Origin: Rugosimonospora sp.
Lineage (GTDB): Bacteria; Actinomycetota; Actinomycetes; Mycobacteriales; Micromonosporaceae
DNA: 64,000 bases
Assembly (NCBI GenBank): GCA_036494675.1
Contig: DASXOA010000078.1
Span: 797 to 64,796 of the forward strand
Reading direction: 5' to 3'
Shown here: in pieces, positions 1 to 64,000 of the stretch
Layout: the number at the start of each line of letters is the position of its first letter
How positions within the stretch are numbered: the stretch's first letter is position 1
Translations under genes and position numbers: made by a program
Notes under the pieces: generated by a model
The model's database searches: none
Told to the model about the DNA's origin: nothing
What the model saw: only the letters and a program-made list of their open reading frames with translations

Positions 1-569
1 AGCGGGAACTCGAACGCGATGCCGAACAGCAGCACCAGGTTGGTCACGAACCCGATGTATTTCGAGATCTCGAACGTGTAGTTGATGTGCGAGCCGCCGA
101 AGTTCAGCAGGAAGTCCAGCGCCCGGGGCAGCATCAGGTAGGCCAGCCAGGCGCCCAGGGCGAACAGCGGTGCGGCCAGCGTGGCGAACAGGTACGCCCA
201 GCGGCGCTCGTTGCGGTGCAGTCCCGGCGCGATGAACGCCCACAGCTGGTAGAGCCAGATCGGCGCGGCCAGGATCAGGCCGAGGATCAGCGCGACCTTG
301 ACCTGAAGGGCCAGCGGGCCGGTGGGGTCGATCGCGATGAAGTCGCCGCAGGTCTGGCCCGGCTTCGCCGTCGCGTTGCAGTAGGGCTTTTCCAGCAGGT
401 TCAGCACCGGCTTGGACAGGAACCAGCCGACGATCATGCCGACCACGATGCCCAGGGCCGCCTTGAACAGCCGGCTACGCAGCTCGCGCAGGTGATCGAG
501 CAGTGTCATCGAGCCGTCGGCGGCACGCTCGAACTGAGTCTTGTGCCGCCGACGCACCAGGAGAGCCAC
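1..569 (-). CDS. tatC: Sec-independent translocase TatC (C-terminus runs off the window)
   Basis: Absent from the ORF track because it is truncated by the window edge. Manual minus-strand translation from GTG at 569 gives VALLVRRRHKTQFERAADGSMTLLDHLRELRSRLFKAALGIVVGMIVGWFLSKPVLNLL...APGLHRNERRWAYLFATLAAPLFALGAW..., which is polytopic and TatC-like. It starts 20 nt downstream of tatA. Confidence 0.85.
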   Translation of the reverse strand, partial: MALLVRRRHKTQFERAADGSMTLLDHLRELRSRLFKAALGIVVGMIVGWFLSKPVLNLLEKPYCNATAKPGQTCGDFIAIDPTGPLALQVKVALILGLILAAPIWLYQLWAFIAPGLHRNERRWAYLFATLAAPLFALGAWLAYLMLPRALDFLLNFGGSHINYTFEISKYIGFVTNLVLLFGIAFEFP

Positions 570-589
570 GGGAAAAGCTCCTCGGTGGT

Positions 590-841
590 TCAGTTCTCGC
601 GGACGCGCTCGACCGGGTCGACCACCGGCGTCGGCGAGGCCTGACTGTCCAGCGGCTGGCGGGCCGACTGGGCCTCCGCCTTCGCCGCGACGTCGTCCTC
701 GGCCAGACCCTTGGTCTCAGCCTTCAGAATCCGCATGGACCGGCCCAACGAACGTGCCGCGTCGGGCAGGCGCTTGGCGCCGAAAAGGAGAACCAGCACG
801 ACCACCAGAATGGCGATGTGCCACGGCCTGAGCGCACCCAT
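590..841 (-). CDS. tatA: Sec-independent translocase TatA
   Basis: ORF 590..856. The internal ATG at 841 gives MGALRPWHIAILVVVLVLLFGAKRLPDAARSLGRSMRILKAE..., the canonical TatA N-terminal TM helix plus amphipathic helix. Confidence 0.9.
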   Translation of the reverse strand: MGALRPWHIAILVVVLVLLFGAKRLPDAARSLGRSMRILKAETKGLAEDDVAAKAEAQSARQPLDSQASPTPVVDPVERVREN

Positions 842-925
842 GTGAAGCCACCTCACACTGTCTTGTCATTGACGTGCCCATCCTACGTTCTTCCCGGCCG
901 AAACGCCCCGGCCGGTTGGTGCGGA

Positions 926-1189
926 TCAACCCTCCCGTCGGGAGGGCTGATCCCGGATCTCGGCGGCCCGGTGCGCCACCGCCTCCGCATGCGTGCTGAC
1001 CTCGGCTAATCGCGCCTGGAGCGCGCCCGCGGCGGCCTCGAGCGCCTGCGCGTCAACGGCCCGTTGGCGAATCTTCATCATGGCACGCTTCAGCCCCGCG
1101 AGTCGCCGCAGCACCGGCAGCACCGCCAGTACCAGCAGCACCACGCCCAGTACGACGAGCGCCGCGACGATCCACCAGATCATGGGCAC
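926..1189 (-). CDS. Small membrane-anchored hypothetical protein
   Basis: 87 aa. N-terminal TM helix (MPMIWWIVAALVVLGVVLLVLAVL) followed by an Ala/Arg-rich helical tail. It lies between pafC and tatA on the same strand. Confidence 0.5.
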   Translation of the reverse strand: MPMIWWIVAALVVLGVVLLVLAVLPVLRRLAGLKRAMMKIRQRAVDAQALEAAAGALQARLAEVSTHAEAVAHRAAEIRDQPSRREG

Positions 1190-1194
1190 TCACC

Positions 1195-2154
1195 CTAGTC
1201 CAGATCGACGCCGTACGCGGCCAGGGCCGAGTGCGCCTGGTCCCGGACCGCCTCGACCAGCTCGGCCGGGGCGACCACGGTGACCTCCGGCCCCAGTCCC
1301 AGCACCAGCCGGCGGGCCCAGCCCAGGTCGGCCGCGCGCAGGCTGACCAGCCAGTGCTCCGCCGACTCGGCGACGATCTCCTCGCACGGGTAGTACTCGG
1401 TGATCCACCGACCGCGCCGGCTCACCCGCAGGGTGACCAGCGGCAGCTCCGGGCTGGGGTTGAAGACCGCCTGGCTGACCTGGCCGGGCTGCGCCTGGGG
1501 CGGCGGGGCCGCCGGCTCGTCCAACTCGATCAACCCGTCGATCCGGTCCACCCGGAACAGCCGTACCGCCTCGGCGCGCCGGCACCACGCCTCCAGGTAG
1601 GCGCGGCCGGAGGCCACCACCACCCGCATCGGATCGACCACCCGCTCGGTGAGCACGTCGCGGGTCGCCGTGTAGTAGGTGATCCGCAGCGCGCGCCGCC
1701 GCTCGACCGCGCCCCGGATCGTGGCGAGCCGGTCGTCGTTGCCCGGCAGCCGCACCGCCACCGGCGCGTCGGCCAGCTCGCCGGTGGTCGACTCGATCTT
1801 GGCCAGGGCCCGCTCGATCGCGTCGCGCTGGCCCATCCCGGGCGTCTCGGCGAGCATCCGTAGCGCCACCACCAGCGCGAGCGCCTCGTCCGGCGTGAGC
1901 CGCAGCGGCCGGTCGATGCCGGCGTCGTAGGTGATGGTGACCCGGTCACCGTCGAACGCCATGTCGATCAGGTCGCCGGGACCGTACCCGGGCAGGCCGC
2001 ACACCCACAGCAGCTCCAGGTCCTCGCGCAGCTGCCGCTCGCTGACCCCCAGGTCACCGGCTGCCTCGGCGACCCGGATGCCGGGCCGCGCGAGCAGGTA
2101 CGGAACGAGGTTGAGCAACCGGCCGAGCCGGTCCGCCGAGGCCGCGGTCGCCAT
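1195..2154 (-). CDS. pafC: WYL-domain transcriptional regulator PafC
   Basis: Inner part of ORF 1195..2907, starting at ATG 2154 (MATAASADRLGRLLNLVPYLLARPGIRVAEAAGDLGVSERQLREDLELLWVCGLPGYGPGDLIDM...). HTH plus WYL architecture. Its ATG overlaps the pafB stop codon (ATGA). Confidence 0.85.
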   Translation of the reverse strand: MATAASADRLGRLLNLVPYLLARPGIRVAEAAGDLGVSERQLREDLELLWVCGLPGYGPGDLIDMAFDGDRVTITYDAGIDRPLRLTPDEALALVVALRMLAETPGMGQRDAIERALAKIESTTGELADAPVAVRLPGNDDRLATIRGAVERRRALRITYYTATRDVLTERVVDPMRVVVASGRAYLEAWCRRAEAVRLFRVDRIDGLIELDEPAAPPPQAQPGQVSQAVFNPSPELPLVTLRVSRRGRWITEYYPCEEIVAESAEHWLVSLRAADLGWARRLVLGLGPEVTVVAPAELVEAVRDQAHSALAAYGVDLD

Positions 2155-3230
2155 CACGCGACCCCGGCCTTCGCCGCGCCGTCGTGCCGGGTCCCGGCCG
2201 ATGCGGCCGGCGTGGCCGGACCCGGCGCGGGCGGGGCCGACCCCTCCCGGCGGGAGGCCTCGTCGTGCCCGGCCGCGATCTCGCGCAGCCGCGCGATCGC
2301 GGCGTCGCGGACCTCGGGCGGATCCAGCACCACGACGTCCGCGCCGTACCCGACCAGCCAGGCCGCGAGCCCCTCCGGATCCGAGTAGCGCAGAGTCGCG
2401 ACGTCGCCGTCCTCCCCCGCACTCAACTGCTCGGCCCAGCGGCGGACCCCGGCACCCCGGCCGGGCCGGATGCGCACCGTCGCGCGCCCCGTCCGCTCGA
2501 CCGGGCCGGACCAGTTGGCCACGTACGTGATGAGGTCCACGTTCTGCGGCGGCGTGAACGCGCCCGGACGGCCGGTGCGCCGGACCGTACCCACGATCCG
2601 TGACAGCCGGAAGCACCGCTCCGCACGCCGGTCCAGATCGTGCCCGACCACGTACCAGCGACCGCGCCAGCACACCACGCCCCACGGCTGCAGGCGCCGG
2701 GTGGCCGGCGCGTCGTCCTCGGGCGTGCGGTAGGAGAAGCTCACGGCCACCCGGTGGCGCACGGCCGCGGTCAGCGGTTCGAACGCCGCGTCGACGGTCA
2801 CCACCGGCTCCACGCCGAGCGTCGCGTGCGGGTCGACGTCCACCCCGGCGGCGCGCAGCTTGGCCAGTCCGCTGGACGCCGCGGCCGCCAGCCCGGCGTG
2901 GCGCCACAGCCGGGCCGCGATGCCCACGGCCGCCGCCTCGTCCGGCTCCAGCGGGATGTCCGGCAACGCGTAGTCCCGGCGCGCGATGCGGTACCCGGGC
3001 TCGGCGTCCAGCACGCTGGAGGTCCCCGTCTCCAGCGGCACACCCAGTTCCCGCAGTTCGGCCTTGTCGCGCTCGAACTTGCGCTGGAACGCTTCGTGGT
3101 CGCGGGGATCGCTGGCTTCGTGCTCGTATCCGGGCACGGTCAGCGCGATCTGCGACGCGGTCAGGAAGCGGCGCGTCGACAGCAGGCAGATCACCAGGTT
3201 GACCAGGCGCTCGGTTCGAGTACGAGACAC
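2154..3230 (-). CDS. pafB: WYL-domain transcriptional regulator PafB
   Basis: 358 aa, MSRTRTERLVNLVICLLSTRRFLTASQIALTVPGYE...WGVVCWRGRWYVVGHDLDRRAERCFRLSRI... HTH plus WYL. It is the first gene of the pafBC pair and is translationally coupled to pafC. Confidence 0.85.
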   Translation of the reverse strand: MSRTRTERLVNLVICLLSTRRFLTASQIALTVPGYEHEASDPRDHEAFQRKFERDKAELRELGVPLETGTSSVLDAEPGYRIARRDYALPDIPLEPDEAAAVGIAARLWRHAGLAAAASSGLAKLRAAGVDVDPHATLGVEPVVTVDAAFEPLTAAVRHRVAVSFSYRTPEDDAPATRRLQPWGVVCWRGRWYVVGHDLDRRAERCFRLSRIVGTVRRTGRPGAFTPPQNVDLITYVANWSGPVERTGRATVRIRPGRGAGVRRWAEQLSAGEDGDVATLRYSDPEGLAAWLVGYGADVVVLDPPEVRDAAIARLREIAAGHDEASRREGSAPPAPGPATPAASAGTRHDGAAKAGVA

Positions 3231-3322
3231 GCGTTCGAAACTAGCAGTGTCGGGGTGCCGCCGGCTCGCCGCCCGGCCGGTGGGCCAGCCCGATCCTCGC
3301 GGGAGGGGCGGGCGCGCCGCGC

Positions 3323-3328
3323 TATATT
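3323..3328 (+). promoter_or_regulatory. Candidate -10 hexamer (TATATT) for a leaderless transcript of the 3335 gene
   Basis: TATATT is isolated in very GC-rich DNA and ends 6 nt before the ATG at 3335. There is no Shine-Dalgarno sequence and no convincing -35 element. Confidence 0.3.
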
Positions 3329-3334
3329 CGCGCG

Positions 3335-4468
3335 ATGATCTGGTGGCGCGGCGGGACGGTCAATACGGTACGCCGGCGCTGGCGGGGCGCGGTCGAACTG
3401 GACGTGCGCTGCGATGGGCAGGACATTCGCGCATTGGCATATCCGGCGCTCGTCGGCGAGCCGGAGCCCGGCGACCGGGTGCTACTCAACGTCGGTGCGC
3501 TGCGGATGGGCCTGGGCACCGGCGGGTACGCCCTGGTCGTGGCCCTGCCCGACCGGCTCCCGGCCGACCCGCCCGGGCCGGTGGACCGCACCGCCGGGCA
3601 CGCGGTCAAGGCGCGCTACACGCCGCTGCAGCCGATCGTGATGGCGGTGGAGGAGGAGGCGTCCCCGTACCGGGAGGTGATGGCGGCCGCCACCGACCTG
3701 GAGGACCTGCCGGTGGTCACCGCCGACCTGCACTCGGCGGTCCCGGCGATCCTGTGCGGGGTGCTCACCGACCGGCCGGATGCCCGGGTGGCGTACCTGA
3801 TGACCGACGGTGGCGCGCTGCCGGCCTGGTTCTCCCGCACCCTCGACGCCCTGTCCGGCCTGCTGGCCGGGGTGGTGACCGTGGGCCAGGCGTTCGGCGG
3901 GGACCTGGAGGCGACCACGCTGCACAGTGGGCTGCTGGCGGCCCGGCACGTGCTGCGGGCCGACGTGGCGATCGTGGCGCAGGGGCCGGGCAACCTCGGC
4001 ACCGGTACCGCGTGGGGCTTCTCCGGCGTGGCGGCCGGTGAGGCGGTCAACGCCGCCGCGGTGCTCGGTGGCCGGCCGGTCGGCGCGCTGCGCATCTCGC
4101 AGGCGGATCCCCGCCCGCGCCACGGCGGCGTGTCCCACCACAGCCTCACCGCGTACGGCAGGGTCGCCCTCGCCGCCGCGGACCTCGTCGTCCCCGAAGC
4201 GCTGCCGGAGCGGCTGGCCGCCGGAGTCGACCGGGCGCTGGATCCGCTGCGCGAGCGGCACCGCGTGGTCACCGTGCCGGTCGCCGGGCTGGATCCGGCG
4301 CTGCGGGCGCTGCCGGTCAAGCTGTCCACGATGGGCCGGGACCTCGACGCCGACCACGCCTACTTCATGGCCGCCGCGGCGGCCGGCCGCCACGCCGCCG
4401 CGCTGATCGCGGCGGGCCGGGGGTCGGGTGAAGCGGTGGGTCGGAGGTCAGGTGAAGATGACCAGTGA
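3335..4468 (+). CDS. Conserved hypothetical protein (DUF3866-like, assigned from memory)
   Basis: 377 aa soluble protein with normal high-GC coding character (…VKARYTPLQPIVMAVEEE…TVGQAFGGDLEATTLHSGLLAA…). Divergent from pafB. Confidence 0.6.
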   Translation: MIWWRGGTVNTVRRRWRGAVELDVRCDGQDIRALAYPALVGEPEPGDRVLLNVGALRMGLGTGGYALVVALPDRLPADPPGPVDRTAGHAVKARYTPLQPIVMAVEEEASPYREVMAAATDLEDLPVVTADLHSAVPAILCGVLTDRPDARVAYLMTDGGALPAWFSRTLDALSGLLAGVVTVGQAFGGDLEATTLHSGLLAARHVLRADVAIVAQGPGNLGTGTAWGFSGVAAGEAVNAAAVLGGRPVGALRISQADPRPRHGGVSHHSLTAYGRVALAAADLVVPEALPERLAAGVDRALDPLRERHRVVTVPVAGLDPALRALPVKLSTMGRDLDADHAYFMAAAAAGRHAAALIAAGRGSGEAVGRRSGEDDQ

Positions 4469-4645
4469 GGCCCAGCCCACGATGATCGCGAGCAGGATCA
4501 CGACCAGCGCCCAGGTGGGCAGCCAATACTCGCCACGTCGGTTGCGCTCGATCTCCGCCACGATGCGGTCGCGGCGCCGCTGCACCGCGCTGCGGCGGGC
4601 CTCGGCGCCGCGGTAGGCGCGCTTTTCATCCTGCTCCGGCATCAC
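4448..4645 (-). CDS. Small membrane protein downstream of pafA
   Basis: 65 aa. Basic N-terminus followed by one TM helix (WLPTWALVVILLAIIVGWASLVIF). Starts 33 nt after the pafA stop codon. Confidence 0.5.
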   Translation of the reverse strand: MMPEQDEKRAYRGAEARRSAVQRRRDRIVAEIERNRRGEYWLPTWALVVILLAIIVGWASLVIFT

Positions 4646-4678
4646 CGGACGAGCCTATCTCCACCCGGAGGCGACCTC

Positions 4679-6037
4679 CTACATGGAGGCGATCAACCGC
4701 TCGACCCGCTCGTCGTACGCCCGGAACGGGTCCTTGCACAGCACCGTGCGCTGCGCCTGGTCGTTGAGCTTGAGGTGCACCCAGTCGACGGTGAAGTCGC
4801 GCCGCTTCTCCTGGGCGTGCTTGATGAATTCGCCGCGCAACCGGGCCCGGGTGGTCTGCGGCGGAGTCTCCTTGGCCTCGAAGATCTCGATGTTGTTGGC
4901 CACCCGGTCGACCTGACCGCGCCGCTCCAGCACCGCGTAGAGGCCACGGTTGCGGCGCAGATCATGGTAGGCGAGGTCCATCTGGGCGATTCGCGGGTGC
5001 GCCAGCGGCAGGTCGTGCCGGCGCTGGTAGGACTCGACGAGCTTCAGCTTCGTGATCCAGTCGATTTCCCGGTCCACGCTGGTCAGGTCGCCCGACTCGA
5101 CCGCGCCGAGGACCCGGCCCCACAGTTCCACGACCCGCTTGGCCACCCCGTCGCCGCCCCGGCGGTCGACGAAGTCGCTGGCCTTGCTGAAGTACTCCTG
5201 CTGGATCTCCAGCGCGCTGGCCTCCTTGCCGCTGGCCAGCCGGACCTTGCGTCGCCCGGTGACGTCGTGCGAGACCTCGCGAATCGCCCGGATGGGGTTT
5301 TCCAGCGTCAGATCGCGCATCACCACGCCCGCCTCGATCATCCGCAGCACGATGTCCGCGCTGCCGACCTTGAGCATCGTGGTGACCTCGTTCATGTTCG
5401 AGTCGCCCACGATCACGTGCAGCCGGCGGTAACGCTCGGCGTCGGCGTGCGGCTCGTCCCGGGTGTTGATGATCGGTCGGGACCGGGTGGTGGCGGAGGA
5501 GACCCCTTCCCAGATGTGCTCGGCCCGCTGGGACAGGCAGAACACCGCCCCCCGGGGCGTCTGCAGCACCTTGCCGGCGCCGCAGATCAGCTGCCGGGTC
5601 ACCAGGAACGGGATGAGCACGTCGGCCAGCCGGCCGAACTCGCCGTGCCGGGACACGAGGTAGTTCTCGTGGCAGCCGTAGGAGTTCCCGGCCGAGTCGG
5701 TGTTGTTCTTGAACAGATAGATCTCGCCCGCGATGCCCTCGTCGTGCAGCCGCTTCTCGGCATCGACGAGCAGGCCCTCCAGGATCCGCTCGCCGGCCCG
5801 GTCGTGCATCACCAGATCGGTGACGGAGTCACACTCCGGCGTCGCATACTCCGGGTGGGAGCCCACATCGAGGTAGAGCCGGGCACCGTTGCGGAGGAAG
5901 ACGTTGCTCGAACGCCCCCAGGAGACCACCCGCCGGAAGAGGTAGCGCGCCACCTCATCCGGTGACAGCCGCCGCTGGCCACGGTACGTGCAGGTGACTC
6001 CGTACTCGGTCTCGAGGCCGAAGATTCGCCTATCCAT
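4679..6037 (-). CDS. pafA: Pup--protein ligase PafA
   Basis: 452 aa, [70 protein letters not shown]...[35 protein letters not shown]. Near-collinear with mycobacterial PafA as I recall it. Confidence 0.95.
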
Positions 6038-6062
6038 GAACGAACAGTAGCCGGCGGGAGGC

Positions 6063-6671
6063 TCAGTTCGTTACTTTGCTACGCAGCGATTCTGCGTATC
6101 TGACGCAGTTCTCGTACTCCGGCAGCAATCCGGCCTGGTGAGCCTCGTCCAGGCTGGGCGCCGCGCCGTCGCGGTCGGAGACCACCGGCGCGTCGCTCGG
6201 CCAGTCGATCGCCAGTCGCGGGTCCAGCGGATGCACGGCGTGCTCCCGCTCCGGGTTGTAGGTGGTGGAGCACAGGTAGGTCAGGGTGGCGTCGTCGGAC
6301 AGGGCGCAGAAGCCGTGGCCCAGCCCCTCGGAGAGATAGACCGCCCGCCGGTCGATGTCGTCCAGACGGACCGTCTCCCACTGCCCGAACGTCGGCGATC
6401 CAACCCGGAGGTCCACCACCACATCGAGGATCGCGCCGCGCACGCAGGTCACGTACTTCGCCTGCCCGGGCGGGACGTCCGCGAAGTGGATGCCGCGCAC
6501 CACGCCGGGTACGGAGACCGACACGTTCGCCTGCGCGAGCTCCAGCGGGTGCCCCACCTCGGCGGCCAGGTGGTCGAAGCGGTACCACTCCAGGAACACC
6601 CCGCGCGGATCTCCGTGCTGAACGGGTGTGACTTCCCAGGCACCGTCGATGGACAGCGGTCGGAACTTCAT
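6063..6671 (-). CDS. rmlC: dTDP-4-dehydrorhamnose 3,5-epimerase
   Basis: 202 aa with RmlC cupin signatures: [60 protein letters not shown]. Confidence 0.9.
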
Positions 6672-7492
6672 GACTTGCGACTCACCACCACGAACTCGTT
6701 ATAGGCAAAGACACGGCCGGCGACGCGGGGGAACGGGAATGAGTAGCGCCGAGCGACGGTCAGGCCCAACTCGCGGGCCAGCGAGGTCGATTCGGCGAAG
6801 CCCACGAACCGTACATGCGTCGCGTCGCTAGCATAGCCGCGCTCCTGAGGGGTGATGAACACGACCGAGCCACCGGACCGGACGTAGGGCAGGTAGCCGT
6901 CGACGACGTCCCGGACGCGGTCGGAGGGCAGGTGCTCCAGGACGTGGGCGAGCAGCATCGAATCGAACCGGCCGGGCCGCGCGTATTCACTGGCGAGGAA
7001 CTCGTCCGGGGTGAACGCCGTGAGTCCGGCGTCCCGGGCGACGTCGATGGACGTCGGGTTGTGATCCACTCCGACCCCGTCGCCGTGCAGGTGGCGCAGG
7101 TTGCGCCCGATGCCGCAGCCGACATCGAGAACGAAGCCGAGGTGCAGCCGGCGGATGTTCCAGCGGTACGGCGCCTGAGCGTCCAGCATCCGCTTCCAGC
7201 GCTGGCCCTCGAGCCGTTGCAGCCGCCGGGCGTACGCCACGTCCCTGGTCTGGGCGTTGCGCGCCACGCCCGTGTCGGCGCCGTACCGCGACGACCCGTT
7301 ACTCGCCTTGTCATCGCGGTCGTACCGGCTGCGGGGAGTCGGCGCCGCAGCCCGCGCCGGGGAGACGTGCTCGGCCGGCTGCGGGTCGGTTCTGTCAGCC
7401 AAAGGAGAGTTTGAATCCACCTGTGCACAACGATCCGATCCGCGACTCGGCGCGGCGTCATCAACCGAAATGCCGCCCACTGGGGGTATCAA
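6668..7492 (-). CDS. Class I SAM-dependent methyltransferase (start uncertain)
   Basis: SAM motif [11 protein letters not shown] and a later [10 protein letters not shown] motif. Its stop overlaps the rmlC start (ATGA). The TTG at 7492 overlaps rmlA by 32 nt; alternative GTG starts lie at 7480 and 7423. The first 90 aa or so are low-complexity. Confidence 0.75.
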
Positions 7493-8345
7493 GCAGCTTC
7501 AGCAGATATGAGCCATATCCGCTTTTCAGTAGCGGTTGGGCGAGCTCGCGCAGTTGATCGTCGCTCAGGAAGCCCTGCACCCAGGCTTCCTCCTCGACAC
7601 ATCCGATCTTGAGGTCCTGGCGCTGCTCGATCACCCGGACGAACTCCGCCGCCTGGACCAGGGAGTCGAAGGTGCCCGTGTCCAGCCACGCGGTGCCCCG
7701 GTCGAGGACCGCGACCTTGAGCTGGCCACGCTGCCGGTACTCCTCGTTGACCGCGGTGATCTCCAACTCGCCGCGCGCGCTCGGCGTCAGCTTGCCGGCG
7801 ATGTCGACCACCGCGTTGTCATAGAAGTACAGGCCGGGAACCACGTAATTGGACTTGGGCGCGCTCGGCTTCTCCTCGATCGAGAGCACCCGGCCGGAAT
7901 CGTCGAACTCCACGACGCCGTACTCCCGGGGGTTGGCCACCGGATAGGCGAAGATGCAGCCGCCGACCACGTCGCTGTTCTCGACCAGCTTCCGGCCGAG
8001 CCCGACGCCGTGGAAGATGTTGTCGCCCAGGACGAGGGCGACCGATCCGTCGCCGATGAACTCCGCACCGAGCACGAAGGCCTGCGCGATGCCGTCGGGC
8101 GTGGGCTGGACCGCGTAGGACAACGACAGCCCCCACTGGCTGCCGTCGCCGAGCAGCCGGCGGAACTGGTCCTGATCCTCCGGCGTCGTGATCACCAGGA
8201 TCTCGCGGATACCGGCCATCACCAGGGTGGTCAGGGGGTAATAGATCATGGGCTTGTCGAACACCGGCATGAGCTGCTTGGAGACCGCCCGGGTGATCGG
8301 CCAGAGCCGCGAGCCGGTACCGCCGGCCAGGAGGATGCCACGCAC
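7461..8345 (-). CDS. rmlA: Glucose-1-phosphate thymidylyltransferase
   Basis: 294 aa, [57 protein letters not shown]..., the canonical RmlA N-terminus. Confidence 0.95.
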
Positions 8346-8548
8346 CGGTGGAGCTTAGCCGGACCGTCGCGCACGCACGGGGCGGGTCGATGATTCGATC
8401 CAGAAAGATTCTTCGACACAACGCTGTGTTATCCGGACGGCACACTCCGTCGCGCGTACGATCCACCCTGGCGACAAGCCAATGGCCACCGAGCCGGTAC
8501 GCATCGAGTCCGGCGAATAGGATGATCTCTTCGGGCGGTTGACCTCCC

Positions 8549-10507
8549 ATGCCCCAAGCAGTTCTGGAACCGGCCACACAGCTGCGGCCGCGATCGCACA
8601 CGAGCAGGGCACCTCGCACACTCGGCCGGTCGGCCGGGCTGATCGTCCTGGCCGTACTCGTCCCCACCGCCTGCCACCTGCTGCGCGCCGACTGGGTGCT
8701 GCCCCCGCTGATCCTGGTGGCGACGGCGAGCCTCATGCGCGGCGGCCAGACCCTGCTGGACCGGCTCATGCTGGCCCTGATGCTGCTGCTCGGCGCCACC
8801 TGCGCCGCGGGGCTGCTGCTGTCGGTGTGGCCCTGGGGGCTCAGCCCACCGGCGGTCGGCGCGCTCGCGCTGACCGTACTCGTGGTGACCGGTACGGCAC
8901 TCGACCGCAGGCCCAGCCTGCCCCGCCCCCGGCCGGCCGACGGCCTGCCGCTGCTGGCCGCCCTGGGCGGCGTCGCCTACCTGGGTGTCAGCTACCTGCG
9001 GGCCGACTTCGGCGGCCGGATCAACCGGGCGATGGCCGGTGAGGACCTCGGCCGCCACTTCAGCATCTTCGACAGCATCCGGCAGATGGGCGGCTACCTG
9101 TTCCTCGATCCGAGCGAGGCCGGCCGGCACGTGTACGCCGGCATCATCCGGTACCCGCAGGGATTCCACTTCGTCTGCGCGCTGCTGGACGGGTTCCTGC
9201 GCTCGTCGACGGCACCGGGTACCCCGACCAGCGCGTTCAACCACTTCCTCGGCTTCCACACCGCGGCGTACGGGCTGTTCATGCTGTCCGTGATCTGGGC
9301 CGCCACCTGGATCGGCGGCCCCCTGGTACGCACCGGCGCCCGGCCCGTCGTGCTGTTCGCGTTCCTGACCCCGTTCCTGCTGTACACCGACCTGCTGGCC
9401 AACTACGTCTCCGGGTACTCCAGCGAGATCTTCGGACTGTCGCTGGTCGCCGGCCTCGTCGCGGTGCTGGCCCGACCGCTTCCCGGCATCCGCACGCAGA
9501 TCCTGGTCATCGGGGCGCTGCTCGTGGCCATCGGCTTCAGCTACTACCTCTACCTGCCCGGTGCCGCGCTGGGCAGCCTGCTGTGGCTGGTGCACCGCCG
9601 CCGGCACGTGCGCACCCGCCCGGTGTTCACGGCCGTCGTCGCGGCCGTCGCCGGAGGGCTGGCCGTCCTGCCGGCGGCGCTGGGCATGTTCGTCGGCCGG
9701 GCCGCGGAGGCGCTGAGTGCCCGCGCCAGCATCCGGGACAGCCGGGACCTGCTCATCGCGCTCACGCTGGCGATCCTGGCCGCCATCCTGTGCCGCCCCG
9801 GCGCGCGGCCCCGAACCTGGCTGCGCTACGGGCTGGCGGCCGGCGGCATGGTGGCGTCCGCCGCTGTGCTCGGCGCCTACCAGGCCATCGTCGACGGCTC
9901 GACCGGCTACTACTTCGAGAAGTCGCTGCACGCCGTCGAGGTCGCGCTGCTCGTCGGCGTCGGGGCGCTGGCCCTGCTGGTACCGCCGCCGACCCGGCCG
10001 CGGTCCGCCACGCCGCGCCGGCACCTGGCCGCCGCGCTCCCGGCGGTCCTGCTCGCCGTCGCCGTCGCCGCCGGGCTCGGCGTCGTGCGCGGAGACTCGC
10101 CGTTCCGGCCCCGGGTCACCGCGACGTCCGCCAACTGGGGCCGGGCCTGGGCCACGGGCCGGGTGATCCCGTCCGGCGCCGGCCGCACGGTGGCGTCCAT
10201 CCTGCGGAACCACCCGCCGCGCCCCGGCGAGATCACCCTGGTCTTCACCGACAACGGCCTGCGCCAGTACGACCTGACGCTGTTCGTGTCGGTGTTGCGG
10301 CGCGACGGCTCGGCCGGAATCTTCCGCGCGCTGTACGGGCAGCCCGACAACCTCGTCGACACCGACCCCTCAAGCCTGGAGGCCCTGCTGCTGGACATCC
10401 ACCAGCCGGTCGAGGCGGTCGCGATGACCACGACTACGTCGGCGTTCATCCGGGACATGCGGGCCGAGCACCCCACCCTGGGGCTGCGCCTGGTCGACCT
10501 GTCGTGA
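8549..10507 (+). CDS. Large polytopic membrane protein, unknown family (paralog A1); possible GT-C-like enzyme
   Basis: 652 aa with at least 12 predicted TM helices and a soluble C-terminal domain of about 130 aa. Shares blocks with A2: LSVWPWGL, GEDLGRHFSIFDSIRQMGGYLFLD, YPQGFHFVCALLDGFL, YYFEKSLHAVEV. Confidence 0.7.
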   Translation: MPQAVLEPATQLRPRSHTSRAPRTLGRSAGLIVLAVLVPTACHLLRADWVLPPLILVATASLMRGGQTLLDRLMLALMLLLGATCAAGLLLSVWPWGLSPPAVGALALTVLVVTGTALDRRPSLPRPRPADGLPLLAALGGVAYLGVSYLRADFGGRINRAMAGEDLGRHFSIFDSIRQMGGYLFLDPSEAGRHVYAGIIRYPQGFHFVCALLDGFLRSSTAPGTPTSAFNHFLGFHTAAYGLFMLSVIWAATWIGGPLVRTGARPVVLFAFLTPFLLYTDLLANYVSGYSSEIFGLSLVAGLVAVLARPLPGIRTQILVIGALLVAIGFSYYLYLPGAALGSLLWLVHRRRHVRTRPVFTAVVAAVAGGLAVLPAALGMFVGRAAEALSARASIRDSRDLLIALTLAILAAILCRPGARPRTWLRYGLAAGGMVASAAVLGAYQAIVDGSTGYYFEKSLHAVEVALLVGVGALALLVPPPTRPRSATPRRHLAAALPAVLLAVAVAAGLGVVRGDSPFRPRVTATSANWGRAWATGRVIPSGAGRTVASILRNHPPRPGEITLVFTDNGLRQYDLTLFVSVLRRDGSAGIFRALYGQPDNLVDTDPSSLEALLLDIHQPVEAVAMTTTTSAFIRDMRAEHPTLGLRLVDLS

Positions 10508-10548
10508 CCGGACCGCGCGTTCCCCGACTCCGAGAGGCCGGTGACCCG

Positions 10549-12618
10549 ATGACCGGCAGATCCGTGATCAACGGCAGGCCCGGCCCGGCCAGCCCACGCT
10601 GGGCCGTGAGGACGGACCCGGAACCGCCCGACGTGGCACGCCGGCTGTGGTTCGCGCTCGTCACGGTCACCGGCGCCTGGATCTTCGCGCTCGGCGCGCA
10701 CCTGGCGCACCTCGACGCGGTGACCCTGCTGCTGGTGATCGTGGGCACCGCGGTGACCCTGCGCAGCCCGGGCTCGCCGCTGGACCGGCTGGTCGTCGCC
10801 GTCGCGGTACTCGCCGGCGTGACCTGCGCCGGGGCGCTGGTGCTGTCGGTGTGGCCGTGGCACCTGCGGCCGCAGGTGCTCGGCGGCTGCGCGCTGAGCG
10901 GGCTCGCGCTGGTCACCGCCGTACGCGGCGAGTTGCCGGCGGTGCGGATCCGGCCCCGTACCTCGGATCTCGCCGTACTGGCTCCGGTCGGGGTGCTGGC
11001 GCTCTTCTTCCTGTGGCCCACGTTCAACGCGAGCCTCCCGGTGCGGCTCGGCAGCGTGCTGCGCGGCGAGGACCTCGCCCGGCACTTCGCGATGTTCGAC
11101 ACCATCCGCCGGGTCGGCGGGTACGTCTTCCTGCACCGCACGGCGGCGGGCAGCAGCATCGCGGCCTCGGACCTCGCCTACCCGCAGGGGGCGCACCTGC
11201 TCGCCGCGGTGCTGGACAACTTCCTGACCTCGTCGTCGACGGTCGGGCAGCCCCTGACCTCGATGAGCCATTTCCTCTACTACGACCAGTTGAACTACCT
11301 GTTCCTGGTGTTCGCGGTGCTGTGGTCGGCGCGGCGGCTGGCCGGACCGGGCGTGCGCCCGCTGGCCTTCGTCCCGGTCGCCGGGATCTGCGCGGCCTAC
11401 CTGCTGTTCGGCTCCCCGATCACGACCTACACCTACGGCTTCTTCCCCGAGGTCACCGGCCTCGGCCTCCTCGCCCTGCTCACCGGCGTGCTGGTCCGGC
11501 CGCTGCGCGACGTGCGGGAGCAGGTCGTCGTGATGATGTCGCTGGTCGTCGCCGTGGCCTACTGCTACTACCTGCTGCTGCCCGTCGTCGCGGTCGGCGT
11601 GCTGGGCGCCGCCGTGGTGTACCGCCACCGGCTACGGACGGCATGGCTGTTCGCGACCGTCGTTACAGTCGTCGGCGCCGCCGCGTCGGCGGTACCCCGC
11701 GTCGAGGCACACGGCGACGACGCGCTGTCCCTCCAACTGCTGCTGCAGGACTTCGGCGTGGTACGGGTGCAGCGCGGGCCGGCACTGGCGCTGGGCCTCC
11801 TGGTGCTGCTCGGGATCGGCGCGACGCGGTCCTGGTGGCGCTCCCCCGCGGTCTGGATCATGGCGGTGACCGGAGCCGGGGCGGTCGCGTTCACGGTCGG
11901 CGTCGGCGTGTACGAGACCACCGAGGTCGGCCGGACCCTGTACTTCTTCGAGAAGTCCCTGCACACCGTCATCGTGCTGCTCCTGGTCGCCAGCGGCGCC
12001 GCGACCGGGCTGGCGCAGCGGGTGCTGCCCGTGGCGGCCCGCTCACGGGCGGCTCCGCTGGCCCGCTCACGGTCAATACCGCTGGCCCGCTCACGGGCGA
12101 CACCGCTTGCCCGCTCACGGGCGACACCGCTGGCCTGCGCGCTGGCGCTCGGCCTGGTACCCGTCGCGGCGCTCGGCGGCCTGGACTGGGATCCGCAGCA
12201 GCTCGCCGGCGCAGAGTTCCACGATCCGGCGTACGGCACGAGCCCCGGCCGGCTGCTGGTCGCCGGTTCGATCTCGGAGACCGGGCCGGCCAGGACCGCG
12301 CTCACCGTCGCGGCCGCCTTCCCCGACCCCGGCGACAAGATCACGTTGATCGCCACCGGCCGGCAGACCGACAACCTGAGCACCTTCTACACCTGGATGA
12401 TGGAGCGCGACTACGGCCGGGCGTGGCGGCTGTACCCGAGCACCTTCACGACCCGCACGGCCTACGAGTACGAGGTGCTCATCCTGAGCAACCAGAGCCG
12501 GCACTTCAGGGTGGTGACCGACAATCCGGTCACCGCGACCAGCCTCGCCACGCTCTCCATCCTCCGGCCGGACCTGCAGCTCGAGGTCGACGACCTCCGT
12601 CAGATGCACAATTGGTGA
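10549..12618 (+). CDS. Large polytopic membrane protein, unknown family (paralog A2)
   Basis: In frame with ORF 9583..12618, starting at ATG 10549 (MTGRSVINGRPGPASP...). Blocks shared with A1: LSVWPWHL, GEDLARHFAMFDTIRRVGGYVFLH, YPQGAHLLAAVLDNFL, LYFFEKSLHTVIV. Starts 41 nt after A1. Confidence 0.7.
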   Translation: MTGRSVINGRPGPASPRWAVRTDPEPPDVARRLWFALVTVTGAWIFALGAHLAHLDAVTLLLVIVGTAVTLRSPGSPLDRLVVAVAVLAGVTCAGALVLSVWPWHLRPQVLGGCALSGLALVTAVRGELPAVRIRPRTSDLAVLAPVGVLALFFLWPTFNASLPVRLGSVLRGEDLARHFAMFDTIRRVGGYVFLHRTAAGSSIAASDLAYPQGAHLLAAVLDNFLTSSSTVGQPLTSMSHFLYYDQLNYLFLVFAVLWSARRLAGPGVRPLAFVPVAGICAAYLLFGSPITTYTYGFFPEVTGLGLLALLTGVLVRPLRDVREQVVVMMSLVVAVAYCYYLLLPVVAVGVLGAAVVYRHRLRTAWLFATVVTVVGAAASAVPRVEAHGDDALSLQLLLQDFGVVRVQRGPALALGLLVLLGIGATRSWWRSPAVWIMAVTGAGAVAFTVGVGVYETTEVGRTLYFFEKSLHTVIVLLLVASGAATGLAQRVLPVAARSRAAPLARSRSIPLARSRATPLARSRATPLACALALGLVPVAALGGLDWDPQQLAGAEFHDPAYGTSPGRLLVAGSISETGPARTALTVAAAFPDPGDKITLIATGRQTDNLSTFYTWMMERDYGRAWRLYPSTFTTRTAYEYEVLILSNQSRHFRVVTDNPVTATSLATLSILRPDLQLEVDDLRQMHNW
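12037..12132 (+). repeat. Four tandem 24-bp repeats, in frame within A2
   Basis: gcccgctcacgggcggctccgctg / gcccgctcacggtcaataccgctg / gcccgctcacgggcgacaccgctt / gcccgctcacgggcgacaccgctg. These encode (ARSRxxPL)x4. Confidence 0.9.
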
Positions 12619-12665
12619 GCGTCGTCGAGGTGTCCCCCATCACCGTCCGCTACACTCTCAGCCTC

Positions 12666-13694
12666 GTGAGAGTCCTCGTCACCGGCGGAGCCGGCTTCAT
12701 CGGGTCGAACTACGTACGCGCCGTCCTGTCGGGGAGATATCCCAGCATGTCGGGCGCCCAGGTGACCGTCCTCGACAAGCTGACCTACTCCGGCAATCCG
12801 GATAATCTTGCCGAATACAGCGATGATCCGCGCCTGACCTTCGTCCGCGGCGACATCTGCGACGCCCCGCTGCTGACCGACCTGCTCCCGGGGCACACGG
12901 CCGTGGTCCACTTCGCCGCCGAGTCGCACGTGGACCGCTCGATCCTCGGCGCGGCGCCGTTCGTCACCACCAACGTGCTGGGCACCCAGGTCCTGCTGGA
13001 CGCCGCCCGGCTGGCCGGGGTCGAACGGTTCGTCCACGTGTCCACCGACGAGGTGTACGGCTCGATCGAGGAGGGATCCTGGACCGAGTCGTGGCCGCTG
13101 GTCCCGAACTCCCCGTACTCCGCGTCCAAGGCCAGCTCCGACCTGCTGGCGCTGGCCGCGTACCGGACCCACGGCCTGGACGTCGTGGTCACCCGGTGCT
13201 CCAACAACTACGGGCACCACCAGTTCCCGGAGAAGGTCGTCCCGCTGTTCGTCACGAACCTGCTCGACGGCCGCAAGGTCCCCCTGTACGGCGACGGCGC
13301 CAACATCCGCGACTGGCTGCACGTCGACGACCACTGCCTCGGCATCCAACTGGCGCTGGAGAAGGGCCGGGGCGGCGAGGTCTACAACATCGGCGGCGGT
13401 ACCGAGATGACCAACCGGGAACTCACCGAGCGGCTGCTGACCGCGTGCGGCGCGGACTGGAGCAGCGTCGAGCAGGTCACCGACCGCAAGGCGCACGACC
13501 GCCGGTACTCGCTGGACATCAGCAAGATCTCCAGCGAGCTCGGATACGCGCCGCAGGTCGACTTCGAGTCCGGGCTGGCCGCCACCGTGCGCTGGTACGC
13601 GGACAACCGGGCCTGGTGGGAGCCCCTGAAGGCAGCCGCGTCGCTGCCCGTCGGGCCTCCTCCCAGCGCGGACGCCGGTGGAAGCGCCAGCTGA
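12666..13694 (+). CDS. rmlB: dTDP-glucose 4,6-dehydratase
   Basis: GTG 12666 gives VRVLVTGGAGFIGSNYVR...HFAAESHVDRS...YSASKASSDLL...DGANIRDWLHVDDH, i.e. the extended-SDR motifs of RmlB. In frame with ORF 10647..13694. Confidence 0.95.
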   Translation: MRVLVTGGAGFIGSNYVRAVLSGRYPSMSGAQVTVLDKLTYSGNPDNLAEYSDDPRLTFVRGDICDAPLLTDLLPGHTAVVHFAAESHVDRSILGAAPFVTTNVLGTQVLLDAARLAGVERFVHVSTDEVYGSIEEGSWTESWPLVPNSPYSASKASSDLLALAAYRTHGLDVVVTRCSNNYGHHQFPEKVVPLFVTNLLDGRKVPLYGDGANIRDWLHVDDHCLGIQLALEKGRGGEVYNIGGGTEMTNRELTERLLTACGADWSSVEQVTDRKAHDRRYSLDISKISSELGYAPQVDFESGLAATVRWYADNRAWWEPLKAAASLPVGPPPSADAGGSAS

Positions 13695-14590
13695 TGCGGT
13701 GGCTCGTCACCGGTGCCGGCGGCATGCTCGGCCGGGACGTGTGCGCGGTGCTGGCCGAGGCCGGCGAGACCGAGGTGGCCGGGGCCACGCGGGCCGATCT
13801 CGACCTGCTCGACCATGAGGCGCTCGCGTCGGCGGTGACCGGACGGGACGTCGTGATCAATGCGGCGGCCTGGACCGACGTGGACGGGGCGGAGACCGAC
13901 GAGGCGGCCGCCACGGCGATCAACGGCGACGCCGTCGCCGACCTCGCCAGGCTGTGCAACGCGACCGGGGCGTACCTGGTCCACCTCTCCACCGACTACG
14001 TGTTCGCGGGCGACGCCGCCAGCCCGTACCCGGAGGACGCGCCGACCGCGCCCCTCAACGCGTACGGGCGGGGCAAGCTGATCGGCGAGGAGGCGGTGCT
14101 CGCCGAGCTGCCGGACCGCGGGTACGTGGTCCGGACCGCCTGGCTCTACGGCGCGCACGGCGGCAACTTCGTCGCCACGATGCTGCGGCTGGCCGCAGCG
14201 CGCGACACGGTCGACGTGGTGGCCGACCAGGAGGGTCAGCCCACCTGGTCCTACGGCCTGGCGACGCAGCTCGTCGCGCTCGCCGGCCGGGCGGCCGGCG
14301 GGGACGCCCCGGCCGGCCTGTACCACGGCACCGCCGCCGGGCAGACGACCTGGTACGGGCTGACCCGGGCGGTCTTCGAGGAGGCCGGTCTCGACCCGGA
14401 ACGGGTCCACCCGACGACTACGGAGAGGTTCCCGCGTCCGGCCGCGCGGCCCCGGTACAGTGTGCTCGGACATGACCGGTGGAAGGTGGCCGGCCTTCCC
14501 GCACTGCCCGACTGGCGGCACATGCTGTCCACCGCGTTGCCGCACTTCGACCCAGCCCTGATCCGTTCCGCGCAACGCGCGGCCCTGTGA
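13694..14590 (+). CDS. rmlD: dTDP-4-dehydrorhamnose reductase
   Basis: MRWLVTGAGGMLGRDV...VINAAAWTDVDGAETDE...HLSTDYVFAG...YGRGKLIGEEAV. Its start shares 1 nt with the rmlB stop codon (TGATG). Confidence 0.9.
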   Translation: MRWLVTGAGGMLGRDVCAVLAEAGETEVAGATRADLDLLDHEALASAVTGRDVVINAAAWTDVDGAETDEAAATAINGDAVADLARLCNATGAYLVHLSTDYVFAGDAASPYPEDAPTAPLNAYGRGKLIGEEAVLAELPDRGYVVRTAWLYGAHGGNFVATMLRLAAARDTVDVVADQEGQPTWSYGLATQLVALAGRAAGGDAPAGLYHGTAAGQTTWYGLTRAVFEEAGLDPERVHPTTTERFPRPAARPRYSVLGHDRWKVAGLPALPDWRHMLSTALPHFDPALIRSAQRAAL

Positions 14591-14626
14591 GAGAGCGGCC
14601 CACGGAAGCGGCCACGTGAAAGAGGC

Positions 14627-14974
14627 ATGGTGAAGCTCACGATTCTCACCGCCATCAGCGGCCTCGCTGTGTTGGTGATCATCTTTGAACTGGTTCGCCG
14701 GCGACAGCTCCGGGAGAAGTACGCCATTCTCTGGGGCCTGGTGGGCATCGTGGTGATCCCACTCGCGATCTTCCCGGGCCTGCTGAACCCGCTGTCCCGC
14801 GCCGTCGGGGTGGCCAGCGGGGTCAGCCTGGTCCTCTTCCTGGCCGTCGTCTTCCTGCTGGTGGTCTGCATCCACCTGAGCTGGGAGGTCAGCCGGTTGG
14901 AGGAGGAGACCCGGACGCTCGCCGAGGACCTGGCACTGCTGCGTACGGAGCTCAGGGAGCGGGTCGACCAATGA
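14627..14974 (+). CDS. Small membrane protein (DUF2304-like, from memory), usual partner of a GT2
   Basis: 115 aa with several TM helices and a C-terminal coiled-coil-like tail (SRLEEETRTLAEDLALLRTELRE). Its stop overlaps the start of the GT2 (ATGA). Confidence 0.65.
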   Translation: MVKLTILTAISGLAVLVIIFELVRRRQLREKYAILWGLVGIVVIPLAIFPGLLNPLSRAVGVASGVSLVLFLAVVFLLVVCIHLSWEVSRLEEETRTLAEDLALLRTELRERVDQ

Positions 14975-15672
14975 TCAATGGGAAGCGGGTGCTGATCGTC
15001 ATCCCCGCCTGGAACGAGCAGGCCTGCGTCGCCGACGTGGTCCGCGAGGTGCGCGGCGAACTGCCCGGCGTCGGGGTGCTCGTCGTCGACGACGGGTCGA
15101 AGGACCGGACCTCGGTGGTCGCGCGCGAGGCCGGCGCGACGGTCGCCCGGCTGCCGTACAACCTCGGGGTGGGCGGCGCGATGCGGCTGGGCTACCGGTA
15201 CGGGCACGAGCACGGCTACGACGTCGTCGTCCAGATCGACGCGGACGGGCAGCACGACCCGCGCTACGTGCCGAAGCTGGTCGACGCGCTCGACGACGCC
15301 GACTTCGTGATCGGCTCCCGGTTCGCCGGCGAGGGCGATTACACCGTGCGCGGCGCGCGCAAGTGGGCGATGAGCATGCTGTCCATCGCGCTGTCGCGGA
15401 TGGCCCACGCGAAGCTGACCGACACCACCTCCGGGTTCCGGGCCGCCAACCGGCGCACGATCGAGCTGCTGGCCTACTGGTACCCGGTGGAGTATCTCGG
15501 CGACACGATCGAGGTGCTGGTGCGGCTGCTGCGCAACGGTTACCGGGTCGCTCAGGTACCGGTGACGATGCGCCCCCGCCAGGGCGGCACGCCGAGCCAC
15601 TCCCCGATCAAATCGACGGTCTACCTCGCCCGGGCCACGCTCATCTTCGCCCTGTCGATGGTCCGCAAGTGA
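14971..15672 (+). CDS. Family 2 glycosyltransferase (soluble)
   Basis: 233 aa with a GT-A pattern: VLIVIPAWNE...VVDDGSKDRT...QIDADGQH...TSGFRA. Confidence 0.85.
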   Translation: MINGKRVLIVIPAWNEQACVADVVREVRGELPGVGVLVVDDGSKDRTSVVAREAGATVARLPYNLGVGGAMRLGYRYGHEHGYDVVVQIDADGQHDPRYVPKLVDALDDADFVIGSRFAGEGDYTVRGARKWAMSMLSIALSRMAHAKLTDTTSGFRAANRRTIELLAYWYPVEYLGDTIEVLVRLLRNGYRVAQVPVTMRPRQGGTPSHSPIKSTVYLARATLIFALSMVRK

Positions 15673-17045
15673 GGCGGCTGCTCGGACTGCTACCCCCCGG
15701 TACGGTCGCGGTCGGCAGCGGCCTCGTCGTGCTCGGACTCGCCTCGTACGTGCACATCTCGATCGCGAGCCACACCCTGGGCAGCCACGGTTACGGCGCG
15801 TTCGCCGTGCTCTGGGCGATCGTGTTCACCATCGGGCTGGGCCTGTTCTTCCCCATCGAGCAGGAAGTCACCCGGATCATCGCGGGCCGGCGGGTGAACG
15901 GGGACGGCAACGCGTCCGCGTTCCGCCGGGGAGCGATCCTGTCCCTGATCCTGTTCCTGATCGTGTGCGTGCTGCTGGCCGCGTTCACCCCGCTGATCGC
16001 CGAGAAGCTGTTCAACGGCGAGCGTGACCTGGTACCGGTGATGGCCGGCGGCTTCGCCGGGCTGGCGCTGGCGTACCCGACCCGGGGCGTGCTGGCCGGT
16101 ACCGGCCGCTTCGGCGCGTACGGCGCCCAGCTCGGCATCGACGGCGGCCTGCGGATCGTGATGGCCGCCGTGCTGGGCGTGCTGGGCGTGAAGTCCGCCG
16201 TCATGTTCGGGCTCATCCTCCTCGTCGCACCGGTCATCTCGGTCATCGCCACGGCTCCGGCGATCCGCGCCGCGCTGACCCCGGGCAGCCCGCTGGCCTG
16301 GCCGGCGTTCGGCCGGCGGGTGGCGCCGCTGATGGCCTCGACGCTGCTCGCCCAGGTCGTCGTGAACATCGCGGTGATCAACGCCAAGCTGCTCGCGCCG
16401 CACGCCGACGCGCTGACCGGCGCGCTGCTGTCCGCGCTGACGCTGGTGCGCATCCCGCTGTTCGTGTTCGGCTCGTTGCAGGCGTCGCTGCTGCCCGGGC
16501 TGTCCGCCGCGGCGGCCACCGGCGACCGGCCCGGGTTCCGGAAGCTGCTGCTGCGCGCGTGCGGGATCGTGCTCGCCCTCGCCGTCGCGGGCGGCGTACC
16601 GGCGATCGTGTTCGGGCCGTGGCTGCTGCGCCTGCTGTTCGCGACCGGTGGCGTGCTGGGCGACATCGACTTCGCCGTACTCGCCGTGGGGACCGCCGCG
16701 TACCTGCTGGCCCAGGTGCTCGGCCAGGCCGCGATGGCGCTGGGCCACCACCGCGACCAGACGCTGGCCTGGCTCGGCGGTACGGTCGCGCTGGCCGCGG
16801 TCACCGCGCTGCCGATGGACGTGAAGCTGCGGGTCGAGTGGGCCTACACGGTCGGCTCGGTCGTGGTGGCGCTGATCCTGGTGGTCGCGGTGAGTCGCCG
16901 GACCAACCGGCAGGCCGCCGCGGACCGGGCGGCGCCTGCCGCTGCCGGACGCCCGGTCGGCACCCTCGGCGACGATGCGGGCACCGGCCCGGCGGCGGAT
17001 CAGACGATGGCCCCGGCGCCGGCCTGGCCGCAGCCCAGCCGCTGA
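15669..17045 (+). CDS. Polysaccharide flippase-like (Wzx/MOP-type) membrane protein
   Basis: GTG 15669 overlaps the GT2 stop codon (GTGA). About 458 aa, 12-14 TM helices, Gly/Ala/Leu-rich, with a Pro/Ala-rich C-terminal tail. The family call rests on topology and context only. Confidence 0.55.
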   Translation: MRRLLGLLPPGTVAVGSGLVVLGLASYVHISIASHTLGSHGYGAFAVLWAIVFTIGLGLFFPIEQEVTRIIAGRRVNGDGNASAFRRGAILSLILFLIVCVLLAAFTPLIAEKLFNGERDLVPVMAGGFAGLALAYPTRGVLAGTGRFGAYGAQLGIDGGLRIVMAAVLGVLGVKSAVMFGLILLVAPVISVIATAPAIRAALTPGSPLAWPAFGRRVAPLMASTLLAQVVVNIAVINAKLLAPHADALTGALLSALTLVRIPLFVFGSLQASLLPGLSAAAATGDRPGFRKLLLRACGIVLALAVAGGVPAIVFGPWLLRLLFATGGVLGDIDFAVLAVGTAAYLLAQVLGQAAMALGHHRDQTLAWLGGTVALAAVTALPMDVKLRVEWAYTVGSVVVALILVVAVSRRTNRQAAADRAAPAAAGRPVGTLGDDAGTGPAADQTMAPAPAWPQPSR

Positions 17046-17070
17046 CACCGCCCCGTCAGACACCGCCCCG

Positions 17071-19701
17071 TCAGACGCTGACCCTGGCCGTGCGCATCTT
17101 CTTCCTCGCTACGCGGCGACCGCCCGGCGACGCCACCGGCCCCCGGTCCGCAGCGGTCGTCGCCGGTGGGTGCGTGGTCAGGCTGACCACGAGGTCGACC
17201 GCGACCAGGACCAGCGCCGGGAAGGCCAGCGACAGGTAGTACAGATGATCGGCCCGGTTGCTGAACACGACGAGCACCAGGCCGGCGGCTAGGGTACCGG
17301 CCGCCATCCAGCTCCACTCCTGCCCGCGCCGTAGCAGCAGTGCGGCCAGCGTCAGCACGCAGCAGGCCAGGAAGATGCGGTCCCCGGTGATCTGGGTCAG
17401 CTCGGGCCGCGCCAGGTGTCCGATCACCCGACCGAACCACCCGGTGCTGTTCCAGAACCAGGAGTGCGGGTACTGCGCCCGGCGGCCGGCCACCCACAGG
17501 TCGGCCAGGACACTGCCCGCGCCCAGTACCAGGGCGATCAGCCCGTACGGCAGCCAGGCCGCCGCCCTGCCCCGCCACACGGCGACCGGGCAGGCGACCA
17601 GTACCCCGACGACCACGATGATGCTGCGGTACTGGACCGCCAGCGCGACGGCGAGCAGCACGGCGAAGCCGGTCAGCGAGGCGGCGCGGGGCAGCCCGCC
17701 CCACCCGCCGGGCAGCATCGCCAGGCAGCCGATGATGGCCAGCAGCGCGAGGGCGGACCGGGACGCGCTGATGCTCATGGAAACCACCGAGGCGGACAGG
17801 ATCAGCCCGATTCCCGCCAGCGCCCCGGCCACGGCCCCGCCCCGGCGCGCGGCGAGCGCGACGATCGCCGGTACCGCGACGGTGAAGGCGGCCAGCGCGG
17901 GAATCTTGTATCCGTGCTGGTGCGACGAGCGGGCGATCGTCACGTAGATCACGATCAGGTACATGACCGCCAGCAGCCCCCAACCGGCCGGCGGCAGCGC
18001 GGCCACCCGCGCGAGCCGCCGGCCCCAGCCCGCTCCGGCGATCCGCTGGCGCCAGCGCGCGCAGGTGATCCGCTCGCGCCAGCGCTGCCGGTCGCGACGC
18101 GGCTCGCGCTGCCGGTCGTGCTGCAGGTCACGGCGCGGCTCGCGCAGCGGGTCAGGGCTCGGCTCACGGCCCGGCTCGTGCTGCCGGTCACGGCCCGGCT
18201 CGCGCTGCGCGTCGCGTTCCGTGTCCGGCTCCGGCTCGGGTCGTGTGTCCCGCTGCATGTGTTGGGTGTCCGGCTGCGCCTCGTGCCGGATGCCCGGCTG
18301 CGTCTCGGGCCGAGTGTCCCGCTGCGCCTGCCGGGTGTCCGGCTGCGCCTCGTGCCCGGTGCCCGGCTGCGCCTCCCCCGGCGCCTCGCTGCCGCTGGCG
18401 GCCGCCGCGGGCGCGCCGGCGAGATCCTCCGGTGACAGCGCGGCCTCCCCCACCGCCTCGGTCGACCGGCTCGGCCGGGTACCCCGTGCCGAGGTCAGGT
18501 CGGCGATCAGCGCGAGGACACACAGCACCATCAGCGGTACGACCGGGACGAAGTACCGGAAGTAGGTCGGGTCGACGATGAGGATGGCCAACGCCAGGGT
18601 GGACGCCGACATCCCGATCAACATGATGCTCAGCTCGCTGCGGAACCGCCAGAACGCCGAGATCAGGGCGAACACCACGATGACGATGAGCAACAGGTCG
18701 AACGCCCGCACGTACCGGTAGTCGACGTGGAGCATGTTGCGCAGCACCTTCGGTACCGCGGCGAACCCGTCGGTGTTGAAGACTCTCTCGGTCACCCGCT
18801 GGTAGCGCTGCGTCAGGCTGAGCGAGTCGCCGCCGTACAGGTGGGACGCCACGACGTTCTGCACCGCCAGGCTGGCCACCGTCAGTACGGCGGACACCAC
18901 GGCGAAGGACAGCCACGGGTTGCGTACCCGCCGGTCGCGGATGGCGACCATGAGCCAGGTGAGCAGGATGCCGGCGGTGATGGTCACGGCGAACTGGCGG
19001 GTGAACAGCCCCAGTTCCAGGAGGATCGCGAACCAGAGCAGGTCGCGGCGGCGGGCGCGGCGGGCCAGCGGAAGGCAGAGCATGCCGGCCACGGTGAACA
19101 TCAGGGCGGTGGCGTCGGTCAGCGCATACAGGCCGAAGCGGGACGGCAGCGGCGGCAGAAGAACCATGGCGCCGGCGGCAACCCCCCACCACCGTCCCCA
19201 GAGCCGGGCGGCCAGAATCGCCAGCAACGCGGCGCCCACGCCGTAGGACAGCACCGGCACGACCAGCATGCCGTTGGGGCCGAACAGCCCGACGAAAGGG
19301 GCGGACAGGAGGGGATACAGGACCCTGGGGCCGACGACCGCCCCGTTGTCGCCGTGGAAGAACGAATGCTCGTACCCTGGCGGCCAGCAGAAGCCGCACG
19401 TGGTCAGCCCGTACCGGCCGCGCAGGTGGGCCGCCGTACGGTGCGCCGCGGCAGTGTCCGAGTACCCGAGGTACCGGTACGCCCACGCGAGGTACAGCCG
19501 CGAATCGCTGATCCACAGCGCCCGGTTCAGGTACGTGCTCACCTGCGAGGCGAGGAACGCGCCGGCCAGCAACGCCCAGCCGGCACGCGGGATCACCGAC
19601 CACGATGCCCGCACCCGGGCGGCGAACGTTCGCAGACGCGAAAGTCCGGCCGTCCGACCGGCGGTGTCCACCCGATCGGCGGTCGCAGATTGATCAACCA
19701 T
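17071..19701 (-). CDS. Two-domain polytopic membrane protein (paralog B1): N-terminal ArnT/PMT-like GT-C domain, charged linker, second multi-TM domain
   Basis: 876 aa. The N-domain (…LYPLLSAPFVGLFGPNGMLVVPVLSYGVGAALLAILAARLWGRWWG…LYALTDATALMFTVAGMLCLPLARRARRRDLLWFAILLELGLFTRQF…) resembles GT39/GT83-type enzymes. It is strongly similar to 40275..42548. Confidence 0.7.
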   Translation of the reverse strand: MVDQSATADRVDTAGRTAGLSRLRTFAARVRASWSVIPRAGWALLAGAFLASQVSTYLNRALWISDSRLYLAWAYRYLGYSDTAAAHRTAAHLRGRYGLTTCGFCWPPGYEHSFFHGDNGAVVGPRVLYPLLSAPFVGLFGPNGMLVVPVLSYGVGAALLAILAARLWGRWWGVAAGAMVLLPPLPSRFGLYALTDATALMFTVAGMLCLPLARRARRRDLLWFAILLELGLFTRQFAVTITAGILLTWLMVAIRDRRVRNPWLSFAVVSAVLTVASLAVQNVVASHLYGGDSLSLTQRYQRVTERVFNTDGFAAVPKVLRNMLHVDYRYVRAFDLLLIVIVVFALISAFWRFRSELSIMLIGMSASTLALAILIVDPTYFRYFVPVVPLMVLCVLALIADLTSARGTRPSRSTEAVGEAALSPEDLAGAPAAAASGSEAPGEAQPGTGHEAQPDTRQAQRDTRPETQPGIRHEAQPDTQHMQRDTRPEPEPDTERDAQREPGRDRQHEPGREPSPDPLREPRRDLQHDRQREPRRDRQRWRERITCARWRQRIAGAGWGRRLARVAALPPAGWGLLAVMYLIVIYVTIARSSHQHGYKIPALAAFTVAVPAIVALAARRGGAVAGALAGIGLILSASVVSMSISASRSALALLAIIGCLAMLPGGWGGLPRAASLTGFAVLLAVALAVQYRSIIVVVGVLVACPVAVWRGRAAAWLPYGLIALVLGAGSVLADLWVAGRRAQYPHSWFWNSTGWFGRVIGHLARPELTQITGDRIFLACCVLTLAALLLRRGQEWSWMAAGTLAAGLVLVVFSNRADHLYYLSLAFPALVLVAVDLVVSLTTHPPATTAADRGPVASPGGRRVARKKMRTARVSV

Positions 19702-20016
19702 TGGCGAAAGACCCTGAATCGTCGTTGAGGCGATCCGGTCTTACCCACCATCGCGAAAGGGAATCGCGTCATGAGCGATCTCGGCGGTCGTTTCGAGGAC
19801 CCGTACCGCGAGGTCGCGCAGGCCGTGCCCGGCTCACCCGATCCGGGCGATGACCGGGTGCGCCGACGCCCGACCGGGAACAGTTCCGCGGGCCGCACCG
19901 CGAGCGCACGTTCGGTCGGGACGGGCACGCACCGGACACGCGTCGCGCACGCACCGCGGCGGGAATCGCCACCGACCGGGGATCATCACGTCATCGCAGG
20001 GAGCGAACACCGCCGC

Positions 20017-20067
20017 GGGCACGATTGCCGCCACGGGCACGATTGCCGCCAGGCGCACCATCGCCAG
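20017..20067. repeat. About 2.8 copies of an 18-bp tandem repeat in the prcA-B1 spacer
   Basis: gggcacgattgccgccac / gggcacgattgccgccag / gcgcaccatcgccag. Confidence 0.85.
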
Positions 20068-20179
20068 TCATCCACGCCGAACCCCGCGCCCCGGGACGAA
20101 AGACGGCATCGGCTGGCAGCCGCCGGCGCCGAGACCGCTCCGGGATGGGGCGTCGCGGTGCCGGCGGGTGCCCGCGGTA

Positions 20180-21127
20180 TCAGTCGGTCTCGGTGGCCTG
20201 CGGGTCCGGACCGGCGTCCTCGTCGCGCGGCGCGGTGGGCCCGTCGTCCGACCCGGTCGCCTCGACGCTCGGCGCGGTGGCCTCGGCGTCCGCCTCCGGC
20301 GCCCCGGTGGACGCGCCCGACTCGGCCTCCGGTGCCGCCGAGCCGGCATCGGTCGCGGTCGCCTCGGTGCCCGGCTCCGCCGCCTTCACGTCGTCCCCGC
20401 CAGGCTCCCCGGGGGCGGTCGGCTCTTCCGGCACCTCCAGGAGCGCGGTCAGCGCCTGGTCGGTGAGCCGGCGGAACGCACGACCCCGGCGGCGGCGGTC
20501 GAGGATCGCGACCTCCAGCTGCGCGGCGGTCAGCGTGCGGGGTGCGTTCCCCTCGCCGCCCACACTGCCCAGTGCCTCGACGGCCAGCCGCAGCGCGACC
20601 TCCAGGGACATGCCGCCGTCGTGCCGCTGGCGCAGGCCGCCGGAGATGGACTCCGCCTGGCCGCCCATGGCGACGACGCCCGGCTCGTGCTGGACCGAAC
20701 CGTCGTACGTGAGCCGGTACAGCTCGTCCTGCTCCGGCGTGGCGCCGACCTGGGCCACGCAGATCTCCACCTCGAACGGCTTGGACTGCTCGGTGAAGAT
20801 GGCGCCGAGCATCTGCGCGTAGAAGTTCGCCAGGGCACGACCGGTGACGTCGCGCCGGTCGTAGGAGTATCCGCGCAGGTCCGCCAGGCGTACCCCGGCG
20901 GCGCGCAGGTTCTCGTACTCGTTGTACCGGCCGACGGCCGCGAACCCGATCCGGTCGTAGAGCTCGCTCACCTTGTGCAGCGCGGTCGACACGTTCTCCG
21001 CCACGAACAGCACGCCGCCCTCGTAGGTGAGCACGACGACGCTGCGGCCGCGCGCGATGCCCTTGCGCGCGTACTCCGAGCGGTCTCGCATGATCTGCTC
21101 AGGCGAGGCGTAGAACTGCATGGCCAC
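20180..21127 (-). CDS. prcA: Proteasome alpha subunit with a long acidic C-terminal tail
   Basis: [75 protein letters not shown]..., followed by a tail of about 85 aa rich in E/D/A/P/T. Confidence 0.95.
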
Positions 21128-21211
21128 AGCTGGCGGTCTCCTCGGTCTCGACGATCGGTGGGGGACGGTTCGGTGCGGGATGGTGCGGTGCGGTACGGGT
21201 CAGCGCGGCGC

Positions 21212-22051
21212 TCAGCCGCCGGGGTTCTCCATGCGGCGGGCCACCACTGCCTGGGACACCGCCGCGGTCTGCTCGTCGGAGATCCGGCGGGTGCCCTCGG
21301 CACTGGCCGTCATCACGACCGGGAAGATGCGGCGGGTCAGGTCCGGGCCACCCGTCGCGGTGTCGTCGTCGGCCGCGTCGTAGAGCGCCTCCACCGCGAG
21401 GGTGATCGCCTCCTCCACGTCCAGGCCGGGCCGGTACCGCTTCTTCAGAGCCGCCTTGGCGAACAGCGACCCCGAGCCGATCCCGTCGTAGCCACGCTCC
21501 TCGTAGACGCCGCCGGCCACGTCGAAGCTGAAAATCCGGCCCGCCCGGCCCGGTTCGGCGGCGTCCAGGTCGTACCCGGCGAACAGCGGGATCACCGCGA
21601 GCCCCTGCAGCGCGGCGCCGAGGTTGTTACGGATCATCGTGGCCAGGCGGTTGGCCTTGCCGTCGATCGAGAGCATCGCGCCCTCGATCTTCTCGTAGTG
21701 CTCCAGCTCCACCTGGAACAGCCGCATCAGCTCGATCCCGACGCCGGCCGTCCCGGCGATGCCGACCAGCGAGAACTCGTCGGCCGCATGGACCTTCTCG
21801 ATGTCCCGGCTGGCGATGAGGTTGCCCATCGTGGCCCGCCGGTCGCCGGCCATCAGCACGCCTTCGGCGCAGGTGATCGCGATGATCGTGGTGGCGTGTG
21901 GGGCGATGTCGGCGCTGATCCCCGCCGGCAGCGGCCTGCGGCCGGGCAGCAACTCCGGCGCGGCGGCACCCAGAAACTCGCTGAACGACGAGAGGCCGGG
22001 CGCGGTGAACGCCGCCGGTAGCCGCCAGGATGGATCAAGACCCGCTGCCAC
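21212..22051 (-). CDS. prcB: Proteasome beta subunit (with propeptide)
   Basis: 279 aa. The propeptide ends before the catalytic Thr in ...[31 protein letters not shown]... Confidence 0.95.
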
Positions 22052-22183
22052 GTGTGTTCCCTTCAGGTACGCGATCAGACTGCCGCTGCGCCATCGACAT
22101 CCGCGACGGCGAGTTCACCGTTGCCACCGCGGCCGCCCCGAGGAGATGGGACCCGTTGAGAGTACAGTCCCGATGATCCGGTG

Positions 22184-22402
22184 CTACTGGCCGCCCTTCT
22201 GGACGTATCCGCGCACGAACTCCTCGGCGTTTTCTTCCAGCACCGAGTCAATCTCGTCGAGCAGGTCGTCGACGTCCTCGGTCAGCTTTTCCTGCCTCTC
22301 GGCGACCTCTGGGTCGACCGCCGGCGCCCCGGCGTCGTCGACTTCCTCGTCGCGCCGGCTGCGACCCGACTGCGACTGTCCGCCCGTGTCCCGGGTTGCC
22401 AT
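22184..22402 (-). CDS. pup: Prokaryotic ubiquitin-like protein Pup
   Basis: 72 aa, MATRDTGGQSQSGRSRRDEEVDD...LLDEIDSVLEENAEEFVRGYVQKGGQ, with a C-terminal GGQ. An AGGAGG sequence lies 5 nt upstream of ATG 22402. Confidence 0.95.
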   Translation of the reverse strand: MATRDTGGQSQSGRSRRDEEVDDAGAPAVDPEVAERQEKLTEDVDDLLDEIDSVLEENAEEFVRGYVQKGGQ

Positions 22403-22723
22403 CGTTGCCTCCTGCTTGCTGCGCGGCCCCGCCTGCGTGCCCTGTGCGACCAACTTACCGCGCCCGTCGACCCCGGTCCCACCGACGCGACGTCCCGCCG
22501 CCCGCCACGCGGGGCCGCTGACCTGCCCGGTGGGGCCGGCGGTTTCGCCCATGGCGTAACGTTCGCGCCGCGTCCGGGGCGCCGGGATGCGGCGCCGGCG
22601 GTGGTCGCGCCGGTCCGGCAGCGGTGGACGGTCGACAGCCCCACGGGACGGGGCACGGCGGTCCGGTGGGGGCACCGGGCGGAACTCAGGGCTCGTGGGG
22701 GCCGGCGGTGGCGGGCAGCGGAC

Positions 22724-24232
22724 TCAGGGCCCGGTGAGGGCCTCCAGGAGGTCCTTCGCGCTCGGGCAGCGGTCGAACAGGGCGCCGACGTGCGCCTTCG
22801 TGCCACGCAACGGCTCCATCATCGGTACCCGTACCAGCGACTCCCGGCCGACATCGAAGATCACCGAGTCCCAGCTCGCCGCGACCACCTCGGACGCGTA
22901 CTGCGCCAGGCACCGCCCGCGGAAGTAGGCCCGGGTGTCCTCCGGCGGCTCGGTCATCGCCTCACGGACCTGCTCGGGGGTGAACAGCGTCTTCATCGAC
23001 CCCCGCGCCACCAGCCGGTGGTAGAGGCCCTTCTCCGGCCGGACATCGGAGTACTGGAGGTCGACCAGTTGCAGCTTGGGCGAGCCCCAGGCCAGGCTCT
23101 CCCGGTCCCGGTACCCTTCGAGCAGGCGCAGCTTGGCGACCCAGTCCAACTCGTCGGCACACGACATCGGGTCCCGGCCGAGCCGGTCCAGAACGGACTC
23201 CCACCGGCGCAGCACGTCGGTGGTCTGCTCGTCGCTGCCCCGGTTGTCCACGAAGGCCTGGGCCCGCTCCAGGAACGCCCACTGCAGATCGAGGGCGGTG
23301 AGCCGGCGGCCATCCCGCAGCTTGATCCGGTAGGTGAGGCTCGGGTCGTGGCTGACCTGCTTCAACTCGCCGACCGGATCGGTGATGCCCAGGTCGGCGG
23401 TCAGCGCCTTCTCCTCGATCATCTCCAGGATCAGCGAGGTCGTGCCGACCTTGAGGTACGTGGAGATCTCCGACAGGTTCGCGTCCCCGATGATCACATG
23501 GAGCCGCCGGTACTTGTCGGCATCCGCGTGCGGTTCGTCCCGAGTGTTGATGATCGGCCGCTTCAGGGTGGTCTCCAGGCCGACCTCGACCTCGAAGAAG
23601 TCGGCGCGCTGGGAGATCTGGAAGCCGGCGGTCGAGCCGTCCTGCCCGATGCCGACCCGGCCCGCCCCGCAGACGATCTGCCGGGTCACGAAGAACGGGG
23701 TCAGGAACTGCACGATGTCGGCGAACGGGGTCTGCCGGCGCATCAGGTAGTTCTCGTGAGCGCCGTAGCTGGCGCCCTTGTTGTCGGTGTTGTTCTTGTA
23801 CAGGTGGATCGGCGCGCTGCCCGGGATCGTCGCGGCCCGGCGGGCGGCCTCGGCCATCACCCGCTCCCCCGCCTTGTCCCAGAGCACGATGTCGCGCGGG
23901 CTGGTCACCTCGGGCGTCGAATACTCCGGGTGGGCATGGTCGACGTAGAGCCGAGCACCGTTGGTGAGGATGACGTTGGCCAGCCCGAGATCCTCGTCGG
24001 CCAACGCCTCGGAGGGGTCGTAGAGCGCGCCGGAGTAGGTGAAGCCGCGCGCGTCACGCAGCGGCGACTCCTCCTCGTAGTCCCACCGGGCCCGTCCGTT
24101 GCGCGACAACTCCGGCCGCGCGCCGTAGGCATTCACGATCTGAGACGAGGTCACCATCGGGTTGGCACCCGGCTGGCCCGGCACGGAGATGCCGTACTCG
24201 ATCTCGGTACCCATCACCCGGTGTACACCCAT
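22724..24232 (-). CDS. dop: Pup deamidase/depupylase Dop
   Basis: 502 aa, [37 protein letters not shown]...[21 protein letters not shown]... A PafA paralog with the Dop-type N-terminus. Confidence 0.95.
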
Positions 24233-24322
24233 GCCCTGAGCCTAGTCGAGCCATGCCCGAAGGTCGTCGGCGCGCGGGGTCACATATCGGGGAAGTCCTC
24301 CGGTGTTGGCACGTCCGCCGGT

Positions 24323-24868
24323 CTAGCGGCGAAACGCCCAGTACTTGCTCATCTGATAGTTGATGATCGGTGACACCACAATGATGATCGCCTGGGCGAG
24401 GAGCACCGGTACGTGGCCCAACTCGATCAGCAACGGCAGGCCCACGAACGAGAACCCGAGCGCCCACAGGCACACCACGTAAAAGCGCAGGAACCCGGGC
24501 ACCCACGGGCCGGTGGTCCGGAAGACGAAGCGGCGGTACAGCGGGTAGGTCAGCATGCCGTTGAGGAAGTTCGCGATCACCGCCATCACCAGGTACGGGA
24601 TGTGGCCCTTCGAGAACAGCCAACCACCGGAGAAGATCCCGTAGTACACGACCGACGAGATGCCACCGACGATGATGTAGCGGATCCGCCGGTCGGCGGC
24701 CAGTGCCTTCACGAGCCCCACGAGAGAGCGCGGCCGCGCGGAATTCTCTCCGGGCGCAGTGCCGTCGCCGAGGTTCCCGGCCGGAACGGTGCCATCGACC
24801 GGAGCGGTGTTCTGGACCGGCACAGTGTCTTGGACCGGCACGGTGGCCGGTCGACGCAGGTCAGTCAC
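24323..24868 (-). CDS. GtrA-family membrane protein (candidate polyprenyl-P-sugar flippase)
   Basis: RIRYIIVGGISSVVYYGIFSG...NFLNGMLTYPLYRRFVFR...SPIINYQMSKYWAFRR. Four TM helices. The N-terminal 45 aa or so are low-complexity (TVPVQ repeats). The GTG start overlaps the aminotransferase stop by 8 nt. Confidence 0.8.
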   Translation of the reverse strand: MTDLRRPATVPVQDTVPVQNTAPVDGTVPAGNLGDGTAPGENSARPRSLVGLVKALAADRRIRYIIVGGISSVVYYGIFSGGWLFSKGHIPYLVMAVIANFLNGMLTYPLYRRFVFRTTGPWVPGFLRFYVVCLWALGFSFVGLPLLIELGHVPVLLAQAIIIVVSPIINYQMSKYWAFRR

Positions 24869-26018
24869 GGGTCTGGTAGTCCATCACCGAGTCGATGATG
24901 TAGTCGAGGTCGCCGTCCGACAGGCCGGCGAACATCGGCAGCCGGATCAGCCGGTCCGCGACGTCCTCGGTCACCGGGCAGCCCTCCGGTCCCACCCGCC
25001 CGTACTTGACGCCGGCGGGAGCCAGGTGCAGCGGCTGGTAGTGGAAGGTCCCGGTCACCGCCCGGGAGGCCAGGTGCTTGAGCAGCGCCTGGCGGCTCTC
25101 CAGGTCGGGCATCAGGAAGTAGTAGAGATGGGCCGGGTGGACCCGGTCCTCGGGCACCGTCGGCGCGACCGCGCCGTTCTCGGCCGCCCAGCCGGCGAGC
25201 CGGTCGTGGTACGCGTTCCACACCCGCATCCGCCGCCGCTGGATGTCCTCGAACGCCTCCAACTGGCCGGTCAGGTACGCGGCGAGCAGGTCGGAGGGCA
25301 GGAAGCTCGACCCGATGTCCATCCAGCGGTACTTGTCCACCATGCCGCGGAAGAACTGGCTCCGGTTGGTCCCCTTTTCCCGGATCACCTCGGCGCGCTC
25401 GACGAAGCGGGAGTCGTTGAAGACCAGGGCCCCGCCCTCGCCACACTGCACGTTCTTCGTCTCGTGGAAGCTCTGCGTGGCCATCGCACCGATCGAGCCC
25501 AGCTTGCGCCCCCGGTAGGTGCCGCCGATGCCGTGCGCGTTGTCCTCGATGACGACCAGGCCGTGCCGGGCGGCGATGTCGGTGATGGTGTCCATCTCGC
25601 AGGCCACGCCGGCGTAGTGCACCACCACGATCGCCTTGGTGCGCGGCGTGATCGCCGCCTCCACCTGCCGCTCGTCGAGGTTGAGCGTGTCCGGACGGCA
25701 GTCCACGAACACCGGGACCGCGCCGCGCAGCGCGTACGCGTTGGCCGTGGAGCAGAAGGTGAACGACGGCACGATCACCTCGTCGCCCGGGCCGAGGTCG
25801 AGCAGGATCGCCGACATGTCCAACGCGTGCGTGCAGGACGTCGTCAGCAGGGCGGAACGGGCGCCGACGAGCGACGTCAGCAGGGCGGTCGCCCGCTTGG
25901 TGAACGGGCCGTCACCGGCCAGTGGCCCTGACGTCATCGCCTGCTGCACATACCTGGTCTCGTTGCCGGCGAGGAACGTGCGGTTGAAAGGGATCGCCGG
26001 GCGAGTCGATGCGGTCAC
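24861..26018 (-). CDS. DegT/WecE-type dTDP-4-keto-6-deoxyhexose 4-aminotransferase
   Basis: 385 aa. Long collinear matches to E. coli WecE as I recall it: IPFNRTFLAGNETRYVQQAM, PSFTFCSTANA, VVVHYAGVACEMD, SFHETKN (PLP-binding Lys), EKGTNRSQFFRGMVDKYRWMDIGSSFLPSDL. Confidence 0.9.
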   Translation of the reverse strand: MTASTRPAIPFNRTFLAGNETRYVQQAMTSGPLAGDGPFTKRATALLTSLVGARSALLTTSCTHALDMSAILLDLGPGDEVIVPSFTFCSTANAYALRGAVPVFVDCRPDTLNLDERQVEAAITPRTKAIVVVHYAGVACEMDTITDIAARHGLVVIEDNAHGIGGTYRGRKLGSIGAMATQSFHETKNVQCGEGGALVFNDSRFVERAEVIREKGTNRSQFFRGMVDKYRWMDIGSSFLPSDLLAAYLTGQLEAFEDIQRRRMRVWNAYHDRLAGWAAENGAVAPTVPEDRVHPAHLYYFLMPDLESRQALLKHLASRAVTGTFHYQPLHLAPAGVKYGRVGPEGCPVTEDVADRLIRLPMFAGLSDGDLDYIIDSVMDYQTRD

Positions 26019-26105
26019 GGGGGGGCAACCTACCTATCTTCGAGCGAGCGCCTGCGGATGCTACCACTGAAGCAATCATCTTGTCCGATCCCTGACACTG
26101 GCACC

Positions 26106-28499
26106 TCATCCGCCAGCCGGCGGGATCTGGTAGACCGCACAGTCGCCGGACCTGAACCGCAGCGTGGCGAACTCGCCCAGGTCCGCGGAGTACGGAGTCT
26201 GCGTGTCGTCCACGAACAGCCACGTCACGCCGTACCGGTCGCGCAGCAGGTCGATCGTCTGCGCCGACGGTGTCGCGAAGGCGGCGTCGTTGTCGGCCAG
26301 CACCTGGGGCTTCCAGTACGGCACGACGATGTCCCCGACATGCTGGAGCACGGCCCGCTCGTGCGCGGTCGTGGTGAAGCCCCAACCTTCGACGAGCATC
26401 TGCCGCTCGCTGTAGGCCGACATGGAGAAGTGCAGGTCGGTGCAGTCACCGCTGCGGTACAGCCGCAGGCAGTGGGCGTTGGTGGCGACCAGAGCGTCGG
26501 GGTCCGAGTGGTCGCGCAGCCAGCGGCCGGCCTCCAGGGTGCCCTTGCTGACCAGCGGGGTGCCGGCCACCACGTCGCGCCAGCCGCTGCTCCTCGACTC
26601 GCGGACGATCCGGGTGTAGTCGCTGAACGCGGTGCTCAGCCCGAACCCGGCGAGCAGCGCGATGATCAACGCGTGGCTGATCCCCTTCATCGCCGGTACC
26701 CTGCGCCGGACCAGCCACACGATGACGACCGCCGCCACCGCGACGACCACGGTCAGCGCGTACGGCCACAGCAGCGCGACCGCCAGGTGCTTCGCGCTGC
26801 CGGTCGTCCGGATGGTCGGCACCCGGCTGCTGCCCAGGTGCCGGATGACCAGCACCGAGGCCGCACCGACCGCGGCCGCCCCGACCAGCGCGACACCGTC
26901 GCGGCGGCGCAGCCGGCCGTCGCGCAGTACGGCGACCAGCCCACCCACCGCGGCAAGCGCCAGGAACGGCCGGACCGACTCGATGAAGTACATCTGGGCG
27001 TCCCCGGCCTGACCGGTCAGCGCCGTGCCGCCCATGCCGGCGATCCCCATGCCGAGCAGCAGCAGGATGTCGGTGTCGAACAGCCGGCGGCGGCGGACCA
27101 GGCCGCTGATGCCCGACCAGATGCACAGCCAGCACCACGCGGAGATCATCGCGAGCACGAGCAGGCGCGACATCCTCGGGTCGTGGGTGAAGCCGGTGGT
27201 CGAGCCGATCCCGGACGTCTGCTCGGTGAACAGCGGGGTGAGCTGCAGGCCCTGGCTGGCGTCGCCCAGCAGCACAAACTGCGCGAAAAGCTCGAAGACC
27301 AGCACGACGCCCGTGATCACCAACGCCGGGCGGTGCCAGCCGCGCCGGGTCACCAGGTTGCCGGCGATCACGACGAGCAGCCCGGCCAGCAACAGCGGGA
27401 TGTAGGTCGCCTTGCCGCCCATCACCGCGCCGAGCATCAGCACGAGAGCGATCCAGCGCCGCTTGTCGCGGTGCTGGCCGCGCAGCAGGTCGACGACGAG
27501 CAGCACGACGGGCAGGAACAGCATCGCGCCGAACGTCTGGGTCGGGCTGGTGAACGACGTCAGGCGCAGCGAGCCCCCGTCGTCGATGCCGTTGAACGCC
27601 AGGTTGGTGTAGAAGCCGCTGAGCTGCCAGCGGTACGGGTCGATGGCGAGCACGAACATGCTGATGACGACCGCGGCCGGGCCGGTCCACCAGTGCCCGA
27701 ACAGCTTGCGGGCCAGCAAGGCGAGCAGGATCGCCGAGGCCACGAACATCGGCAGCAGGGACAGCCGCAGCAGCAGCACCAGCGGCTCGATCCCGGTGAC
27801 CCAACTGGTCGCGGCCATGTCCGCGTAGACGAACCAGTGGTAGTACAGCGGCTCGCCGTGCACCCACGGGATCGACATCGGCATGTGGTGCTTGGCCTCG
27901 CCGACCAGCGCCAGGTGGAAGGTCGAGTCGGTGTCCGGAGTCGAGTTGTACGGCCAGGTCAGCCCGTACCGCCGGAAGAACTTGAAGGCGAAGACGACGA
28001 GCAGGCCGGCGGTACCCGCCATCGACCATGCCCACAGCAGCGGCGGCCGCTCGCGGTCCGGCGACGAGCGCCAGTACCGGCGCAGGCCCGGCACGGCCAG
28101 GAAGACGACGATCGTGGCGACCGGCCAGACGAGGACCAGCAGTGGTGCCCCGACCGCCCGGGCCGGAATGTAGGCGAACACCTCACCGGCGTAGCCGAGG
28201 GCGGTGCCGCACGCCACGTCGGCGACGAACGAGCCGGGCCCACGGTACAGCAGCCGCCAGACCAGCGTGCCGGGCAGGATCACGCCGAGGCCGAGGTAGC
28301 CGCCGAACGCGGCGGTGCTGGTGAACGGCACGCCGTAGAACCGCAGCGCGACGACGGTGAACGCGACGACCAGCACCGCTGGCAGCCAGCCGCTGCCGGC
28401 GATCCGCCGCACGACCGACCGTCCCGGCGATCCGCCCGGCGCACGGGCGGGCCGGACGTCGGGGGCCACCGCCGCGAGTCCGTCCGTCGTTGCCGTCAT
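26106..28499 (-). CDS. Large GT-C-like polytopic membrane protein (paralog C1)
   Basis: ATG 28499 (MTATTDGLAAV...) is preceded by GGGGGAGAG. About 797 aa, many TM helices, and a C-terminal extracytoplasmic domain of about 180 aa ending RFRSGDCAVYQI. Collinear with 32482..34884. Confidence 0.7.
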   Translation of the reverse strand: MTATTDGLAAVAPDVRPARAPGGSPGRSVVRRIAGSGWLPAVLVVAFTVVALRFYGVPFTSTAAFGGYLGLGVILPGTLVWRLLYRGPGSFVADVACGTALGYAGEVFAYIPARAVGAPLLVLVWPVATIVVFLAVPGLRRYWRSSPDRERPPLLWAWSMAGTAGLLVVFAFKFFRRYGLTWPYNSTPDTDSTFHLALVGEAKHHMPMSIPWVHGEPLYYHWFVYADMAATSWVTGIEPLVLLLRLSLLPMFVASAILLALLARKLFGHWWTGPAAVVISMFVLAIDPYRWQLSGFYTNLAFNGIDDGGSLRLTSFTSPTQTFGAMLFLPVVLLVVDLLRGQHRDKRRWIALVLMLGAVMGGKATYIPLLLAGLLVVIAGNLVTRRGWHRPALVITGVVLVFELFAQFVLLGDASQGLQLTPLFTEQTSGIGSTTGFTHDPRMSRLLVLAMISAWCWLCIWSGISGLVRRRRLFDTDILLLLGMGIAGMGGTALTGQAGDAQMYFIESVRPFLALAAVGGLVAVLRDGRLRRRDGVALVGAAAVGAASVLVIRHLGSSRVPTIRTTGSAKHLAVALLWPYALTVVVAVAAVVIVWLVRRRVPAMKGISHALIIALLAGFGLSTAFSDYTRIVRESRSSGWRDVVAGTPLVSKGTLEAGRWLRDHSDPDALVATNAHCLRLYRSGDCTDLHFSMSAYSERQMLVEGWGFTTTAHERAVLQHVGDIVVPYWKPQVLADNDAAFATPSAQTIDLLRDRYGVTWLFVDDTQTPYSADLGEFATLRFRSGDCAVYQIPPAGG

Positions 28500-28572
28500 G
28501 CTCTCCCCCGATGGGCGCGCCGCGAGGACCGGGTTCGGCCCGACCCACGGACGGTACCGGGCATCGTCACGA

Positions 28573-29589
28573 TCATTGCGTGGGCATCTGCTGTGACTCG
28601 ACGCGCTGGGACGGGACGTACGCGCCCGATGCCCCGATGGGGCCACCCGTCGCCGCGGGGCCCGCGAGGACGGGGGCGCCGACGCGCTCCCGCACCACGT
28701 AGGTGGGCCGGCCCATGCCCCGGGCGTGCACCCGGCCGATGTACTCGCCGAGCACGCCGATGGCGATCATCTGCGCCGAGGAGAAGATGGCGACCATGGT
28801 GGCGATCGTGGTGAAGCCGGCGACGGTCGTGTTGCCCACGAAGTACAGCCAGAGCAGCCGCACCGAGAGCAGCAGGCCGCACACCCCGATGAGGAAGCCG
28901 AGGTAGGTGACCAGCCGCAGCGGCTTCGTCGAATACCCCATCACCATGTTGATGGTGTGCCGGACCAGAGACCGGAAGGTATAGGCCGATTTGCCCACGG
29001 TGCGCTCGTCCATCCGCACCGTCAGGCCGCCCACCCTGCTGGTCGCCCAGGACAGCGCCACGTCCACCGACGCGTGCGGGCCCTCCACCTGGTCGAAGGC
29101 GGCCCGCAGGAAGGACCGGAAGATGCGGAACGGGCTGAGCAGCCGCGCGTTCTGGATACCCATCCCGCTGGACATGACCGCCTTGGTCGCGCGCGCGGCG
29201 AAGCTGCGCATGATCGCGTGCTCCTCCTCGGCGGCCGTGGCGTAGACCAGGTCCAGGTCGTCGGTGAGCGCGGCGACCAGCTTCGGCAGCTCCTCCGGCA
29301 GGTGCTGGAGGTCGTCGTCCATGGTGATGATGAGCTCGTGGCGGGTGGCCCTGATACCCGCGATCAACGCGCTGTGCTGCCCGTAGTTGCGGGCCATGCG
29401 GATGGCCTGGACGTGCTCGTACTTCACGGCCAGTCCGCTGGCCACCCCCCAGGTCTCGTCCGGGCTGTCGACCACCAGGATGACCTCGTAGTCCGGGGTG
29501 AGTGTGGGAAGCACCTCGTTCAGCCGCTCGATCAGCGGCGGAAGGGTGAGCGCCGAGCGGTAACAGGGGATGACGACTGAGATGGACAT
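28573..29589 (-). CDS. ArnC/GtrB-like GT2 (candidate polyprenyl-phosphate sugar synthase)
   Basis: MSISVVIPCYRSALTLPPLIERL...ILVVDSPDETW...NYGQHSALIAG...ITMDDDLQH. Two C-terminal TM helices (LRLVTYLGFLIGVCGLLL and FTTIATMVAIFSSAQMIAIGVLGEYIGR), as in ArnC, GtrB and DPM synthases. Confidence 0.85.
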   Translation of the reverse strand: MSISVVIPCYRSALTLPPLIERLNEVLPTLTPDYEVILVVDSPDETWGVASGLAVKYEHVQAIRMARNYGQHSALIAGIRATRHELIITMDDDLQHLPEELPKLVAALTDDLDLVYATAAEEEHAIMRSFAARATKAVMSSGMGIQNARLLSPFRIFRSFLRAAFDQVEGPHASVDVALSWATSRVGGLTVRMDERTVGKSAYTFRSLVRHTINMVMGYSTKPLRLVTYLGFLIGVCGLLLSVRLLWLYFVGNTTVAGFTTIATMVAIFSSAQMIAIGVLGEYIGRVHARGMGRPTYVVRERVGAPVLAGPAATGGPIGASGAYVPSQRVESQQMPTQ

Positions 29590-29632
29590 CGGCTGCTCCT
29601 ATCGCCGGCCGGGGCGGGCGAACCCTGACACG

Positions 29633-30553
29633 CTATTTCACCGGCTTACGGGCTTCGATCACAAATCCGCTCGCGATCACCGAGGCGGCCGGGTGCCGGG
29701 CGAGCAGCAGGTCGAGCACCTTCAGCGGCGACAGGACCCAGGTCAGCGGCACCAGCAGCCGGTACAGCCGGGAGCTGCCGAAGGACAGCACCATCGCGAG
29801 CCACTCCTGGAGTACCCAGAGCAGGCCGGAGGTGGGGCCGGCGCCGACCCGCACGTCGACCACCTCGAAGCCGGGGAACTGCTCGCGCAGCCCGACGTTC
29901 GTGTACCGCTGGAAGTCGTACGGCGAGGCATGGAACGGCTGCATGAACGGGACGAAACAGAGCAGCCGGCCGCCCGGCGCCAGTACCCGCAGAATCTCCG
30001 CGATGTGGGCGGCCGGGTCCGGCACGTGCTCCAGTACGGCGATGCTCATCGCACCGGCCAGGCTGCCCTCCGCCACCGGCAGGTGCCGCAGGTCGGTGAC
30101 GATGTCGACCTCGTCGTAGTTGCCACCGTCCACGCACACCAGCCGCGGGTCGCGCCGGTGGGTGCCCGATCCCAGGTCCGCCACCAGGTCCCGGTCCAGG
30201 TCGAAGCTGTCGAGGAACGGCTTGACGAACCGGACGGACATCACCGGCGAGAGCACCGAGATGGCCATCGGGTAGATCCGGCTGAAGCGCTGCTTGACGC
30301 CTTCCTTGAGGCGGTTGAGCGGATCCTGCTTGAGTTCGGCCTCGCCGAAGCCGCCGAACCGCAACTGGTGGCCGTGGCGCTTGCCTGCCACGCCGCACTG
30401 GGCGCAGGCGAGGTCCCCGGTCAGCGTGCCATGACAGGTCGGGCAGACCAGTACGCCGGCCAACCGCTCCCCACGGTCCGTAGCGGCGCCCGAGTCGGCC
30501 GGCTGACCGGTCGCTGTCTGCGTGGCTGCGGCGGAGCCGTTCACATACCTCAC
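29633..30553 (-). CDS. SAM-dependent methyltransferase with an N-terminal zinc-ribbon
   Basis: CPTCHGTLTGDLACAQC precedes the methyltransferase core (ADLGSG...AVLEHVPDPAAHIAEILRVLAPGGRLL). A hydrophobic C-terminal segment follows. Confidence 0.75.
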   Translation of the reverse strand: MRYVNGSAAATQTATGQPADSGAATDRGERLAGVLVCPTCHGTLTGDLACAQCGVAGKRHGHQLRFGGFGEAELKQDPLNRLKEGVKQRFSRIYPMAISVLSPVMSVRFVKPFLDSFDLDRDLVADLGSGTHRRDPRLVCVDGGNYDEVDIVTDLRHLPVAEGSLAGAMSIAVLEHVPDPAAHIAEILRVLAPGGRLLCFVPFMQPFHASPYDFQRYTNVGLREQFPGFEVVDVRVGAGPTSGLLWVLQEWLAMVLSFGSSRLYRLLVPLTWVLSPLKVLDLLLARHPAASVIASGFVIEARKPVK

Positions 30554-30729
30554 CCGATCTCGCTATTCGATGATGTGGTGGGCGTCGACGACGTGATCGC
30601 GACCGTCCGGAAGGGTCCCAGAAATGGGCGGAAGATCACGCGAAGCACCTTCGACGGAGTGTAGACGTAGCGCTGCGCTACCGTGAGCCGGGCGCCCGCC
30701 GCGCGGCACTCCCGGCGTGACCTCGCGAT

Positions 30730-32247
30730 TCAGCTGTACGGGCCGTGACTGAACAGCTCGAACGCCACCCAACCGGCCGCGATGACGACGAGCCCGACCT
30801 GTGTCGCGTAACGGGACCAGACGGACACGTTGGATAGTCGGGACGCAATCCAGCCGATCAGGATCAGCAGCAGCGGCACCACGTGGTACGTGAGACGGTA
30901 CGCCCAGAATCCGAGGCCCCACAGGAACGCCAGCGTGCACAGCACGGACACCCCGGTGGCGGCGAGCGCCGCACGCTGGCCGGGTTCGCCGGCCACGATG
31001 TCGACCCGCAGGAACACCGCGCCCACGGCCAGTACGGCCAGCACGGCCACCAGCAGCCAGGTCACCTCGATGAGCTGGCCGCCGGTCATCATGGTGGCGT
31101 TGGACAGCGCGTGGACCAACGGCCTCCACCCCGCCGCGGCGGCCTGCGGCAACCAGACGAACTCGTGATAGGTCACCGCCTCGTGGTTGTAGTAGGTACC
31201 GGTGACGGCGCGGCAGATCTCTATCCACACGAGCGTCGGCGCGGCGGACGCCGCGAGCAGCACCGCCGCCTTCGCCACCGCCAGGCGCAGCGCGGGCACC
31301 CGCCGCTCGGCCGTGATCAGGATGGTCAGCGCCCCGGCGGCCACCGTGATCAGCACGCTCGCGTAGGCCAGCGCGCTGATCCCGAGAATCAGCCCCGCCG
31401 TGGCGGCGAACCGCCAGGACGGACGGTTCAGGAACAACCAGCGGCAGACCACCGCCGTCGCCATCGGGACCAGGAGGCCGAACATCTGCTGGTGCGGTGG
31501 CCAGTAGTAGGCCTTGGTCATGTCGTTGACGGCGAGGATCGCGGTCAACGACCAGGTGACCGCCGGCGGCGCCCCGATCAGCAGCATGAGCCAGAGGAAC
31601 AGAGCGACCGCGGCGGCCGCGACGACGAGGTTGATGAGCACCATCGGGATGAACGCGCTGTCGCTCTGCCCGTACAGTGCGTCGAGACCGACCCAGTGGG
31701 CGACCGGCCCGATCACGGCCGTCGCGGCCGCGGCGAGGTACACGTACACCGGCCGGGACTGGCGGACGCTGTCCTTCTGGAGCAGGAGTTGTGGCTTGTG
31801 CGCCAGTTGCATGAACAGGGGCGAGTCGCAGTTCATCGGGTACCCGAGATGGGCGTCGATCCGTACCGGGGTCCCGCACGGCAGCGTCTTGTCCATCGGG
31901 GCGAGCAGCAGCAGATGCGCGGCGGCCAGGACGACGACGAACCCGGTCCCGGCGAGAACCACGGGCCTGACCCGCCGGGCCGCACCGGCCTGCGCGACCG
32001 CCTCCGGGCGAGCCGCCGCGCGGTGGTGCTCCACGACCCAGAGCCCGGTCAGCAGCACGGCACCCGCGATGCCGACCACCGCGACGGTCACCATGCCGGT
32101 CGGCTGGATCAGGGTGCGGTCCGAACACCGGTCGTACCCGAACAGGCAGATGCTCTGGCGCGCATGATCGACCAGGAGCCACGCCGCGACGAAACCGCAC
32201 CAGCCGAGCAACAACCATCCGCTGACCTTGCCGCTGATCTTCCGCAC
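30730..32247 (-). CDS. Polytopic membrane protein, unknown family (GT-C-like candidate)
   Basis: 505 aa with at least 11 TM helices. An early loop reads PMNCDSPLFMQLAHKPQ. GTG start. Confidence 0.6.
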   Translation of the reverse strand: MRKISGKVSGWLLLGWCGFVAAWLLVDHARQSICLFGYDRCSDRTLIQPTGMVTVAVVGIAGAVLLTGLWVVEHHRAAARPEAVAQAGAARRVRPVVLAGTGFVVVLAAAHLLLLAPMDKTLPCGTPVRIDAHLGYPMNCDSPLFMQLAHKPQLLLQKDSVRQSRPVYVYLAAAATAVIGPVAHWVGLDALYGQSDSAFIPMVLINLVVAAAAVALFLWLMLLIGAPPAVTWSLTAILAVNDMTKAYYWPPHQQMFGLLVPMATAVVCRWLFLNRPSWRFAATAGLILGISALAYASVLITVAAGALTILITAERRVPALRLAVAKAAVLLAASAAPTLVWIEICRAVTGTYYNHEAVTYHEFVWLPQAAAAGWRPLVHALSNATMMTGGQLIEVTWLLVAVLAVLAVGAVFLRVDIVAGEPGQRAALAATGVSVLCTLAFLWGLGFWAYRLTYHVVPLLLILIGWIASRLSNVSVWSRYATQVGLVVIAAGWVAFELFSHGPYS

Positions 32248-32481
32248 GGAAGGAGTGTACGGATCATGATTTTCGATGGGACACGAGAGGCGCCCCCGGC
32301 AAGTACACTATCGGCCGGTCGACGCCGCGCCGATCGAATCGCCTGTTCACCTCGCGGCAACCTGAATCAGAAGCGGCGCAAATCAGAAACGACTCTGGGA
32401 CACAAGAGTGCTGACTAGTTCGATGACGCGCGCCTCGACCCGCTGGGATCGGGGCGCGGGAGCGGTCGGGGTTGGATTGCC

Positions 32482-34884
32482 ATGGTGAGCAGCTCGGTTG
32501 TCGTCCGGCCCGAGGAAGCCTTCGAGAACGGTCCTCCGGGGGCGAGGCCGTCCGGATTCCGGCGCCTGAGGGCCGTGCCGCGCTCCGGTTGGGTACCGAC
32601 CGTGCTGGTCGTGATCGCCACCGTCGAGGTGTTGCGGCTCTACGCCGTACCGGCCGCGACCACCGCGGTCTTCCTCGGCTACATCTGCGCCGGCGTCGCC
32701 CTGCCCGGAACGCTGGTGTACCGCGCCATCCAGCGCCGGTCCGGGTGGTTCGTCGGGGACGTCGCCGCCGGCACCGCGCTCGGCTACGCGGGCGAGGTGC
32801 TCACCTACATCCCGGCCCGGGCGCTCGGCGCACCGCTGCTCGTGCTGCTCTGGCCGGGTGTTGTGATCGCGCTGTTCGCCGCCGTGCCCGGGCTGCGCCG
32901 GTACTGGCGTGGCTCCGGCGACCCCGCGCAGCGCACGCCGATCTGGGTGGCCTGGTCGCTCTCCGCCGCGTTCGGCATCCTCGTCTACTGGAGCTCCACC
33001 GGGTTCTTCCGCACGCAGGGGCTGTACTGGCCGTCCATGGGCGCACCCGACGCGGACTCGCCGTTCCACCTGGCGCTGATCGGCGAGGCCAAGCACCACA
33101 TGCCGATGATGTCGCCGTGGGTGACCCACGAGCCCGTCTACTACCACTGGTTCGTCTACGCGGAGATGGCGGCCACCAGCTGGGTCACCGGCATCGAGCC
33201 GCAGGTGCTCCTGCTGCGACTGTCGTTGCTGCCGTTCATCGCCACGTTCCTGGTGCTCATGGCGGTGCTCGGTCGCCGGCTGACCGGCACCTGGTGGGCG
33301 GCGCCGGTGGCCGCCACGGCAACGTTCTTCGTGCTGGCGCCCAACCCGTACCCGTGGTCGCTGTCCGGATGGTTCTCGGCGTTCGCCACCAGCCCGTACG
33401 ACGACGGTTCGGTGTTCCGGAAGGTCATGTGGACCAGCCCGACCCAGACCTTCGGCCAGATGCTGTTCGCCGCGTGCATGCTGGCGCTCGTCGGCCTGCT
33501 GAAGCGCGACCGCCTGGGTGCCCGGCAGTGGATCCTGTGGACGGTCATGATTCTGGCGGTGATGGGCGGCAAGGCGACATTCCTGCCCATGCTGCTCGCG
33601 GCGCTGCTGCTCGTCGTCGCCGTACACCTGGTGGCCCACCGCCGGCTCCACCGGCCCGCACTCATCGCCTCCGGGATCACCTTCGTCTGTGTGCTGTTCG
33701 CGCAGTTCGTGCTGTTCGGCGGCGCCTCGCAGGGGTTGGCCATCAGCCCGCTGCACCAGATGACGATCTCCGGCGGTTCGTACACCACCGGGTTCGCGGT
33801 CCCGGGCCACCACGCGTCGCTCAAGCGGCTGCTGCTGGTGCTCGCGCTGACGCTGCTGTGCTGGGCCTTCGTCTGGGCCGGAATCGCCGGCCTGGCGGGC
33901 CGCCGCCGGTACCTCGACCCGGTCGTGGTGGTGCTCATCGGCGTCGGCCTGGCGGGGATCGGCGGCATCCTGCTCTTCGGCGACGACGGCGGCGCCGAGG
34001 GCTGGTTCCTGAACTCGTCCCGGCCCTACCTCACGCTCGCCGCGGTCGTCGGGGCGGTCGCGGTCACCCGGGTGTCCCGGATGACCTGGCGGGTCGGGGG
34101 CGCTCTGGCCGGCAGCACGCTGCTCGGGGCGCTGATCGTGGCCGCGCTCCGGCACTTCAGCCTGGCACGCGTTCCGACGGCGCGGCGGGTGGGCGGCAAC
34201 CGGCAGGTCGCCTGGGCGCTCACCTGGCCGTACCTGCTTCTGGTCCTGGCCGTCGTGGTCTTCGCCGCCGCGGTGTTCCTCGTCCGGCGACGGTGGTCGA
34301 CCCTCCAGGGCCTGGCACCGACGCTGGTGCTGAGCCTGGTCGCCGGTATGGGGCTGTTCGCCACCGCCAACCTCCTGCTGGACAACGCCAGGCTCGTGTC
34401 CACCGCGGGCTGGCACAACGTGGTCGCCATCCCGCCGTTCATCACGGAAGGGACGATGGAGACCGGCCGCTGGCTGCGCGACCATTCCCAGCCCAACGAT
34501 CTCGTGGCGACCAACGCGCACTGCGTGCCGTACCCCGATGACCCGGCGACGGCGTGCGACAACCGGCACTTCTACTTCTCGGCGTACTCCGAACGCCGGT
34601 TCCTCCTGGAGGGCTGGGGCTTCACCAACGACACGCACGTCTCGGGCAAGGCGACGAACACGAACATCGTGTACGCGCCGTACTGGGACCCGCGGATCCT
34701 GGCGGACAACGATGCCGCGTTCGCCAGGCCGTCCGCGCAGACCATCGGTCTGCTCCGCGACAAGTACCATGTGAAGTGGCTCTGGGTCGACGACACGGAG
34801 AACGTGCCCAGCCCGGACCTGTCGAAGTACGCGACGCTGCGGTTCCGTTCCGGCGACTGCGCGGTCTACGAGATCAACGCCTGA
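32482..34884 (+). CDS. Large GT-C-like polytopic membrane protein (paralog C2)
   Basis: 800 aa. Shares with C1: GTALGYAGEV, PDADSPFHLALIGEAKHHMPM, YYHWFVYAEMAATSWVTGIEP, MGGKATF, ATNAHC, YSERRFLLEGWGFT, ILADNDAAFARPSAQTI, ATLRFRSGDCAVYEI. Confidence 0.7.
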   Translation: MVSSSVVVRPEEAFENGPPGARPSGFRRLRAVPRSGWVPTVLVVIATVEVLRLYAVPAATTAVFLGYICAGVALPGTLVYRAIQRRSGWFVGDVAAGTALGYAGEVLTYIPARALGAPLLVLLWPGVVIALFAAVPGLRRYWRGSGDPAQRTPIWVAWSLSAAFGILVYWSSTGFFRTQGLYWPSMGAPDADSPFHLALIGEAKHHMPMMSPWVTHEPVYYHWFVYAEMAATSWVTGIEPQVLLLRLSLLPFIATFLVLMAVLGRRLTGTWWAAPVAATATFFVLAPNPYPWSLSGWFSAFATSPYDDGSVFRKVMWTSPTQTFGQMLFAACMLALVGLLKRDRLGARQWILWTVMILAVMGGKATFLPMLLAALLLVVAVHLVAHRRLHRPALIASGITFVCVLFAQFVLFGGASQGLAISPLHQMTISGGSYTTGFAVPGHHASLKRLLLVLALTLLCWAFVWAGIAGLAGRRRYLDPVVVVLIGVGLAGIGGILLFGDDGGAEGWFLNSSRPYLTLAAVVGAVAVTRVSRMTWRVGGALAGSTLLGALIVAALRHFSLARVPTARRVGGNRQVAWALTWPYLLLVLAVVVFAAAVFLVRRRWSTLQGLAPTLVLSLVAGMGLFATANLLLDNARLVSTAGWHNVVAIPPFITEGTMETGRWLRDHSQPNDLVATNAHCVPYPDDPATACDNRHFYFSAYSERRFLLEGWGFTNDTHVSGKATNTNIVYAPYWDPRILADNDAAFARPSAQTIGLLRDKYHVKWLWVDDTENVPSPDLSKYATLRFRSGDCAVYEINA

Positions 34885-34888
34885 TCCT

Positions 34889-34930
34889 CGCGCCGTCGGG
34901 CCGGCACGAACGGCCGGTCCGACGGGCGCG
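34889..34930. terminator. Hairpin at the convergent junction between C2 and the LuxC-like gene
   Basis: cgcgccgtcgggccgg - loop - ccggtccgacgggcgcg. About 15 bp of stem with one bulge and one mismatch, and no U-tract. It lies between stop codons at 34884 and 34933. Confidence 0.45.
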
Positions 34931-34932
34931 GG

Positions 34933-36165
34933 TCACGCCTGGATGGTCGTGATCCGGGTGAACTCGCGCAACAGGTCGTACCCGTCCCAGGTTCCGGCGA
35001 AGGTCAGCGCGGAGCCGAACGGGACGATGCGGTCGACCCCGCGCCCGGCGACCGCGGTGACGAAGTCGTCGAGTTCGGCCATGGAGAAGCCGAACTGGGC
35101 GAAGGTCTGGTCCTTGCGCCGGATCGTCGGTACCAGTTCGGTGAGCGACCCGACCGTCAGGTGGCAGATGGTGCCGGCTCCCAGCCACCGTTGCGGTACG
35201 GCGTCCAGATCGGCCAGGTCGACGCTGGCCACGGCGTTGCCGGCGAAGGTGACCCGGCGGGCCGCACCGGTAGCGGCCAGCCCATAGGTGGCCACCCGCT
35301 TCTCCACCGCCATCGCGGCGTCGACGCCCCAGCCGCGCTCGGCGACGACCTCGTCGAGCAGCGCCATGAACTCCGACCGGACCTCGGCGACATCGGCCGC
35401 GTCCCCGACCCAGAACAGGTTGCGGGGCGAGGAGCAGGCGGCCTGGTCGAACCAGAAGATGTCGTTGGCGAAGCCGTCGACCGCGGCACGGCGGGCCTGG
35501 GCCCCGGTCGCCCGCCAGCCGTCGACCGACACCGCCGCGAACGAGGACCGGTCGGGGAACGGCAGGTCGCGCGCCAACGGCGGCAGCGGGTGCCGGCGGA
35601 TCTGGGTCACCGACTCGTCCCCGCCCCAGATGACGCGCAGGTCGCAGGCCGCCGACAGAGCCGCCGTCGTCGCGTCGTCCCGCTCGTACGTGATCATGCG
35701 CTGGGTCTGCGCGACCACGGGGTCGGACTCGGCCAGGACGTCGTTCAGGGCCGACAGCACGCTGCTCGCGGCGCCCGCCGACCGGGGCGAGACCCGGACG
35801 ATGTTGCGGTTGCCGGCCAGCGCCGACAGCGCCCAGGAGTACACGAAGATGGTATCGACGTTCGCCGGCGGGAAGTGCAGCACCAGGCCGCGGGGTGCCC
35901 GGCGGCTGCCGCCCGCCCCGTCGTACAGGCGCTCGACCGCCCGGGCGATCTCACCGCGACGCAGGAAGAAGCCCAGCGAGCCCAACTCCGGGTACCGGCG
36001 GGCCAGGTCGGGTCGCAGCAACCGCCGGGAGAACGCGGTGAGGAATTCACGGATCCGCTCGTCGCCGACCGTCAGCCGGCCGCCGGCCGGCTCCTCCCCC
36101 AACTCCTTGAGCAGACCTTCGACGGTCGTGTCCGACCCTGCGGGGAACCGCACCGCCACGCTCAC
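34933..36165 (-). CDS. LuxC-family acyl-CoA/acyl-protein reductase-like protein
   Basis: GTG 36165 overlaps the stop codon of the upstream gene (GTGA). 410 aa. Contains ...NRNIVRVSPRS..., RVIWGGDESV, and FDQAACSSPRNLFWV, a putative catalytic Cys in an ALDH-like context. Confidence 0.7.
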   Translation of the reverse strand: MSVAVRFPAGSDTTVEGLLKELGEEPAGGRLTVGDERIREFLTAFSRRLLRPDLARRYPELGSLGFFLRRGEIARAVERLYDGAGGSRRAPRGLVLHFPPANVDTIFVYSWALSALAGNRNIVRVSPRSAGAASSVLSALNDVLAESDPVVAQTQRMITYERDDATTAALSAACDLRVIWGGDESVTQIRRHPLPPLARDLPFPDRSSFAAVSVDGWRATGAQARRAAVDGFANDIFWFDQAACSSPRNLFWVGDAADVAEVRSEFMALLDEVVAERGWGVDAAMAVEKRVATYGLAATGAARRVTFAGNAVASVDLADLDAVPQRWLGAGTICHLTVGSLTELVPTIRRKDQTFAQFGFSMAELDDFVTAVAGRGVDRIVPFGSALTFAGTWDGYDLLREFTRITTIQA

Positions 36166-37229
36166 GCGCCGCCACCTCCGCTGAACGTGTCGCTGCACCC
36201 ACGCGCCTCCGCGCGGGGCAACCGGCCAAGGATGCTGAACCGCTTGCCGGGCCAGGCGCCGTCGTCCACGCCGTGCACGGTGCCCAGGTCCTCGGTCAGC
36301 AGCACGTGCCCGGGGTAGGACTCCGGCAGCGTGCTGACGACCTCGACCAGCCCGGGCCGGCCGGGCGGGAGTTCCTGCCAGGTCTCCGGATCCCGGATGA
36401 TCACGTCGGCGAAGTCGGGGCAGTAGAGCGAGTCGCCCTCCGGCCCTTCCAGGTAGACGACCCCGATCTGCTCGACCATGCCGTAGAAGTTGTGGATCCG
36501 GGTCAGCCCGGTGTCGGCCGCGAAGGCCCGGCGGAACTCGGCGTTGTCCACCGAGCGGTCGACCAGCTTCTTCCATCCGCCGGAGTGGATGAGGAGGCCG
36601 TTGGACAGGTCGAGCCCGTGATCGCGGGCCAGCTCGTACAGGTACAGCCACACCATGAAGGTGAAGCCGAAGATCAGGAAAGGCTGGTCGCCGTGCTTGG
36701 CCAGGAAGCCCCGCACCGCCTCCAGGTCGGGCTCACCGGACTCGTCCAGGGCCCAGACGTGGTCCCGACCGAAGTTGACCATGCCCAGGACGCCGGCACC
36801 CCGCGCGCTGAACGACGTGCGGTTCTTGATCACCGAGGTGGTGTCCACGACCAGCATCGGCAGCCGGCGCGGGCCGAGCACACTCTGGATCGTCCGGGAC
36901 AGCATCCTGGTCTGCGTCGCGGCCGCCTGCCGGTCCAGGTAGATCCGGCTGACGTCGCCGGTGGTACCGCTGGAGGTGAGCACCTTGAAGACGTCCTCGT
37001 CCGGGACGCTCTTGAGTACCTGCGTCTTGAACAGCCGTACCGGCAGCCAGGGCAGGTCGGCCACCGATCCGTACGACCGGCCGGGCCCGTGCCCGATCGC
37101 GGACAGGATGTTGGCGTACGCCGCTCCGCCGGCCCGGTGCCGTTCGGTCAGCTCGACCAGCTCCGGCAGCAGCCGCTCTTCCTTCTGGGCCTGGGACAGC
37201 GTGAAGACGCTCTCGGTCGCGATGGTCAT
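36162..37229 (-). CDS. LuxE-family acyl-protein synthetase-like adenylating enzyme
   Basis: ATG 37229 overlaps the ligase stop codon (ATGA). 355 aa. Contains LTSSGTTGDVSRIYLD, HSGGWKKL and NFYGMVEQ. Confidence 0.7.
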   Translation of the reverse strand: MTIATESVFTLSQAQKEERLLPELVELTERHRAGGAAYANILSAIGHGPGRSYGSVADLPWLPVRLFKTQVLKSVPDEDVFKVLTSSGTTGDVSRIYLDRQAAATQTRMLSRTIQSVLGPRRLPMLVVDTTSVIKNRTSFSARGAGVLGMVNFGRDHVWALDESGEPDLEAVRGFLAKHGDQPFLIFGFTFMVWLYLYELARDHGLDLSNGLLIHSGGWKKLVDRSVDNAEFRRAFAADTGLTRIHNFYGMVEQIGVVYLEGPEGDSLYCPDFADVIIRDPETWQELPPGRPGLVEVVSTLPESYPGHVLLTEDLGTVHGVDDGAWPGKRFSILGRLPRAEARGCSDTFSGGGGA

Positions 37230-38653
37230 CCCGTCTTCTCCGACGCGCGGTTCTCCAACGTACGATAGTCGATCTTGCCGTTGCCCAGCAGCGGCAGCGA
37301 CTCGATGCCGCGCACGTCGAACCCGGTCCGGTGCAGGTTCAACCGGTCCGCGAGCGTGCTCGCGCAGCGCGCCGCCGAGTCGGCCGACGCCCCCTCCAGC
37401 CACACGACGATCTTGTCCTCGCCGTTGACCGCGGCCACGGCGCCGTGCTCGTGCAGCATCGCCTCGATGTCGTCGAGGTTGAGCCGGACCCCGAACACCT
37501 TGCCGAAGCGCTTGAGCCGCCCGCTCAGGAACAGGTACCCGTCCTCGTCCAGGTGGCCCAGGTCGCCGGTCTCCAGCAGGCCGCCCCGCTCGTCGCCGCG
37601 GCCGAGGTCGGCCGAGGTCTCGGCGTACCCCAGCATGACGTTCGGCCCCCGGTAGAGCACCTCGCCGCTGACCCCGGGCTCCGTGGTCTCGGTGCCGTCG
37701 TCCAGGCGCACCGACAGCCGCCCGCCGGGAACCGCCGGGCCGACCGAACCGATCTTCTCGGCGAGCCGCTCGGCCGGCAGCGTGGTGAGCCGCGGCCCGG
37801 CCTCGGTCTGGCCGTACATCACGTACAACCCGCCGCCCACGGCGGCCATCCGCTGCTGGAAGTCGGCGACCCGTTCCGGGCGCAGCCGGCCACCGGCCTG
37901 GGTCAGGGTACGCAGGGTCGGGTGCTTCGCCGGATCGAAGCGCAGCCGGCGGAGCATCTCGTACTGGTACGGGACGCCGGAGAACGACGTGACGCCGTAG
38001 GTGTCGACCGCGTCCCAGAACGGCCGGTGCATCAGGCCGCCCTCCTCCAGCAGCATGGTGGCGCCGCTGGACAGGTGGGTGTTGAGCACCGACATGCCGA
38101 AGCTGTAGAAGAACGGCAGGCTGCTCACCGCGACCTCGGTCGCGTCGATGCGCAGCGCCTCGACGATCGACGCGGTGTTGGCCAGGATCGCGGAGCGCGA
38201 CAGCCGGACCAGCTTCGGATTGCCGGTCGAGCCGGACGTGGCGAGCAGGATCCCCAACTGCGGATCGGGCCGGGTACCGGACGGCGACTCCCGCTGCCAC
38301 AACGGTCCCAGCACCGGGTCGGCGACCCGCCGGTACCCCTTGGGCGCCTCGTCCGGCTCCGGCGCGGCGTCCAACCCGAGGACGAGCGCCGGTTCGAAGC
38401 GGTCGACGAGGTCGGCCAGGATCTGCCCGCTCAACGCCGGATCCAGCAGTGCCACCGGACGGTGCGCCTGCCATGCGCCCAGGTACCGGACCACCGCGGC
38501 CGTCTCGACGGGGATCCGCAGGAACACCGGGCCCGGCAGCCGTTCGGCGTAGGCTCCCGCCGCGGCGGCCACCTCGTCGACCAGCGCGGCCCCGCCCAGC
38601 GTCGCGCCGGTGGCCGCGTCGGTGAGCCGGGCACCGGGGTGCAGCAGCGACAT
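37226..38653 (-). CDS. AMP-dependent synthetase/ligase (ANL adenylating enzyme)
   Basis: ATG 38653 overlaps the SDR stop codon (ATGA). 475 aa. Core motifs: LATSGSTGNPKLV, YGQTE, GDLGHLDEDGYLFLSGRLKR, LLGNGKIDY. Confidence 0.85.
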   Translation of the reverse strand: MSLLHPGARLTDAATGATLGGAALVDEVAAAAGAYAERLPGPVFLRIPVETAAVVRYLGAWQAHRPVALLDPALSGQILADLVDRFEPALVLGLDAAPEPDEAPKGYRRVADPVLGPLWQRESPSGTRPDPQLGILLATSGSTGNPKLVRLSRSAILANTASIVEALRIDATEVAVSSLPFFYSFGMSVLNTHLSSGATMLLEEGGLMHRPFWDAVDTYGVTSFSGVPYQYEMLRRLRFDPAKHPTLRTLTQAGGRLRPERVADFQQRMAAVGGGLYVMYGQTEAGPRLTTLPAERLAEKIGSVGPAVPGGRLSVRLDDGTETTEPGVSGEVLYRGPNVMLGYAETSADLGRGDERGGLLETGDLGHLDEDGYLFLSGRLKRFGKVFGVRLNLDDIEAMLHEHGAVAAVNGEDKIVVWLEGASADSAARCASTLADRLNLHRTGFDVRGIESLPLLGNGKIDYRTLENRASEKTG

Positions 38654-39408
38654 CAGATCACCAGCCCGCCGTCGACCGCGACGACCTGACCGGTGACGAA
38701 CCGCGCCGCGTCGGAGAGGAGGAAGGCGATCACGTCGGCAACGTCCTCGGGCTGCCCGAGCCGGCCGAGCGAGGTCTGCGCGATCCGTGCGGCGCGGCCG
38801 GCGTCGTCGAGCGAGTCGAGCATGTCGGTGCTGATGAAGCCCGGGGCCACCGCGTTGACGCGGATGCCCGCCGGGCCCAACTCCTTCGCCGCGCCCTGGG
38901 CCAGACCGGCGACGGCGGCCTTCGCCGCGCCGTAGAGCACCTGCCCGGACGCGCCCCGGGTGCCCATCACCGACGACACCAGGACCACGGCCGGCGACGT
39001 GCCGCGACGCAGCAACCTGACCGCGGCCTGCAGGGTGTTCGCCGCGCCGACGGCGTTGACCGCGAAGAGCCGTTGCACGCTCGCGTCGGGCATCATCCCG
39101 AGCAGCCCGGCCTCGTGCGTGCCGGCGTTGACGACAAGCGCGTCGAGCCGCCGGCGCCATTCGAAGACCTGGCGCATCATCGCATTGACGTCCGCCGGGT
39201 CGGCCACGTCGCCGTGGAGCACCCGGACCTCGGTGCCGTAGGCGTCGATCAGCTCCTCGGCGGTGCGCTTGGCGGAGCCGTCCTGCACTCCGTGCAGGGC
39301 CAGCGCGTAGCCGTCGGCCGCGAGTCGGTGAGCGGTCGCCCTGCCGATCCCCCGGGAGGACCCGGTGACCAGGGCGACCCTCGACTCATCCGGCGATGTC
39401 GACGTCAT
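38653..39408 (-). CDS. Short-chain dehydrogenase/reductase (FabG-like)
   Basis: VALVTGSSRGIGRA (TGxxxGxG), NAG, YGAAKAAV (YxxxK), and a FVTGQVVAVDGG tail. Confidence 0.9.
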   Translation of the reverse strand: MTSTSPDESRVALVTGSSRGIGRATAHRLAADGYALALHGVQDGSAKRTAEELIDAYGTEVRVLHGDVADPADVNAMMRQVFEWRRRLDALVVNAGTHEAGLLGMMPDASVQRLFAVNAVGAANTLQAAVRLLRRGTSPAVVLVSSVMGTRGASGQVLYGAAKAAVAGLAQGAAKELGPAGIRVNAVAPGFISTDMLDSLDDAGRAARIAQTSLGRLGQPEDVADVIAFLLSDAARFVTGQVVAVDGGLVI

Positions 39409-39631
39409 GCTTTCCCAGAATCTCCACCGCCTTGGTGAACGAACTCATGTCGATCACCTCGTCGGTGTCGATCATGACGTCGAAGGCGTCCTCGATCTCG
39501 GCGATCAGCGCCATGTGCGCCAGCGAGTCCCACTTTTCGATGCCGCGGTATTCCAGCGAATCGACGTCGTAGTCCTCGGAAAGGTCCAGCGCCGTACGGA
39601 ACGCCACACGCAATCGATCGATATTGCTCAT
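39386..39631 (-). CDS. Acyl carrier protein
   Basis: 81 aa from ATG 39631, MSNIDRLRVAFRTALDL...EKWDSLAHMALIAEIEDAF... The DSL motif contains the phosphopantetheine-attachment Ser. Overlaps the SDR start by 23 nt. Confidence 0.8.
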   Translation of the reverse strand: MSNIDRLRVAFRTALDLSEDYDVDSLEYRGIEKWDSLAHMALIAEIEDAFDVMIDTDEVIDMSSFTKAVEILGKHDVDIAG

Positions 39632-39732
39632 GAATTGATCCTCTTCGGGGTCGGGGACCAGCGGGCGGCACTGCAACAGCACGCGAGTGTACCCTTGGCC
39701 GGTCTTCAGGCGGGTAGGAGGGATCGGCCCAG

Positions 39733-40239
39733 GTGCTACGCGAGGCGACCGACGCGGACGTCGACACCATCAGGCAGTGGCGCAATCATCCCAAGGTGCG
39801 GGGCGCCAGCATCATGACCGATTTCATCACTCCCGAGGGCCATGCCCAGTGGTGGGCCAATGTCTCCGCCGATCCCCGTCGCCGGGTGCTGATCTTCGAG
39901 CACGGCGGAGTCCCGTGCGGCGTCGTCACCATCAACGACCACGATCCGGACGCCGGCACCGCCGAGTGGGGCTTCTTCCTCGACGTCGAAGGCCTGCAGG
40001 AACGCGGCACCCTGCTGCCGGCGTGGCTCGAACTGGAGAAGGCCGCGATCGCCTTCGGGTTCGACGAACTGGGACTGACCGCGATGGGTGGCCGGACGCT
40101 GGCCTGGAACAAGCAGGTGCTGGCGCTGCACCGCCGGTTCGGCTTCGTCGAGGTGCCGGAACGCCGGTACGTGACCCAGATCGACGGCGCGGACCAGGAC
40201 GTGCTCTGGACCGAGCTGACCGCCCAGCGCCGCCGTTAG
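39733..40239 (+). CDS. GNAT N-acyltransferase, PseH-like
   Basis: 168 aa. MLREATDADVDTIRQWRNHPKVRGASIMTDFITPEGHAQWW...AEWGFFL...AWNKQVLALHRRFGFVEV resembles aminosugar N-acetyltransferases of the PseH type. Confidence 0.75.
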   Translation: MLREATDADVDTIRQWRNHPKVRGASIMTDFITPEGHAQWWANVSADPRRRVLIFEHGGVPCGVVTINDHDPDAGTAEWGFFLDVEGLQERGTLLPAWLELEKAAIAFGFDELGLTAMGGRTLAWNKQVLALHRRFGFVEVPERRYVTQIDGADQDVLWTELTAQRRR

Positions 40240-40274
40240 CCGTCACCGCGGCTGATCGTCACCGCCGCTGGCCG

Positions 40275-42548
40275 TCAGCCGTCACCGCGCAGCGCCGTTC
40301 CGACCGCCGGCCGGGCGGGTGCCACCTCGGACCGCCCGGCCGCCATCCTCGGCGCCAGGAGGCCGGCGACGGCCAGCAACAGTGCCGGGTACACGGCCAG
40401 GAGCCAGGCGGCCGACAACCCCGGCCGGCCCGCGTGGATGAGGCCGGCCACCACCGCGACACCCAGGGCGTACCACGTCGACGCGCTGCGCCACTGGACC
40501 GCCAGGGCGGCGATCGCGACGAACACGGCAAGGTACAGCACCCGATCGTGCGCGATCGCCCGGAAGTCCGCCGACGCGAGGTGGTTGACCGACCACGGGT
40601 GCCAGATCAGGTCGCCGGCTGCTCCACGTACCCCGAGAATGACCGCACCCACCACGGCGGCGGTGGCGGCCGACGGCGCCCAGGCATTGGCCGGCCGGCG
40701 CAGTACCGCGGCGGCGGCGAGCCAGCCGGCGATGGGCCCGGCGGCGAGCGCGAGACCCTCCACGGACACGGCGCCGGCCAGCGCGATGACCGCCGCGATC
40801 CCCGCCAGCCGGCGCAACCCCGTCCAGTCGGCCGGCCCGTCGCGGGTCGGCAGCAGGGCGAGAAGCACGGTCGCGGCGGCCAGGACCACTGCCCGGCGCC
40901 ACGAATCCAGGGCCGCACCGACCATCGCGCCCGACAGCGCGAGTGTCAGCCCCGCCAGGACACCGGCGCTGGCCCCGAACCGGTCGGCGACCATCACCAC
41001 CAGTTGCACGAAGGCCACCGTCAGCAGGACGAAGGACAGTGCGATCAGTACGCCGCCGGACGGCTTGTCCCGCCGCCACACGACCAGGACGGCGCCGAGG
41101 AAGGTGAGGCCGACCAGCACCCACGCGGCCATCGACACCGCCGGCCGGCCGGCCACCCCGGCCCGCGGCGGGCCCACCGGGTGGTCCGTCGCTCCGGGCC
41201 GCGGCACGCCCGCCGGCCAGGGCATTCCCGCCGGCTGCGCCCGGTCGGCCGGCACCGGCGCGGCTTCCGTCGAGCGCGACGGTGACCGGCGGGGACGCGC
41301 GGCGAAATCGGCGACCACGGCCAGCCCGGCGAGCAGGATCAGCGGCTGGATCGGCACGAAGTACCGGTAGTACGAGGGCCAGACCACCAGCAGGTTGAGC
41401 ACGATGGTCGCCAGCGCGGCACCGACGGTCAGGGCGGTCAGCTCGCTGCGCCACCGCCAGAGCACCGCCACGACCGCCAGTACGACGATCGCCAGCAGTG
41501 CGAGGTCCCCGCGGAGCGTGCCGTAGTCGGCCCGGGCGATGTAGCGCATCCCCCACGGCAGGCTGGCGATCCCGCAGTGGTGCAGGGCGTGGCAGGTCAA
41601 TTGCTGGTACCGGCCGGAGAGGTCGAGCGCCGCGCCACCGAACCAGATCCGGGTCACCACCGACTGGGCGGCCAGGGTGGCGGCGGTGACCCCGACGGCG
41701 ACCAGGGCGAAGCGCCACCACACGTTGGCCCAGCGGCGCTCCCGTGCCGCGACGACCAGCCAGGCCAGCACCACACCGGCGGTCAGCGCGATCCCGAACT
41801 GCCGCACGCACAGCCCGAGTACCAGCGTGACCCCGAACCACAGCAGGTCGCGGCGCTTCGGGACCCGGGCGAGCGGCAGGAACAGCACGCACGCCACGGT
41901 CAGCGCGACGGCCAGCGCCTCGGTCATCGCGTACACGCCGAACCGGGACACCGTCCCCGGGATCAGCAGCAGCAGCCCCGCCAGCAGCCCCCAGTACCGC
42001 CCCCACAGCCGGTGGGCCAGCAGCGCCACCAGGGCGACCGCGACCCCGAAGCTGACGACCGGCACGACCAGCATGCCGTAGGGGCCGAACAGGCCCACGA
42101 ACGGCGAGGACAGCAGCGGGTACAGCGGGCGGGCGCCGACGACCGCCCCGTTCGCGCCGGAGAAGAACCCGTGCTCGTACCCGGCGGGCCAGCACAGCGT
42201 GTCGCACGGCCGCACGCCGTCCATGTTGGCCAGGAAGTCGCGGGTACGGTGCGCGGACTCCGTCTGCGAGTAGCCCAGGTACCGGTACGACCAGGCGAGG
42301 TAGAGCCGGGAATCGGAGATCCACTGGGTACGGGTGACGATGTTGGCCCAGCACACCACCGCGTAGCAGGTGCCGAGCAGCAGCCAGCCCCAGGCCGGTA
42401 CCGCGGCGGTCAGCCGTGCCCACAATGACGCCATGGGGCTCCCGTCGTCCGGTCGTCGTTGCTTCCCGGCGGCCGCCTGTTCAAGGGCCCGGCGATATCC
42501 GCCGCGGTAACCTACCACCGGCGCGGGCCGCGATGTGACCCATCGCAC
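40275..42548 (-). CDS. Two-domain polytopic membrane protein (paralog B2), ArnT/PMT-like N-domain
   Basis: Collinear with B1: WISDSRLYLAWSYRYLGYS, CWPAGYEHGFFSGANGAVVGARPLYPLLSSPFVGLFGPYGMLVVPV, RRDLLWFGVTLVLGLCVRQF, YYRYFVPIQPL. Alternative start ATG at 42434. Confidence 0.7.
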   Translation of the reverse strand: MRWVTSRPAPVVGYRGGYRRALEQAAAGKQRRPDDGSPMASLWARLTAAVPAWGWLLLGTCYAVVCWANIVTRTQWISDSRLYLAWSYRYLGYSQTESAHRTRDFLANMDGVRPCDTLCWPAGYEHGFFSGANGAVVGARPLYPLLSSPFVGLFGPYGMLVVPVVSFGVAVALVALLAHRLWGRYWGLLAGLLLLIPGTVSRFGVYAMTEALAVALTVACVLFLPLARVPKRRDLLWFGVTLVLGLCVRQFGIALTAGVVLAWLVVAARERRWANVWWRFALVAVGVTAATLAAQSVVTRIWFGGAALDLSGRYQQLTCHALHHCGIASLPWGMRYIARADYGTLRGDLALLAIVVLAVVAVLWRWRSELTALTVGAALATIVLNLLVVWPSYYRYFVPIQPLILLAGLAVVADFAARPRRSPSRSTEAAPVPADRAQPAGMPWPAGVPRPGATDHPVGPPRAGVAGRPAVSMAAWVLVGLTFLGAVLVVWRRDKPSGGVLIALSFVLLTVAFVQLVVMVADRFGASAGVLAGLTLALSGAMVGAALDSWRRAVVLAAATVLLALLPTRDGPADWTGLRRLAGIAAVIALAGAVSVEGLALAAGPIAGWLAAAAVLRRPANAWAPSAATAAVVGAVILGVRGAAGDLIWHPWSVNHLASADFRAIAHDRVLYLAVFVAIAALAVQWRSASTWYALGVAVVAGLIHAGRPGLSAAWLLAVYPALLLAVAGLLAPRMAAGRSEVAPARPAVGTALRGDG

Positions 42549-42587
42549 ATGATCGGACGACGATCCTCACCCCTTGGCGGGACGCCT

Positions 42588-42627
42588 CTCCTGCCGCGGG
42601 GAGCCGGTGGCGTGCCCGCGGCAGGAG
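42588..42627 (-). terminator. Perfect 13-bp stem hairpin in the arc-B2 spacer
   Basis: ctcctgccgcggg - 14 nt loop - cccgcggcaggag. Confidence 0.45.
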
Positions 42628-42661
42628 GCCCGCCGCGGGCAGCCGGCCGCCGGACACGCGA

Positions 42662-42696
42662 CAGGAGCGGGACCGCTCGTTGCGGTCCCGCTCCTG
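42662..42696 (-). terminator. Perfect 15-bp stem hairpin 24 nt downstream of the arc stop codon
   Basis: caggagcgggaccgc - tcgtt - gcggtcccgctcctg. No U-tract, which is not unusual in high-GC actinobacteria. Confidence 0.55.
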
Positions 42697-42719
42697 AGAG
42701 GCGTTGCTACATCGGGTTG

Positions 42720-44501
42720 TTACAGGTACTGGCCGGTGTTGGTGACCGTGTCGATCGAGCGCCCGGAGTCGGTGCCCTTGCCTCCGGAGACCAGCGTGCG
42801 GATGTACACGATCCGCTCGCCCTTCTTGCCGGAGATCCGAGCCCAGTCGTCCGGGTTGGTGGTGTTGGGCAGGTCCTCGTTCTCCCGGAACTCGTCGACG
42901 CACGCGTCGAGCAGGTGCTGCAGGCGCAGCCCCTTGCGCGCCGAGGAGAGGAACTCCTTGATCGCCATCTTCTTCGCCCGGTCGACGATGTTCTGGATCA
43001 TGGCACCGGAGTTGAAGTCCTTGAAGTACAGGACCTCCTTGTCACCGTTGGCGTAGGTGACCTCCAGGAACCGGTTCTCCTCCGTCTCCGAGTACATCCG
43101 CAGCACCGCGGCCTCGATCATCGCGGCCACGCACGCCTTGACGTCGCCACCGTGCTCGGCCACGTCGTCCACGGACAACGGCAGGTCCGAGAGGATGTAC
43201 TTGCTGAAGATGTCCCGGGCAGCCTCGGCGTCCGGCCGCTCGATCTTGATTTTCACGTCGAGCCGGCCGGGGCGCAGGATGGCCGGGTCGATCATGTCCT
43301 CCCGGTTGGACGCGCCGATCACGATGACGTTCTCCAGGCCCTCCACGCCGTCGATCTCGGAGAGCAGCTGGGGAACGATCGTGTTCTCCACGTCGGAGGA
43401 GACACCGGAGCCGCGGGTCCGGAAGACCGAGTCCATCTCGTCGAAGAACACGATCACCGGGGTACCCTCGCCGGCCTTCTCCCGTGCACGCTGGAAGATC
43501 AGCCGGATGTGGCGCTCGGTCTCGCCCACGTACTTGTTGAGCAGTTCGGGCCCCTTGATGTTGAGGAAGTAGCTGGTGTGCTTCTCCTCGCCACGCCGCT
43601 CGGCGATCTTCTTGGCCAGCGAGTTGGCCACCGCCTTCGCGATCAGGGTCTTGCCGCAGCCGGGCGGACCGTAGAGCAGCACGCCCTTGGGCGGACGCAA
43701 CTGGTGCTCACGGAACAGGTCGGCGTGCAGGAACGGCAACTCGACGGCGTCGCGGATCTGCTCGATCTGGGAGTGCAGGCCGCCGATGTCCTCGTACCCG
43801 ACGTCCGGCACCTCCTCCAGGACCAGTTCCTCGACCTCGCTCTTGGGCACCCGCTCGTACGCATAGGCGGAACGCGGCTCGATGAGCAGCGAGTCGCCGG
43901 AGCGCAGAGCCGCCACGTTGAGGCTCTCCGCCAGGTGCACCACCCGCTCCTCGTCGGCGTGCGAGATGACCAGGGCGCGGTCGGGCTTGCCGTCGATCAG
44001 GCTGTCCAGGACTTCCTTGAGCATGACCACCTCGCCGGCGCGCTCGAATCCGAACGCGTCGACGATGTTCAGTGCGTCGTTGAGCAGGACTTCCTGGCCT
44101 CGGCGCAGATCTTCCGCCTGCAGCGCCGGCGAAACCGCCACCCGCAGCTTGCGACCGCCGGTGAACACGTCCACCGTGCCGTCCTCGTGCCTCCCGAGGA
44201 ACACGCCGTAGCCGCTGGGCGGCTGGGCGAGCCGGTCAATCTCCTCCTTGAGGGTCACGATCTGGGCACGCGCCTCCTTGAGCGTGGCCACCAGCCGCTC
44301 GTTGTTCTCGGTCAGCCGGGCCAGCTGTGCCTGAGTCGCGGCGAGCCGCTCCTCCAACTGGCGCACATGCCTCGGGCTCTCGGTCAGCTTGCGCCGCACC
44401 AGAGCGAGTTCCTCCTGCAGGAACGCGACCTGGGTCGAGAGATCGTGGGCCTCCTTCTCCCAACGGGCGGCGCGGGTCTCCGCGTCGTCACTACGTGCCA
44501 C
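42720..44501 (-). CDS. arc: Proteasome-associated AAA ATPase ARC/Mpa
   Basis: 593 aa. N-terminal coiled coil, Walker A GPPGCGKT, and the C-terminal GQYL proteasome-docking motif. Confidence 0.95.
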
Positions 44502-44648
44502 GTCCCACCTCCCCGGGGGCTCGAACGTTGTGGTCTAACACTAACCGCTGATCGCCTCTGTTCGCCCCTACCGGCTGGGCCGTCACAGACTCTTATTGTT
44601 CCGGGTACCTTCAGGGTGACGTTCGCGGCATTTTGCGGGAGGTTCGGC

Positions 44649-44939
44649 GTGTCGGTCGATACCGATCGGTTAGGCGTATGGGTCGACCAGGATCTGTGCA
44701 CGGGGGACGGCCTGTGTGTGCAGTATGCGCCGGAGGTCTTCGAATTCGACGTGGACGGGCTGGCCTACGTCAAGGATGGCAGCGGCACCCTGCGGACGTC
44801 TGCCGGAAGCCGGGTTGACGTGCCCTGGAACCTCCGGCTGGAGGTGCTCGACGCGGCCACCGAGTGCCCCGGAGACTGCATCCACGTGGTGCGTACCTCG
44901 GACGGCCGCGAGGTCGCCGGCCCGGACGCCGAGGACTAA
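44649..44939 (+). CDS. Single-cluster ferredoxin
   Basis: GTG 44649. 96 aa. CTGDGLC...ECPGDC Cys pattern. Divergent from arc. Confidence 0.7.
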   Translation: MSVDTDRLGVWVDQDLCTGDGLCVQYAPEVFEFDVDGLAYVKDGSGTLRTSAGSRVDVPWNLRLEVLDAATECPGDCIHVVRTSDGREVAGPDAED

Positions 44940-44972
44940 GGCCGCGTACGGGCAGGCAGGCCCCGTTCACGG

Positions 44973-45551
44973 CTAAATCGGACGACCGACGAGGGACGCC
45001 ACCAGGCGGGCGAACTCCTCCAGGCGCGCGATCTGCCCGGCTCCCCCATCGTCGAGGGTCTTGCCGAAGCGCAGCGCGTCGTGCCGGATCAGGGTGCTGG
45101 CCTCCTCGCTGGAGACCGTGCCGAGGCCGGCCTCGTCCAGCGAGCTGAGCAGCAGGTACACGTCGACGCTGTCCACCCGGACCGGGCCGGCGCCACCACG
45201 GGTCAGCCGCCGCCGGCAGCCCACCTCGGTGACCGCGGACAGCGGTACCACCCGCAGCGAGGACGTCATCGAGCCCGGCGGGCCCTCGCTGGGCGGCACG
45301 TCCTCGCCGTGCCACAGCACCAGCCGGGTGCCGTCGCAGACCACGACCTCCTGCCAGACCCCGTTGACCTCGTTGACGAACCGTTCGAGGGTGAAGCCGA
45401 GGACGGTCGCGCCGCGCAGCACCCCGCCCAGCGCCTCCAGGGCCACCTCCGGATCGCGGAGGTAGGCCCGGGCCGCGGACTCCAGGTCGGGATAGGGCGA
45501 CCAGTCGGGGAAGACGGCGGGCAGATCGTTGAACACGGGACCGGAGGTCAT
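44973..45551 (-). CDS. Conserved hypothetical protein
   Basis: ATG 45551 gives MTSGPVFNDLPAVFPDWSPYPDLESAARAYLRDPE... (192 aa). The part of ORF 44973..45830 upstream of this ATG is Arg-rich junk. Confidence 0.5.
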   Translation of the reverse strand: MTSGPVFNDLPAVFPDWSPYPDLESAARAYLRDPEVALEALGGVLRGATVLGFTLERFVNEVNGVWQEVVVCDGTRLVLWHGEDVPPSEGPPGSMTSSLRVVPLSAVTEVGCRRRLTRGGAGPVRVDSVDVYLLLSSLDEAGLGTVSSEEASTLIRHDALRFGKTLDDGGAGQIARLEEFARLVASLVGRPI

Positions 45552-45636
45552 GCGGCGGCCTCGCTCTCGGGCGTACCCGGGCGGCCGGGTAGGGGGATCC
45601 GGGCACGTCCCGGCAGGGGGATCCGGACGCGGCCGG

Positions 45637-47958
<2,322 letters not shown>

Positions 47959-48051
47959 CTACGGACTCACCGCGACACGCACTCAGCCGCGGCACGCGGT
48001 GGCCGCGGGGCCGCCCCGATTTCGTCGTACTCCTGCCCTAGCCTGTGTGCC

Positions 48052-49134
48052 ATGACGGTGCAGGCGGCGACGACGGATCCGGGCCAGGCATTGACCGCAC
48101 CACCCGACGGCACCCCACCACCTGACGGGATCCCGGAGGCGCCACAGCCCCGCCGGCCCTCGCTGTCCCCCTCCCGGGCGGCCGACTTCAAGACGTGTCC
48201 CCTGCTGTACCGGTTCCGGTCGATCGACCGGCTTCCCGAACGCCCGACGCCGGACCAGTTGCGGGGCACCCTGGTGCACTCGGTGCTGGAGCGGCTGTTC
48301 GATCTGCCGGCCGGGCAGCGCACCCCGCAGCGGGCCGTCGAGCTGGTCGAGCCGCAGTGGCGGCGGATGGTCGAGGAGCAGGCCGACCTGCTGGAGGTGT
48401 TCATCGCGACCCCTCCGGCGGCCGCCTCCGCCTCCGGCGGGCCTTCGGAGGGCGGCGAGCCAACCATGCCCGGAGCCGCCGCGTCCGGAGCCGCCGCGCC
48501 GGAAGCTGCCGTGCCCGCGGCCGCGGCGCCCGACCCCCGGACCGCCGGGCCCCGGACCGTGGCCATGACCTCGGACGAGTTTCTGGACGCGGCCAGGGAC
48601 CTGCTCGGGGGGTACTTCGCCGTCGAAGATCCGCGCCGGTTGTCGCCTGCCGAGCGGGAGTGCCTGGTCAGCGTCGAGGTCGACGACGGCCGGCTGCTGC
48701 TGCGGGGGTACATCGACCGGCTCGACATCTCCCCGGCCGGCGACCTGCGGGTGGTCGACTACAAGACCGGTGGCGCGCCGCGCGAGGCGTTCGAGGCGCG
48801 CGCGCTGTTCCAGCTCAAGTTCTACGCGCTCGTGCTGTGGCGCACCCGCGGCGTCGTGCCGAGGGTGCTGCGCCTGCTCTATCTCAAGGACGCCGAGGTG
48901 TGCGACTACACGCCCGAGGTCGACGAGCTGGATCGGTTCGAGCGCACGCTGATCGCGCTGTGGAAGGCGATCGATCGTGCCACCGCCGATCGCGACTTCC
49001 GGCCCAAGCCGAGCCGGCTGTGCGGCTGGTGCGCGCACCAGGCTCTCTGTCCGGCGTTCGGCGGCACCCCGCCGCCGTTCCCGGAGCTCGTCGCGGCCGC
49101 GCCCGCGGAGGCGCCGGACCCGATGGACGAGTGA
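48052..49134 (+). CDS. RecB-family (PD-(D/E)XK) nuclease-like protein
   Basis: ATG 48052. Contains SPSRAADFKTCPLLYRF, GYIDRLD...VVDYKTG, QLKFYAL, and a C-terminal CGWCAHQALC cluster. An Ala/Pro/Gly low-complexity insert of about 55 aa is present. Confidence 0.7.
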   Translation: MTVQAATTDPGQALTAPPDGTPPPDGIPEAPQPRRPSLSPSRAADFKTCPLLYRFRSIDRLPERPTPDQLRGTLVHSVLERLFDLPAGQRTPQRAVELVEPQWRRMVEEQADLLEVFIATPPAAASASGGPSEGGEPTMPGAAASGAAAPEAAVPAAAAPDPRTAGPRTVAMTSDEFLDAARDLLGGYFAVEDPRRLSPAERECLVSVEVDDGRLLLRGYIDRLDISPAGDLRVVDYKTGGAPREAFEARALFQLKFYALVLWRTRGVVPRVLRLLYLKDAEVCDYTPEVDELDRFERTLIALWKAIDRATADRDFRPKPSRLCGWCAHQALCPAFGGTPPPFPELVAAAPAEAPDPMDE

Positions 49135-49137
49135 CCC

Positions 49138-49842
49138 GTGGCGACCCGCCGGCCGGTGCGACTTCTGATCGCCGACGACCAACCGCTGCAGCGCACCGGA
49201 CTGCGTACCGTCCTGAGCGTCCACGGCGACCTGCACGTGGTCGGCGAGGCGGGTGACGGGCTCGCCGCGGTCGAGTTGGCCCGGCGGCTGCTGCCCGACG
49301 TGGTCCTGATGGACGTCAGGATGCCGCGCCTGGACGGCATCGCGGCCACCCGCGCGATCGTCGCCGCCGCGCTGCCCGTCCGGGTGCTCATCCTGACCAG
49401 CTTCGACCTCGACGACCACGTGGTCGGCGCGTTGCGCGCCGGAGCCCGCGGCTTCCTGGCCAAGGACGTCGCCACCGAAGATCTGGTCGCCGCCATCCAC
49501 GCCGTCGCGGCCGGCGACGCGGTGCTCGCGCCGCCGGTGCTGGGCCGCCTGCTGGACCGCTTCGGGGCGTCGCTGCCCGACCCGTCCCCGCGGGTGCCGG
49601 CGAGCCTCACCGCACTGACCGACCGGGAGCGGGAGGTGCTCGTCGAGGTCGCGCGCGGGCGGACCAACACCGAGATCGCCGCACGGCTGTCGGTCAGCGA
49701 GACCACGGTCAAGACGCACGTCGCGCACGTGCTGGGCAAGCTCGGCCTGCGCGACCGCGTCCAGGCCGTGGTGCTGGCCTACGAGTGCGGGCTGGTGCGG
49801 CCGGGCAGCGACGCGGTCACGCCGGCTCGGGGACAACCCTGA
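49138..49842 (+). CDS. NarL/LuxR-family response regulator
   Basis: VRLLIADDQPLQRTGL...DVVLMDVRMPRLDG receiver domain plus a LTDREREVLVEVARGRTNTEIAARLSVSETTVKTHV HTH domain. Confidence 0.9.
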   Translation: MATRRPVRLLIADDQPLQRTGLRTVLSVHGDLHVVGEAGDGLAAVELARRLLPDVVLMDVRMPRLDGIAATRAIVAAALPVRVLILTSFDLDDHVVGALRAGARGFLAKDVATEDLVAAIHAVAAGDAVLAPPVLGRLLDRFGASLPDPSPRVPASLTALTDREREVLVEVARGRTNTEIAARLSVSETTVKTHVAHVLGKLGLRDRVQAVVLAYECGLVRPGSDAVTPARGQP

Positions 49843-49989
49843 CGCCGGGTGGGGGCTGACCCCCACCTGGAAATCCGCCCCGGTTACACCCGTGGACGGA
49901 GGTTGGCCGCCGATCGTGCCCCGAGGATGGATTGTGCCGGCCGGGTAATCGCCCGGCCGGTCCAGAAACCTCGGGAGGATTCGGTGACA

Positions 49990-50772
49990 ATGACGCCGGC
50001 AACCACGACGGCATCGACGACGGGGGTCGCCGCCCGCGCCGCCGGCGTGTGGAAGGTCTACGGCTCCGGCGAGGCTCAGGTCGTCGCGCTGCGCTCGATC
50101 AGTGTCGAGCTGCGCCGCGGCCAGTTCACCGCCATCATGGGGCCCTCCGGCTCCGGCAAGTCCACGCTGATGCACTGCCTGGCCGGTCTGGACACGGTGA
50201 CCCGCGGCGAGGTGTTCATCGGTGCCACCCAACTGAATGGGCTCTCCGACGCCGGCCTGACCAGGCTGCGCCGCGACCAGGTGGGCTTCATCTTCCAGCA
50301 GTTCAACCTGCTGCCCACACTCAGCGCCGAAGAGAACATCCTGCTGCCGCTGTCGATCGCCGGACGCCGGCCCGACCGCGCGTGGTACGACACCGTGATC
50401 GACACGGTGGGCCTGCGCGACCGGCTGAGCCACCGCCCCAGCCAGCTCTCCGGCGGCCAGCAGCAGCGGGTCGCCTGCGCCCGGGCCTTGGTGTCCCGGC
50501 CGGAGGTCGTCTTCGCCGACGAGCCCACCGGGAACCTGGACTCCCGCTCCGGCGCCGAGGTGCTCGGCTTCCTGCGCCGCTCGGTACGCGACTTCGACCA
50601 GACCATCGTCATGGTCACCCACGACCCGAACGCCGCCTCGTACGCCGACCGGGTCGTCTTCCTCGCCGACGGCGAGGTCGTGACCGAACTGCGCGAGCCG
50701 ACACCCGACGCGGTCCTGGAGACCATGAAGCGCATCGACGTCTTGGCCGCCAACCGGGGCGGGGACGCCTGA
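49990..50772 (+). CDS. ABC transporter ATP-binding protein (MacB/FtsE-like)
   Basis: Walker A GPSGSGKST, signature LSGGQQQR, Walker B VVFADEPTGNLD. The start is ATG 49990 or GTG 49984. Confidence 0.9.
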   Translation: MTPATTTASTTGVAARAAGVWKVYGSGEAQVVALRSISVELRRGQFTAIMGPSGSGKSTLMHCLAGLDTVTRGEVFIGATQLNGLSDAGLTRLRRDQVGFIFQQFNLLPTLSAEENILLPLSIAGRRPDRAWYDTVIDTVGLRDRLSHRPSQLSGGQQQRVACARALVSRPEVVFADEPTGNLDSRSGAEVLGFLRRSVRDFDQTIVMVTHDPNAASYADRVVFLADGEVVTELREPTPDAVLETMKRIDVLAANRGGDA

Positions 50773-53321
50773 TGCTGCGCGCCACGTTCAAGAGCCTGAT
50801 GTCGCGCAAGCTGCGGCTCGTCCTGTCCGGCCTCGCCGTGGTGCTCGGCGTGATGTTCGTCGCCGGGGCATTCGTGCTCACCGATACGCTGGGCCGCTCG
50901 TTCACCAGCCTGTTCCAGACCGCGTACGCACACACCGACGTGCAGGTGGCCGCGAAGTCGAAGCTCGGCACGGGCGTCGGCAACGACCAGGGCGTGGCGA
51001 GCCTGCCCGCCTCGCTGGTCGACACGATCGGGCGGGTACCCGGGGTGGCGTCCGCGACCGGTCAGGTGCAGGTCGACGGCGCCCGGGTGATCGGGCCCGA
51101 CGGCAAGGTGGTCACCACGTACGGCGCTCCCCAGTTCGGCATGAACTGGACCGGCGGCGGGACCGCGCAACTGGAGCCGGGGAGCCGGGCGCCGGCGGCC
51201 GACAACGAGATCGTGGTCAACGCCGGGCTGGCCAAGGCGGCCGACCTCAAGGTCGGTGACCAGGTCGGCGTGCTCACGCTCCAGCCGAAGAAGACGTTCA
51301 CCCTGGTCGGCATCTTCGGCTTCAGCGGGGGCCGCGACTCGCTCGGCGGCGAGCAGAGTGTGGCCTTCACCACACCGGTCGCGCAACAGCTCATGCTCGG
51401 CACGCCGGGCGCGTACTCCGACGTCGACGTGCGGGCCGGCCCCGGCGTGGACGACGTGGCCCTGCGTGACCGGGTCCAGGCGGCCGTCGGCGGTGACTAC
51501 CAGGTCGAGACGGGCAAGCAGCTGGCCAAGGACGCGTCCGCGGGCTTCCAGAAGGCCCTGTCGTTCTTCAACTACGTGCTGCTCGGCTTCGCCGGCGTGG
51601 CGCTGTTCGTCGGCATCTTCCTGATCCTGAACACCTTCTCCATCATCGTGGCGCAGCGCGTCCGCGAACTCGCGCTGATGCGGGCGCTGGGCGCCAGCCG
51701 GCGCCAGATCATCAACTCGGTGATGCTGGAGGCGCTGGTCATCGGGTTCGTGGCCTCGGTACTGGGACTGGGCGCCGGGATCGGGGTCGGGGCACTGCTG
51801 GCGTACGTGTTCGCCAGCGTCGGTGCGAGCGGCCTGCACCTGGCCGGGATCGGGGTACCCGCCTCGGCGGTGATCGCGTCCTTCGCGGTCGGCATCCTGA
51901 TCACCCTCGTCGCGGCGACGCTCCCCGCCCTGCGGGCCTCCCGGGTGGCACCGATCGCGGCGCTGCGCGAGGCCGCCGCCACTGACCGCCCGCTGACCCG
52001 GATCACCGTCACCGGCGGCGTGGTCACCGCGGTCGGCGCCGGCGTGCTGGCGTTCGGGCTGACCGGCAACGGCGGCGACGCGACGCTCTGGGCGATCCTC
52101 GGCGGCGTACTGGTCTCGTTCGTCGGCGTCGCCCTGCTCACGCCGCTGATCAGCCGCCCGGTGGTGTCCGCGCTCGGCCGGCTGTTCGCCTGGTCGGTGC
52201 CGGGTCAGCTGGGTCGGCGCAACTCCGCCCGCAACCCCCGCCGGACCGCCATCACGGCCGCCGCGCTGATGGTCGGGCTCGCCCTGATCACCGGGGTCAA
52301 CGTCGTCCTGAGCTCGGCGACCGCGAGCATCCACCAGGTCGCCGACACCCAGGTCAGCGTCGATCTGATCATCTCCGGCGGCCAGAACTCGCCGATCGCG
52401 CCCACCTTCGACCGGTCGGTACTGGACAAGGTGCGCTCGACCCCTGGGGTGGCGCAGGTGGCCGGCTTCTACGGCGACCAGGCGCGCATCGACGGCAAGG
52501 ACACGTCCATCAACGCGCTGGACACCCCGGCCGCGCTGCACGACATGTTCGGCCTGACCGCCGACTCGGGAACGATCGACGCGCTCGGCGCCGGGCAGCT
52601 GATCCTGGATCGCAAGCAGGCCGACTCGCTGGGCGTCCACGTGGGTAGCCGGGTGCCGGTGCAGCTCACCCGGGGTGGGGTGCGTACCTTCACGATCGCC
52701 GGCATCTACGCCAACAGCGACGTGTACGACGGCTGGGTCATGTCGGCCGCGGACCTGTCCGGGTTCCGGACGGCCGAGCCGGAGCAGGCGATGATCAAGC
52801 TGGCCCCGGGAGCGGACGCCACCACGGTCAAGACGGCCGTGAACGACCTGCTGCGGGACAGTCCCGAGGTCAACGTCGCGGACCGTACCGAGTTCGTCGA
52901 TCAGCAGACGTCGCAGTTCAACAGCATCCTCACGATGATCCAGATCCTGCTGGCCCTGGCCATCCTCATCGCGGTCCTCGGGATCATCAACACCCTGGCG
53001 CTGTCGGTGCTGGAGCGGACCCGGGAACTCGGCCTGCTGCGGGCGATCGGGCTGCGCCGGGCGCAGGCGATGCGGATGGTCACGGTGGAGGCGGTGGTCA
53101 TCTCGGTGTTCGGCGCGCTGCTCGGCCTGGCGGTAGGCAGCGGGCTGGGCGCCGCGGTGGTCCGGGCACTGCGCGACCAGGGCTTCACCGTCATGGCGTT
53201 CCCCTGGGCCCGGATGGGGCTGTACCTGGTCCTGGCCGCGATCGTCGGGGTGGTCGCCGCGATCCTGCCGGCGATCCGGGCGGCCCGGGTCAATGTCCTG
53301 GCGGCAATCGCCTACGAGTAG
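50772..53321 (+). CDS. ABC transporter permease with duplicated FtsX/MacB-type domains
   Basis: 849 aa. ATG 50772 overlaps the ATPase stop codon. Two FtsX-like 4-TM modules, each preceded by a large extracytoplasmic domain. Confidence 0.85.
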   Translation: MLRATFKSLMSRKLRLVLSGLAVVLGVMFVAGAFVLTDTLGRSFTSLFQTAYAHTDVQVAAKSKLGTGVGNDQGVASLPASLVDTIGRVPGVASATGQVQVDGARVIGPDGKVVTTYGAPQFGMNWTGGGTAQLEPGSRAPAADNEIVVNAGLAKAADLKVGDQVGVLTLQPKKTFTLVGIFGFSGGRDSLGGEQSVAFTTPVAQQLMLGTPGAYSDVDVRAGPGVDDVALRDRVQAAVGGDYQVETGKQLAKDASAGFQKALSFFNYVLLGFAGVALFVGIFLILNTFSIIVAQRVRELALMRALGASRRQIINSVMLEALVIGFVASVLGLGAGIGVGALLAYVFASVGASGLHLAGIGVPASAVIASFAVGILITLVAATLPALRASRVAPIAALREAAATDRPLTRITVTGGVVTAVGAGVLAFGLTGNGGDATLWAILGGVLVSFVGVALLTPLISRPVVSALGRLFAWSVPGQLGRRNSARNPRRTAITAAALMVGLALITGVNVVLSSATASIHQVADTQVSVDLIISGGQNSPIAPTFDRSVLDKVRSTPGVAQVAGFYGDQARIDGKDTSINALDTPAALHDMFGLTADSGTIDALGAGQLILDRKQADSLGVHVGSRVPVQLTRGGVRTFTIAGIYANSDVYDGWVMSAADLSGFRTAEPEQAMIKLAPGADATTVKTAVNDLLRDSPEVNVADRTEFVDQQTSQFNSILTMIQILLALAILIAVLGIINTLALSVLERTRELGLLRAIGLRRAQAMRMVTVEAVVISVFGALLGLAVGSGLGAAVVRALRDQGFTVMAFPWARMGLYLVLAAIVGVVAAILPAIRAARVNVLAAIAYE

Positions 53322-53352
53322 CGCGGCGGTTCACGCACAGCGGGGGGAAGGC

Positions 53353-53391
53353 GCGGTCCGGTACGCACCGACGGGGGGTGTACCGGGCCGC
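53353..53391. terminator. Hairpin at the convergent permease/HAD junction
   Basis: gcggtccggtac - 15 nt - gtaccgggccgc. A 12-bp stem with one mismatch. Confidence 0.4.
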
Positions 53392-53397
53392 GTCGTG

Positions 53398-54069
53398 TCA
53401 GCTCGCGCGGCTGACCATGCGGCGCAGGAACGCCAGGTCGACCTCGGCCAGGCTGTCCACCAGCGACACTCCGTCGAGGGTCGACAGGTCGACCTCACAC
53501 GGCACGGCCAGCACCGCGGCGCCGGCCGCCCGGGCGCTGGCCACCCCGGTGGGCGAGTCCTCGATCGCCACGCATTGGCGCACGTCCACGCCGAGCAGTG
53601 CCGCGGCGGTCAGGTACGGCAGCGGATGCGGCTTGGTCTCGTCGACCTCGTCGCCGCACACGACGGCCCCGAAGTGCCGGCGGCCGATCGTCTCCAGCGC
53701 CACGTCGACCAGGTGTCGCCGGGTCGCGGTCACCAGCGCCATCGGTGTCCCGGCGCTGTACAGAGCGGCCAGCAGCTCAGCGGCGCCGGGGCGGAACACC
53801 AGCCCGTCCACGAACAGCTCCTTGACCCGCGCCTCCAGCCACTGCGTGCTGGCCTGCGGATCGCGCCACGGCTGCCCGATGTCGTCATGCAGGATGGTCA
53901 TCGACTCGATCATGCTGGTGCCGACCATCCGGGCGCGCGCCTGCGCGGAGAGCATCCCGCCGTAGCGCTGGGCCAGCTCGGTCAGCCCGACGTCCCACAC
54001 CTTCTCGCTGTCCACGAGGGTGCCGTCCATGTCGAAGAGGACGGCGGCAAGGGGATCGGTGCCGGTCAT
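53398..54069 (-). CDS. HAD-superfamily hydrolase (phosphatase-like)
   Basis: ATG 54069. AVLFDMDGTLVDSE motif I, VTAT motif II, and a DSPTG motif. Confidence 0.8.
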   Translation of the reverse strand: MTGTDPLAAVLFDMDGTLVDSEKVWDVGLTELAQRYGGMLSAQARARMVGTSMIESMTILHDDIGQPWRDPQASTQWLEARVKELFVDGLVFRPGAAELLAALYSAGTPMALVTATRRHLVDVALETIGRRHFGAVVCGDEVDETKPHPLPYLTAAALLGVDVRQCVAIEDSPTGVASARAAGAAVLAVPCEVDLSTLDGVSLVDSLAEVDLAFLRRMVSRAS

Positions 54070-54193
54070 GATCACAATCTTAGCCCGGTGCGGACCCGGA
54101 CGGCGGACGCTGTGACGCAGGTAGCCCCGCGCCGGCGGGCCGCGGGTGCGTGCCCGGGTTGTCCGGCCGCGCACCGACCCATAGGGTGGGCCG

Positions 54194-54631
54194 ATGCTCA
54201 GGGGATTCAAAGACTTCATCATGCGCGGCAATGTCGTCGACCTGGCGGTCGGCATCGTCATCGGTGCCGCGTTCACCGGGCTGGTGACCCAGTTCACCGA
54301 CTCCTTCCTCAAGCCTCTGATCCAGTTGGTCGGCGGCAGCACCACGGGACACCAGGGTGCGCAGAAGACCATTGACGGCGCGAGGTTCGACTACGGCTCA
54401 TTCATCAACGCCGCGATCACCTTCGTGCTCACCGCCGCCGTGCTGTACTTCCTCGTCGTGTTCCCGATGAACAAGCTGGCCGAGCGGCGCCGGCGTGGCC
54501 AGGAGCCCCCGCCCGCGGCGCCCTCCGAGGAGGTCCGGCTGCTGACCGACATCCGCGACGCCCTAGTCACCCAGCAGGGGCCGGGACGCCCCCGTACCCC
54601 CCTGGATCCGCCGGCTCGACCCTGGTCGTAA
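54194..54631 (+). CDS. mscL: Large-conductance mechanosensitive channel
   Basis: MLRGFKDFIMRGNVVDLAVGIVIGAAFTGLV...FINAAITFVLTAAVLYFLVV. Canonical MscL. Confidence 0.9.
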   Translation: MLRGFKDFIMRGNVVDLAVGIVIGAAFTGLVTQFTDSFLKPLIQLVGGSTTGHQGAQKTIDGARFDYGSFINAAITFVLTAAVLYFLVVFPMNKLAERRRRGQEPPPAAPSEEVRLLTDIRDALVTQQGPGRPRTPLDPPARPWS

Positions 54632-54666
54632 CCCTGTCGATCGGTACCGTGACGCCCCGGCCGGGA

Positions 54667-54912
54667 TCAGTGATGGTGGTTCACGGCGCCGACCATGCAC
54701 GCGAACACGACCACGACCAGCGCGACTCCGACCCCGATCCAGGCCATCGTGGTGCGGGTGGCGGCGCGCGCGTCCCGCTCGTACTGCTTGGCCATCGTCC
54801 TGGCCTTGCCACGGTCCGCCCAGCCGCGCCGGGCGACGGCGTAGGTGAATCCCACCGGCGCTCCGATGAGGAGGCCGAGGGACAGTCCGCCCATTGCCGT
54901 CACTGCCGACAC
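54667..54912 (-). CDS. Small two-TM hypothetical protein
   Basis: 81 aa with two hydrophobic helices and a terminal HHH. Confidence 0.4.
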   Translation of the reverse strand: MSAVTAMGGLSLGLLIGAPVGFTYAVARRGWADRGKARTMAKQYERDARAATRTTMAWIGVGVALVVVVFACMVGAVNHHH

Positions 54913-55066
54913 AGGACGGAAGTCTGGCCGCGGGCATCGATCACGGACTGTCGCTCAGGCGACTCAAGCAGGGCATTCGAGCCGCTTGAGCCGGCACTGG
55001 GGCCACGAATACGACGGGGCATCGATAGTACGTACCAGCCGGGGTCGGCCGTGCGGCCCGGGGCGT

Positions 55067-55342
55067 TCACGCCCCGCAGCCGACCCCGCAGCCGAGCGTG
55101 ACGATCACCGCACTGCCCGGCGCCACGTCGAGGTCCACCGTGCCGCGACGAACCCGGACTCGGCCGGCCCTGCCCGGGTCGAGGCGCCCGGCGCGGTCCA
55201 CCGTCGCGTGCTGGACCGCGACCCCGTCCGCGCTGCCCAGCGCGGTGCCGGTGAGGTGGATGACCGACGCCGTCGCGTTCCGGCCGCCGACGTCGATGCT
55301 GACCGGCACCGCGGCGCCCGAGGTGTCGTCCTTCTCGATCAC
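55067..55342 (-). pseudogene. Possible gene remnant resembling the C-terminal beta-sandwich of a glycoside hydrolase
   Basis: Only about 91 codons are free of overlap with the M36 gene. ...VPVSIDVGGRNATASVIHLTGTALGSADGVAVQHATVD...RRGTVDLDVAPGSAVIVTL looks like a C-terminal domain with no catalytic domain upstream. Confidence 0.3.
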
Positions 55343-55352
55343 CGCGAAACGC

Positions 55353-58271
55353 TCAGCGGGCGAACGCCTGGAACTCCGCCACGCGGACCTGCGCCGCGAA
55401 CGGGCTGCCCGCGGTGCAGTCGGTCGTCGCGGCCGGGTCGTTGTCCTGCTCACCGGCGTAGCGCGGACCGCCGGTGCACTGGCTCGCCAGCACCTCCAGG
55501 CGCAGGTGCGTCGCCCTGGTCGGCTTGATGGTGAAGGAGCGCAGGTTCAACTGCGGCGCGGTCGGCCGGAACGCCCCGGCCGGGAACGCGTCCGGTGCGC
55601 TGCGGTACACCTGGTGGTACGCGGCGTCCGTGGAGCAGTCCGACACGGTCGCGTCGCAGGCGAGGACCGCGAACGAGCGCAGCGCGGAGAACCGGTTCTG
55701 GGTACCGGGATCCGCGTCGCCGGTGATCGCCGGGCGCAACAGCGCGCTGACGTTGACCCGCCGTACCAGTTGCGGCCCCTTGCCGGCCAGCGCCACGGTG
55801 ACCTGCCTGCCCGCCACGCCGTCCAGCGACGCCCAGTCGGTCGCCTCGGTATCGTCCACGAGCTTGTCGAGGTTGACGCCGTCGCCCGAGACCGTCGCGC
55901 CGGACGCGCTCGACGCCAGGTTGCGGGACAGGTCCACCCTCAGGTCCTGCGCCGTGCCGTGGAACGACTGGTGCAACCGCTGCGTCCCGAATCCGGGAGC
56001 CGTGGCGGTCAGGTCGACGTCGGTCCCCGGCACGATCTGGAACGTGTCCGGCAGCGGCGTCGCCGGGTCGGTGTCCGCCACGGGTACCGCGCGGGCCTCG
56101 TAGTCCCCCACGTACAGCCGTACCGGCGCATGGGCGGCGTCGCCCCTGGGCGACAGCGTGACCGTGACGTTCTTCGCGTCCGGAGAGGCGAAGCTCGGCG
56201 TCGGGTCCACATCGTCCGGGCCCGATGCCGCGTCGCGGCCCATGCCGGAGGCCGCGAAGGCGTTCCAGATCAGGGCCTCGTCGGCGCCGTGGAAGCGGGC
56301 CAGGTCGGCGGCGAGCATGTTGTCCCGCATGTCGAGCATGCTGAACCGGCTGTCCGCCTCCAGCAGGAACGAGTCGAACATGAGCTGGATCCAGCGCCGG
56401 TTGCCGGGGCACGCGGTCACCGGAATCGTGCCCTGAGCGCACAGGCGCTGGGTGGCCGCGTTTCCGTCGCCGTACCGCCGGACGAACGCGTCGCGTACCC
56501 GCAGGTTCGTCGCCACCCAGATCTCGCCGTCGGCGTGCACCTCGGGACCGACCAGGTCGAAGCCCACGTCCGAGTAGTTCAGCGGGCTCCGGCTGCCGTC
56601 GTAGTCCCGGATGCCGGTGGTGGTGTTGCCGGTCACGTACGCGCCGACCACGAACGGGGTGGCGCCCGGTGCCCGCAGGCCGTTCTCGGCGAGGTACTCG
56701 ACCGCGGTCAGGTCGCCCCAGGCCTCGCCCATCGCTCCGCCCTGGAACGAGGTGATGCCGGTGTCCGGGCCGGCGATCATCCGGTTGGTGATGGCGTGCG
56801 TGTACTCGTGCCCGATCACCGTCATGTCGTAGTCGCCGTCGACGCACGGCGGGTACGCCGCACCCGCCTGCGGCTGCCACAGGAACATGTTGGTGGTCGG
56901 CGACAGGCCGTCGGCCGGCGTGCCCTGGTTGGCGTTGTTGCGGCTGCCGCTCAGCGCGGCCGACTGCGCCCGGCCCTGCTCGGCGTCGGCGCCCTTGCCG
57001 GCTCCGCTGAGGTTGACCGTCTGGAGGTTCCAGGTCGCCTCGGTGAAGCCCAGGTGGTACGCGAAGTCGTGCATGCTGTTGTGCATCGCGAACAGGTTCG
57101 TGACGGCCGCGTCGGCGTCGTTGCGCTGGGCCGAGGTGAACCCGGCCGGGTCGCACTTCGCGGCGTGCCACTGGTCGGTGAACGGGTACGTGTAGTCGCG
57201 GTCCGGGCTCGGCGTCGCGTTGACGGCCGAGCTTGCCCCGGCCCAGCGGACCACGTCGTTGGACGAGTTGCCGGTCGAGGTGCCGGTCGGCGCGCCGGTG
57301 GCCACGTCGACGTCCCACGCCTGGCCGCTGACCGGGTCGCGGACGGTCTTCACGCAGCCCGGCTGCCAGTGCAGGCACCAGTGCACCCGCGGGTCCGTAC
57401 CGGTGGGGACCACCGGTGGCGCGGTGGCCGGGAACACCGCCCAGGTCGGGTTGTCGGAGTCGAAGTCGACCAGGTCCTCGCGTACCAGTACCGCGCCGCT
57501 GCGCGCGTCGACATAGGTCGTGTACGCCGTGGGGTCCGTGGTGTCCTTGGAGATCAGGGTGACCATGTACGCCGCGCGGGGGCCGGAAAGCGGCGTGGGT
57601 ACCGCCACCTCCCGGGCGTCCGGCGCCTCGATCTGGTCCTTCGTCAGACCGGCATCCGCCAGGGCCGCGCCGAGGGCGTCGGTGGCGGACAGCGTGGCCG
57701 GTGCCGGCGCGCTGGTGTTCCGGGACAGCGACGAGGTCACCCGGATCACCGTGCCGCCGGCGACCAGGATCGAGACCAACCCGTCGTGGCCGGCCGGCAG
57801 GTCGCCGAAGCGCTGGCGCAGCAGGACCACCGAGGCGTCGCCGATCGGCTGGACGAGCAGCGTGTCCATCGTCGCGACGGTCGCCGCGTCGAAGCCGAAC
57901 AGATCATGGTTCTGGCTCAGGTACTGGCGGGCGGCGGTGTCCGGATCGGCGGCCAGGCCGGTCGCCAGCGCCGGAGCCGGGCCGAGCGTCCGCGGGGTGC
58001 CCAGCGTGTTCCACGGCACCGCCCCCAGCCGGCTGGCCATCGCGCGCTGTGTCGCGTCGGGCGCCGCCGTACCGGCGCGGTTGTCCTTGTCCCGCGGCCC
58101 GTGACCCTCGCCGAGTGCCGGCGACGCCGTACCGGACGCCGGACTCGCGGGGGGATCCGCATGGGCCGCCGGGGCGGCGGCGGTCAGGCCGGCCACCACC
58201 ATCACGGCCGCGAGAAGATACCCGGCACCGGATCGGGATCTGCGCCTCATCATCCAGCCGCGCCTGTACAC
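55353..58271 (-). CDS. Secreted M36 (fungalysin-like) zinc metalloprotease with C-terminal accessory domains
   Basis: HEYTHAITNRM followed by GGAMGEAWGD. Signal peptide ...[25 protein letters not shown] 58271 lies 8 nt after AAGGAGG. The C-terminal 300 aa or so are beta-rich (discoidin/CBM-like). Confidence 0.8.
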   Translation of the reverse strand: MYRRGWMMRRRSRSGAGYLLAAVMVVAGLTAAAPAAHADPPASPASGTASPALGEGHGPRDKDNRAGTAAPDATQRAMASRLGAVPWNTLGTPRTLGPAPALATGLAADPDTAARQYLSQNHDLFGFDAATVATMDTLLVQPIGDASVVLLRQRFGDLPAGHDGLVSILVAGGTVIRVTSSLSRNTSAPAPATLSATDALGAALADAGLTKDQIEAPDAREVAVPTPLSGPRAAYMVTLISKDTTDPTAYTTYVDARSGAVLVREDLVDFDSDNPTWAVFPATAPPVVPTGTDPRVHWCLHWQPGCVKTVRDPVSGQAWDVDVATGAPTGTSTGNSSNDVVRWAGASSAVNATPSPDRDYTYPFTDQWHAAKCDPAGFTSAQRNDADAAVTNLFAMHNSMHDFAYHLGFTEATWNLQTVNLSGAGKGADAEQGRAQSAALSGSRNNANQGTPADGLSPTTNMFLWQPQAGAAYPPCVDGDYDMTVIGHEYTHAITNRMIAGPDTGITSFQGGAMGEAWGDLTAVEYLAENGLRAPGATPFVVGAYVTGNTTTGIRDYDGSRSPLNYSDVGFDLVGPEVHADGEIWVATNLRVRDAFVRRYGDGNAATQRLCAQGTIPVTACPGNRRWIQLMFDSFLLEADSRFSMLDMRDNMLAADLARFHGADEALIWNAFAASGMGRDAASGPDDVDPTPSFASPDAKNVTVTLSPRGDAAHAPVRLYVGDYEARAVPVADTDPATPLPDTFQIVPGTDVDLTATAPGFGTQRLHQSFHGTAQDLRVDLSRNLASSASGATVSGDGVNLDKLVDDTEATDWASLDGVAGRQVTVALAGKGPQLVRRVNVSALLRPAITGDADPGTQNRFSALRSFAVLACDATVSDCSTDAAYHQVYRSAPDAFPAGAFRPTAPQLNLRSFTIKPTRATHLRLEVLASQCTGGPRYAGEQDNDPAATTDCTAGSPFAAQVRVAEFQAFAR

Positions 58272-58697
58272 GCAAGCCACCTCCTTGGGGCATCAACCCA
58301 CTGATCGAGCGGATCGAACGGGTAACCGCGCCGGTGTGCCGGCGCAGTGGGACGAGGTTCGACACGGATGAGCCCGGCCGGGAGGCCGCATTCAATAGAT
58401 CAATCTGAATACTCAGGTTCGTGAGTCCGTGGATAACAGATCGGGGCCGCCCGGCGCAAGAAGGAACGGGCCCAACAGCGCAATCGGTCCGACCGACCTC
58501 CAGTGTTCGTCAAGAAACGTCCGCACATCCTTGCCGGCCATCCGGTTCTCCCTACGGTTATGGCCACGCGATCCACGGCCTGTCGTGCCCTGGCCGCCGG
58601 CGCTGCGGCCACCGCACCGCGCCACCAGGCGAGGCCGGGGCGCGCGGGCCGGGTCGTGGGCCAGTTGGTGATGACTCAACGAACGGTGGGATGAACC

Positions 58698-59933
58698 GTG
58701 AAGACACGATTGATGCGCAGCGCGGCCGTGGCGTCAGTGTTGATGTTGGTCGCAGCCGGCTGCGGCTCGAAGGGCGAGGCGACGAACTCCGCGGGCAAGA
58801 CCGGCACCCTGACCGTCGGCGCCTCCCTGTCGCTGACCGGGTCGCTGGCGCGTGAGGGGACGCTGACCAAGGAGGGCTACGAGGTCTGCCAGGACGTGGT
58901 GAACTCCAAGGGCGGGGTCAGCGTCGGCGGGAAGAAACTGACGCTGCAGATCCAGTACCAGGACGACACGTCCGCGCCCGACACCGCCGGGCAACTGGTG
59001 GACCAGTTCAACGACAAGGGGGTACGGCTGATCCTCGGGCCGTACGGGTCGGCGACCACGGCGTCGACCGCGGCGGTGGTGGAGCGCAACGGGCAGGTCA
59101 TGGTGGACAGCTCCGGCGCCGACGACAGCATCTTCACCAAGGGCTACAAGCGCACGTTCGCGGTCCTCGCGCCGGCGACCGAGTACGCGGCGAGCATGGT
59201 CCAGGCGATCTACGACCTGGCCAACCCCCGGCCCAGGACGCTGGCGTTCGTCTCCGCCGACGACGGCTTCTCCAAGACCGCCACCCAGGGCGGCGTCGAC
59301 AAGGCCAAGCAGCTCGGCTTCACGGTGGTCGACACCGAGTACGTGCCCAACGGCACCTCGGACGTCTCCGCCGCCCTGACCAAGCTGAAGGGAAAGAACC
59401 CGGACGTCATCCTGGGCTCGGCGCACCTGGCCGAGGGCGTGGCCATCGTCAAGCAGAGCAAGGAACTGGGTGTCACGCCGCCCGGCGGGTTCGCCGAGAC
59501 CGTGGCGCCACCGACCCCGGACTTCGTGCAGACGCTGGGACCGGCCGCCAACGGGGTGCTCGGGTCGACCCAGTGGACGGTGAAGACCAAGGGTTCGGAC
59601 AGCTGGTTCGGTAGCGCGCCCGACTACGCCGCCACGTTCAAGGCGAAGTTCAGCGGCCGGGACCCCGAGTACCACGGCGCCGAGGCCACCGCCGCATGCC
59701 TGGTACTGGTACTGGGGGTGCAGAAGGCCGGCTCGACGGATCCGGACAAGGTGCGCGACGCGATCGCCGGGCTGGACGAGCAGAGCTTCTTCGGGCCGCT
59801 GAAGTTCAGCCCGAACGGCGAGAACCTCACCAAGGCCATGGCGGTCATCCAGATCCAGAACGGCAAGCCGGTCACGGTGTGGCCGAAGGACTCCTCCGAG
59901 GCCGCGATGACGTGGCCCGGGACGGCGTCATGA
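58698..59933 (+). CDS. ABC transporter substrate-binding lipoprotein (LivJ/branched-chain amino acid type)
   Basis: Lipobox LVAAGC and a type-I periplasmic binding fold pattern (GASLSLTGSLA..., GPYGSATT). Confidence 0.85.
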   Translation: MKTRLMRSAAVASVLMLVAAGCGSKGEATNSAGKTGTLTVGASLSLTGSLAREGTLTKEGYEVCQDVVNSKGGVSVGGKKLTLQIQYQDDTSAPDTAGQLVDQFNDKGVRLILGPYGSATTASTAAVVERNGQVMVDSSGADDSIFTKGYKRTFAVLAPATEYAASMVQAIYDLANPRPRTLAFVSADDGFSKTATQGGVDKAKQLGFTVVDTEYVPNGTSDVSAALTKLKGKNPDVILGSAHLAEGVAIVKQSKELGVTPPGGFAETVAPPTPDFVQTLGPAANGVLGSTQWTVKTKGSDSWFGSAPDYAATFKAKFSGRDPEYHGAEATAACLVLVLGVQKAGSTDPDKVRDAIAGLDEQSFFGPLKFSPNGENLTKAMAVIQIQNGKPVTVWPKDSSEAAMTWPGTAS

Positions 59934-60817
59934 GCCAATTCCTCCAGGCGACCCTGTACGGGTTGCTCCAGGGCGGGGTCTTCGCCCTGGTGGCGGTGGG
60001 CTTCTCGCTCGTCTGGGGGGTGATGAACGTGGTCAACCTGGCGCACGGCGCGTTCGTGGTGGCCGGCGCCTACGTGGCCTTCGAGCTGCACTCCTGGATC
60101 GGAATCGACCCGTTCCTGGCCGTACCGGTGGTGGCGGCGGTGCTGTTCGCCATCGGATACCTGGTGCAGCGGTACCTGGTCAACCTGGTGATCAACGCGC
60201 CGGTCTTCATCACGCTCCTGCTCACGTTCGGACTCCAACTGGTCATCGTCAACGGAATGATCATGCTGTTCACCGCGAACTACCGCTCGATCCCCACCGC
60301 GTACGCCACCACATCGCTCGCCCTGCCGGGCGACGTCCGGCTGCCAGTGGGCCGGCTGATGGCCGCGCTGCTGGCGGTCGGGCTCACCCTGGCCCTCGGG
60401 TACCTGATGCGCCACACCCGGGTGGGGCTGGCCATCCTGGCCACCGGGATGGACCGGGGCGCCGCGCGGCTGATGGGCATCAAGGCCGCGCACGTCTACG
60501 CGCTGACGTTCGGCCTGGCCGTCGCGATGGCCGGCGTCGCGGGCGCCGCGGTGGGAGCGATCGGCACGTTCTCCCCCGCCGACGCGGGGCGGTTCACGGT
60601 GTTCAGCTTCGTCGCCGCGGTACTCGGCGGGCTCGGCACGATGTCGGGTGCCCTGTACGGGGGTCTGCTGCTCGGCCTGGCCGAGGCGTGGGGCGGGCAA
60701 CTGCTGCCCGGGACGCTGGTCAACGCCGTGGCATTCGCCGTACTCGTGGTGGTGCTCGCGGTACGGCCGCAGGGGCTGGCCGGACGCTCCTTCTACGCGG
60801 CCAGGGTCGAGGTGTGA
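59930..60817 (+). CDS. Branched-chain amino acid ABC permease (LivH-like)
   Basis: MSQFLQATLYGLLQGGVFALVAVGFSLVWGVMNVVNLAHG... ATG overlaps the upstream stop codon (ATGA). Confidence 0.85.
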   Translation: MSQFLQATLYGLLQGGVFALVAVGFSLVWGVMNVVNLAHGAFVVAGAYVAFELHSWIGIDPFLAVPVVAAVLFAIGYLVQRYLVNLVINAPVFITLLLTFGLQLVIVNGMIMLFTANYRSIPTAYATTSLALPGDVRLPVGRLMAALLAVGLTLALGYLMRHTRVGLAILATGMDRGAARLMGIKAAHVYALTFGLAVAMAGVAGAAVGAIGTFSPADAGRFTVFSFVAAVLGGLGTMSGALYGGLLLGLAEAWGGQLLPGTLVNAVAFAVLVVVLAVRPQGLAGRSFYAARVEV

Positions 60818-61884
60818 CCGGGGTGCCCGCAGCGGACACGGCCGCGCCGGCCACGGGATCGCCGGCGCGGCCGGCCGGGCCGTCACCGGGGCTGCTGCCG
60901 CCCCGGTGGCGGCGGGTGGCGCCGTGGCTGCTCCTGATCGCCGGGGTGCTCGCCGGATTCGGCCTGCAGACGCAGCTGTACACCGGGCAGGAACGCACCG
61001 CCAGCACCATCCTGATGTTCGTGTCGCTGGCCGTGGCCTGGAACCTCATCGGCGGCTACGCCGGGTACGCGTGCTTCGGCCAGGTCGGATTCTTCGGCCT
61101 CGGCGGGTACAGCACGGCGGTGCTGATGACGCACGTGCACCTGTCGTTCTGGCTGGCGCTGCCGGCCTCGGCGCTGCTGGTCGGCGCGTTCGCGGCGCTG
61201 ATCGGCGCACCGCTGCTGCGGCTGCGCGGCCACTACTTCGCCGTGGCGATGCTCGGGGTTGCCGAGGGGCTGCGGGAGGTCGTCACGAACGTACCGGGGC
61301 TGACCGGGGGCGGCGCCGGCATCACCGTACCCACGGTCGACGCCGGTGCGCCCACCCGCTGGTTGGGCAACGACGGCTTCTACATCCTGTTCCTGGTACT
61401 GGCCGGGATCCTGGTCGGCGTCGGGCTGCTGGTGTCCACCTCCCGGGCCGGGTACGCCCTGCGCGCGATCAACCAGGACGAGGACGCCGCGGCGGCGATG
61501 GGCATCAACACCACCGTGGTCAAGACGATGACACTGGCCGTTTCCGCCGCGTTGACGGGGGCGGTCGGCGCGGCCTATGCCTTCCAGCAGGTCACCATCT
61601 ACCCGGAGCGGCTGTTCGACGTGGACATCACGGTGCTGATGGTGGTCATGGTGGTGCTGGGCGGCGCCGGTACCGTCATCGGTCCGGTCATCGGCGCGGT
61701 CGCCGTCGCCTTCGCCTCCGAGTGGCTGCGGCAGAACTACCCGATGGTGCACACCTTCCTGCTCGGCGGGCTCATCATCGCGGCGGTCATCCTGCTGCCG
61801 CAGGGCTTCACCACCTACGTGCACGACGCGGTACGCACCCGCCGGTTCTCGCCGCTGGCCAACCTCCGGAGGTACCGGCTGTGA
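60814..61884 (+). CDS. Branched-chain amino acid ABC permease (LivM-like)
   Basis: NLIGGYAGYACFGQVGFFGLGGY...LRGHYFAVAMLG...RAINQDEDAAAAMGIN. GTG 60814 overlaps the upstream stop codon. Confidence 0.85.
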   Translation: MTGVPAADTAAPATGSPARPAGPSPGLLPPRWRRVAPWLLLIAGVLAGFGLQTQLYTGQERTASTILMFVSLAVAWNLIGGYAGYACFGQVGFFGLGGYSTAVLMTHVHLSFWLALPASALLVGAFAALIGAPLLRLRGHYFAVAMLGVAEGLREVVTNVPGLTGGGAGITVPTVDAGAPTRWLGNDGFYILFLVLAGILVGVGLLVSTSRAGYALRAINQDEDAAAAMGINTTVVKTMTLAVSAALTGAVGAAYAFQQVTIYPERLFDVDITVLMVVMVVLGGAGTVIGPVIGAVAVAFASEWLRQNYPMVHTFLLGGLIIAAVILLPQGFTTYVHDAVRTRRFSPLANLRRYRL

Positions 61885-62711
61885 CCGCGCCCGTCCTCCA
61901 GGCCCGCGGGCTGTCCCGGCGCTTCGGCGGCCTGCACGCCACCCACGCGGTCGACCTCGACCTGTACTCCGGACAGATCCTCGGCGTCATCGGCCCCAAC
62001 GGCGCCGGCAAGTCCACCCTCATCAACCTGCTGACCGGGCACCTGCGGCCGCACGCCGGCACGGTGCTGCTCGACGGGCGGGACGTGACCGGTGCCCGGC
62101 CGTGGCACATCGCCCAGGCCGGGGTGGCCCGCACGTTCCAGATCGTCAAACCGTTCCGGGGCATGACAGTGGCCGACAACGTGGTCGTCGCCGGGCTCTA
62201 CGGCGCGCGGTCCCCGGGTGCGCCGGAGTCCGGGACTCTGCATCTCGGGGCGCTGCGGCTCGGCGCCGGCCGGCGCGGCCTGGCCGCCGTGCGCCGCGAC
62301 GCGCTGGAGACCCTGGAACGGGTGGGACTGGCCGGCAAGGCGCACCTCGCCCCCGCCGAACTGTCGGTGGCCGACGCGCGACGGCTGGAGCTTGCCAAGG
62401 CGCTCGGCCTGCGTCCCCGGGTGCTGTTGCTGGACGAGGTCCTCGCCGGGCTGCGCCCCGGCGAGATCTCCCCGGCGCTGGAGCTGATCGACTCACTGCG
62501 CCGCGACGGCCTGGCGCTGCTCATGGTCGAGCACGTCATGAGTGCCATCTCCGCGGTCTGCGACCGGGTTCTCGTCCTGCACCAGGGCGAGGTGCTGACC
62601 ACGGGCGAGCCCGCCGCGGTGCTGTCCGACGAACGGGTCATCGCCGTGTACCTCGGCACCCGGTTCGCCAAGCGGTCGAGCACCGCCGAATCCGAGGGGG
62701 AGCCGACGTGA
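61881..62711 (+). CDS. ABC ATP-binding protein (LivG-like)
   Basis: GPNGAGKSTL plus the LivG-type insert. GTG overlaps the upstream stop codon (GTGA). Confidence 0.9.
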   Translation: MTAPVLQARGLSRRFGGLHATHAVDLDLYSGQILGVIGPNGAGKSTLINLLTGHLRPHAGTVLLDGRDVTGARPWHIAQAGVARTFQIVKPFRGMTVADNVVVAGLYGARSPGAPESGTLHLGALRLGAGRRGLAAVRRDALETLERVGLAGKAHLAPAELSVADARRLELAKALGLRPRVLLLDEVLAGLRPGEISPALELIDSLRRDGLALLMVEHVMSAISAVCDRVLVLHQGEVLTTGEPAAVLSDERVIAVYLGTRFAKRSSTAESEGEPT

Positions 62712-63463
62712 TCCACCGGAAGCGGCCGCCTGACCGCGACGCCTCGTCCCTCGGCGCCGCTGGCGACCGTAGAACCTTCACCCTCGACGGCATCAGCGCG
62801 GGCTACGGCCGGGTCCTGGTGCTGCACGGCGTCACCGTCACCGTGGCGCACGGCGAGATCGTGGCGCTGGTCGGTCCCAACGGCGCCGGCAAGTCGACGC
62901 TGCTGCGCGTGGCCTCGGGCATGGTACGGGCGAGCCAGGGCAGCGTACGCATCGACGACCGCAGCCTCGACGGTGCCTCGATCGAGCAGATCGCCCGGGC
63001 CGGGGTGGCACACGTACCCGAGGGGCGGCGCCTGTTCCCCGGCCTGACCGTACGGGACAACCTGCGGCTGGGCGGATGGCAGAACCGCAACCGCGACCTG
63101 GAACCGGTACTGGCCCTGTTCCCCCGGCTGGCCGACCGCCTCCGCCAGGTCGCCGGCTCCCTGTCCGGTGGCGAGCAGCAGATGTGCGCGATCGCGAGGG
63201 CACTGATGAGCCAGCCGCGGTTCCTGCTCATCGATGAGCTCTCTCTCGGCCTGGCGCCGGTACTCGTCGACGAGATCATGGCGCGCCTGCGCACCATCGC
63301 CGCCACGGGCACCGGGATCCTGCTGGTCGAGCAGGACGCCGGTGCCGCCCTGGAGCTGGCGGCCCGCGGGTACGTGCTGGAGAACGGCGCGATCGCGCTG
63401 GAGGGTCCGGCCGCCGAACTGGTCGGCAACGCCCGGGTGCGCGCCGCCTACCTCGGCATCTGA
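62708..63463 (+). CDS. ABC ATP-binding protein (LivF-like)
   Basis: GPNGAGKSTL, LSGGEQQM, LLIDELSLGLAP. GTG overlaps the upstream stop codon (GTGA). Confidence 0.9.
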   Translation: MIHRKRPPDRDASSLGAAGDRRTFTLDGISAGYGRVLVLHGVTVTVAHGEIVALVGPNGAGKSTLLRVASGMVRASQGSVRIDDRSLDGASIEQIARAGVAHVPEGRRLFPGLTVRDNLRLGGWQNRNRDLEPVLALFPRLADRLRQVAGSLSGGEQQMCAIARALMSQPRFLLIDELSLGLAPVLVDEIMARLRTIAATGTGILLVEQDAGAALELAARGYVLENGAIALEGPAAELVGNARVRAAYLGI

Positions 63464-63616
63464 GCGGCCGTCCGCCACTCCGGTCGGCGGCCGCCGGCCA
63501 CCCCCTCCGGGCGGCCGGCGTGACCGTGGACGGCAGCCGACCGGCCGCCGCAGACTTGCGTGATTCTTGCGGTTACGCCCCTGATGCCGGCCACAGCGCG
63601 CGCCTATGCTGCCGCT

Positions 63617-64000
63617 ATGCGGGTGCTGCTGGTCGAGGACGACATCCGGGTGGCCGGCGCACTGCACACCGCCCTGCGCCGTCGCGGCTACGACCTGCTG
63701 CACGCGTACAACGCCGCGGAGGCGCTGGCCGCACCCGGAGTCGACCTCGTCCTGCTCGACCTCGGGCTGCCCGACCGCGACGGCATGGAGGTCTGCCGCG
63801 AGCTGCGCCGCCGCGGCGACGTGGCCATCATCGCGGTCACCGCACGGTCCGACGAACGCGACCGGGTCGCGGGGTTGCGCGTCGGCGCGGACGACTACAT
63901 CGTCAAGCCGTTCGGCATGGCCGAACTCCAGGCACGCATCGAGGCGGTGATGCGCCGCGCCGCGCGGACCGTGCCACAGCGGGGAATCGTGCACGCCGGC
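63617..64000 (+). CDS. OmpR-family response regulator (receiver domain; 3' end off the window)
   Basis: Manual translation from ATG 63617 gives MRVLLVEDDIRVAGALHTALRRRGYDLLHAYNAAEALAAPGVDLVLLDLGLPDRDGMEVCRELRRRGDVAIIAVTARSDERDRVAGLRVGADDYIVKPFGMAELQARI... Confidence 0.85.
   Translation, partial: MRVLLVEDDIRVAGALHTALRRRGYDLLHAYNAAEALAAPGVDLVLLDLGLPDRDGMEVCRELRRRGDVAIIAVTARSDERDRVAGLRVGADDYIVKPFGMAELQARIEAVMRRAARTVPQRGIVHAG

Follow-up and report, generated by a model that had tools for sequence, protein, structure and literature searches.

A gene island beside the proteasome genes

What is a block of sugar, membrane and acyl genes doing beside the Pup-proteasome genes of Rugosimonospora, an uncultured soil actinomycete, and do its members form a single system? 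The block lies in the window (the whole 64,000-nucleotide stretch of DNA analysed here) between dop and arc. These flanks, and the region from which the genes diverge, are as follows:

22724-24232, minus strand: dop, Pup deamidase/depupylase (Pup_ligase PF03136, 1e-195); left flank, outside the system
32248-32481, no strand: divergent intergenic region with presumed promoters, between the g06-g01 operon (minus) and g07 (plus), from the gene map
42720-44501, minus strand: arc, proteasomal AAA ATPase Mpa/ARC (AAA, Prot_ATP_ID_OB_N, Prot_ATP_ID_OB_C); right flank

GC3 frame analysis combined with the ORF listing places 14 genes (g01 to g14) in the interval; the first-pass annotation counted 15, although its own listing sums to 14. 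Its observation as a whole is nonetheless borne out: profile searches reproduced every family assignment, and the coordinates it gave for four polytopic membrane proteins hold, except that g14 more likely starts at M39 (42434), where alignment A2 places it, than at 42548. A 96%-identical metagenome contig has identical gene calls over the part that it covers, from arc to the methyltransferase gene (g05-g14), and g03 (26106-28499) and g06 are 100% identical to proteins called by NCBI in a Rugosimonospora sp. MAG. Stop and start codons overlap at g01/g02, g08/g09, g09/g10, g10/g11 and g11/g12, which indicates co-translated operons.

The dop gene is 91-93% identical to that of relatives L004 and L005. 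Since the interval in close relatives is just arc–g14–(GtrA)–dop, without the island, g14 is taken to be a resident gene and g01-g13 (24323-40239) an inserted module. The 18-kb island first described consists of an insertion of ~16 kb beside a resident GT-C gene.

Sugar-side genes

Four genes of the module concern the sugar and its presumed carrier:

24323-24868, minus strand: g01, GtrA-family small membrane protein, candidate polyprenyl-phosphate-sugar flippase (PF04138, 3.3e-15, residues 63-179)
24861-26018, minus strand: g02, WecE-type dTDP-4-keto-6-deoxyhexose 4-aminotransferase (WecE equivalog NF008687)
28573-29589, minus strand: g04, ArnC/GtrB-type GT2, candidate polyprenyl-phosphate sugar synthase (PDB and NCBIfam matches)
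29633-30553, minus strand: g05, SAM methyltransferase, accessory gene (Methyltransf_11, 4.4e-9, residues 151-199 only)

The assignment of g02 is above equivalog cutoffs for two models (NF008687, 541 bits, cutoff 375; TIGR02379, 506 bits, cutoff 435), with a further match to DegT_DnrJ_EryC1 (8e-94). The start of g01 is uncertain (its ~60 N-terminal residues are of low complexity); the protein is 57-64% identical to its GtrA counterparts in the modules of Dactylosporangium and L013 and 29% identical to the native GtrA of L005. In g05 an N-terminal CxxC...CxxC motif is accompanied by a C-terminal hydrophobic segment (266-285).

As first proposed, g04 groups with polyprenyl-phosphate monosaccharide synthases (ArnC, GtrB, DPMS) and not with processive synthases. 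Its PDB match to ArnC (8.5e-39) aligns residues 2-302 to 9-313, and is followed by GtrB sll0501 (1e-29) and DPMS (4e-18); the best NCBIfam matches, both full length and both below cutoff, are ArnC (166 bits) and then PgfS (142 bits). Two C-terminal hydrophobic segments (223-253 and 259-284) are taken as transmembrane helices. The processive synthase PgaC matches over the N-terminal 90 residues only.

The characterised relatives ArnC, GtrB and DPMS all take UDP or GDP sugars, and we know of no precedent for a dTDP donor in this family. This would favour a division of labour in which a common UDP or GDP sugar (Glc, GlcNAc or Man) is processed by g04, GtrA and the GT-C proteins, while the product of the WecE, GNAT and acyl genes enters a different, cytoplasmic glycosyltransferase pathway whose genes lie elsewhere. 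Further GT2 genes besides g04, together with rml genes, are present in the window (RmlA at 7461-8345; no 4,6-dehydratase, RmlB, was found within it). We consider such a division distinctly unlikely: the module is without a GT-A or GT-B transferase able to use a dTDP-sugar directly, and four genera keep WecE, GT2, GtrA and a g03-family gene side by side, joined in Actinoallomurus by immediately neighbouring RmlA and RmlB genes.

An acyl cassette shared with other glycan loci

The acyl side of the module comprises a five-gene cassette and a divergently oriented acyltransferase gene:

34933-36165, minus strand: g08, LuxC-family acyl-thioester reductase (PF05893, 7.6e-30)
36162-37229, minus strand: g09, LuxE-family acyl-protein synthetase (PF04443, 2.7e-49)
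37226-38653, minus strand: g10, adenylate-forming ligase, candidate acyl-ACP ligase (AMP-binding PF00501, 3.5e-42)
38653-39408, minus strand: g11, FabG-like short-chain dehydrogenase/reductase, SDR (adh_short_C2, 4.5e-60)
39386-39631, minus strand: g12, small acyl carrier protein, ACP (weak PP-binding match, 1.4e-3; Ser motif WDSLAHM)
39733-40239, plus strand: g13, PseH-like GNAT, candidate N-acyltransferase for the 4-amino group (Acetyltransf_3, 1.7e-11)

Catalytic cysteines are kept in both Lux-type proteins: DQAAC of g08 aligns with the LuxC active site (DQQAC) in 7xc6, and the C-terminal RGCS of g09 with KGCS of LuxE in the same structure. Matches to NCBIfam models fall below cutoff for g08 (LuxC equivalog, 45 bits, cutoff 750), g11 (TIGR01830, 215 bits, cutoff 298) and g13 (best match PseH, TIGR03585, 74 bits, cutoff 93), and for g10 no model was found at or above cutoff. 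The counterparts of g12 in Deinococcus and Ponticoccus cassettes are annotated as ACPs, and its Dactylosporangium ortholog is 80-84% identical; g09 is 58% identical to a homolog on a Deinococcus plasmid.

LuxC and LuxE are defined, as their Pfam names record, by fatty-acid reduction in bioluminescence. The cassette could accordingly yield a lipid, fatty aldehyde or alcohol that has nothing to do with the neighbouring sugar genes, its position being a chance juxtaposition. Its distribution makes this highly improbable. Glycan loci of Aeromonas, Enterobacteriaceae, Deinococcus and Nonomuraea contain the same ACP/SDR/adenylase/LuxE/LuxC set, which in other phyla lies beside an N-acyltransferase gene, as in a Deinococcus EPS locus. 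In Dactylosporangium, L012 and L013 (where g13 is also kept beside it) the cassette is linked to GT2, WecE, GtrA and g03-family genes; its Nonomuraea partners are a g03-family gene and a gene for a DegT-family aminotransferase. No luxD, luxAB, wax or lipid synthesis genes lie nearby. An identical five-gene cassette has been described in flagellin glycosylation islands (PMC7874193, PMC4875605), where in Aeromonas it is paired with pseH and pseC (PMC7874193); these papers go no further than speculating on a 'liposugar' (PMC7874193, PMC4875605), which leaves the chance reading some room. The first-pass annotation knew of no characterised system that unites a LuxCE-type acyl module with lipid-carrier glycosylation: a search of a literature library found no characterised identical locus, but the cassette itself was already known from glycan loci.

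Membrane proteins of the GT-C type

Four polytopic proteins are candidates for the final transfer:

26106-28499, minus strand: g03, 797-aa GT-C-fold membrane glycosyltransferase, candidate transferase of the module (AF2 and Foldseek)
30730-32247, minus strand: g06, 505-aa polytopic membrane protein, probable GT-C fold, accessory gene (AF2 and Foldseek)
32482-34884, plus strand: g07, 800-aa paralog of g03, predicted second GT-C transferase (52% identity to g03)
40275-42434, minus strand: g14, PMT_2-related GT-C-like membrane protein, resident of the arc-dop gap (family matches to PF13231)

A search of Pfam gave no match for g03, which has a C-terminal extracytoplasmic domain. Its AF2 model (pLDDT 91.6, pTM 0.92) points with high confidence to a GT-C enzyme: the best 11 Foldseek matches are all GT-C (STT3, DPY19, AglB, ArnT, AftA), with probability 1.0. 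For g06, which is without a soluble domain and has no match in Pfam or NCBIfam, a GT-C fold is predicted at lower confidence, from a model (pLDDT 76) built on a 7-sequence alignment whose best 24 Foldseek matches are all GT-C (E 9e-4 to 0.17). It has the invariant motifs NCDS, QSRP and NDxxK, its family counts 508 cluster representatives, and the Allorhizocola homolog is located outside any glycan locus. The GT-C assignment originally suggested for the membrane proteins is thus supported by models for g03 and g06, and would extend to g07 by paralogy: g03 and g07 form inverted repeats (71-76%), and every invariant column of alignment A1 is also present in g07. For g14 it rests on relatives, 13 of the 22 family members matching PMT_2 (PF13231); its own sequence matched no Pfam family, and it is built of two homologous halves (30% identical, E 1e-5).

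A GT-C fold by itself gives no acceptor identity. Among the top Foldseek matches of g03 and g06 are the protein-modifying STT3, AglB, DPY19 and Pmt4, which, with the PMT_2 matches in the g14 family and the rank of PgfS as second-best NCBIfam match of g04, would fit protein O-glycosylation on the model of PgfS/PgfM of Streptococcus mutans or actinobacterial Pmt. Here the donor chemistry would be the same, with secreted or membrane proteins, in place of a lipid or wall polymer, as substrates of the GT-C enzymes; this reading varies our preferred explanation without excluding it. We judge it unlikely, given that the lipid- and polysaccharide-modifying ArnT, AftA and Emb score similarly and that the module encodes no protein that is a candidate acceptor.

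Recurrence of the module

Synteny comparison, which sharpened the limits of the island to g01-g13, also showed that linkage of the module is kept across genera. Dactylosporangium carries a compact 10-gene module at a different genomic site (g03-like, WecE, GtrA, GT2, LuxC, LuxE, AMP ligase, SDR, ACP and GNAT), with identities to the window proteins from 50-57% (g03-like, GtrA) up to 81-84% (LuxE, ACP). Orthologs of g03 adjoin WecE, GtrA and GT2 here, in Actinoallomurus and in L013. The Actinoallomurus locus, which has no Lux cassette, encodes WecE, an ArnC-like GT2, GtrA, a g03-family protein, RmlA (446 bits, cutoff 320) and RmlB (429 bits, cutoff 365); because this core includes its own RmlA and RmlB, origin of the sugar from a dTDP-sugar is supported. 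In Nonomuraea the cassette is directly upstream of the g03-family gene, in a locus with PseB-like and DegT-family (PseC-type) genes; PseB and PseC make the 4-amino-4,6-dideoxy intermediate of pseudaminic acid synthesis. Joint recurrence of these genes in Dactylosporangium, Actinoallomurus, Nonomuraea and two other metagenome contigs argues that the set is not a chance grouping.

A proposed pathway

Taken together, g01-g13 probably work as a single module for lipid-carrier glycosylation of the three-component type. Its most likely product is an N-acylated 4-amino-6-deoxy sugar, which would be loaded onto a lipid carrier and then joined to the cell envelope. The original reading, of a lipid-carried, N-acylated amino sugar moved outside the membrane, gains support from the grouping of g04 and from the GT-C models; the sugar, its N-acylation, the carrier and the acceptor are what we infer from the genes.

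RmlA, with an RmlB whose gene lies outside the window, would provide dTDP-4-keto-6-deoxyglucose, which g02 would transaminate to a dTDP-4-amino-4,6-dideoxyhexose (Fuc4N or viosamine). The 4-amino group would then be acylated by g13, with the acyl group supplied on ACP g12 by the adenylase g10, the carboxylate-reducing LuxE/LuxC pair g09/g08 and the SDR g11. To our knowledge a GNAT with an acyl-ACP donor is unusual, and we know of no system in which a role of LuxE, LuxC and SDR in building an N-acyl group has been proven. The acyl group made would most likely be a short hydroxy-acyl, by analogy with the route to tetronate that has been proposed in V. cholerae O1; the genes of that route are made of the same parts as the cassette and acylate perosamine, itself a 4-amino-4,6-dideoxyhexose. 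The ArnC-like g04 would move the sugar onto polyprenyl phosphate, and g01 would flip it across the membrane. Outside, g03 and g07, possibly with g06 and the resident g14, would transfer it to a wall glycopolymer, lipoglycan or protein; g05 may methylate at some point of the pathway.

The N-acyl group might instead be transient, serving recognition by the GT2 and flippase only and then being removed outside the cell, like the N-formyl group of the Arn pathway. Beyond that precedent, the Nonomuraea locus with cassette and g03-family gene encodes a Polysacc_deac_1 enzyme, of the family of ArnD. This reading has very little probability: neither the island in the window nor the Dactylosporangium module encodes a deacylase or deacetylase, and a six-gene acyl pathway is costly for a group that is discarded.

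Comparison with known systems

The probable N-acyl-sugar module of Rugosimonospora is of the same type as the Arn, Gtr and CsbB/YfhO three-component glycosylation systems, and is known here from genes and models; unlike it, the Dactylosporangium module is without the g05 methyltransferase. The GT-C enzymes of the Rugosimonospora module were previously unnamed, and the novelty of that module lies in a new combination of known parts.

Gene content of the locus

Third-position GC analysis together with an ORF listing defines 14 genes between dop and arc; the first-pass annotation had given 15, although its own list also sums to 14. They are as follows.

Genes between dop (22724-24232) and arc (42720-44501)
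24323-24868, minus strand: g01, GtrA
24861-26018, minus strand: g02, WecE-type aminotransferase
26106-28499, minus strand: g03, membrane protein
28573-29589, minus strand: g04, GT2
29633-30553, minus strand: g05, methyltransferase
30730-32247, minus strand: g06, membrane protein
32482-34884, plus strand: g07, membrane protein
34933-36165, minus strand: g08, LuxC
36162-37229, minus strand: g09, LuxE
37226-38653, minus strand: g10, adenylase
38653-39408, minus strand: g11, SDR
39386-39631, minus strand: g12, ACP
39733-40239, plus strand: g13, GNAT
40275-42434, minus strand: g14, membrane protein

The G+C content of the window is 70%, and stop and start codons overlap at g01/g02 and from g08 through g12. 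Gene calls on a 96% identical contig from a different metagenome agree throughout the stretch shared with it (arc to g05), and the island is therefore not an artefact of assembly. The island proteins g03 and g06 recur with 100% identity, as VGJ07_06900 and VGJ07_06915, in the metagenome-assembled genome of a Rugosimonospora sp., where both are annotated as hypothetical proteins. The g05 protein has a double CxxC motif at its N terminus, a methyltransferase core and a hydrophobic tail. Both g05 and g09 have weak NCBIfam matches (DVU_1556 methyltransferase, 1.7e-5, and DVU_1553 AMP-dependent ligase, 2.8e-4, respectively) to families named after neighbouring Desulfovibrio genes, a possible sign of a distantly related, conserved neighbourhood of genes.

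Elsewhere in the window, the interval from pafA to prcA (4679-16910) is full of envelope-sugar genes.

Genes in the pafA to prcA interval
4679-6037: pafA
6063-6671: rmlC
6668-7492: methyltransferase
7461-8345: rmlA
8549-10507 and ~10700-12618: tandem paralogous membrane proteins of ~650 aa, each 34-35% identical to an Acyl_transf_3-like protein of L004, a close relative without the island
13091-14590, plus strand: rmlD
14627-14974: DUF2304
14971-15672: GT2
15669-16910: 414-aa protein, 71% identical to its counterpart in L005, a second close relative without the island

Two ORFs of the window are longer than the domains they encode. Of the longest ORF at 13091-14590 (plus strand), only residues 202-484 belong to the RmlD domain, a placement that suggests either a start codon ∼200 codons further in or an unrecognised N-terminal domain. 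At 22184-22675 (minus strand) the Pup domain takes up just residues 95-163 in the longest ORF; the real pup gene should therefore be ∼70 codons long (72 aa in relatives). The fungalysin (M36) metallopeptidase encoded at 55353-58280 (minus strand), a 975-aa protein of secreted type with a PepSY propeptide, is unrelated to the island.

An inserted module beside a resident gene

In close relatives (arc and dop 91-94% identical) the interval holds just a g14 homolog and a different GtrA, in the order arc–g14 homolog–GtrA–dop. Since relatives that lack the island keep this homolog between arc and dop, g14 is the resident of the gap. The g01 protein is 57-64% identical to the module GtrA of other genera, but only 29% to the GtrA native to a relative. 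Judged by these comparisons, the inserted unit is g01-g13, a stretch of ∼16 kb. Its origin as a mobile element was considered and set aside: we found no tRNA gene, no flanking direct or inverted repeat beyond the g03/g07 paralogy, and no sharp shift in GC at the borders (0.68-0.72 for g01-g13, 0.75 for g14, 0.68-0.75 for the rest of the window).

A scan of the genome collection returned three loci. Dactylosporangium carries, at an unrelated site, a compact module of 10 genes (g03-like, WecE and GtrA; GT2, LuxC, LuxE, ligase, SDR and ACP; GNAT), the products of which range in identity to the window proteins from 50-57% (g03-like, GtrA) up to 81-84% (LuxE, ACP). On one metagenome contig the module lies downstream of prcA instead. 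In Nonomuraea gerenzanensis the five-gene cassette (ACP, SDR, ligase, LuxE and LuxC) is followed directly by a g03-family gene within a pseudaminic-acid-like locus (NZ_LT559118.1, 1670499-1695527). This locus encodes NeuB, a cytidylyltransferase, a PseB-like dehydratase and a DegT aminotransferase together with the cassette, and after it the g03-family GT-C protein, a GT2, a methyltransferase and a Polysacc_deac_1 enzyme (the family of ArnD); the replicon, though filed as 'plasmid', is evidently the 11.85-Mb chromosome. A link between the module and pupylation was rejected, because the module occupies other places in the genomes of Dactylosporangium, Actinoallomurus and Nonomuraea. The literature search brought up no characterised equivalent locus, which is weak evidence, as most subscription journals lay outside the search.

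The sugar branch and the lipid-carrier enzymes

The g02 protein scores above both WecE equivalog cutoffs (NF008687, 541 bits against 375; TIGR02379, 506 against 435) and below that of the ArnB model (213 bits against 631). The window contains rmlA, rmlC and rmlD; no rmlB was found in it. The best evidence for the origin of the sugar comes from Actinoallomurus, where WecE, an ArnC-like GT2, GtrA and a g03-family gene occur without the Lux cassette but with RmlA and RmlB, both above equivalog cutoffs: the pairing of this core with RmlA/RmlB argues for dTDP-4-keto-6-deoxyglucose as the starting point.

The closest relatives of g04 in the PDB are ArnC (8.5e-39, over residues 2-302 and including both C-terminal membrane helices), GtrB sll0501 (1e-29) and archaeal DPMS (4e-18), all polyprenyl-phosphate monosaccharide synthases. 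Two hydrophobic helices lie within residues 223-284, after the GT-A domain. The match to the processive synthase PgaC, in contrast to these full-length alignments, is confined to the first ∼90 residues. The earlier proposal that g04 is a GT2 of the polyprenyl-phosphate-sugar type, rather than a processive enzyme, is thus supported. The protein scores below the NCBIfam equivalog cutoffs for ArnC and PgfS, and so is a relative, not an ortholog, of these enzymes. With 56.8 bits to PF04138 (cutoff 26.1), g01 belongs to the GtrA family and is a candidate flippase. An ArnC/GtrB/DPMS-type GT2, a small GtrA membrane protein and a GT-C-fold protein, the gene set of a three-component system, are all present.

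Membrane proteins and the GT-C fold

None of g03, g06, g07 and g14 has a Pfam match, and sequence-only PDB searches with g07, g14, g06 and the g14 family profile returned nothing meaningful; it was through predicted structures alone that the GT-C fold came to light. The model of g03, built on a 46-sequence alignment, has a pLDDT of 91.6 and a pTM of 0.92, and its top 11 Foldseek matches are all GT-C enzymes (STT3, DPY19, AglB, ArnT, AftA; probability 1.0, E-values of 4e-6 to 5e-4). The g07 protein is a 52% identical paralog of g03, and the invariant positions of the family are common to both. For g06, of which seven homologs occur in the word index and 508 cluster representatives in the full HMMER scan, the model has a pLDDT of 76 and the first 24 Foldseek matches are all GT-C, with modest E-values. 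The g14 protein does not itself match PF13231 (PMT_2), a domain found in 13 of the 22 members of its family (best E-value 3.9e-11).

Comparison of profiles by hhalign gave no signal for g06 against the g03 and g14 families, and a weak one (63% probability) between the alignments of the g03/g07 and g14 families. The expectation in the first-pass annotation that the membrane proteins would model as GT-C enzymes therefore holds for g03 and g06, by model and Foldseek, and extends to g07 as a paralog of g03; g14, by way of the PMT_2 matches of its relatives, is a candidate member of this group. Together, the g04 matches and the g03 and g06 models set the GT2 apart from the processive synthases and place the modelled membrane proteins in the GT-C fold.

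The g03/g07 family is strongly expanded in Dactylosporangium: D. aurantiacum, D. siamense, sp. AC04546 and sp. CA-092794 each have at least three listed paralogs. Pfam matches are absent from most members; a few match DUF2298 (PF10060) or DUF6541 (PF20176). The g14 family consists of two homologous polytopic halves (30% identity, E-value 1e-5) joined by a Pro-rich linker with a conserved 'RRxPSRSTE' motif; in the members P0134 and P0136 the 'DSRxxLAWxYRxLGYS' motif of the first half recurs in the second. Directly downstream of prcA, the window encodes an 876-aa membrane protein (17071-19701, minus strand) with a weak PMT_2 match, the N-terminal half of which is 52% identical to that of g14. 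By this resemblance there is a second g14-family GT-C-like gene, on the other side of the proteasome operon.

The acyl cassette

The g08 and g09 proteins match LuxC (PF05893, 7.6e-30) and LuxE (PF04443, 2.7e-49), and alignment to the LuxC-LuxE complex 7xc6 shows that the active-site cysteines of both are kept. Identity with the fatty-acid reductase of bioluminescence, to which these names would point, was dismissed: scores fall far below the NCBIfam equivalog level (45 bits against 750 for LuxC, 60 against 550 for LuxE), and neither luxD nor luxAB occurs among the 14 genes or the window ORFs scanned against Pfam. The remaining members are an adenylate-forming ligase (g10), a FabG-like SDR (g11) and a small ACP with a DSL serine (g12). 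The adjoining g13 is a GNAT with PseH as its best match; its TIGR03585 score (74 bits) is below the cutoff of 93.1, and it is accordingly PseH-like rather than PseH.

The window thus carries the five ordered cassette genes beside a predicted N-acyltransferase gene in a glycan locus, and the order is the same in Deinococcus, Ponticoccus, Dactylosporangium and Nonomuraea. In Deinococcus the cassette lies with an acetyltransferase gene in an EPS locus (LuxE 58% identical to g09); the same combination is found on a Ponticoccus plasmid, and Rhizobium plasmids have the same gene types in a looser, rearranged form. The group II flagellin glycosylation islands of Aeromonas contain the same five genes in the same order beside pse genes (PMC7874193), and the cassette also occurs in flagellin islands of Enterobacteriaceae (PMC4875605); its function is untested in both. 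In the Aeromonas, Nonomuraea and actinomycete cases its partner is a DegT-family aminotransferase of the 4-amino-4,6-dideoxy-sugar type, a partnership that fits a role for the cassette in supplying a non-acetyl N-acyl group to that amine.

Immediately upstream of the 10-gene module, one Dactylosporangium locus (BAAABS010000027.1, 6382-9958) encodes a thiolase, a 438-aa SDR and a MaoC dehydratase, which may provide a 3-hydroxyacyl precursor or may belong to an unrelated beta-oxidation pathway.

A proposed pathway

Although we infer every step, the genes are on balance best read as a lipid-carrier amino-sugar glycosylation module, a reading of its overall logic that we consider fairly probable. 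RmlA and RmlB would produce dTDP-4-keto-6-deoxyglucose, which g02 would convert to a 4-amino sugar. The ligase g10 would load an acid onto the ACP g12, g09 and g08 would reduce a carboxyl group to an aldehyde, and g11 would reduce an oxo or aldehyde group, after which g13 would move the acyl group to the sugar amine. Next, g04 would place the sugar on polyprenyl phosphate, g01 would flip it, and g03 and g07 (possibly also g06 and g14) would transfer it to an acceptor; g05 would act as a methylase. Our confidence in the acyl chemistry and in a dTDP donor for g04 is lower than in the overall logic.

More tentatively, and with the odds somewhat against it, the system may decorate the envelope of rare actinomycetes in a new way, with an N-(hydroxyacyl)-4-amino-4,6-dideoxyhexose brought in on polyprenyl phosphate. 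If so, g04 would be the first ArnC-family synthase to use a dTDP-sugar, and g03/g07 and g06 would represent two new GT-C families without a Pfam model. The cassette would be a general carboxylate-reducing tailoring unit, building N-acyl groups for 4-amino-4,6-dideoxy sugars across phyla, and would tie together V. cholerae tetronate, the flagellin glycans of Aeromonas and the system of the island. In a rarer variant of this reading, the aldehyde made by LuxC may react with the amine of the sugar in a condensation that the SDR completes by reduction, and the product would be an N-alkyl instead of an N-acyl sugar.

Three-component lipid-carrier glycosylation governs phage receptors, antibiotic resistance and immune recognition in many bacteria; to our knowledge, envelope decorations of this kind are almost unstudied in Micromonosporaceae and related rare actinomycetes. 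The module links an ArnC-like enzyme, and GT-C families hitherto annotated as hypothetical, to a defined branch of nucleotide-sugar synthesis (WecE). Its compact form of 10 genes occurs in genomes assigned to named Dactylosporangium species and strains, among them D. roseum and NBC_01737, and offers a more tractable setting in which to explain the LuxE/LuxC acyl cassette described from flagellin islands (PMC7874193, PMC4875605). The practical value lies in the annotation of several hundred related proteins and in a pathway that can be tested.

Comparison with known systems

The island resembles the Arn pathway in its DegT-family 4-aminotransferase, the proposed N-acylation ahead of lipid loading, an ArnC-type GT2 (the best PDB match of g04), a small candidate flippase and a predicted transferase of the GT-C type (the fold matches of g03 include ArnT). 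It differs in that the aminotransferase is a WecE equivalog, not ArnB, with a dTDP-linked 6-deoxyhexose as the substrate predicted by family; ArnA and ArnD are lacking, the flippase is of the GtrA type rather than ArnE/F, and the GT-C proteins have no detectable sequence similarity to ArnT. Moreover, the host, as a Gram-positive bacterium, lacks lipid A, and the acyl group would come from a six-gene module instead of a formyltransferase. The Gtr (GtrA/GtrB/GtrC) and CsbB/GtcA/YfhO systems likewise share a GtrB-type GT2, a GtrA-family protein and an extracytoplasmic polytopic transferase; those systems use Glc or GlcNAc directly from UDP-sugars, whereas the island adds a dedicated amino-sugar and acyl pathway and draws its transferases from different, Pfam-less families.

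Mycobacterial PpgS (Rv3631) and Rv3779, which place galactosamine on arabinogalactan, likewise pair a GT2 polyprenyl-phosphate-amino-sugar synthase with a GT-C enzyme acting on a wall polymer; they differ in the sugar and in having neither aminotransferase nor acyl module.

For the acyl branch, the nearest genetic precedent is, by analogy, the tetronate gene set of V. cholerae O1, also named wbeK-O or rfbK-O. Perosamine is a 4-amino-4,6-dideoxyhexose, and the tetronate sits on its amino group. Morona and colleagues reportedly described the set in Gene in 1995 as an ACP, an acyl-CoA-synthetase-like ligase, an alcohol dehydrogenase, a LuxE-LuxC fusion and an acetyltransferase: a set of functions that, as so described, equals that of g08-g13, with an Fe-ADH rather than an SDR as reductase and an acyltransferase that is not a GNAT. 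Five dedicated genes, VC0248-VC0252, N-acylate perosamine with 3-deoxy-L-glycero-tetronate (PMC3441752). There, unlike in the pathway proposed for the island, a GDP-linked sugar undergoes polymerisation on Und-PP in the cytoplasm (the ABC-transporter route), with no polyprenyl-phosphate monosaccharide. The flagellin islands of Aeromonas group II and Enterobacteriaceae share the five-gene cassette in order, beside pseH- and pseC-type genes whose products work on a 4-amino-4,6-dideoxy sugar (PMC7874193; PMC4875605), but their end products are derivatives of CMP-pseudaminic acid, put onto flagellin by Maf or GT enzymes of the cytoplasm, and they have no ArnC-like GT2, GtrA or GT-C protein.

The module introduces no new principle: its logic is that known from Arn, Gtr and CsbB/YfhO, and it is in the sugar branch, the acyl module and the GT-C families that it differs from them.

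Follow-up and report, generated by a model that had tools for sequence, protein, structure and literature searches.

What is made by an ACP, an SDR, an ANL ligase and a LuxE/LuxC pair encoded side by side in a locus that also carries amino-sugar and glycosyl transfer genes? We addressed this question in a window of 64,000 nucleotides (the whole stretch of DNA analysed) from Rugosimonospora sp. Comparative analysis suggests that, in this soil actinomycete, the most likely role of the cassette is to assemble a small hydroxy-acyl group on a carrier protein and pass it to a 4-amino sugar that is bound for the cell surface. We rate at slightly better than even the proposal that these genes form a single translationally coupled module yielding an unusual acyl-ACP donor, which would N-acylate a 4-amino-4,6-dideoxyhexose. 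The cassette is widespread; annotated examples are known from flagellin-sugar islands, and it shows similarity to the O1-antigen pathway of cholera.

Organization and conservation of the cassette

The five minus-strand open reading frames at 34933-39631 were all present in the frames given by the initial annotation, with an overlap at every junction (Table 1). The 23-nt overlap between the ACP and SDR genes, the ATGA shared by the ANL and LuxE-like genes (37226-37229) and the GTGA shared by the LuxE-like and LuxC-like genes (36162-36165) were all as described. A minor correction concerns the SDR/ANL junction, for which ATGA had been reported at 38653: the sequence (...ATC TGA TG...) contains TGATG, in which the stop codon (TGA, 38655-38653) and the start codon (ATG, 38653-38651) overlap by 1 nt. 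A Shine-Dalgarno sequence, AAGAGGA, lies 8 nt upstream of the ACP ATG.

Table 1. Genes of the cassette and its partners in the window
Feature	Position	Strand	Remarks
ACP	39386..39631	-	81 aa, WDSLxH type; phosphopantetheine attached at Ser36
Classical SDR, FabG-like	38653..39408	-	251 aa; proposed aldehyde (or keto) reductase
ANL adenylate-forming ligase	37226..38653	-	475 aa; proposed acid:ACP ligase
LuxE-like acyl-protein synthetase	36162..37229	-	355 aa
LuxC-like thioester (acyl-protein) reductase	34933..36165	-	410 aa, GTG start
PseH-like GNAT	39733..40239	+	divergent from ACP gene; proposed N-acyltransferase using acyl-ACP; Acetyltransf_3 1.7e-11
WecE-type dTDP-4-keto-6-deoxyhexose 4-aminotransferase	24861..26018	-	NF008687, TIGR02379
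RmlB, dTDP-glucose 4,6-dehydratase	12669..13694	+	PDB 1r66 at 7e-144; keto-sugar supplier for aminotransferase
RmlD	about 13694-14590		follows RmlB
RmlA-like sugar-1-phosphate nucleotidyltransferase	7461..8354	-	NTP_transferase 3.9e-71
RmlC	6063-6698		
GtrA-family small membrane protein	24323..24883	-	stop-to-stop upper bound; GtrA_DPMS_TM 3.5e-15
GT2 polyprenyl-phosphate glycosyltransferase, ArnC/GtrB-like	28573..29589	-	Glycos_transf_2 1.1e-24
M886, GT-C-fold membrane glycosyltransferase	26106..28499	-	797 aa; AF2 model and Foldseek
M800, M886 paralogue	32482..34884	+	800 aa; convergent with LuxC-like gene
SAM-dependent methyltransferase	29633..30553	-	Methyltransf_11 4.4e-9; N-terminal CxxC...CxxC motif
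Polytopic membrane protein	30730..32247	-	505 aa; no match in Pfam or NCBIfam
Polytopic membrane protein	40275..42548	-	757 aa; possible glycosyltransferase

The order ACP-SDR-ANL-LuxE-LuxC was kept in 81 of 84 related actinomycete loci and recurred in Deinococcus and Roseobacter plasmids, and the overlapping junctions were conserved in 60-72 of 78 loci. Gene order and overlaps are thus conserved beyond chance. LuxE::LuxC fusions were common, one locus reading ACP-SDR-ANL-LuxE::LuxC.

Family assignments and catalytic residues

Pfam and NCBIfam searches, together with alignments of the LuxC-like and LuxE-like proteins to PDB 7xc6, confirmed the families of all five proteins. The listed motifs were intact: DSL (Ser36), TSGSTGNPK, NGK (Lys460), TSSGTTG and DQAACSSP (Cys244). 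Matches to the LuxC and LuxE families and a modifiable ACP serine, Ser36, on which the initial annotation had staked its reading, were both found.

The ACP scored 19.3 bits against PP-binding, slightly under the gathering score of 20.8. Its family profile (16 members) matched about 60 ACPs of the PDB, the best being 2lml (2.4e-7), whose WDSLSH aligned with WDSLAH, and the W-D-S residues did not vary among 81 loci or between phyla. The 2lml structure is GmACP3 of Geobacter metallireducens (Ramelot et al., 2011, as cited in PMC4847154), which shares the WDSLxH motif and shows weak pairwise similarity to the cassette ACP as a single sequence (E = 0.049). The SDR matched adh_short_C2 (E = 4.5e-60) and kept TGxxRGIG and the triad Ser146/Tyr159/Lys163 in about 82 loci; against FabG (TIGR01830) it reached 215 bits, under the cut-off of 297.75. 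The ANL ligase matched AMP-binding (E = 3.5e-42) and reached none of the NCBIfam equivalog cut-offs; its A3 motif TSGSTGNPK and A10 Lys460 were conserved among homologous loci, and its best PDB relatives were stand-alone ACP-loading adenylases (3wvn, 3wv4) and oxalyl-CoA ligases.

The LuxE-like protein (PF04443, E = 2.7e-49) aligned end to end with LuxE of 7xc6, RGC345S standing opposite the C-terminal KGCS, and its TSSGTTG and Cys345 were invariant in 84 loci. In the LuxC-like protein (PF05893, E = 7.6e-30), FDQAAC244 aligned with YDQQAC, and Cys244 was invariant in 43 diverse relatives and the 84 loci. We take the counterparts in 7xc6 (DQQAC, KGCS) to be the acylated cysteines. The two proteins share both folds and the aligned cysteines, LuxE acyl-accepting and LuxC catalytic, with the bioluminescence enzymes, although the similarity is distant (E = 6e-7 and 2e-11), the LuxC-like protein is about 70 aa shorter, and the NCBIfam equivalogs were widely missed (LuxC, 44.7 of 750 bits; LuxE, 60.3 of 550 bits). 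Unlike in bioluminescence, there is no LuxD or LuxAB here, and the pair is coupled to ACP, ANL and SDR. Taken together, Ser36, Lys460, Cys244, Cys345 and S146/Y159/K163 showed no or almost no variation across 81-84 homologous loci; a small number of flanking positions varied.

Genomic company and partner genes

A DegT-family sugar aminotransferase lay near the cassette in 73 of the 84 loci, and an acyltransferase, usually beside the ACP gene, accompanied it in 67 (GNAT in 24; LpxA-like, of acyl-ACP type and mostly located immediately upstream of the ACP gene, in 43). In Deinococcus, a NeuD/PglB/VioB acetyltransferase directly followed luxC, and in Salinispora and Micromonospora the cassette was found inside a PseB-PseC-PseI-PseF cluster. 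Three different amino-sugar pathways accompany the cassette, an association present in several phyla; co-occurrence with lipid or polyketide genes instead of sugar genes, named beforehand as the pattern that would speak against a role in sugar decoration, was not seen in the 84 loci.

The GNAT of the window reached 74 bits against PseH (TIGR03585), under the cut-off of 93.1. Its homologues in the 24 loci (49-76% identity) lay at most 10 kb from the cassette; they neighbour PseI in the Pse clusters and adjoin the ACP gene in loci of the Dactylosporangium type. Synteny is the evidence for the GNAT-cassette link put forward by the initial annotation. That annotation also assigned a 4-amino sugar to adjacent genes. 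The sugar is supported by the presence of WecE, RmlA and RmlB, but "adjacent" was generous, as the aminotransferase, though part of the same locus, lies at a distance of 9 kb. This enzyme passed the WecE cut-offs of NCBIfam (NF008687, 541 bits against 375; TIGR02379, 505.8 against 434.85) and matched PDB 6blg and 4piw at about 4e-122.

The best NCBIfam matches of the GT2 were ArnC (166 bits, cut-off 529) and PgfS (142 bits), and its translation shows hydrophobic C-terminal segments (membrane helices). M886 had no match in Pfam; its AF2 model (pLDDT 89.8, pTM 0.90) has a GT-C fold, the top 13 Foldseek matches in the PDB being all GT-C (STT3, DPY19, ArnT 5f15/5ezm, AftA 8if8, PglB). In Dactylosporangium loci, GtrA was syntenic with the aminotransferase and GT2, and an M886 orthologue with the aminotransferase-GtrA-GT2 set. 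M800, also without a Pfam match, is 52% identical to M886, both matching the same loci, and is probably a second GT-C transferase.

Comparison with known systems

The statement of the initial annotation that LuxC/LuxE occur with ACP and FabG in glycan-modification loci proved right. In Aeromonas Group II flagellin islands, pseH is immediately followed by luxE and luxC together with genes for an ACP, a 3-oxoacyl-ACP reductase and an AMP-dependent synthetase (PMC7874193), and enterobacterial flagellin islands carry Acp-FabG-CaiC-LuxE-LuxC sets (PMC4875605). Both the Aeromonas orf1-orf3-luxE-luxC and the enterobacterial sets, known by annotation, share all five gene types and their order with the cassette and lie directly beside a PseH-type GNAT and pse genes. 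They serve Gram-negative flagellin O-glycosylation with Pse, whereas the actinomycete locus described here is presumably non-flagellar and concerns the envelope, combining a dTDP-sugar of the WecE type with a route through GT2, GtrA and GT-C enzymes.

The tetronate of Vibrio cholerae O1 (3-deoxy-L-glycero-tetronyl, i.e. 2,4-dihydroxybutyryl) depends on VC0248-VC0252 (RfbK/L, WbeM/N/O) and N-acylates perosamine, a 4-amino-4,6-dideoxyhexose (PMC12208996, PMC9915646, PMC3441752). Judged by published gene descriptions, this module resembles the cassette in several parts: an ACP and an ANL (about 470 aa) that charges it with an acid, a synthetase of LuxE type and a reductase of LuxC type, a single reductase that forms an alcohol, and an acyltransferase. 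Its acceptor is a 4-amino-4,6-dideoxyhexose, as is proposed here. In V. cholerae, however, one gene (WbeN, 2478 nt) encodes LuxE and LuxC as a fusion, an Fe-ADH takes the place of the SDR, the sugar is GDP- and not dTDP-linked, and the product is an O-antigen of the ABC-transporter type, whereas an Arn-like lipid-carrier decoration is proposed here. The V. cholerae acyltransferase is reportedly a hexapeptide transferase, in contrast to the GNAT.

The locus follows the same logic as the Arn (L-Ara4N) lipid A pathway (ArnB, ArnA, ArnC, ArnE/F, ArnT): a 4-aminotransferase, N-acylation of a nucleotide sugar, a GT2 transferring to polyprenyl phosphate, a small membrane helper and a GT-C enzyme outside the membrane. 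The Arn sugar is a UDP-pentose N-acylated from formyl-THF, whereas a dTDP-6-deoxyhexose and the acyl-ACP cassette are proposed here; no ArnD-type deacylase was seen at the locus.

Proposed function and alternatives

With two enzymes that adenylate, a single carboxylate reductase and a single carrier, the logic of the cassette demands a substrate with two carboxyls. By analogy with the V. cholerae O1 tetronate genes, the LuxE-like protein would adenylate one of the carboxyls of a small dicarboxylic acid (e.g. L-malate, succinate or malonate) and pass the acyl group from its C-terminal Cys345 to Cys244 of the LuxC-like protein, where NAD(P)H-dependent reduction would give the semialdehyde. The SDR would then give the omega-hydroxy acid, and the ANL ligase would adenylate the remaining carboxyl and load the acid onto the Ser36-bound phosphopantetheine of the ACP; ACP loading before reduction is equally possible. 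The GNAT may move the hydroxyacyl group (2,4-dihydroxybutyryl-like, 4-hydroxybutyryl or 3-hydroxypropionyl) to dTDP-4-amino-4,6-dideoxy-Gal/Glc, predicted to come from RmlA, RmlB and the WecE-type transaminase, although GNATs normally use acyl-CoA. The ArnC-like GT2 would place the N-acyl sugar on polyprenyl phosphate, GtrA would aid its membrane crossing, and M886 and M800 would attach it to a cell-envelope acceptor.

A mass reported for the cassette-bearing A. piscicola AH-3 is consistent with such a group: a 376.14-Da Pse derivative and a 102-Da moiety of unassigned nature (PMC7874193). By our arithmetic, 316.13 - 42.01 + 102.03 = 376.15, and C4H6O3 (102.03) fits dihydroxybutyryl, while isomers such as O-methylglyceroyl fit equally well.

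It is unlikely that a medium- or long-chain fatty acid is activated and the acid, or a derived fatty aldehyde or alcohol, put on the glycan. The authors of the 2lml structure, an orthologue of the cassette ACP, reportedly describe a large hydrophobic cavity suited to such chains, LuxC and LuxE are fatty-acid reductase components in 7xc6, and a "liposugar" was suggested for the flagellin islands (PMC7874193, PMC4875605). Against this, the bioluminescence equivalogs were missed, the cassette lacks a ketosynthase, acyltransferase, dehydratase, enoyl reductase and LuxD-type thioesterase, and a monocarboxylic acid reduced by LuxC would leave nothing for the ANL and ACP; moreover, the Aeromonas derivative is too small for a long chain, and the V. 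cholerae product is a C4 acid.

The similarity of the SDR to FabG ketoreductases makes a keto substrate, not an aldehyde, possible. The ANL could load a beta-keto acid (e.g. acetoacetate) for reduction to 3-hydroxybutyryl-ACP, and N-3-hydroxybutyryl is common on 4-amino-4,6-dideoxy sugars and Pse/Leg. We find this quite doubtful, since the strictly co-inherited, coupled and often fused LuxE/LuxC would be left without a role other than a side reaction or a second substituent, and 3-hydroxybutyryl-Pse has 360 Da, not 376 Da.

With a thioester reductase and a second reductase in the cassette, the sequences are also compatible with an aldehyde end product, raised by the initial annotation: the LuxC aldehyde, ACP-bound or free, would react with the 4-amino group, giving an N-alkyl sugar after imine reduction by the SDR or persisting as aldehyde or cyclic hemiaminal. 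The ANL/ACP pair and the linked GNAT, LpxA-like and NeuD/VioB-like transferases indicate acyl transfer instead, and the V. cholerae product is an amide, making this outcome improbable. Cassettes with no sugar genes within 10 kb in Longispora fulva and no nearby amino-sugar genes at a second locus (L089) would suit a cassette making fatty alcohols, waxes, lipids or building blocks of secondary metabolites, with sugar neighbours by chance, a reading made very improbable by the frequency of aminotransferase and acyltransferase genes and the variety of pathways and phyla.

Among the other membrane proteins of the locus, the 757-aa protein had no Pfam match and, in NCBIfam, a weak match (E = 2.9e-4) to LA_3751/LA_3752, a family of putative glycosyltransferases.

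The five genes and their protein families

The five minus-strand ORFs that the initial annotation had described as a cassette (ACP, SDR, ANL, LuxE-like, LuxC-like) were present exactly as claimed, in a window of 70% G+C. The shared nucleotides given for the junctions were recovered in three cases out of four, namely the 23-nt overlap of ACP and SDR, the ATGA of ANL and LuxE-like (37226-37229) and the GTGA of LuxE-like and LuxC-like (36162-36165), whereas SDR and ANL are joined by TGATG, not by ATGA, with a one-base overlap and a ligase start at 38653. The motifs quoted for the five proteins were all found in the translated ORFs, and their key catalytic residues were invariant or nearly so across 81-84 homologous loci. 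Very long ORFs on the strand opposite the real genes, or in another reading frame (32383-34770 and 36162-38474 on the minus strand, and others, one of them of 795 aa opposite the gene for the 800-aa membrane protein M800) were rejected as high-G+C artefacts because their codon-position G+C is unlike that of coding sequence.

The last two genes do match the families to which they had been assigned, the LuxC-like protein with 104.5 bits for Pfam PF05893 (gathering score 21, E = 7.6e-30, profile positions 82-400 of 401) and the LuxE-like protein with 168.5 bits for PF04443 (gathering score 24.9, E = 2.7e-49). Of the cassette proteins, only these two matched, at the level of sequence, the solved complex of the LuxC-LuxE fatty-acid reductase (7xc6). 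Cys244 of the LuxC-like protein (FDQAAC), invariant in 43 diverse relatives and in 84 loci, aligns with YDQQAC of LuxC in 7xc6, and RGC345S of the LuxE-like protein, invariant in 84 loci, aligns with the C-terminal KGCS of LuxE; we take these LuxC and LuxE cysteines to be the two acyl carriers of the luminescence system. Both proteins remained far below the NCBIfam equivalog cut-offs for bioluminescence (44.7 bits vs. 750 for LuxC, NF052251; 60.3 bits vs. 550 for LuxE, NF052244) and, judged by sequence, belong to the families without being orthologous to the luminescence enzymes.

The ANL protein matched the AMP-binding profile (145 bits, gathering score 29.9, E = 3.5e-42), its A3 motif TSGSTGNPK and A10 Lys460 being conserved in 83-84 loci, and its closest solved structures were stand-alone ACP-loading adenylases and oxalyl-CoA ligases. 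An AmcH-type 2-oxoglutaryl-ACP ligase and an exosortase-associated ligase were rejected as identities, both being far under cut-off. The SDR is classical (adh_short_C2, E = 4.5e-60), with an intact S146/Y159/K163 triad, and stayed below the FabG equivalog cut-off (TIGR01830; 215.4 bits vs. 297.75). As a single sequence, the ACP fell marginally under the PP-binding gathering score (19.3 bits vs. 20.8) and gave a poor AlphaFold model (pLDDT 50); a family profile built on 16 homologous sequences, drawn from several phyla, matched about 60 solved ACPs of the PDB, the best being 2lml at 2.4e-7 (GmACP3 of Geobacter), which has the WDSLxH motif of the family. The modifiable serine expected of this ACP would be S36, in the DSL motif at the start of helix II, W34-D35-S36 being invariant in 81 loci and also in homologues from Deinococcus, Rhodobacterales, Rhizobium and Firmicutes.

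Conservation of the cassette

The LuxC-like protein of the window has an identical counterpart in a Rugosimonospora sp. MAG. Its family comprised 2,411 representative clusters (50% identity) at E <= 1e-3, and at least 568 GTDB species genomes encoded a relative. Genomes were scanned with a 17-sequence LuxC alignment, a 43-sequence alignment being too diverse; the best 80 loci thus obtained were all actinomycete, and the distant contexts come from plasmids and metagenome contigs. The order ACP-SDR-ANL-LuxE-LuxC was intact in 81 of 84 actinomycete loci, and the stop/start overlaps were retained in 60-72 of 78. We recovered the five genes in identical order on a Deinococcus plasmid, and a Roseobacter (Ponticoccus) plasmid carries ACP-SDR-ANL-LuxE in order, with LuxC about 2 kb off on the opposite strand. 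LuxE::LuxC fusion proteins of 750-800 aa were common, one of them in an ACP-SDR-ANL-LuxE::LuxC locus; for the Parachlamydiaceae protein, the only fusion among the top representatives, the 120 best relatives included no Vibrio.

Two variant loci, on a Rhizobium plasmid (L087, 3312-11194) and in an Oscillospiraceae MAG (L088, 167-10319), combine ACP, ANL, LuxE and LuxC with a split transketolase pair, to which L088 adds a TPP enzyme, NeuB and a thioesterase, a gene content that hints at another acyl precursor. Contigs labelled 'Rhodococcus rhodnii' NRRL B-16535 (L027) and 'Candidatus Melainabacteria' (L079, a MAG) carry the locus in a Pseudonocardiaceae-like form, with LuxC-like proteins 62-65% identical to that of the window, and these organism labels may reflect contamination or mis-binning.

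Genomic contexts

Company with lipid or polyketide genes rather than sugar genes had been named as one finding that would speak against a role in sugar modification. Across the 84 loci the cassette mostly travels with sugar genes, and no polyketide or lipid genes accompanied it among the loci examined. A DegT-family sugar aminotransferase lay within 10 kb in 73/84 loci and an acyltransferase was near the cassette in 67/84; a GNAT like that of the window was found within 10 kb in 24 loci, and in 43 there was an LpxA-like hexapeptide transferase, whose gene mostly lay immediately upstream of that for the ACP.

Three types of loci could be distinguished. The first, in Dactylosporangium, Allorhizocola, Rhizocola and the window, associates the cassette with a GNAT, a GT2, GtrA, a WecE-type aminotransferase and a membrane protein of about 790 aa. 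In the second (Micromonospora, Salinispora, Hamadaea, Actinomadura and partly Nonomuraea), the cassette lies within a pseudaminic-acid cluster with PseB (485.7 vs. a cut-off of 407.75), PseI (458 vs. 340.25), PseC-like and PseF-like proteins and a GNAT 50% identical to that of the window. The third, in Pseudonocardiaceae, has an LpxA-like transferase, a PseC-like aminotransferase, an LPG_synthase_TM protein and a HAD hydrolase. The Deinococcus cassette is in a polysaccharide locus, where luxC is followed by a sugar N-acetyltransferase of the NeuD/PglB/VioB family (185.5 vs. 160.8). The window GNAT, below the PseH equivalog cut-off (TIGR03585; 74 bits vs. 93.1), is 49-54% identical to the GNAT adjoining PseI in Pse clusters of the Salinispora and Micromonospora type. 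For the intact cassettes of Longispora fulva (L001, 6553-11230) and of locus L089 (5621-10373), neither an aminotransferase nor an acyltransferase or glycosyltransferase was detected within 8-10 kb; the partner genes may lie at another site, or the cassette may also serve a different purpose.

The amino-sugar locus and its proposed export route

The aminotransferase of the window passed the cut-offs of NF008687 (541 bits vs. 375) and TIGR02379 (505.8 vs. 434.85) and matched WecE structures (PDB 6blg at 4e-122), from which the amine acceptor would be dTDP-4-amino-4,6-dideoxy-galactose or -glucose. The precursor pathway, RmlA to RmlD, is encoded within the window, RmlB matching 1r66 at 7e-144. 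We also considered the LuxC aldehyde, instead of a sugar, as the compound transaminated by the DegT enzyme, and rejected this given the WecE equivalog cut-offs passed here and the PseB and PseI neighbours elsewhere.

The GT2 encoded nearby, whose C-terminal part carries membrane helices, resembles ArnC and PgfS most closely; its best NCBIfam match was ArnC (166 bits vs. a cut-off of 529). A GtrA gene adjoins that of the aminotransferase. The 797-aa membrane protein M886 had no Pfam match; its AlphaFold (AF2) model was confident (pLDDT 89.8), and its 13 best Foldseek matches in the PDB were all GT-C glycosyltransferases (STT3, DPY19, ArnT, AftA, PglB; probability 1.00), so that the protein has, by its model, a GT-C fold. 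M886 and M800, whose gene stops 49 bp short of the LuxC-like one, are paralogues (52% identical), and Dactylosporangium genomes encode many paralogues of this family. The predicted anatomy of the locus therefore parallels the Arn pathway, in which a sugar is aminated, N-acylated, placed onto polyprenyl phosphate, flipped and, on the outer side, transferred by an enzyme of the GT-C type.

Several large polytopic membrane proteins of the window, M886 and M800 included, were without a Pfam or NCBIfam family. The LuxE-like protein weakly matched a DVU_1553-family AMP-dependent ligase (E = 2.8e-4), and a methyltransferase of the locus, with an N-terminal CxxC...CxxC motif, weakly matched the DVU_1556 family (E = 1.7e-5); the two may be remotely related to a gene set conserved in Desulfovibrio.

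Positions of the features discussed in the window
Feature	Position	Strand	Content or remark
WYL/WCX-domain regulator and DUF3866 protein	2154-4468
pafA	4679-6070
First glycan region	6063-19701		rmlC, methyltransferase, rmlA, membrane proteins, rmlB, rmlD, GT2
RmlA	7461-8354
Polytopic membrane protein	8549-10507
RmlB	~12669-13694
Polytopic membrane protein	17071-19701
prcA and prcB	20180-22114
pup	within 22184-22723
dop	22724-24241
Amino-sugar locus	24323-42548		18 kb
WecE-type aminotransferase	24861-26018
M886	26106-28499	-	797 aa
GT2	28573-29589
Methyltransferase	29633-30553
M800	32482-34884	+	800 aa
Cassette	34933-39631	-	ACP, SDR, ANL, LuxE-like, LuxC-like
LuxE-like	36162-37229	-
GNAT	39733-40239	+	divergent from ACP gene
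arc/mpa	42720-44501

Proposed function of the cassette

The cassette is already of a known kind: it has been annotated, two comparative papers discuss it, and Vibrio cholerae offers a functional parallel. LuxC and LuxE homologues do occur with ACP and FabG in glycan-modification loci, as stated in the initial annotation: enterobacterial flagellin islands have Acp, FabG, CaiC, LuxE and LuxC (PMC4875605), and in Aeromonas orf1-3, luxE and luxC lie downstream of pseH (PMC7874193). The window matches the latter by description, with the five gene types in the same order and an adjoining PseH-type GNAT, but its cassette is not in such a flagellin glycosylation island; no flagellar genes were seen in the window, the neighbours being Pup-proteasome and envelope glycan genes.

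The V. cholerae O1 tetronate product is a 2,4-dihydroxybutyryl amide of perosamine, a 4-amino-4,6-dideoxyhexose (PMC3441752). By comparison with the literature, the component list of this module (ACP, ANL, LuxE-type and LuxC-type proteins, an alcohol-forming reductase and an acyltransferase, for a 4-amino-4,6-dideoxyhexose) would be matched function for function by the window (PMC9915646, PMC12208996), except that V. cholerae uses an Fe-ADH and its own transferase, and the window an SDR and a GNAT, which belong to other families. Two adenylating enzymes, a thioester reductase, a further reductase and a single carrier would most simply act on a substrate with two carboxyl groups, of which one would be reduced and the other converted into a thioester and then an amide. 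The tetronate genes have been assigned this logic, the SDR and the GNAT of the window standing in for the Fe-ADH and the V. cholerae transferase.

We consider it likely that the cassette provides an acyl-ACP from which the 4-amino sugar is N-acylated. The strict coupling of the five genes to sugar acyltransferases is explained less well by a long-chain lipo-sugar, 'liposugar' having been offered as speculation only in both flagellin-island papers (PMC7874193, PMC4875605), by a 3-hydroxyacyl group made by FabG, or by an aldehyde that is retained or yields an N-alkyl product. A role without link to glycans likewise accounts for it less well than the acyl-ACP donor does.

In A. piscicola AH-3, which bears the cassette, there are a Pse derivative of 376.14 Da and a moiety of 102 Da that is unexplained (PMC7874193); by our own arithmetic, Pse5Ac7Ac (316.13) with one acetyl swapped for C4H6O3 (102.03) gives 376.15, which is circumstantial. 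From this arithmetic and the two-carboxyl logic of the tetronate genes, we tentatively propose that the acyl-ACP could be a short omega-hydroxyacyl-ACP derived from a dicarboxylate. It is conceivable, if rather doubtful as a whole, that the cassette is a general cross-phylum route from a central-metabolism dicarboxylate to omega-hydroxyacyl-ACP and the source of the N-acyl groups, of dihydroxybutyryl and hydroxybutyryl type, that pseudaminic acids and 4-amino-4,6-dideoxy sugars bear, including the 376-Da derivative and 102-Da moiety of Aeromonas flagellin, and that it here feeds a new Arn-like pathway placing N-(hydroxyacyl)-Fuc4N on a Gram-positive envelope, from a locus inserted in a Pup-proteasome cluster.

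This very widespread cassette has been noted for years in flagellin islands with a mere 'liposugar' guess, and the link to V. cholerae tetronate offers a concrete hypothesis for bacterial hydroxyacyl decorations on surface amino sugars, which are antigenic and phage-receptor determinants. With the window this kind of cassette gains a member from an actinomycete, set in an envelope-glycan locus of Arn-like layout, and the comparison adds three conserved, little-explored actinomycete contexts, with Arn-like Fuc4N, with pseudaminic acid (Salinispora, Micromonospora) and with an LpxA-like transferase (Pseudonocardiaceae), a result that we regard as solid and moderately interesting.

Pup-proteasome surroundings

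The Pup-proteasome gene set of the window (4679-44501) is interrupted by two glycan regions, the second being the amino-sugar locus. In the Dactylosporangium relatives, the cassette locus is away from arc and dop. Adjoining pafA, we observed genes for a PafB/PafC-like regulator with WYL/WCX domains and a DUF3866 protein.
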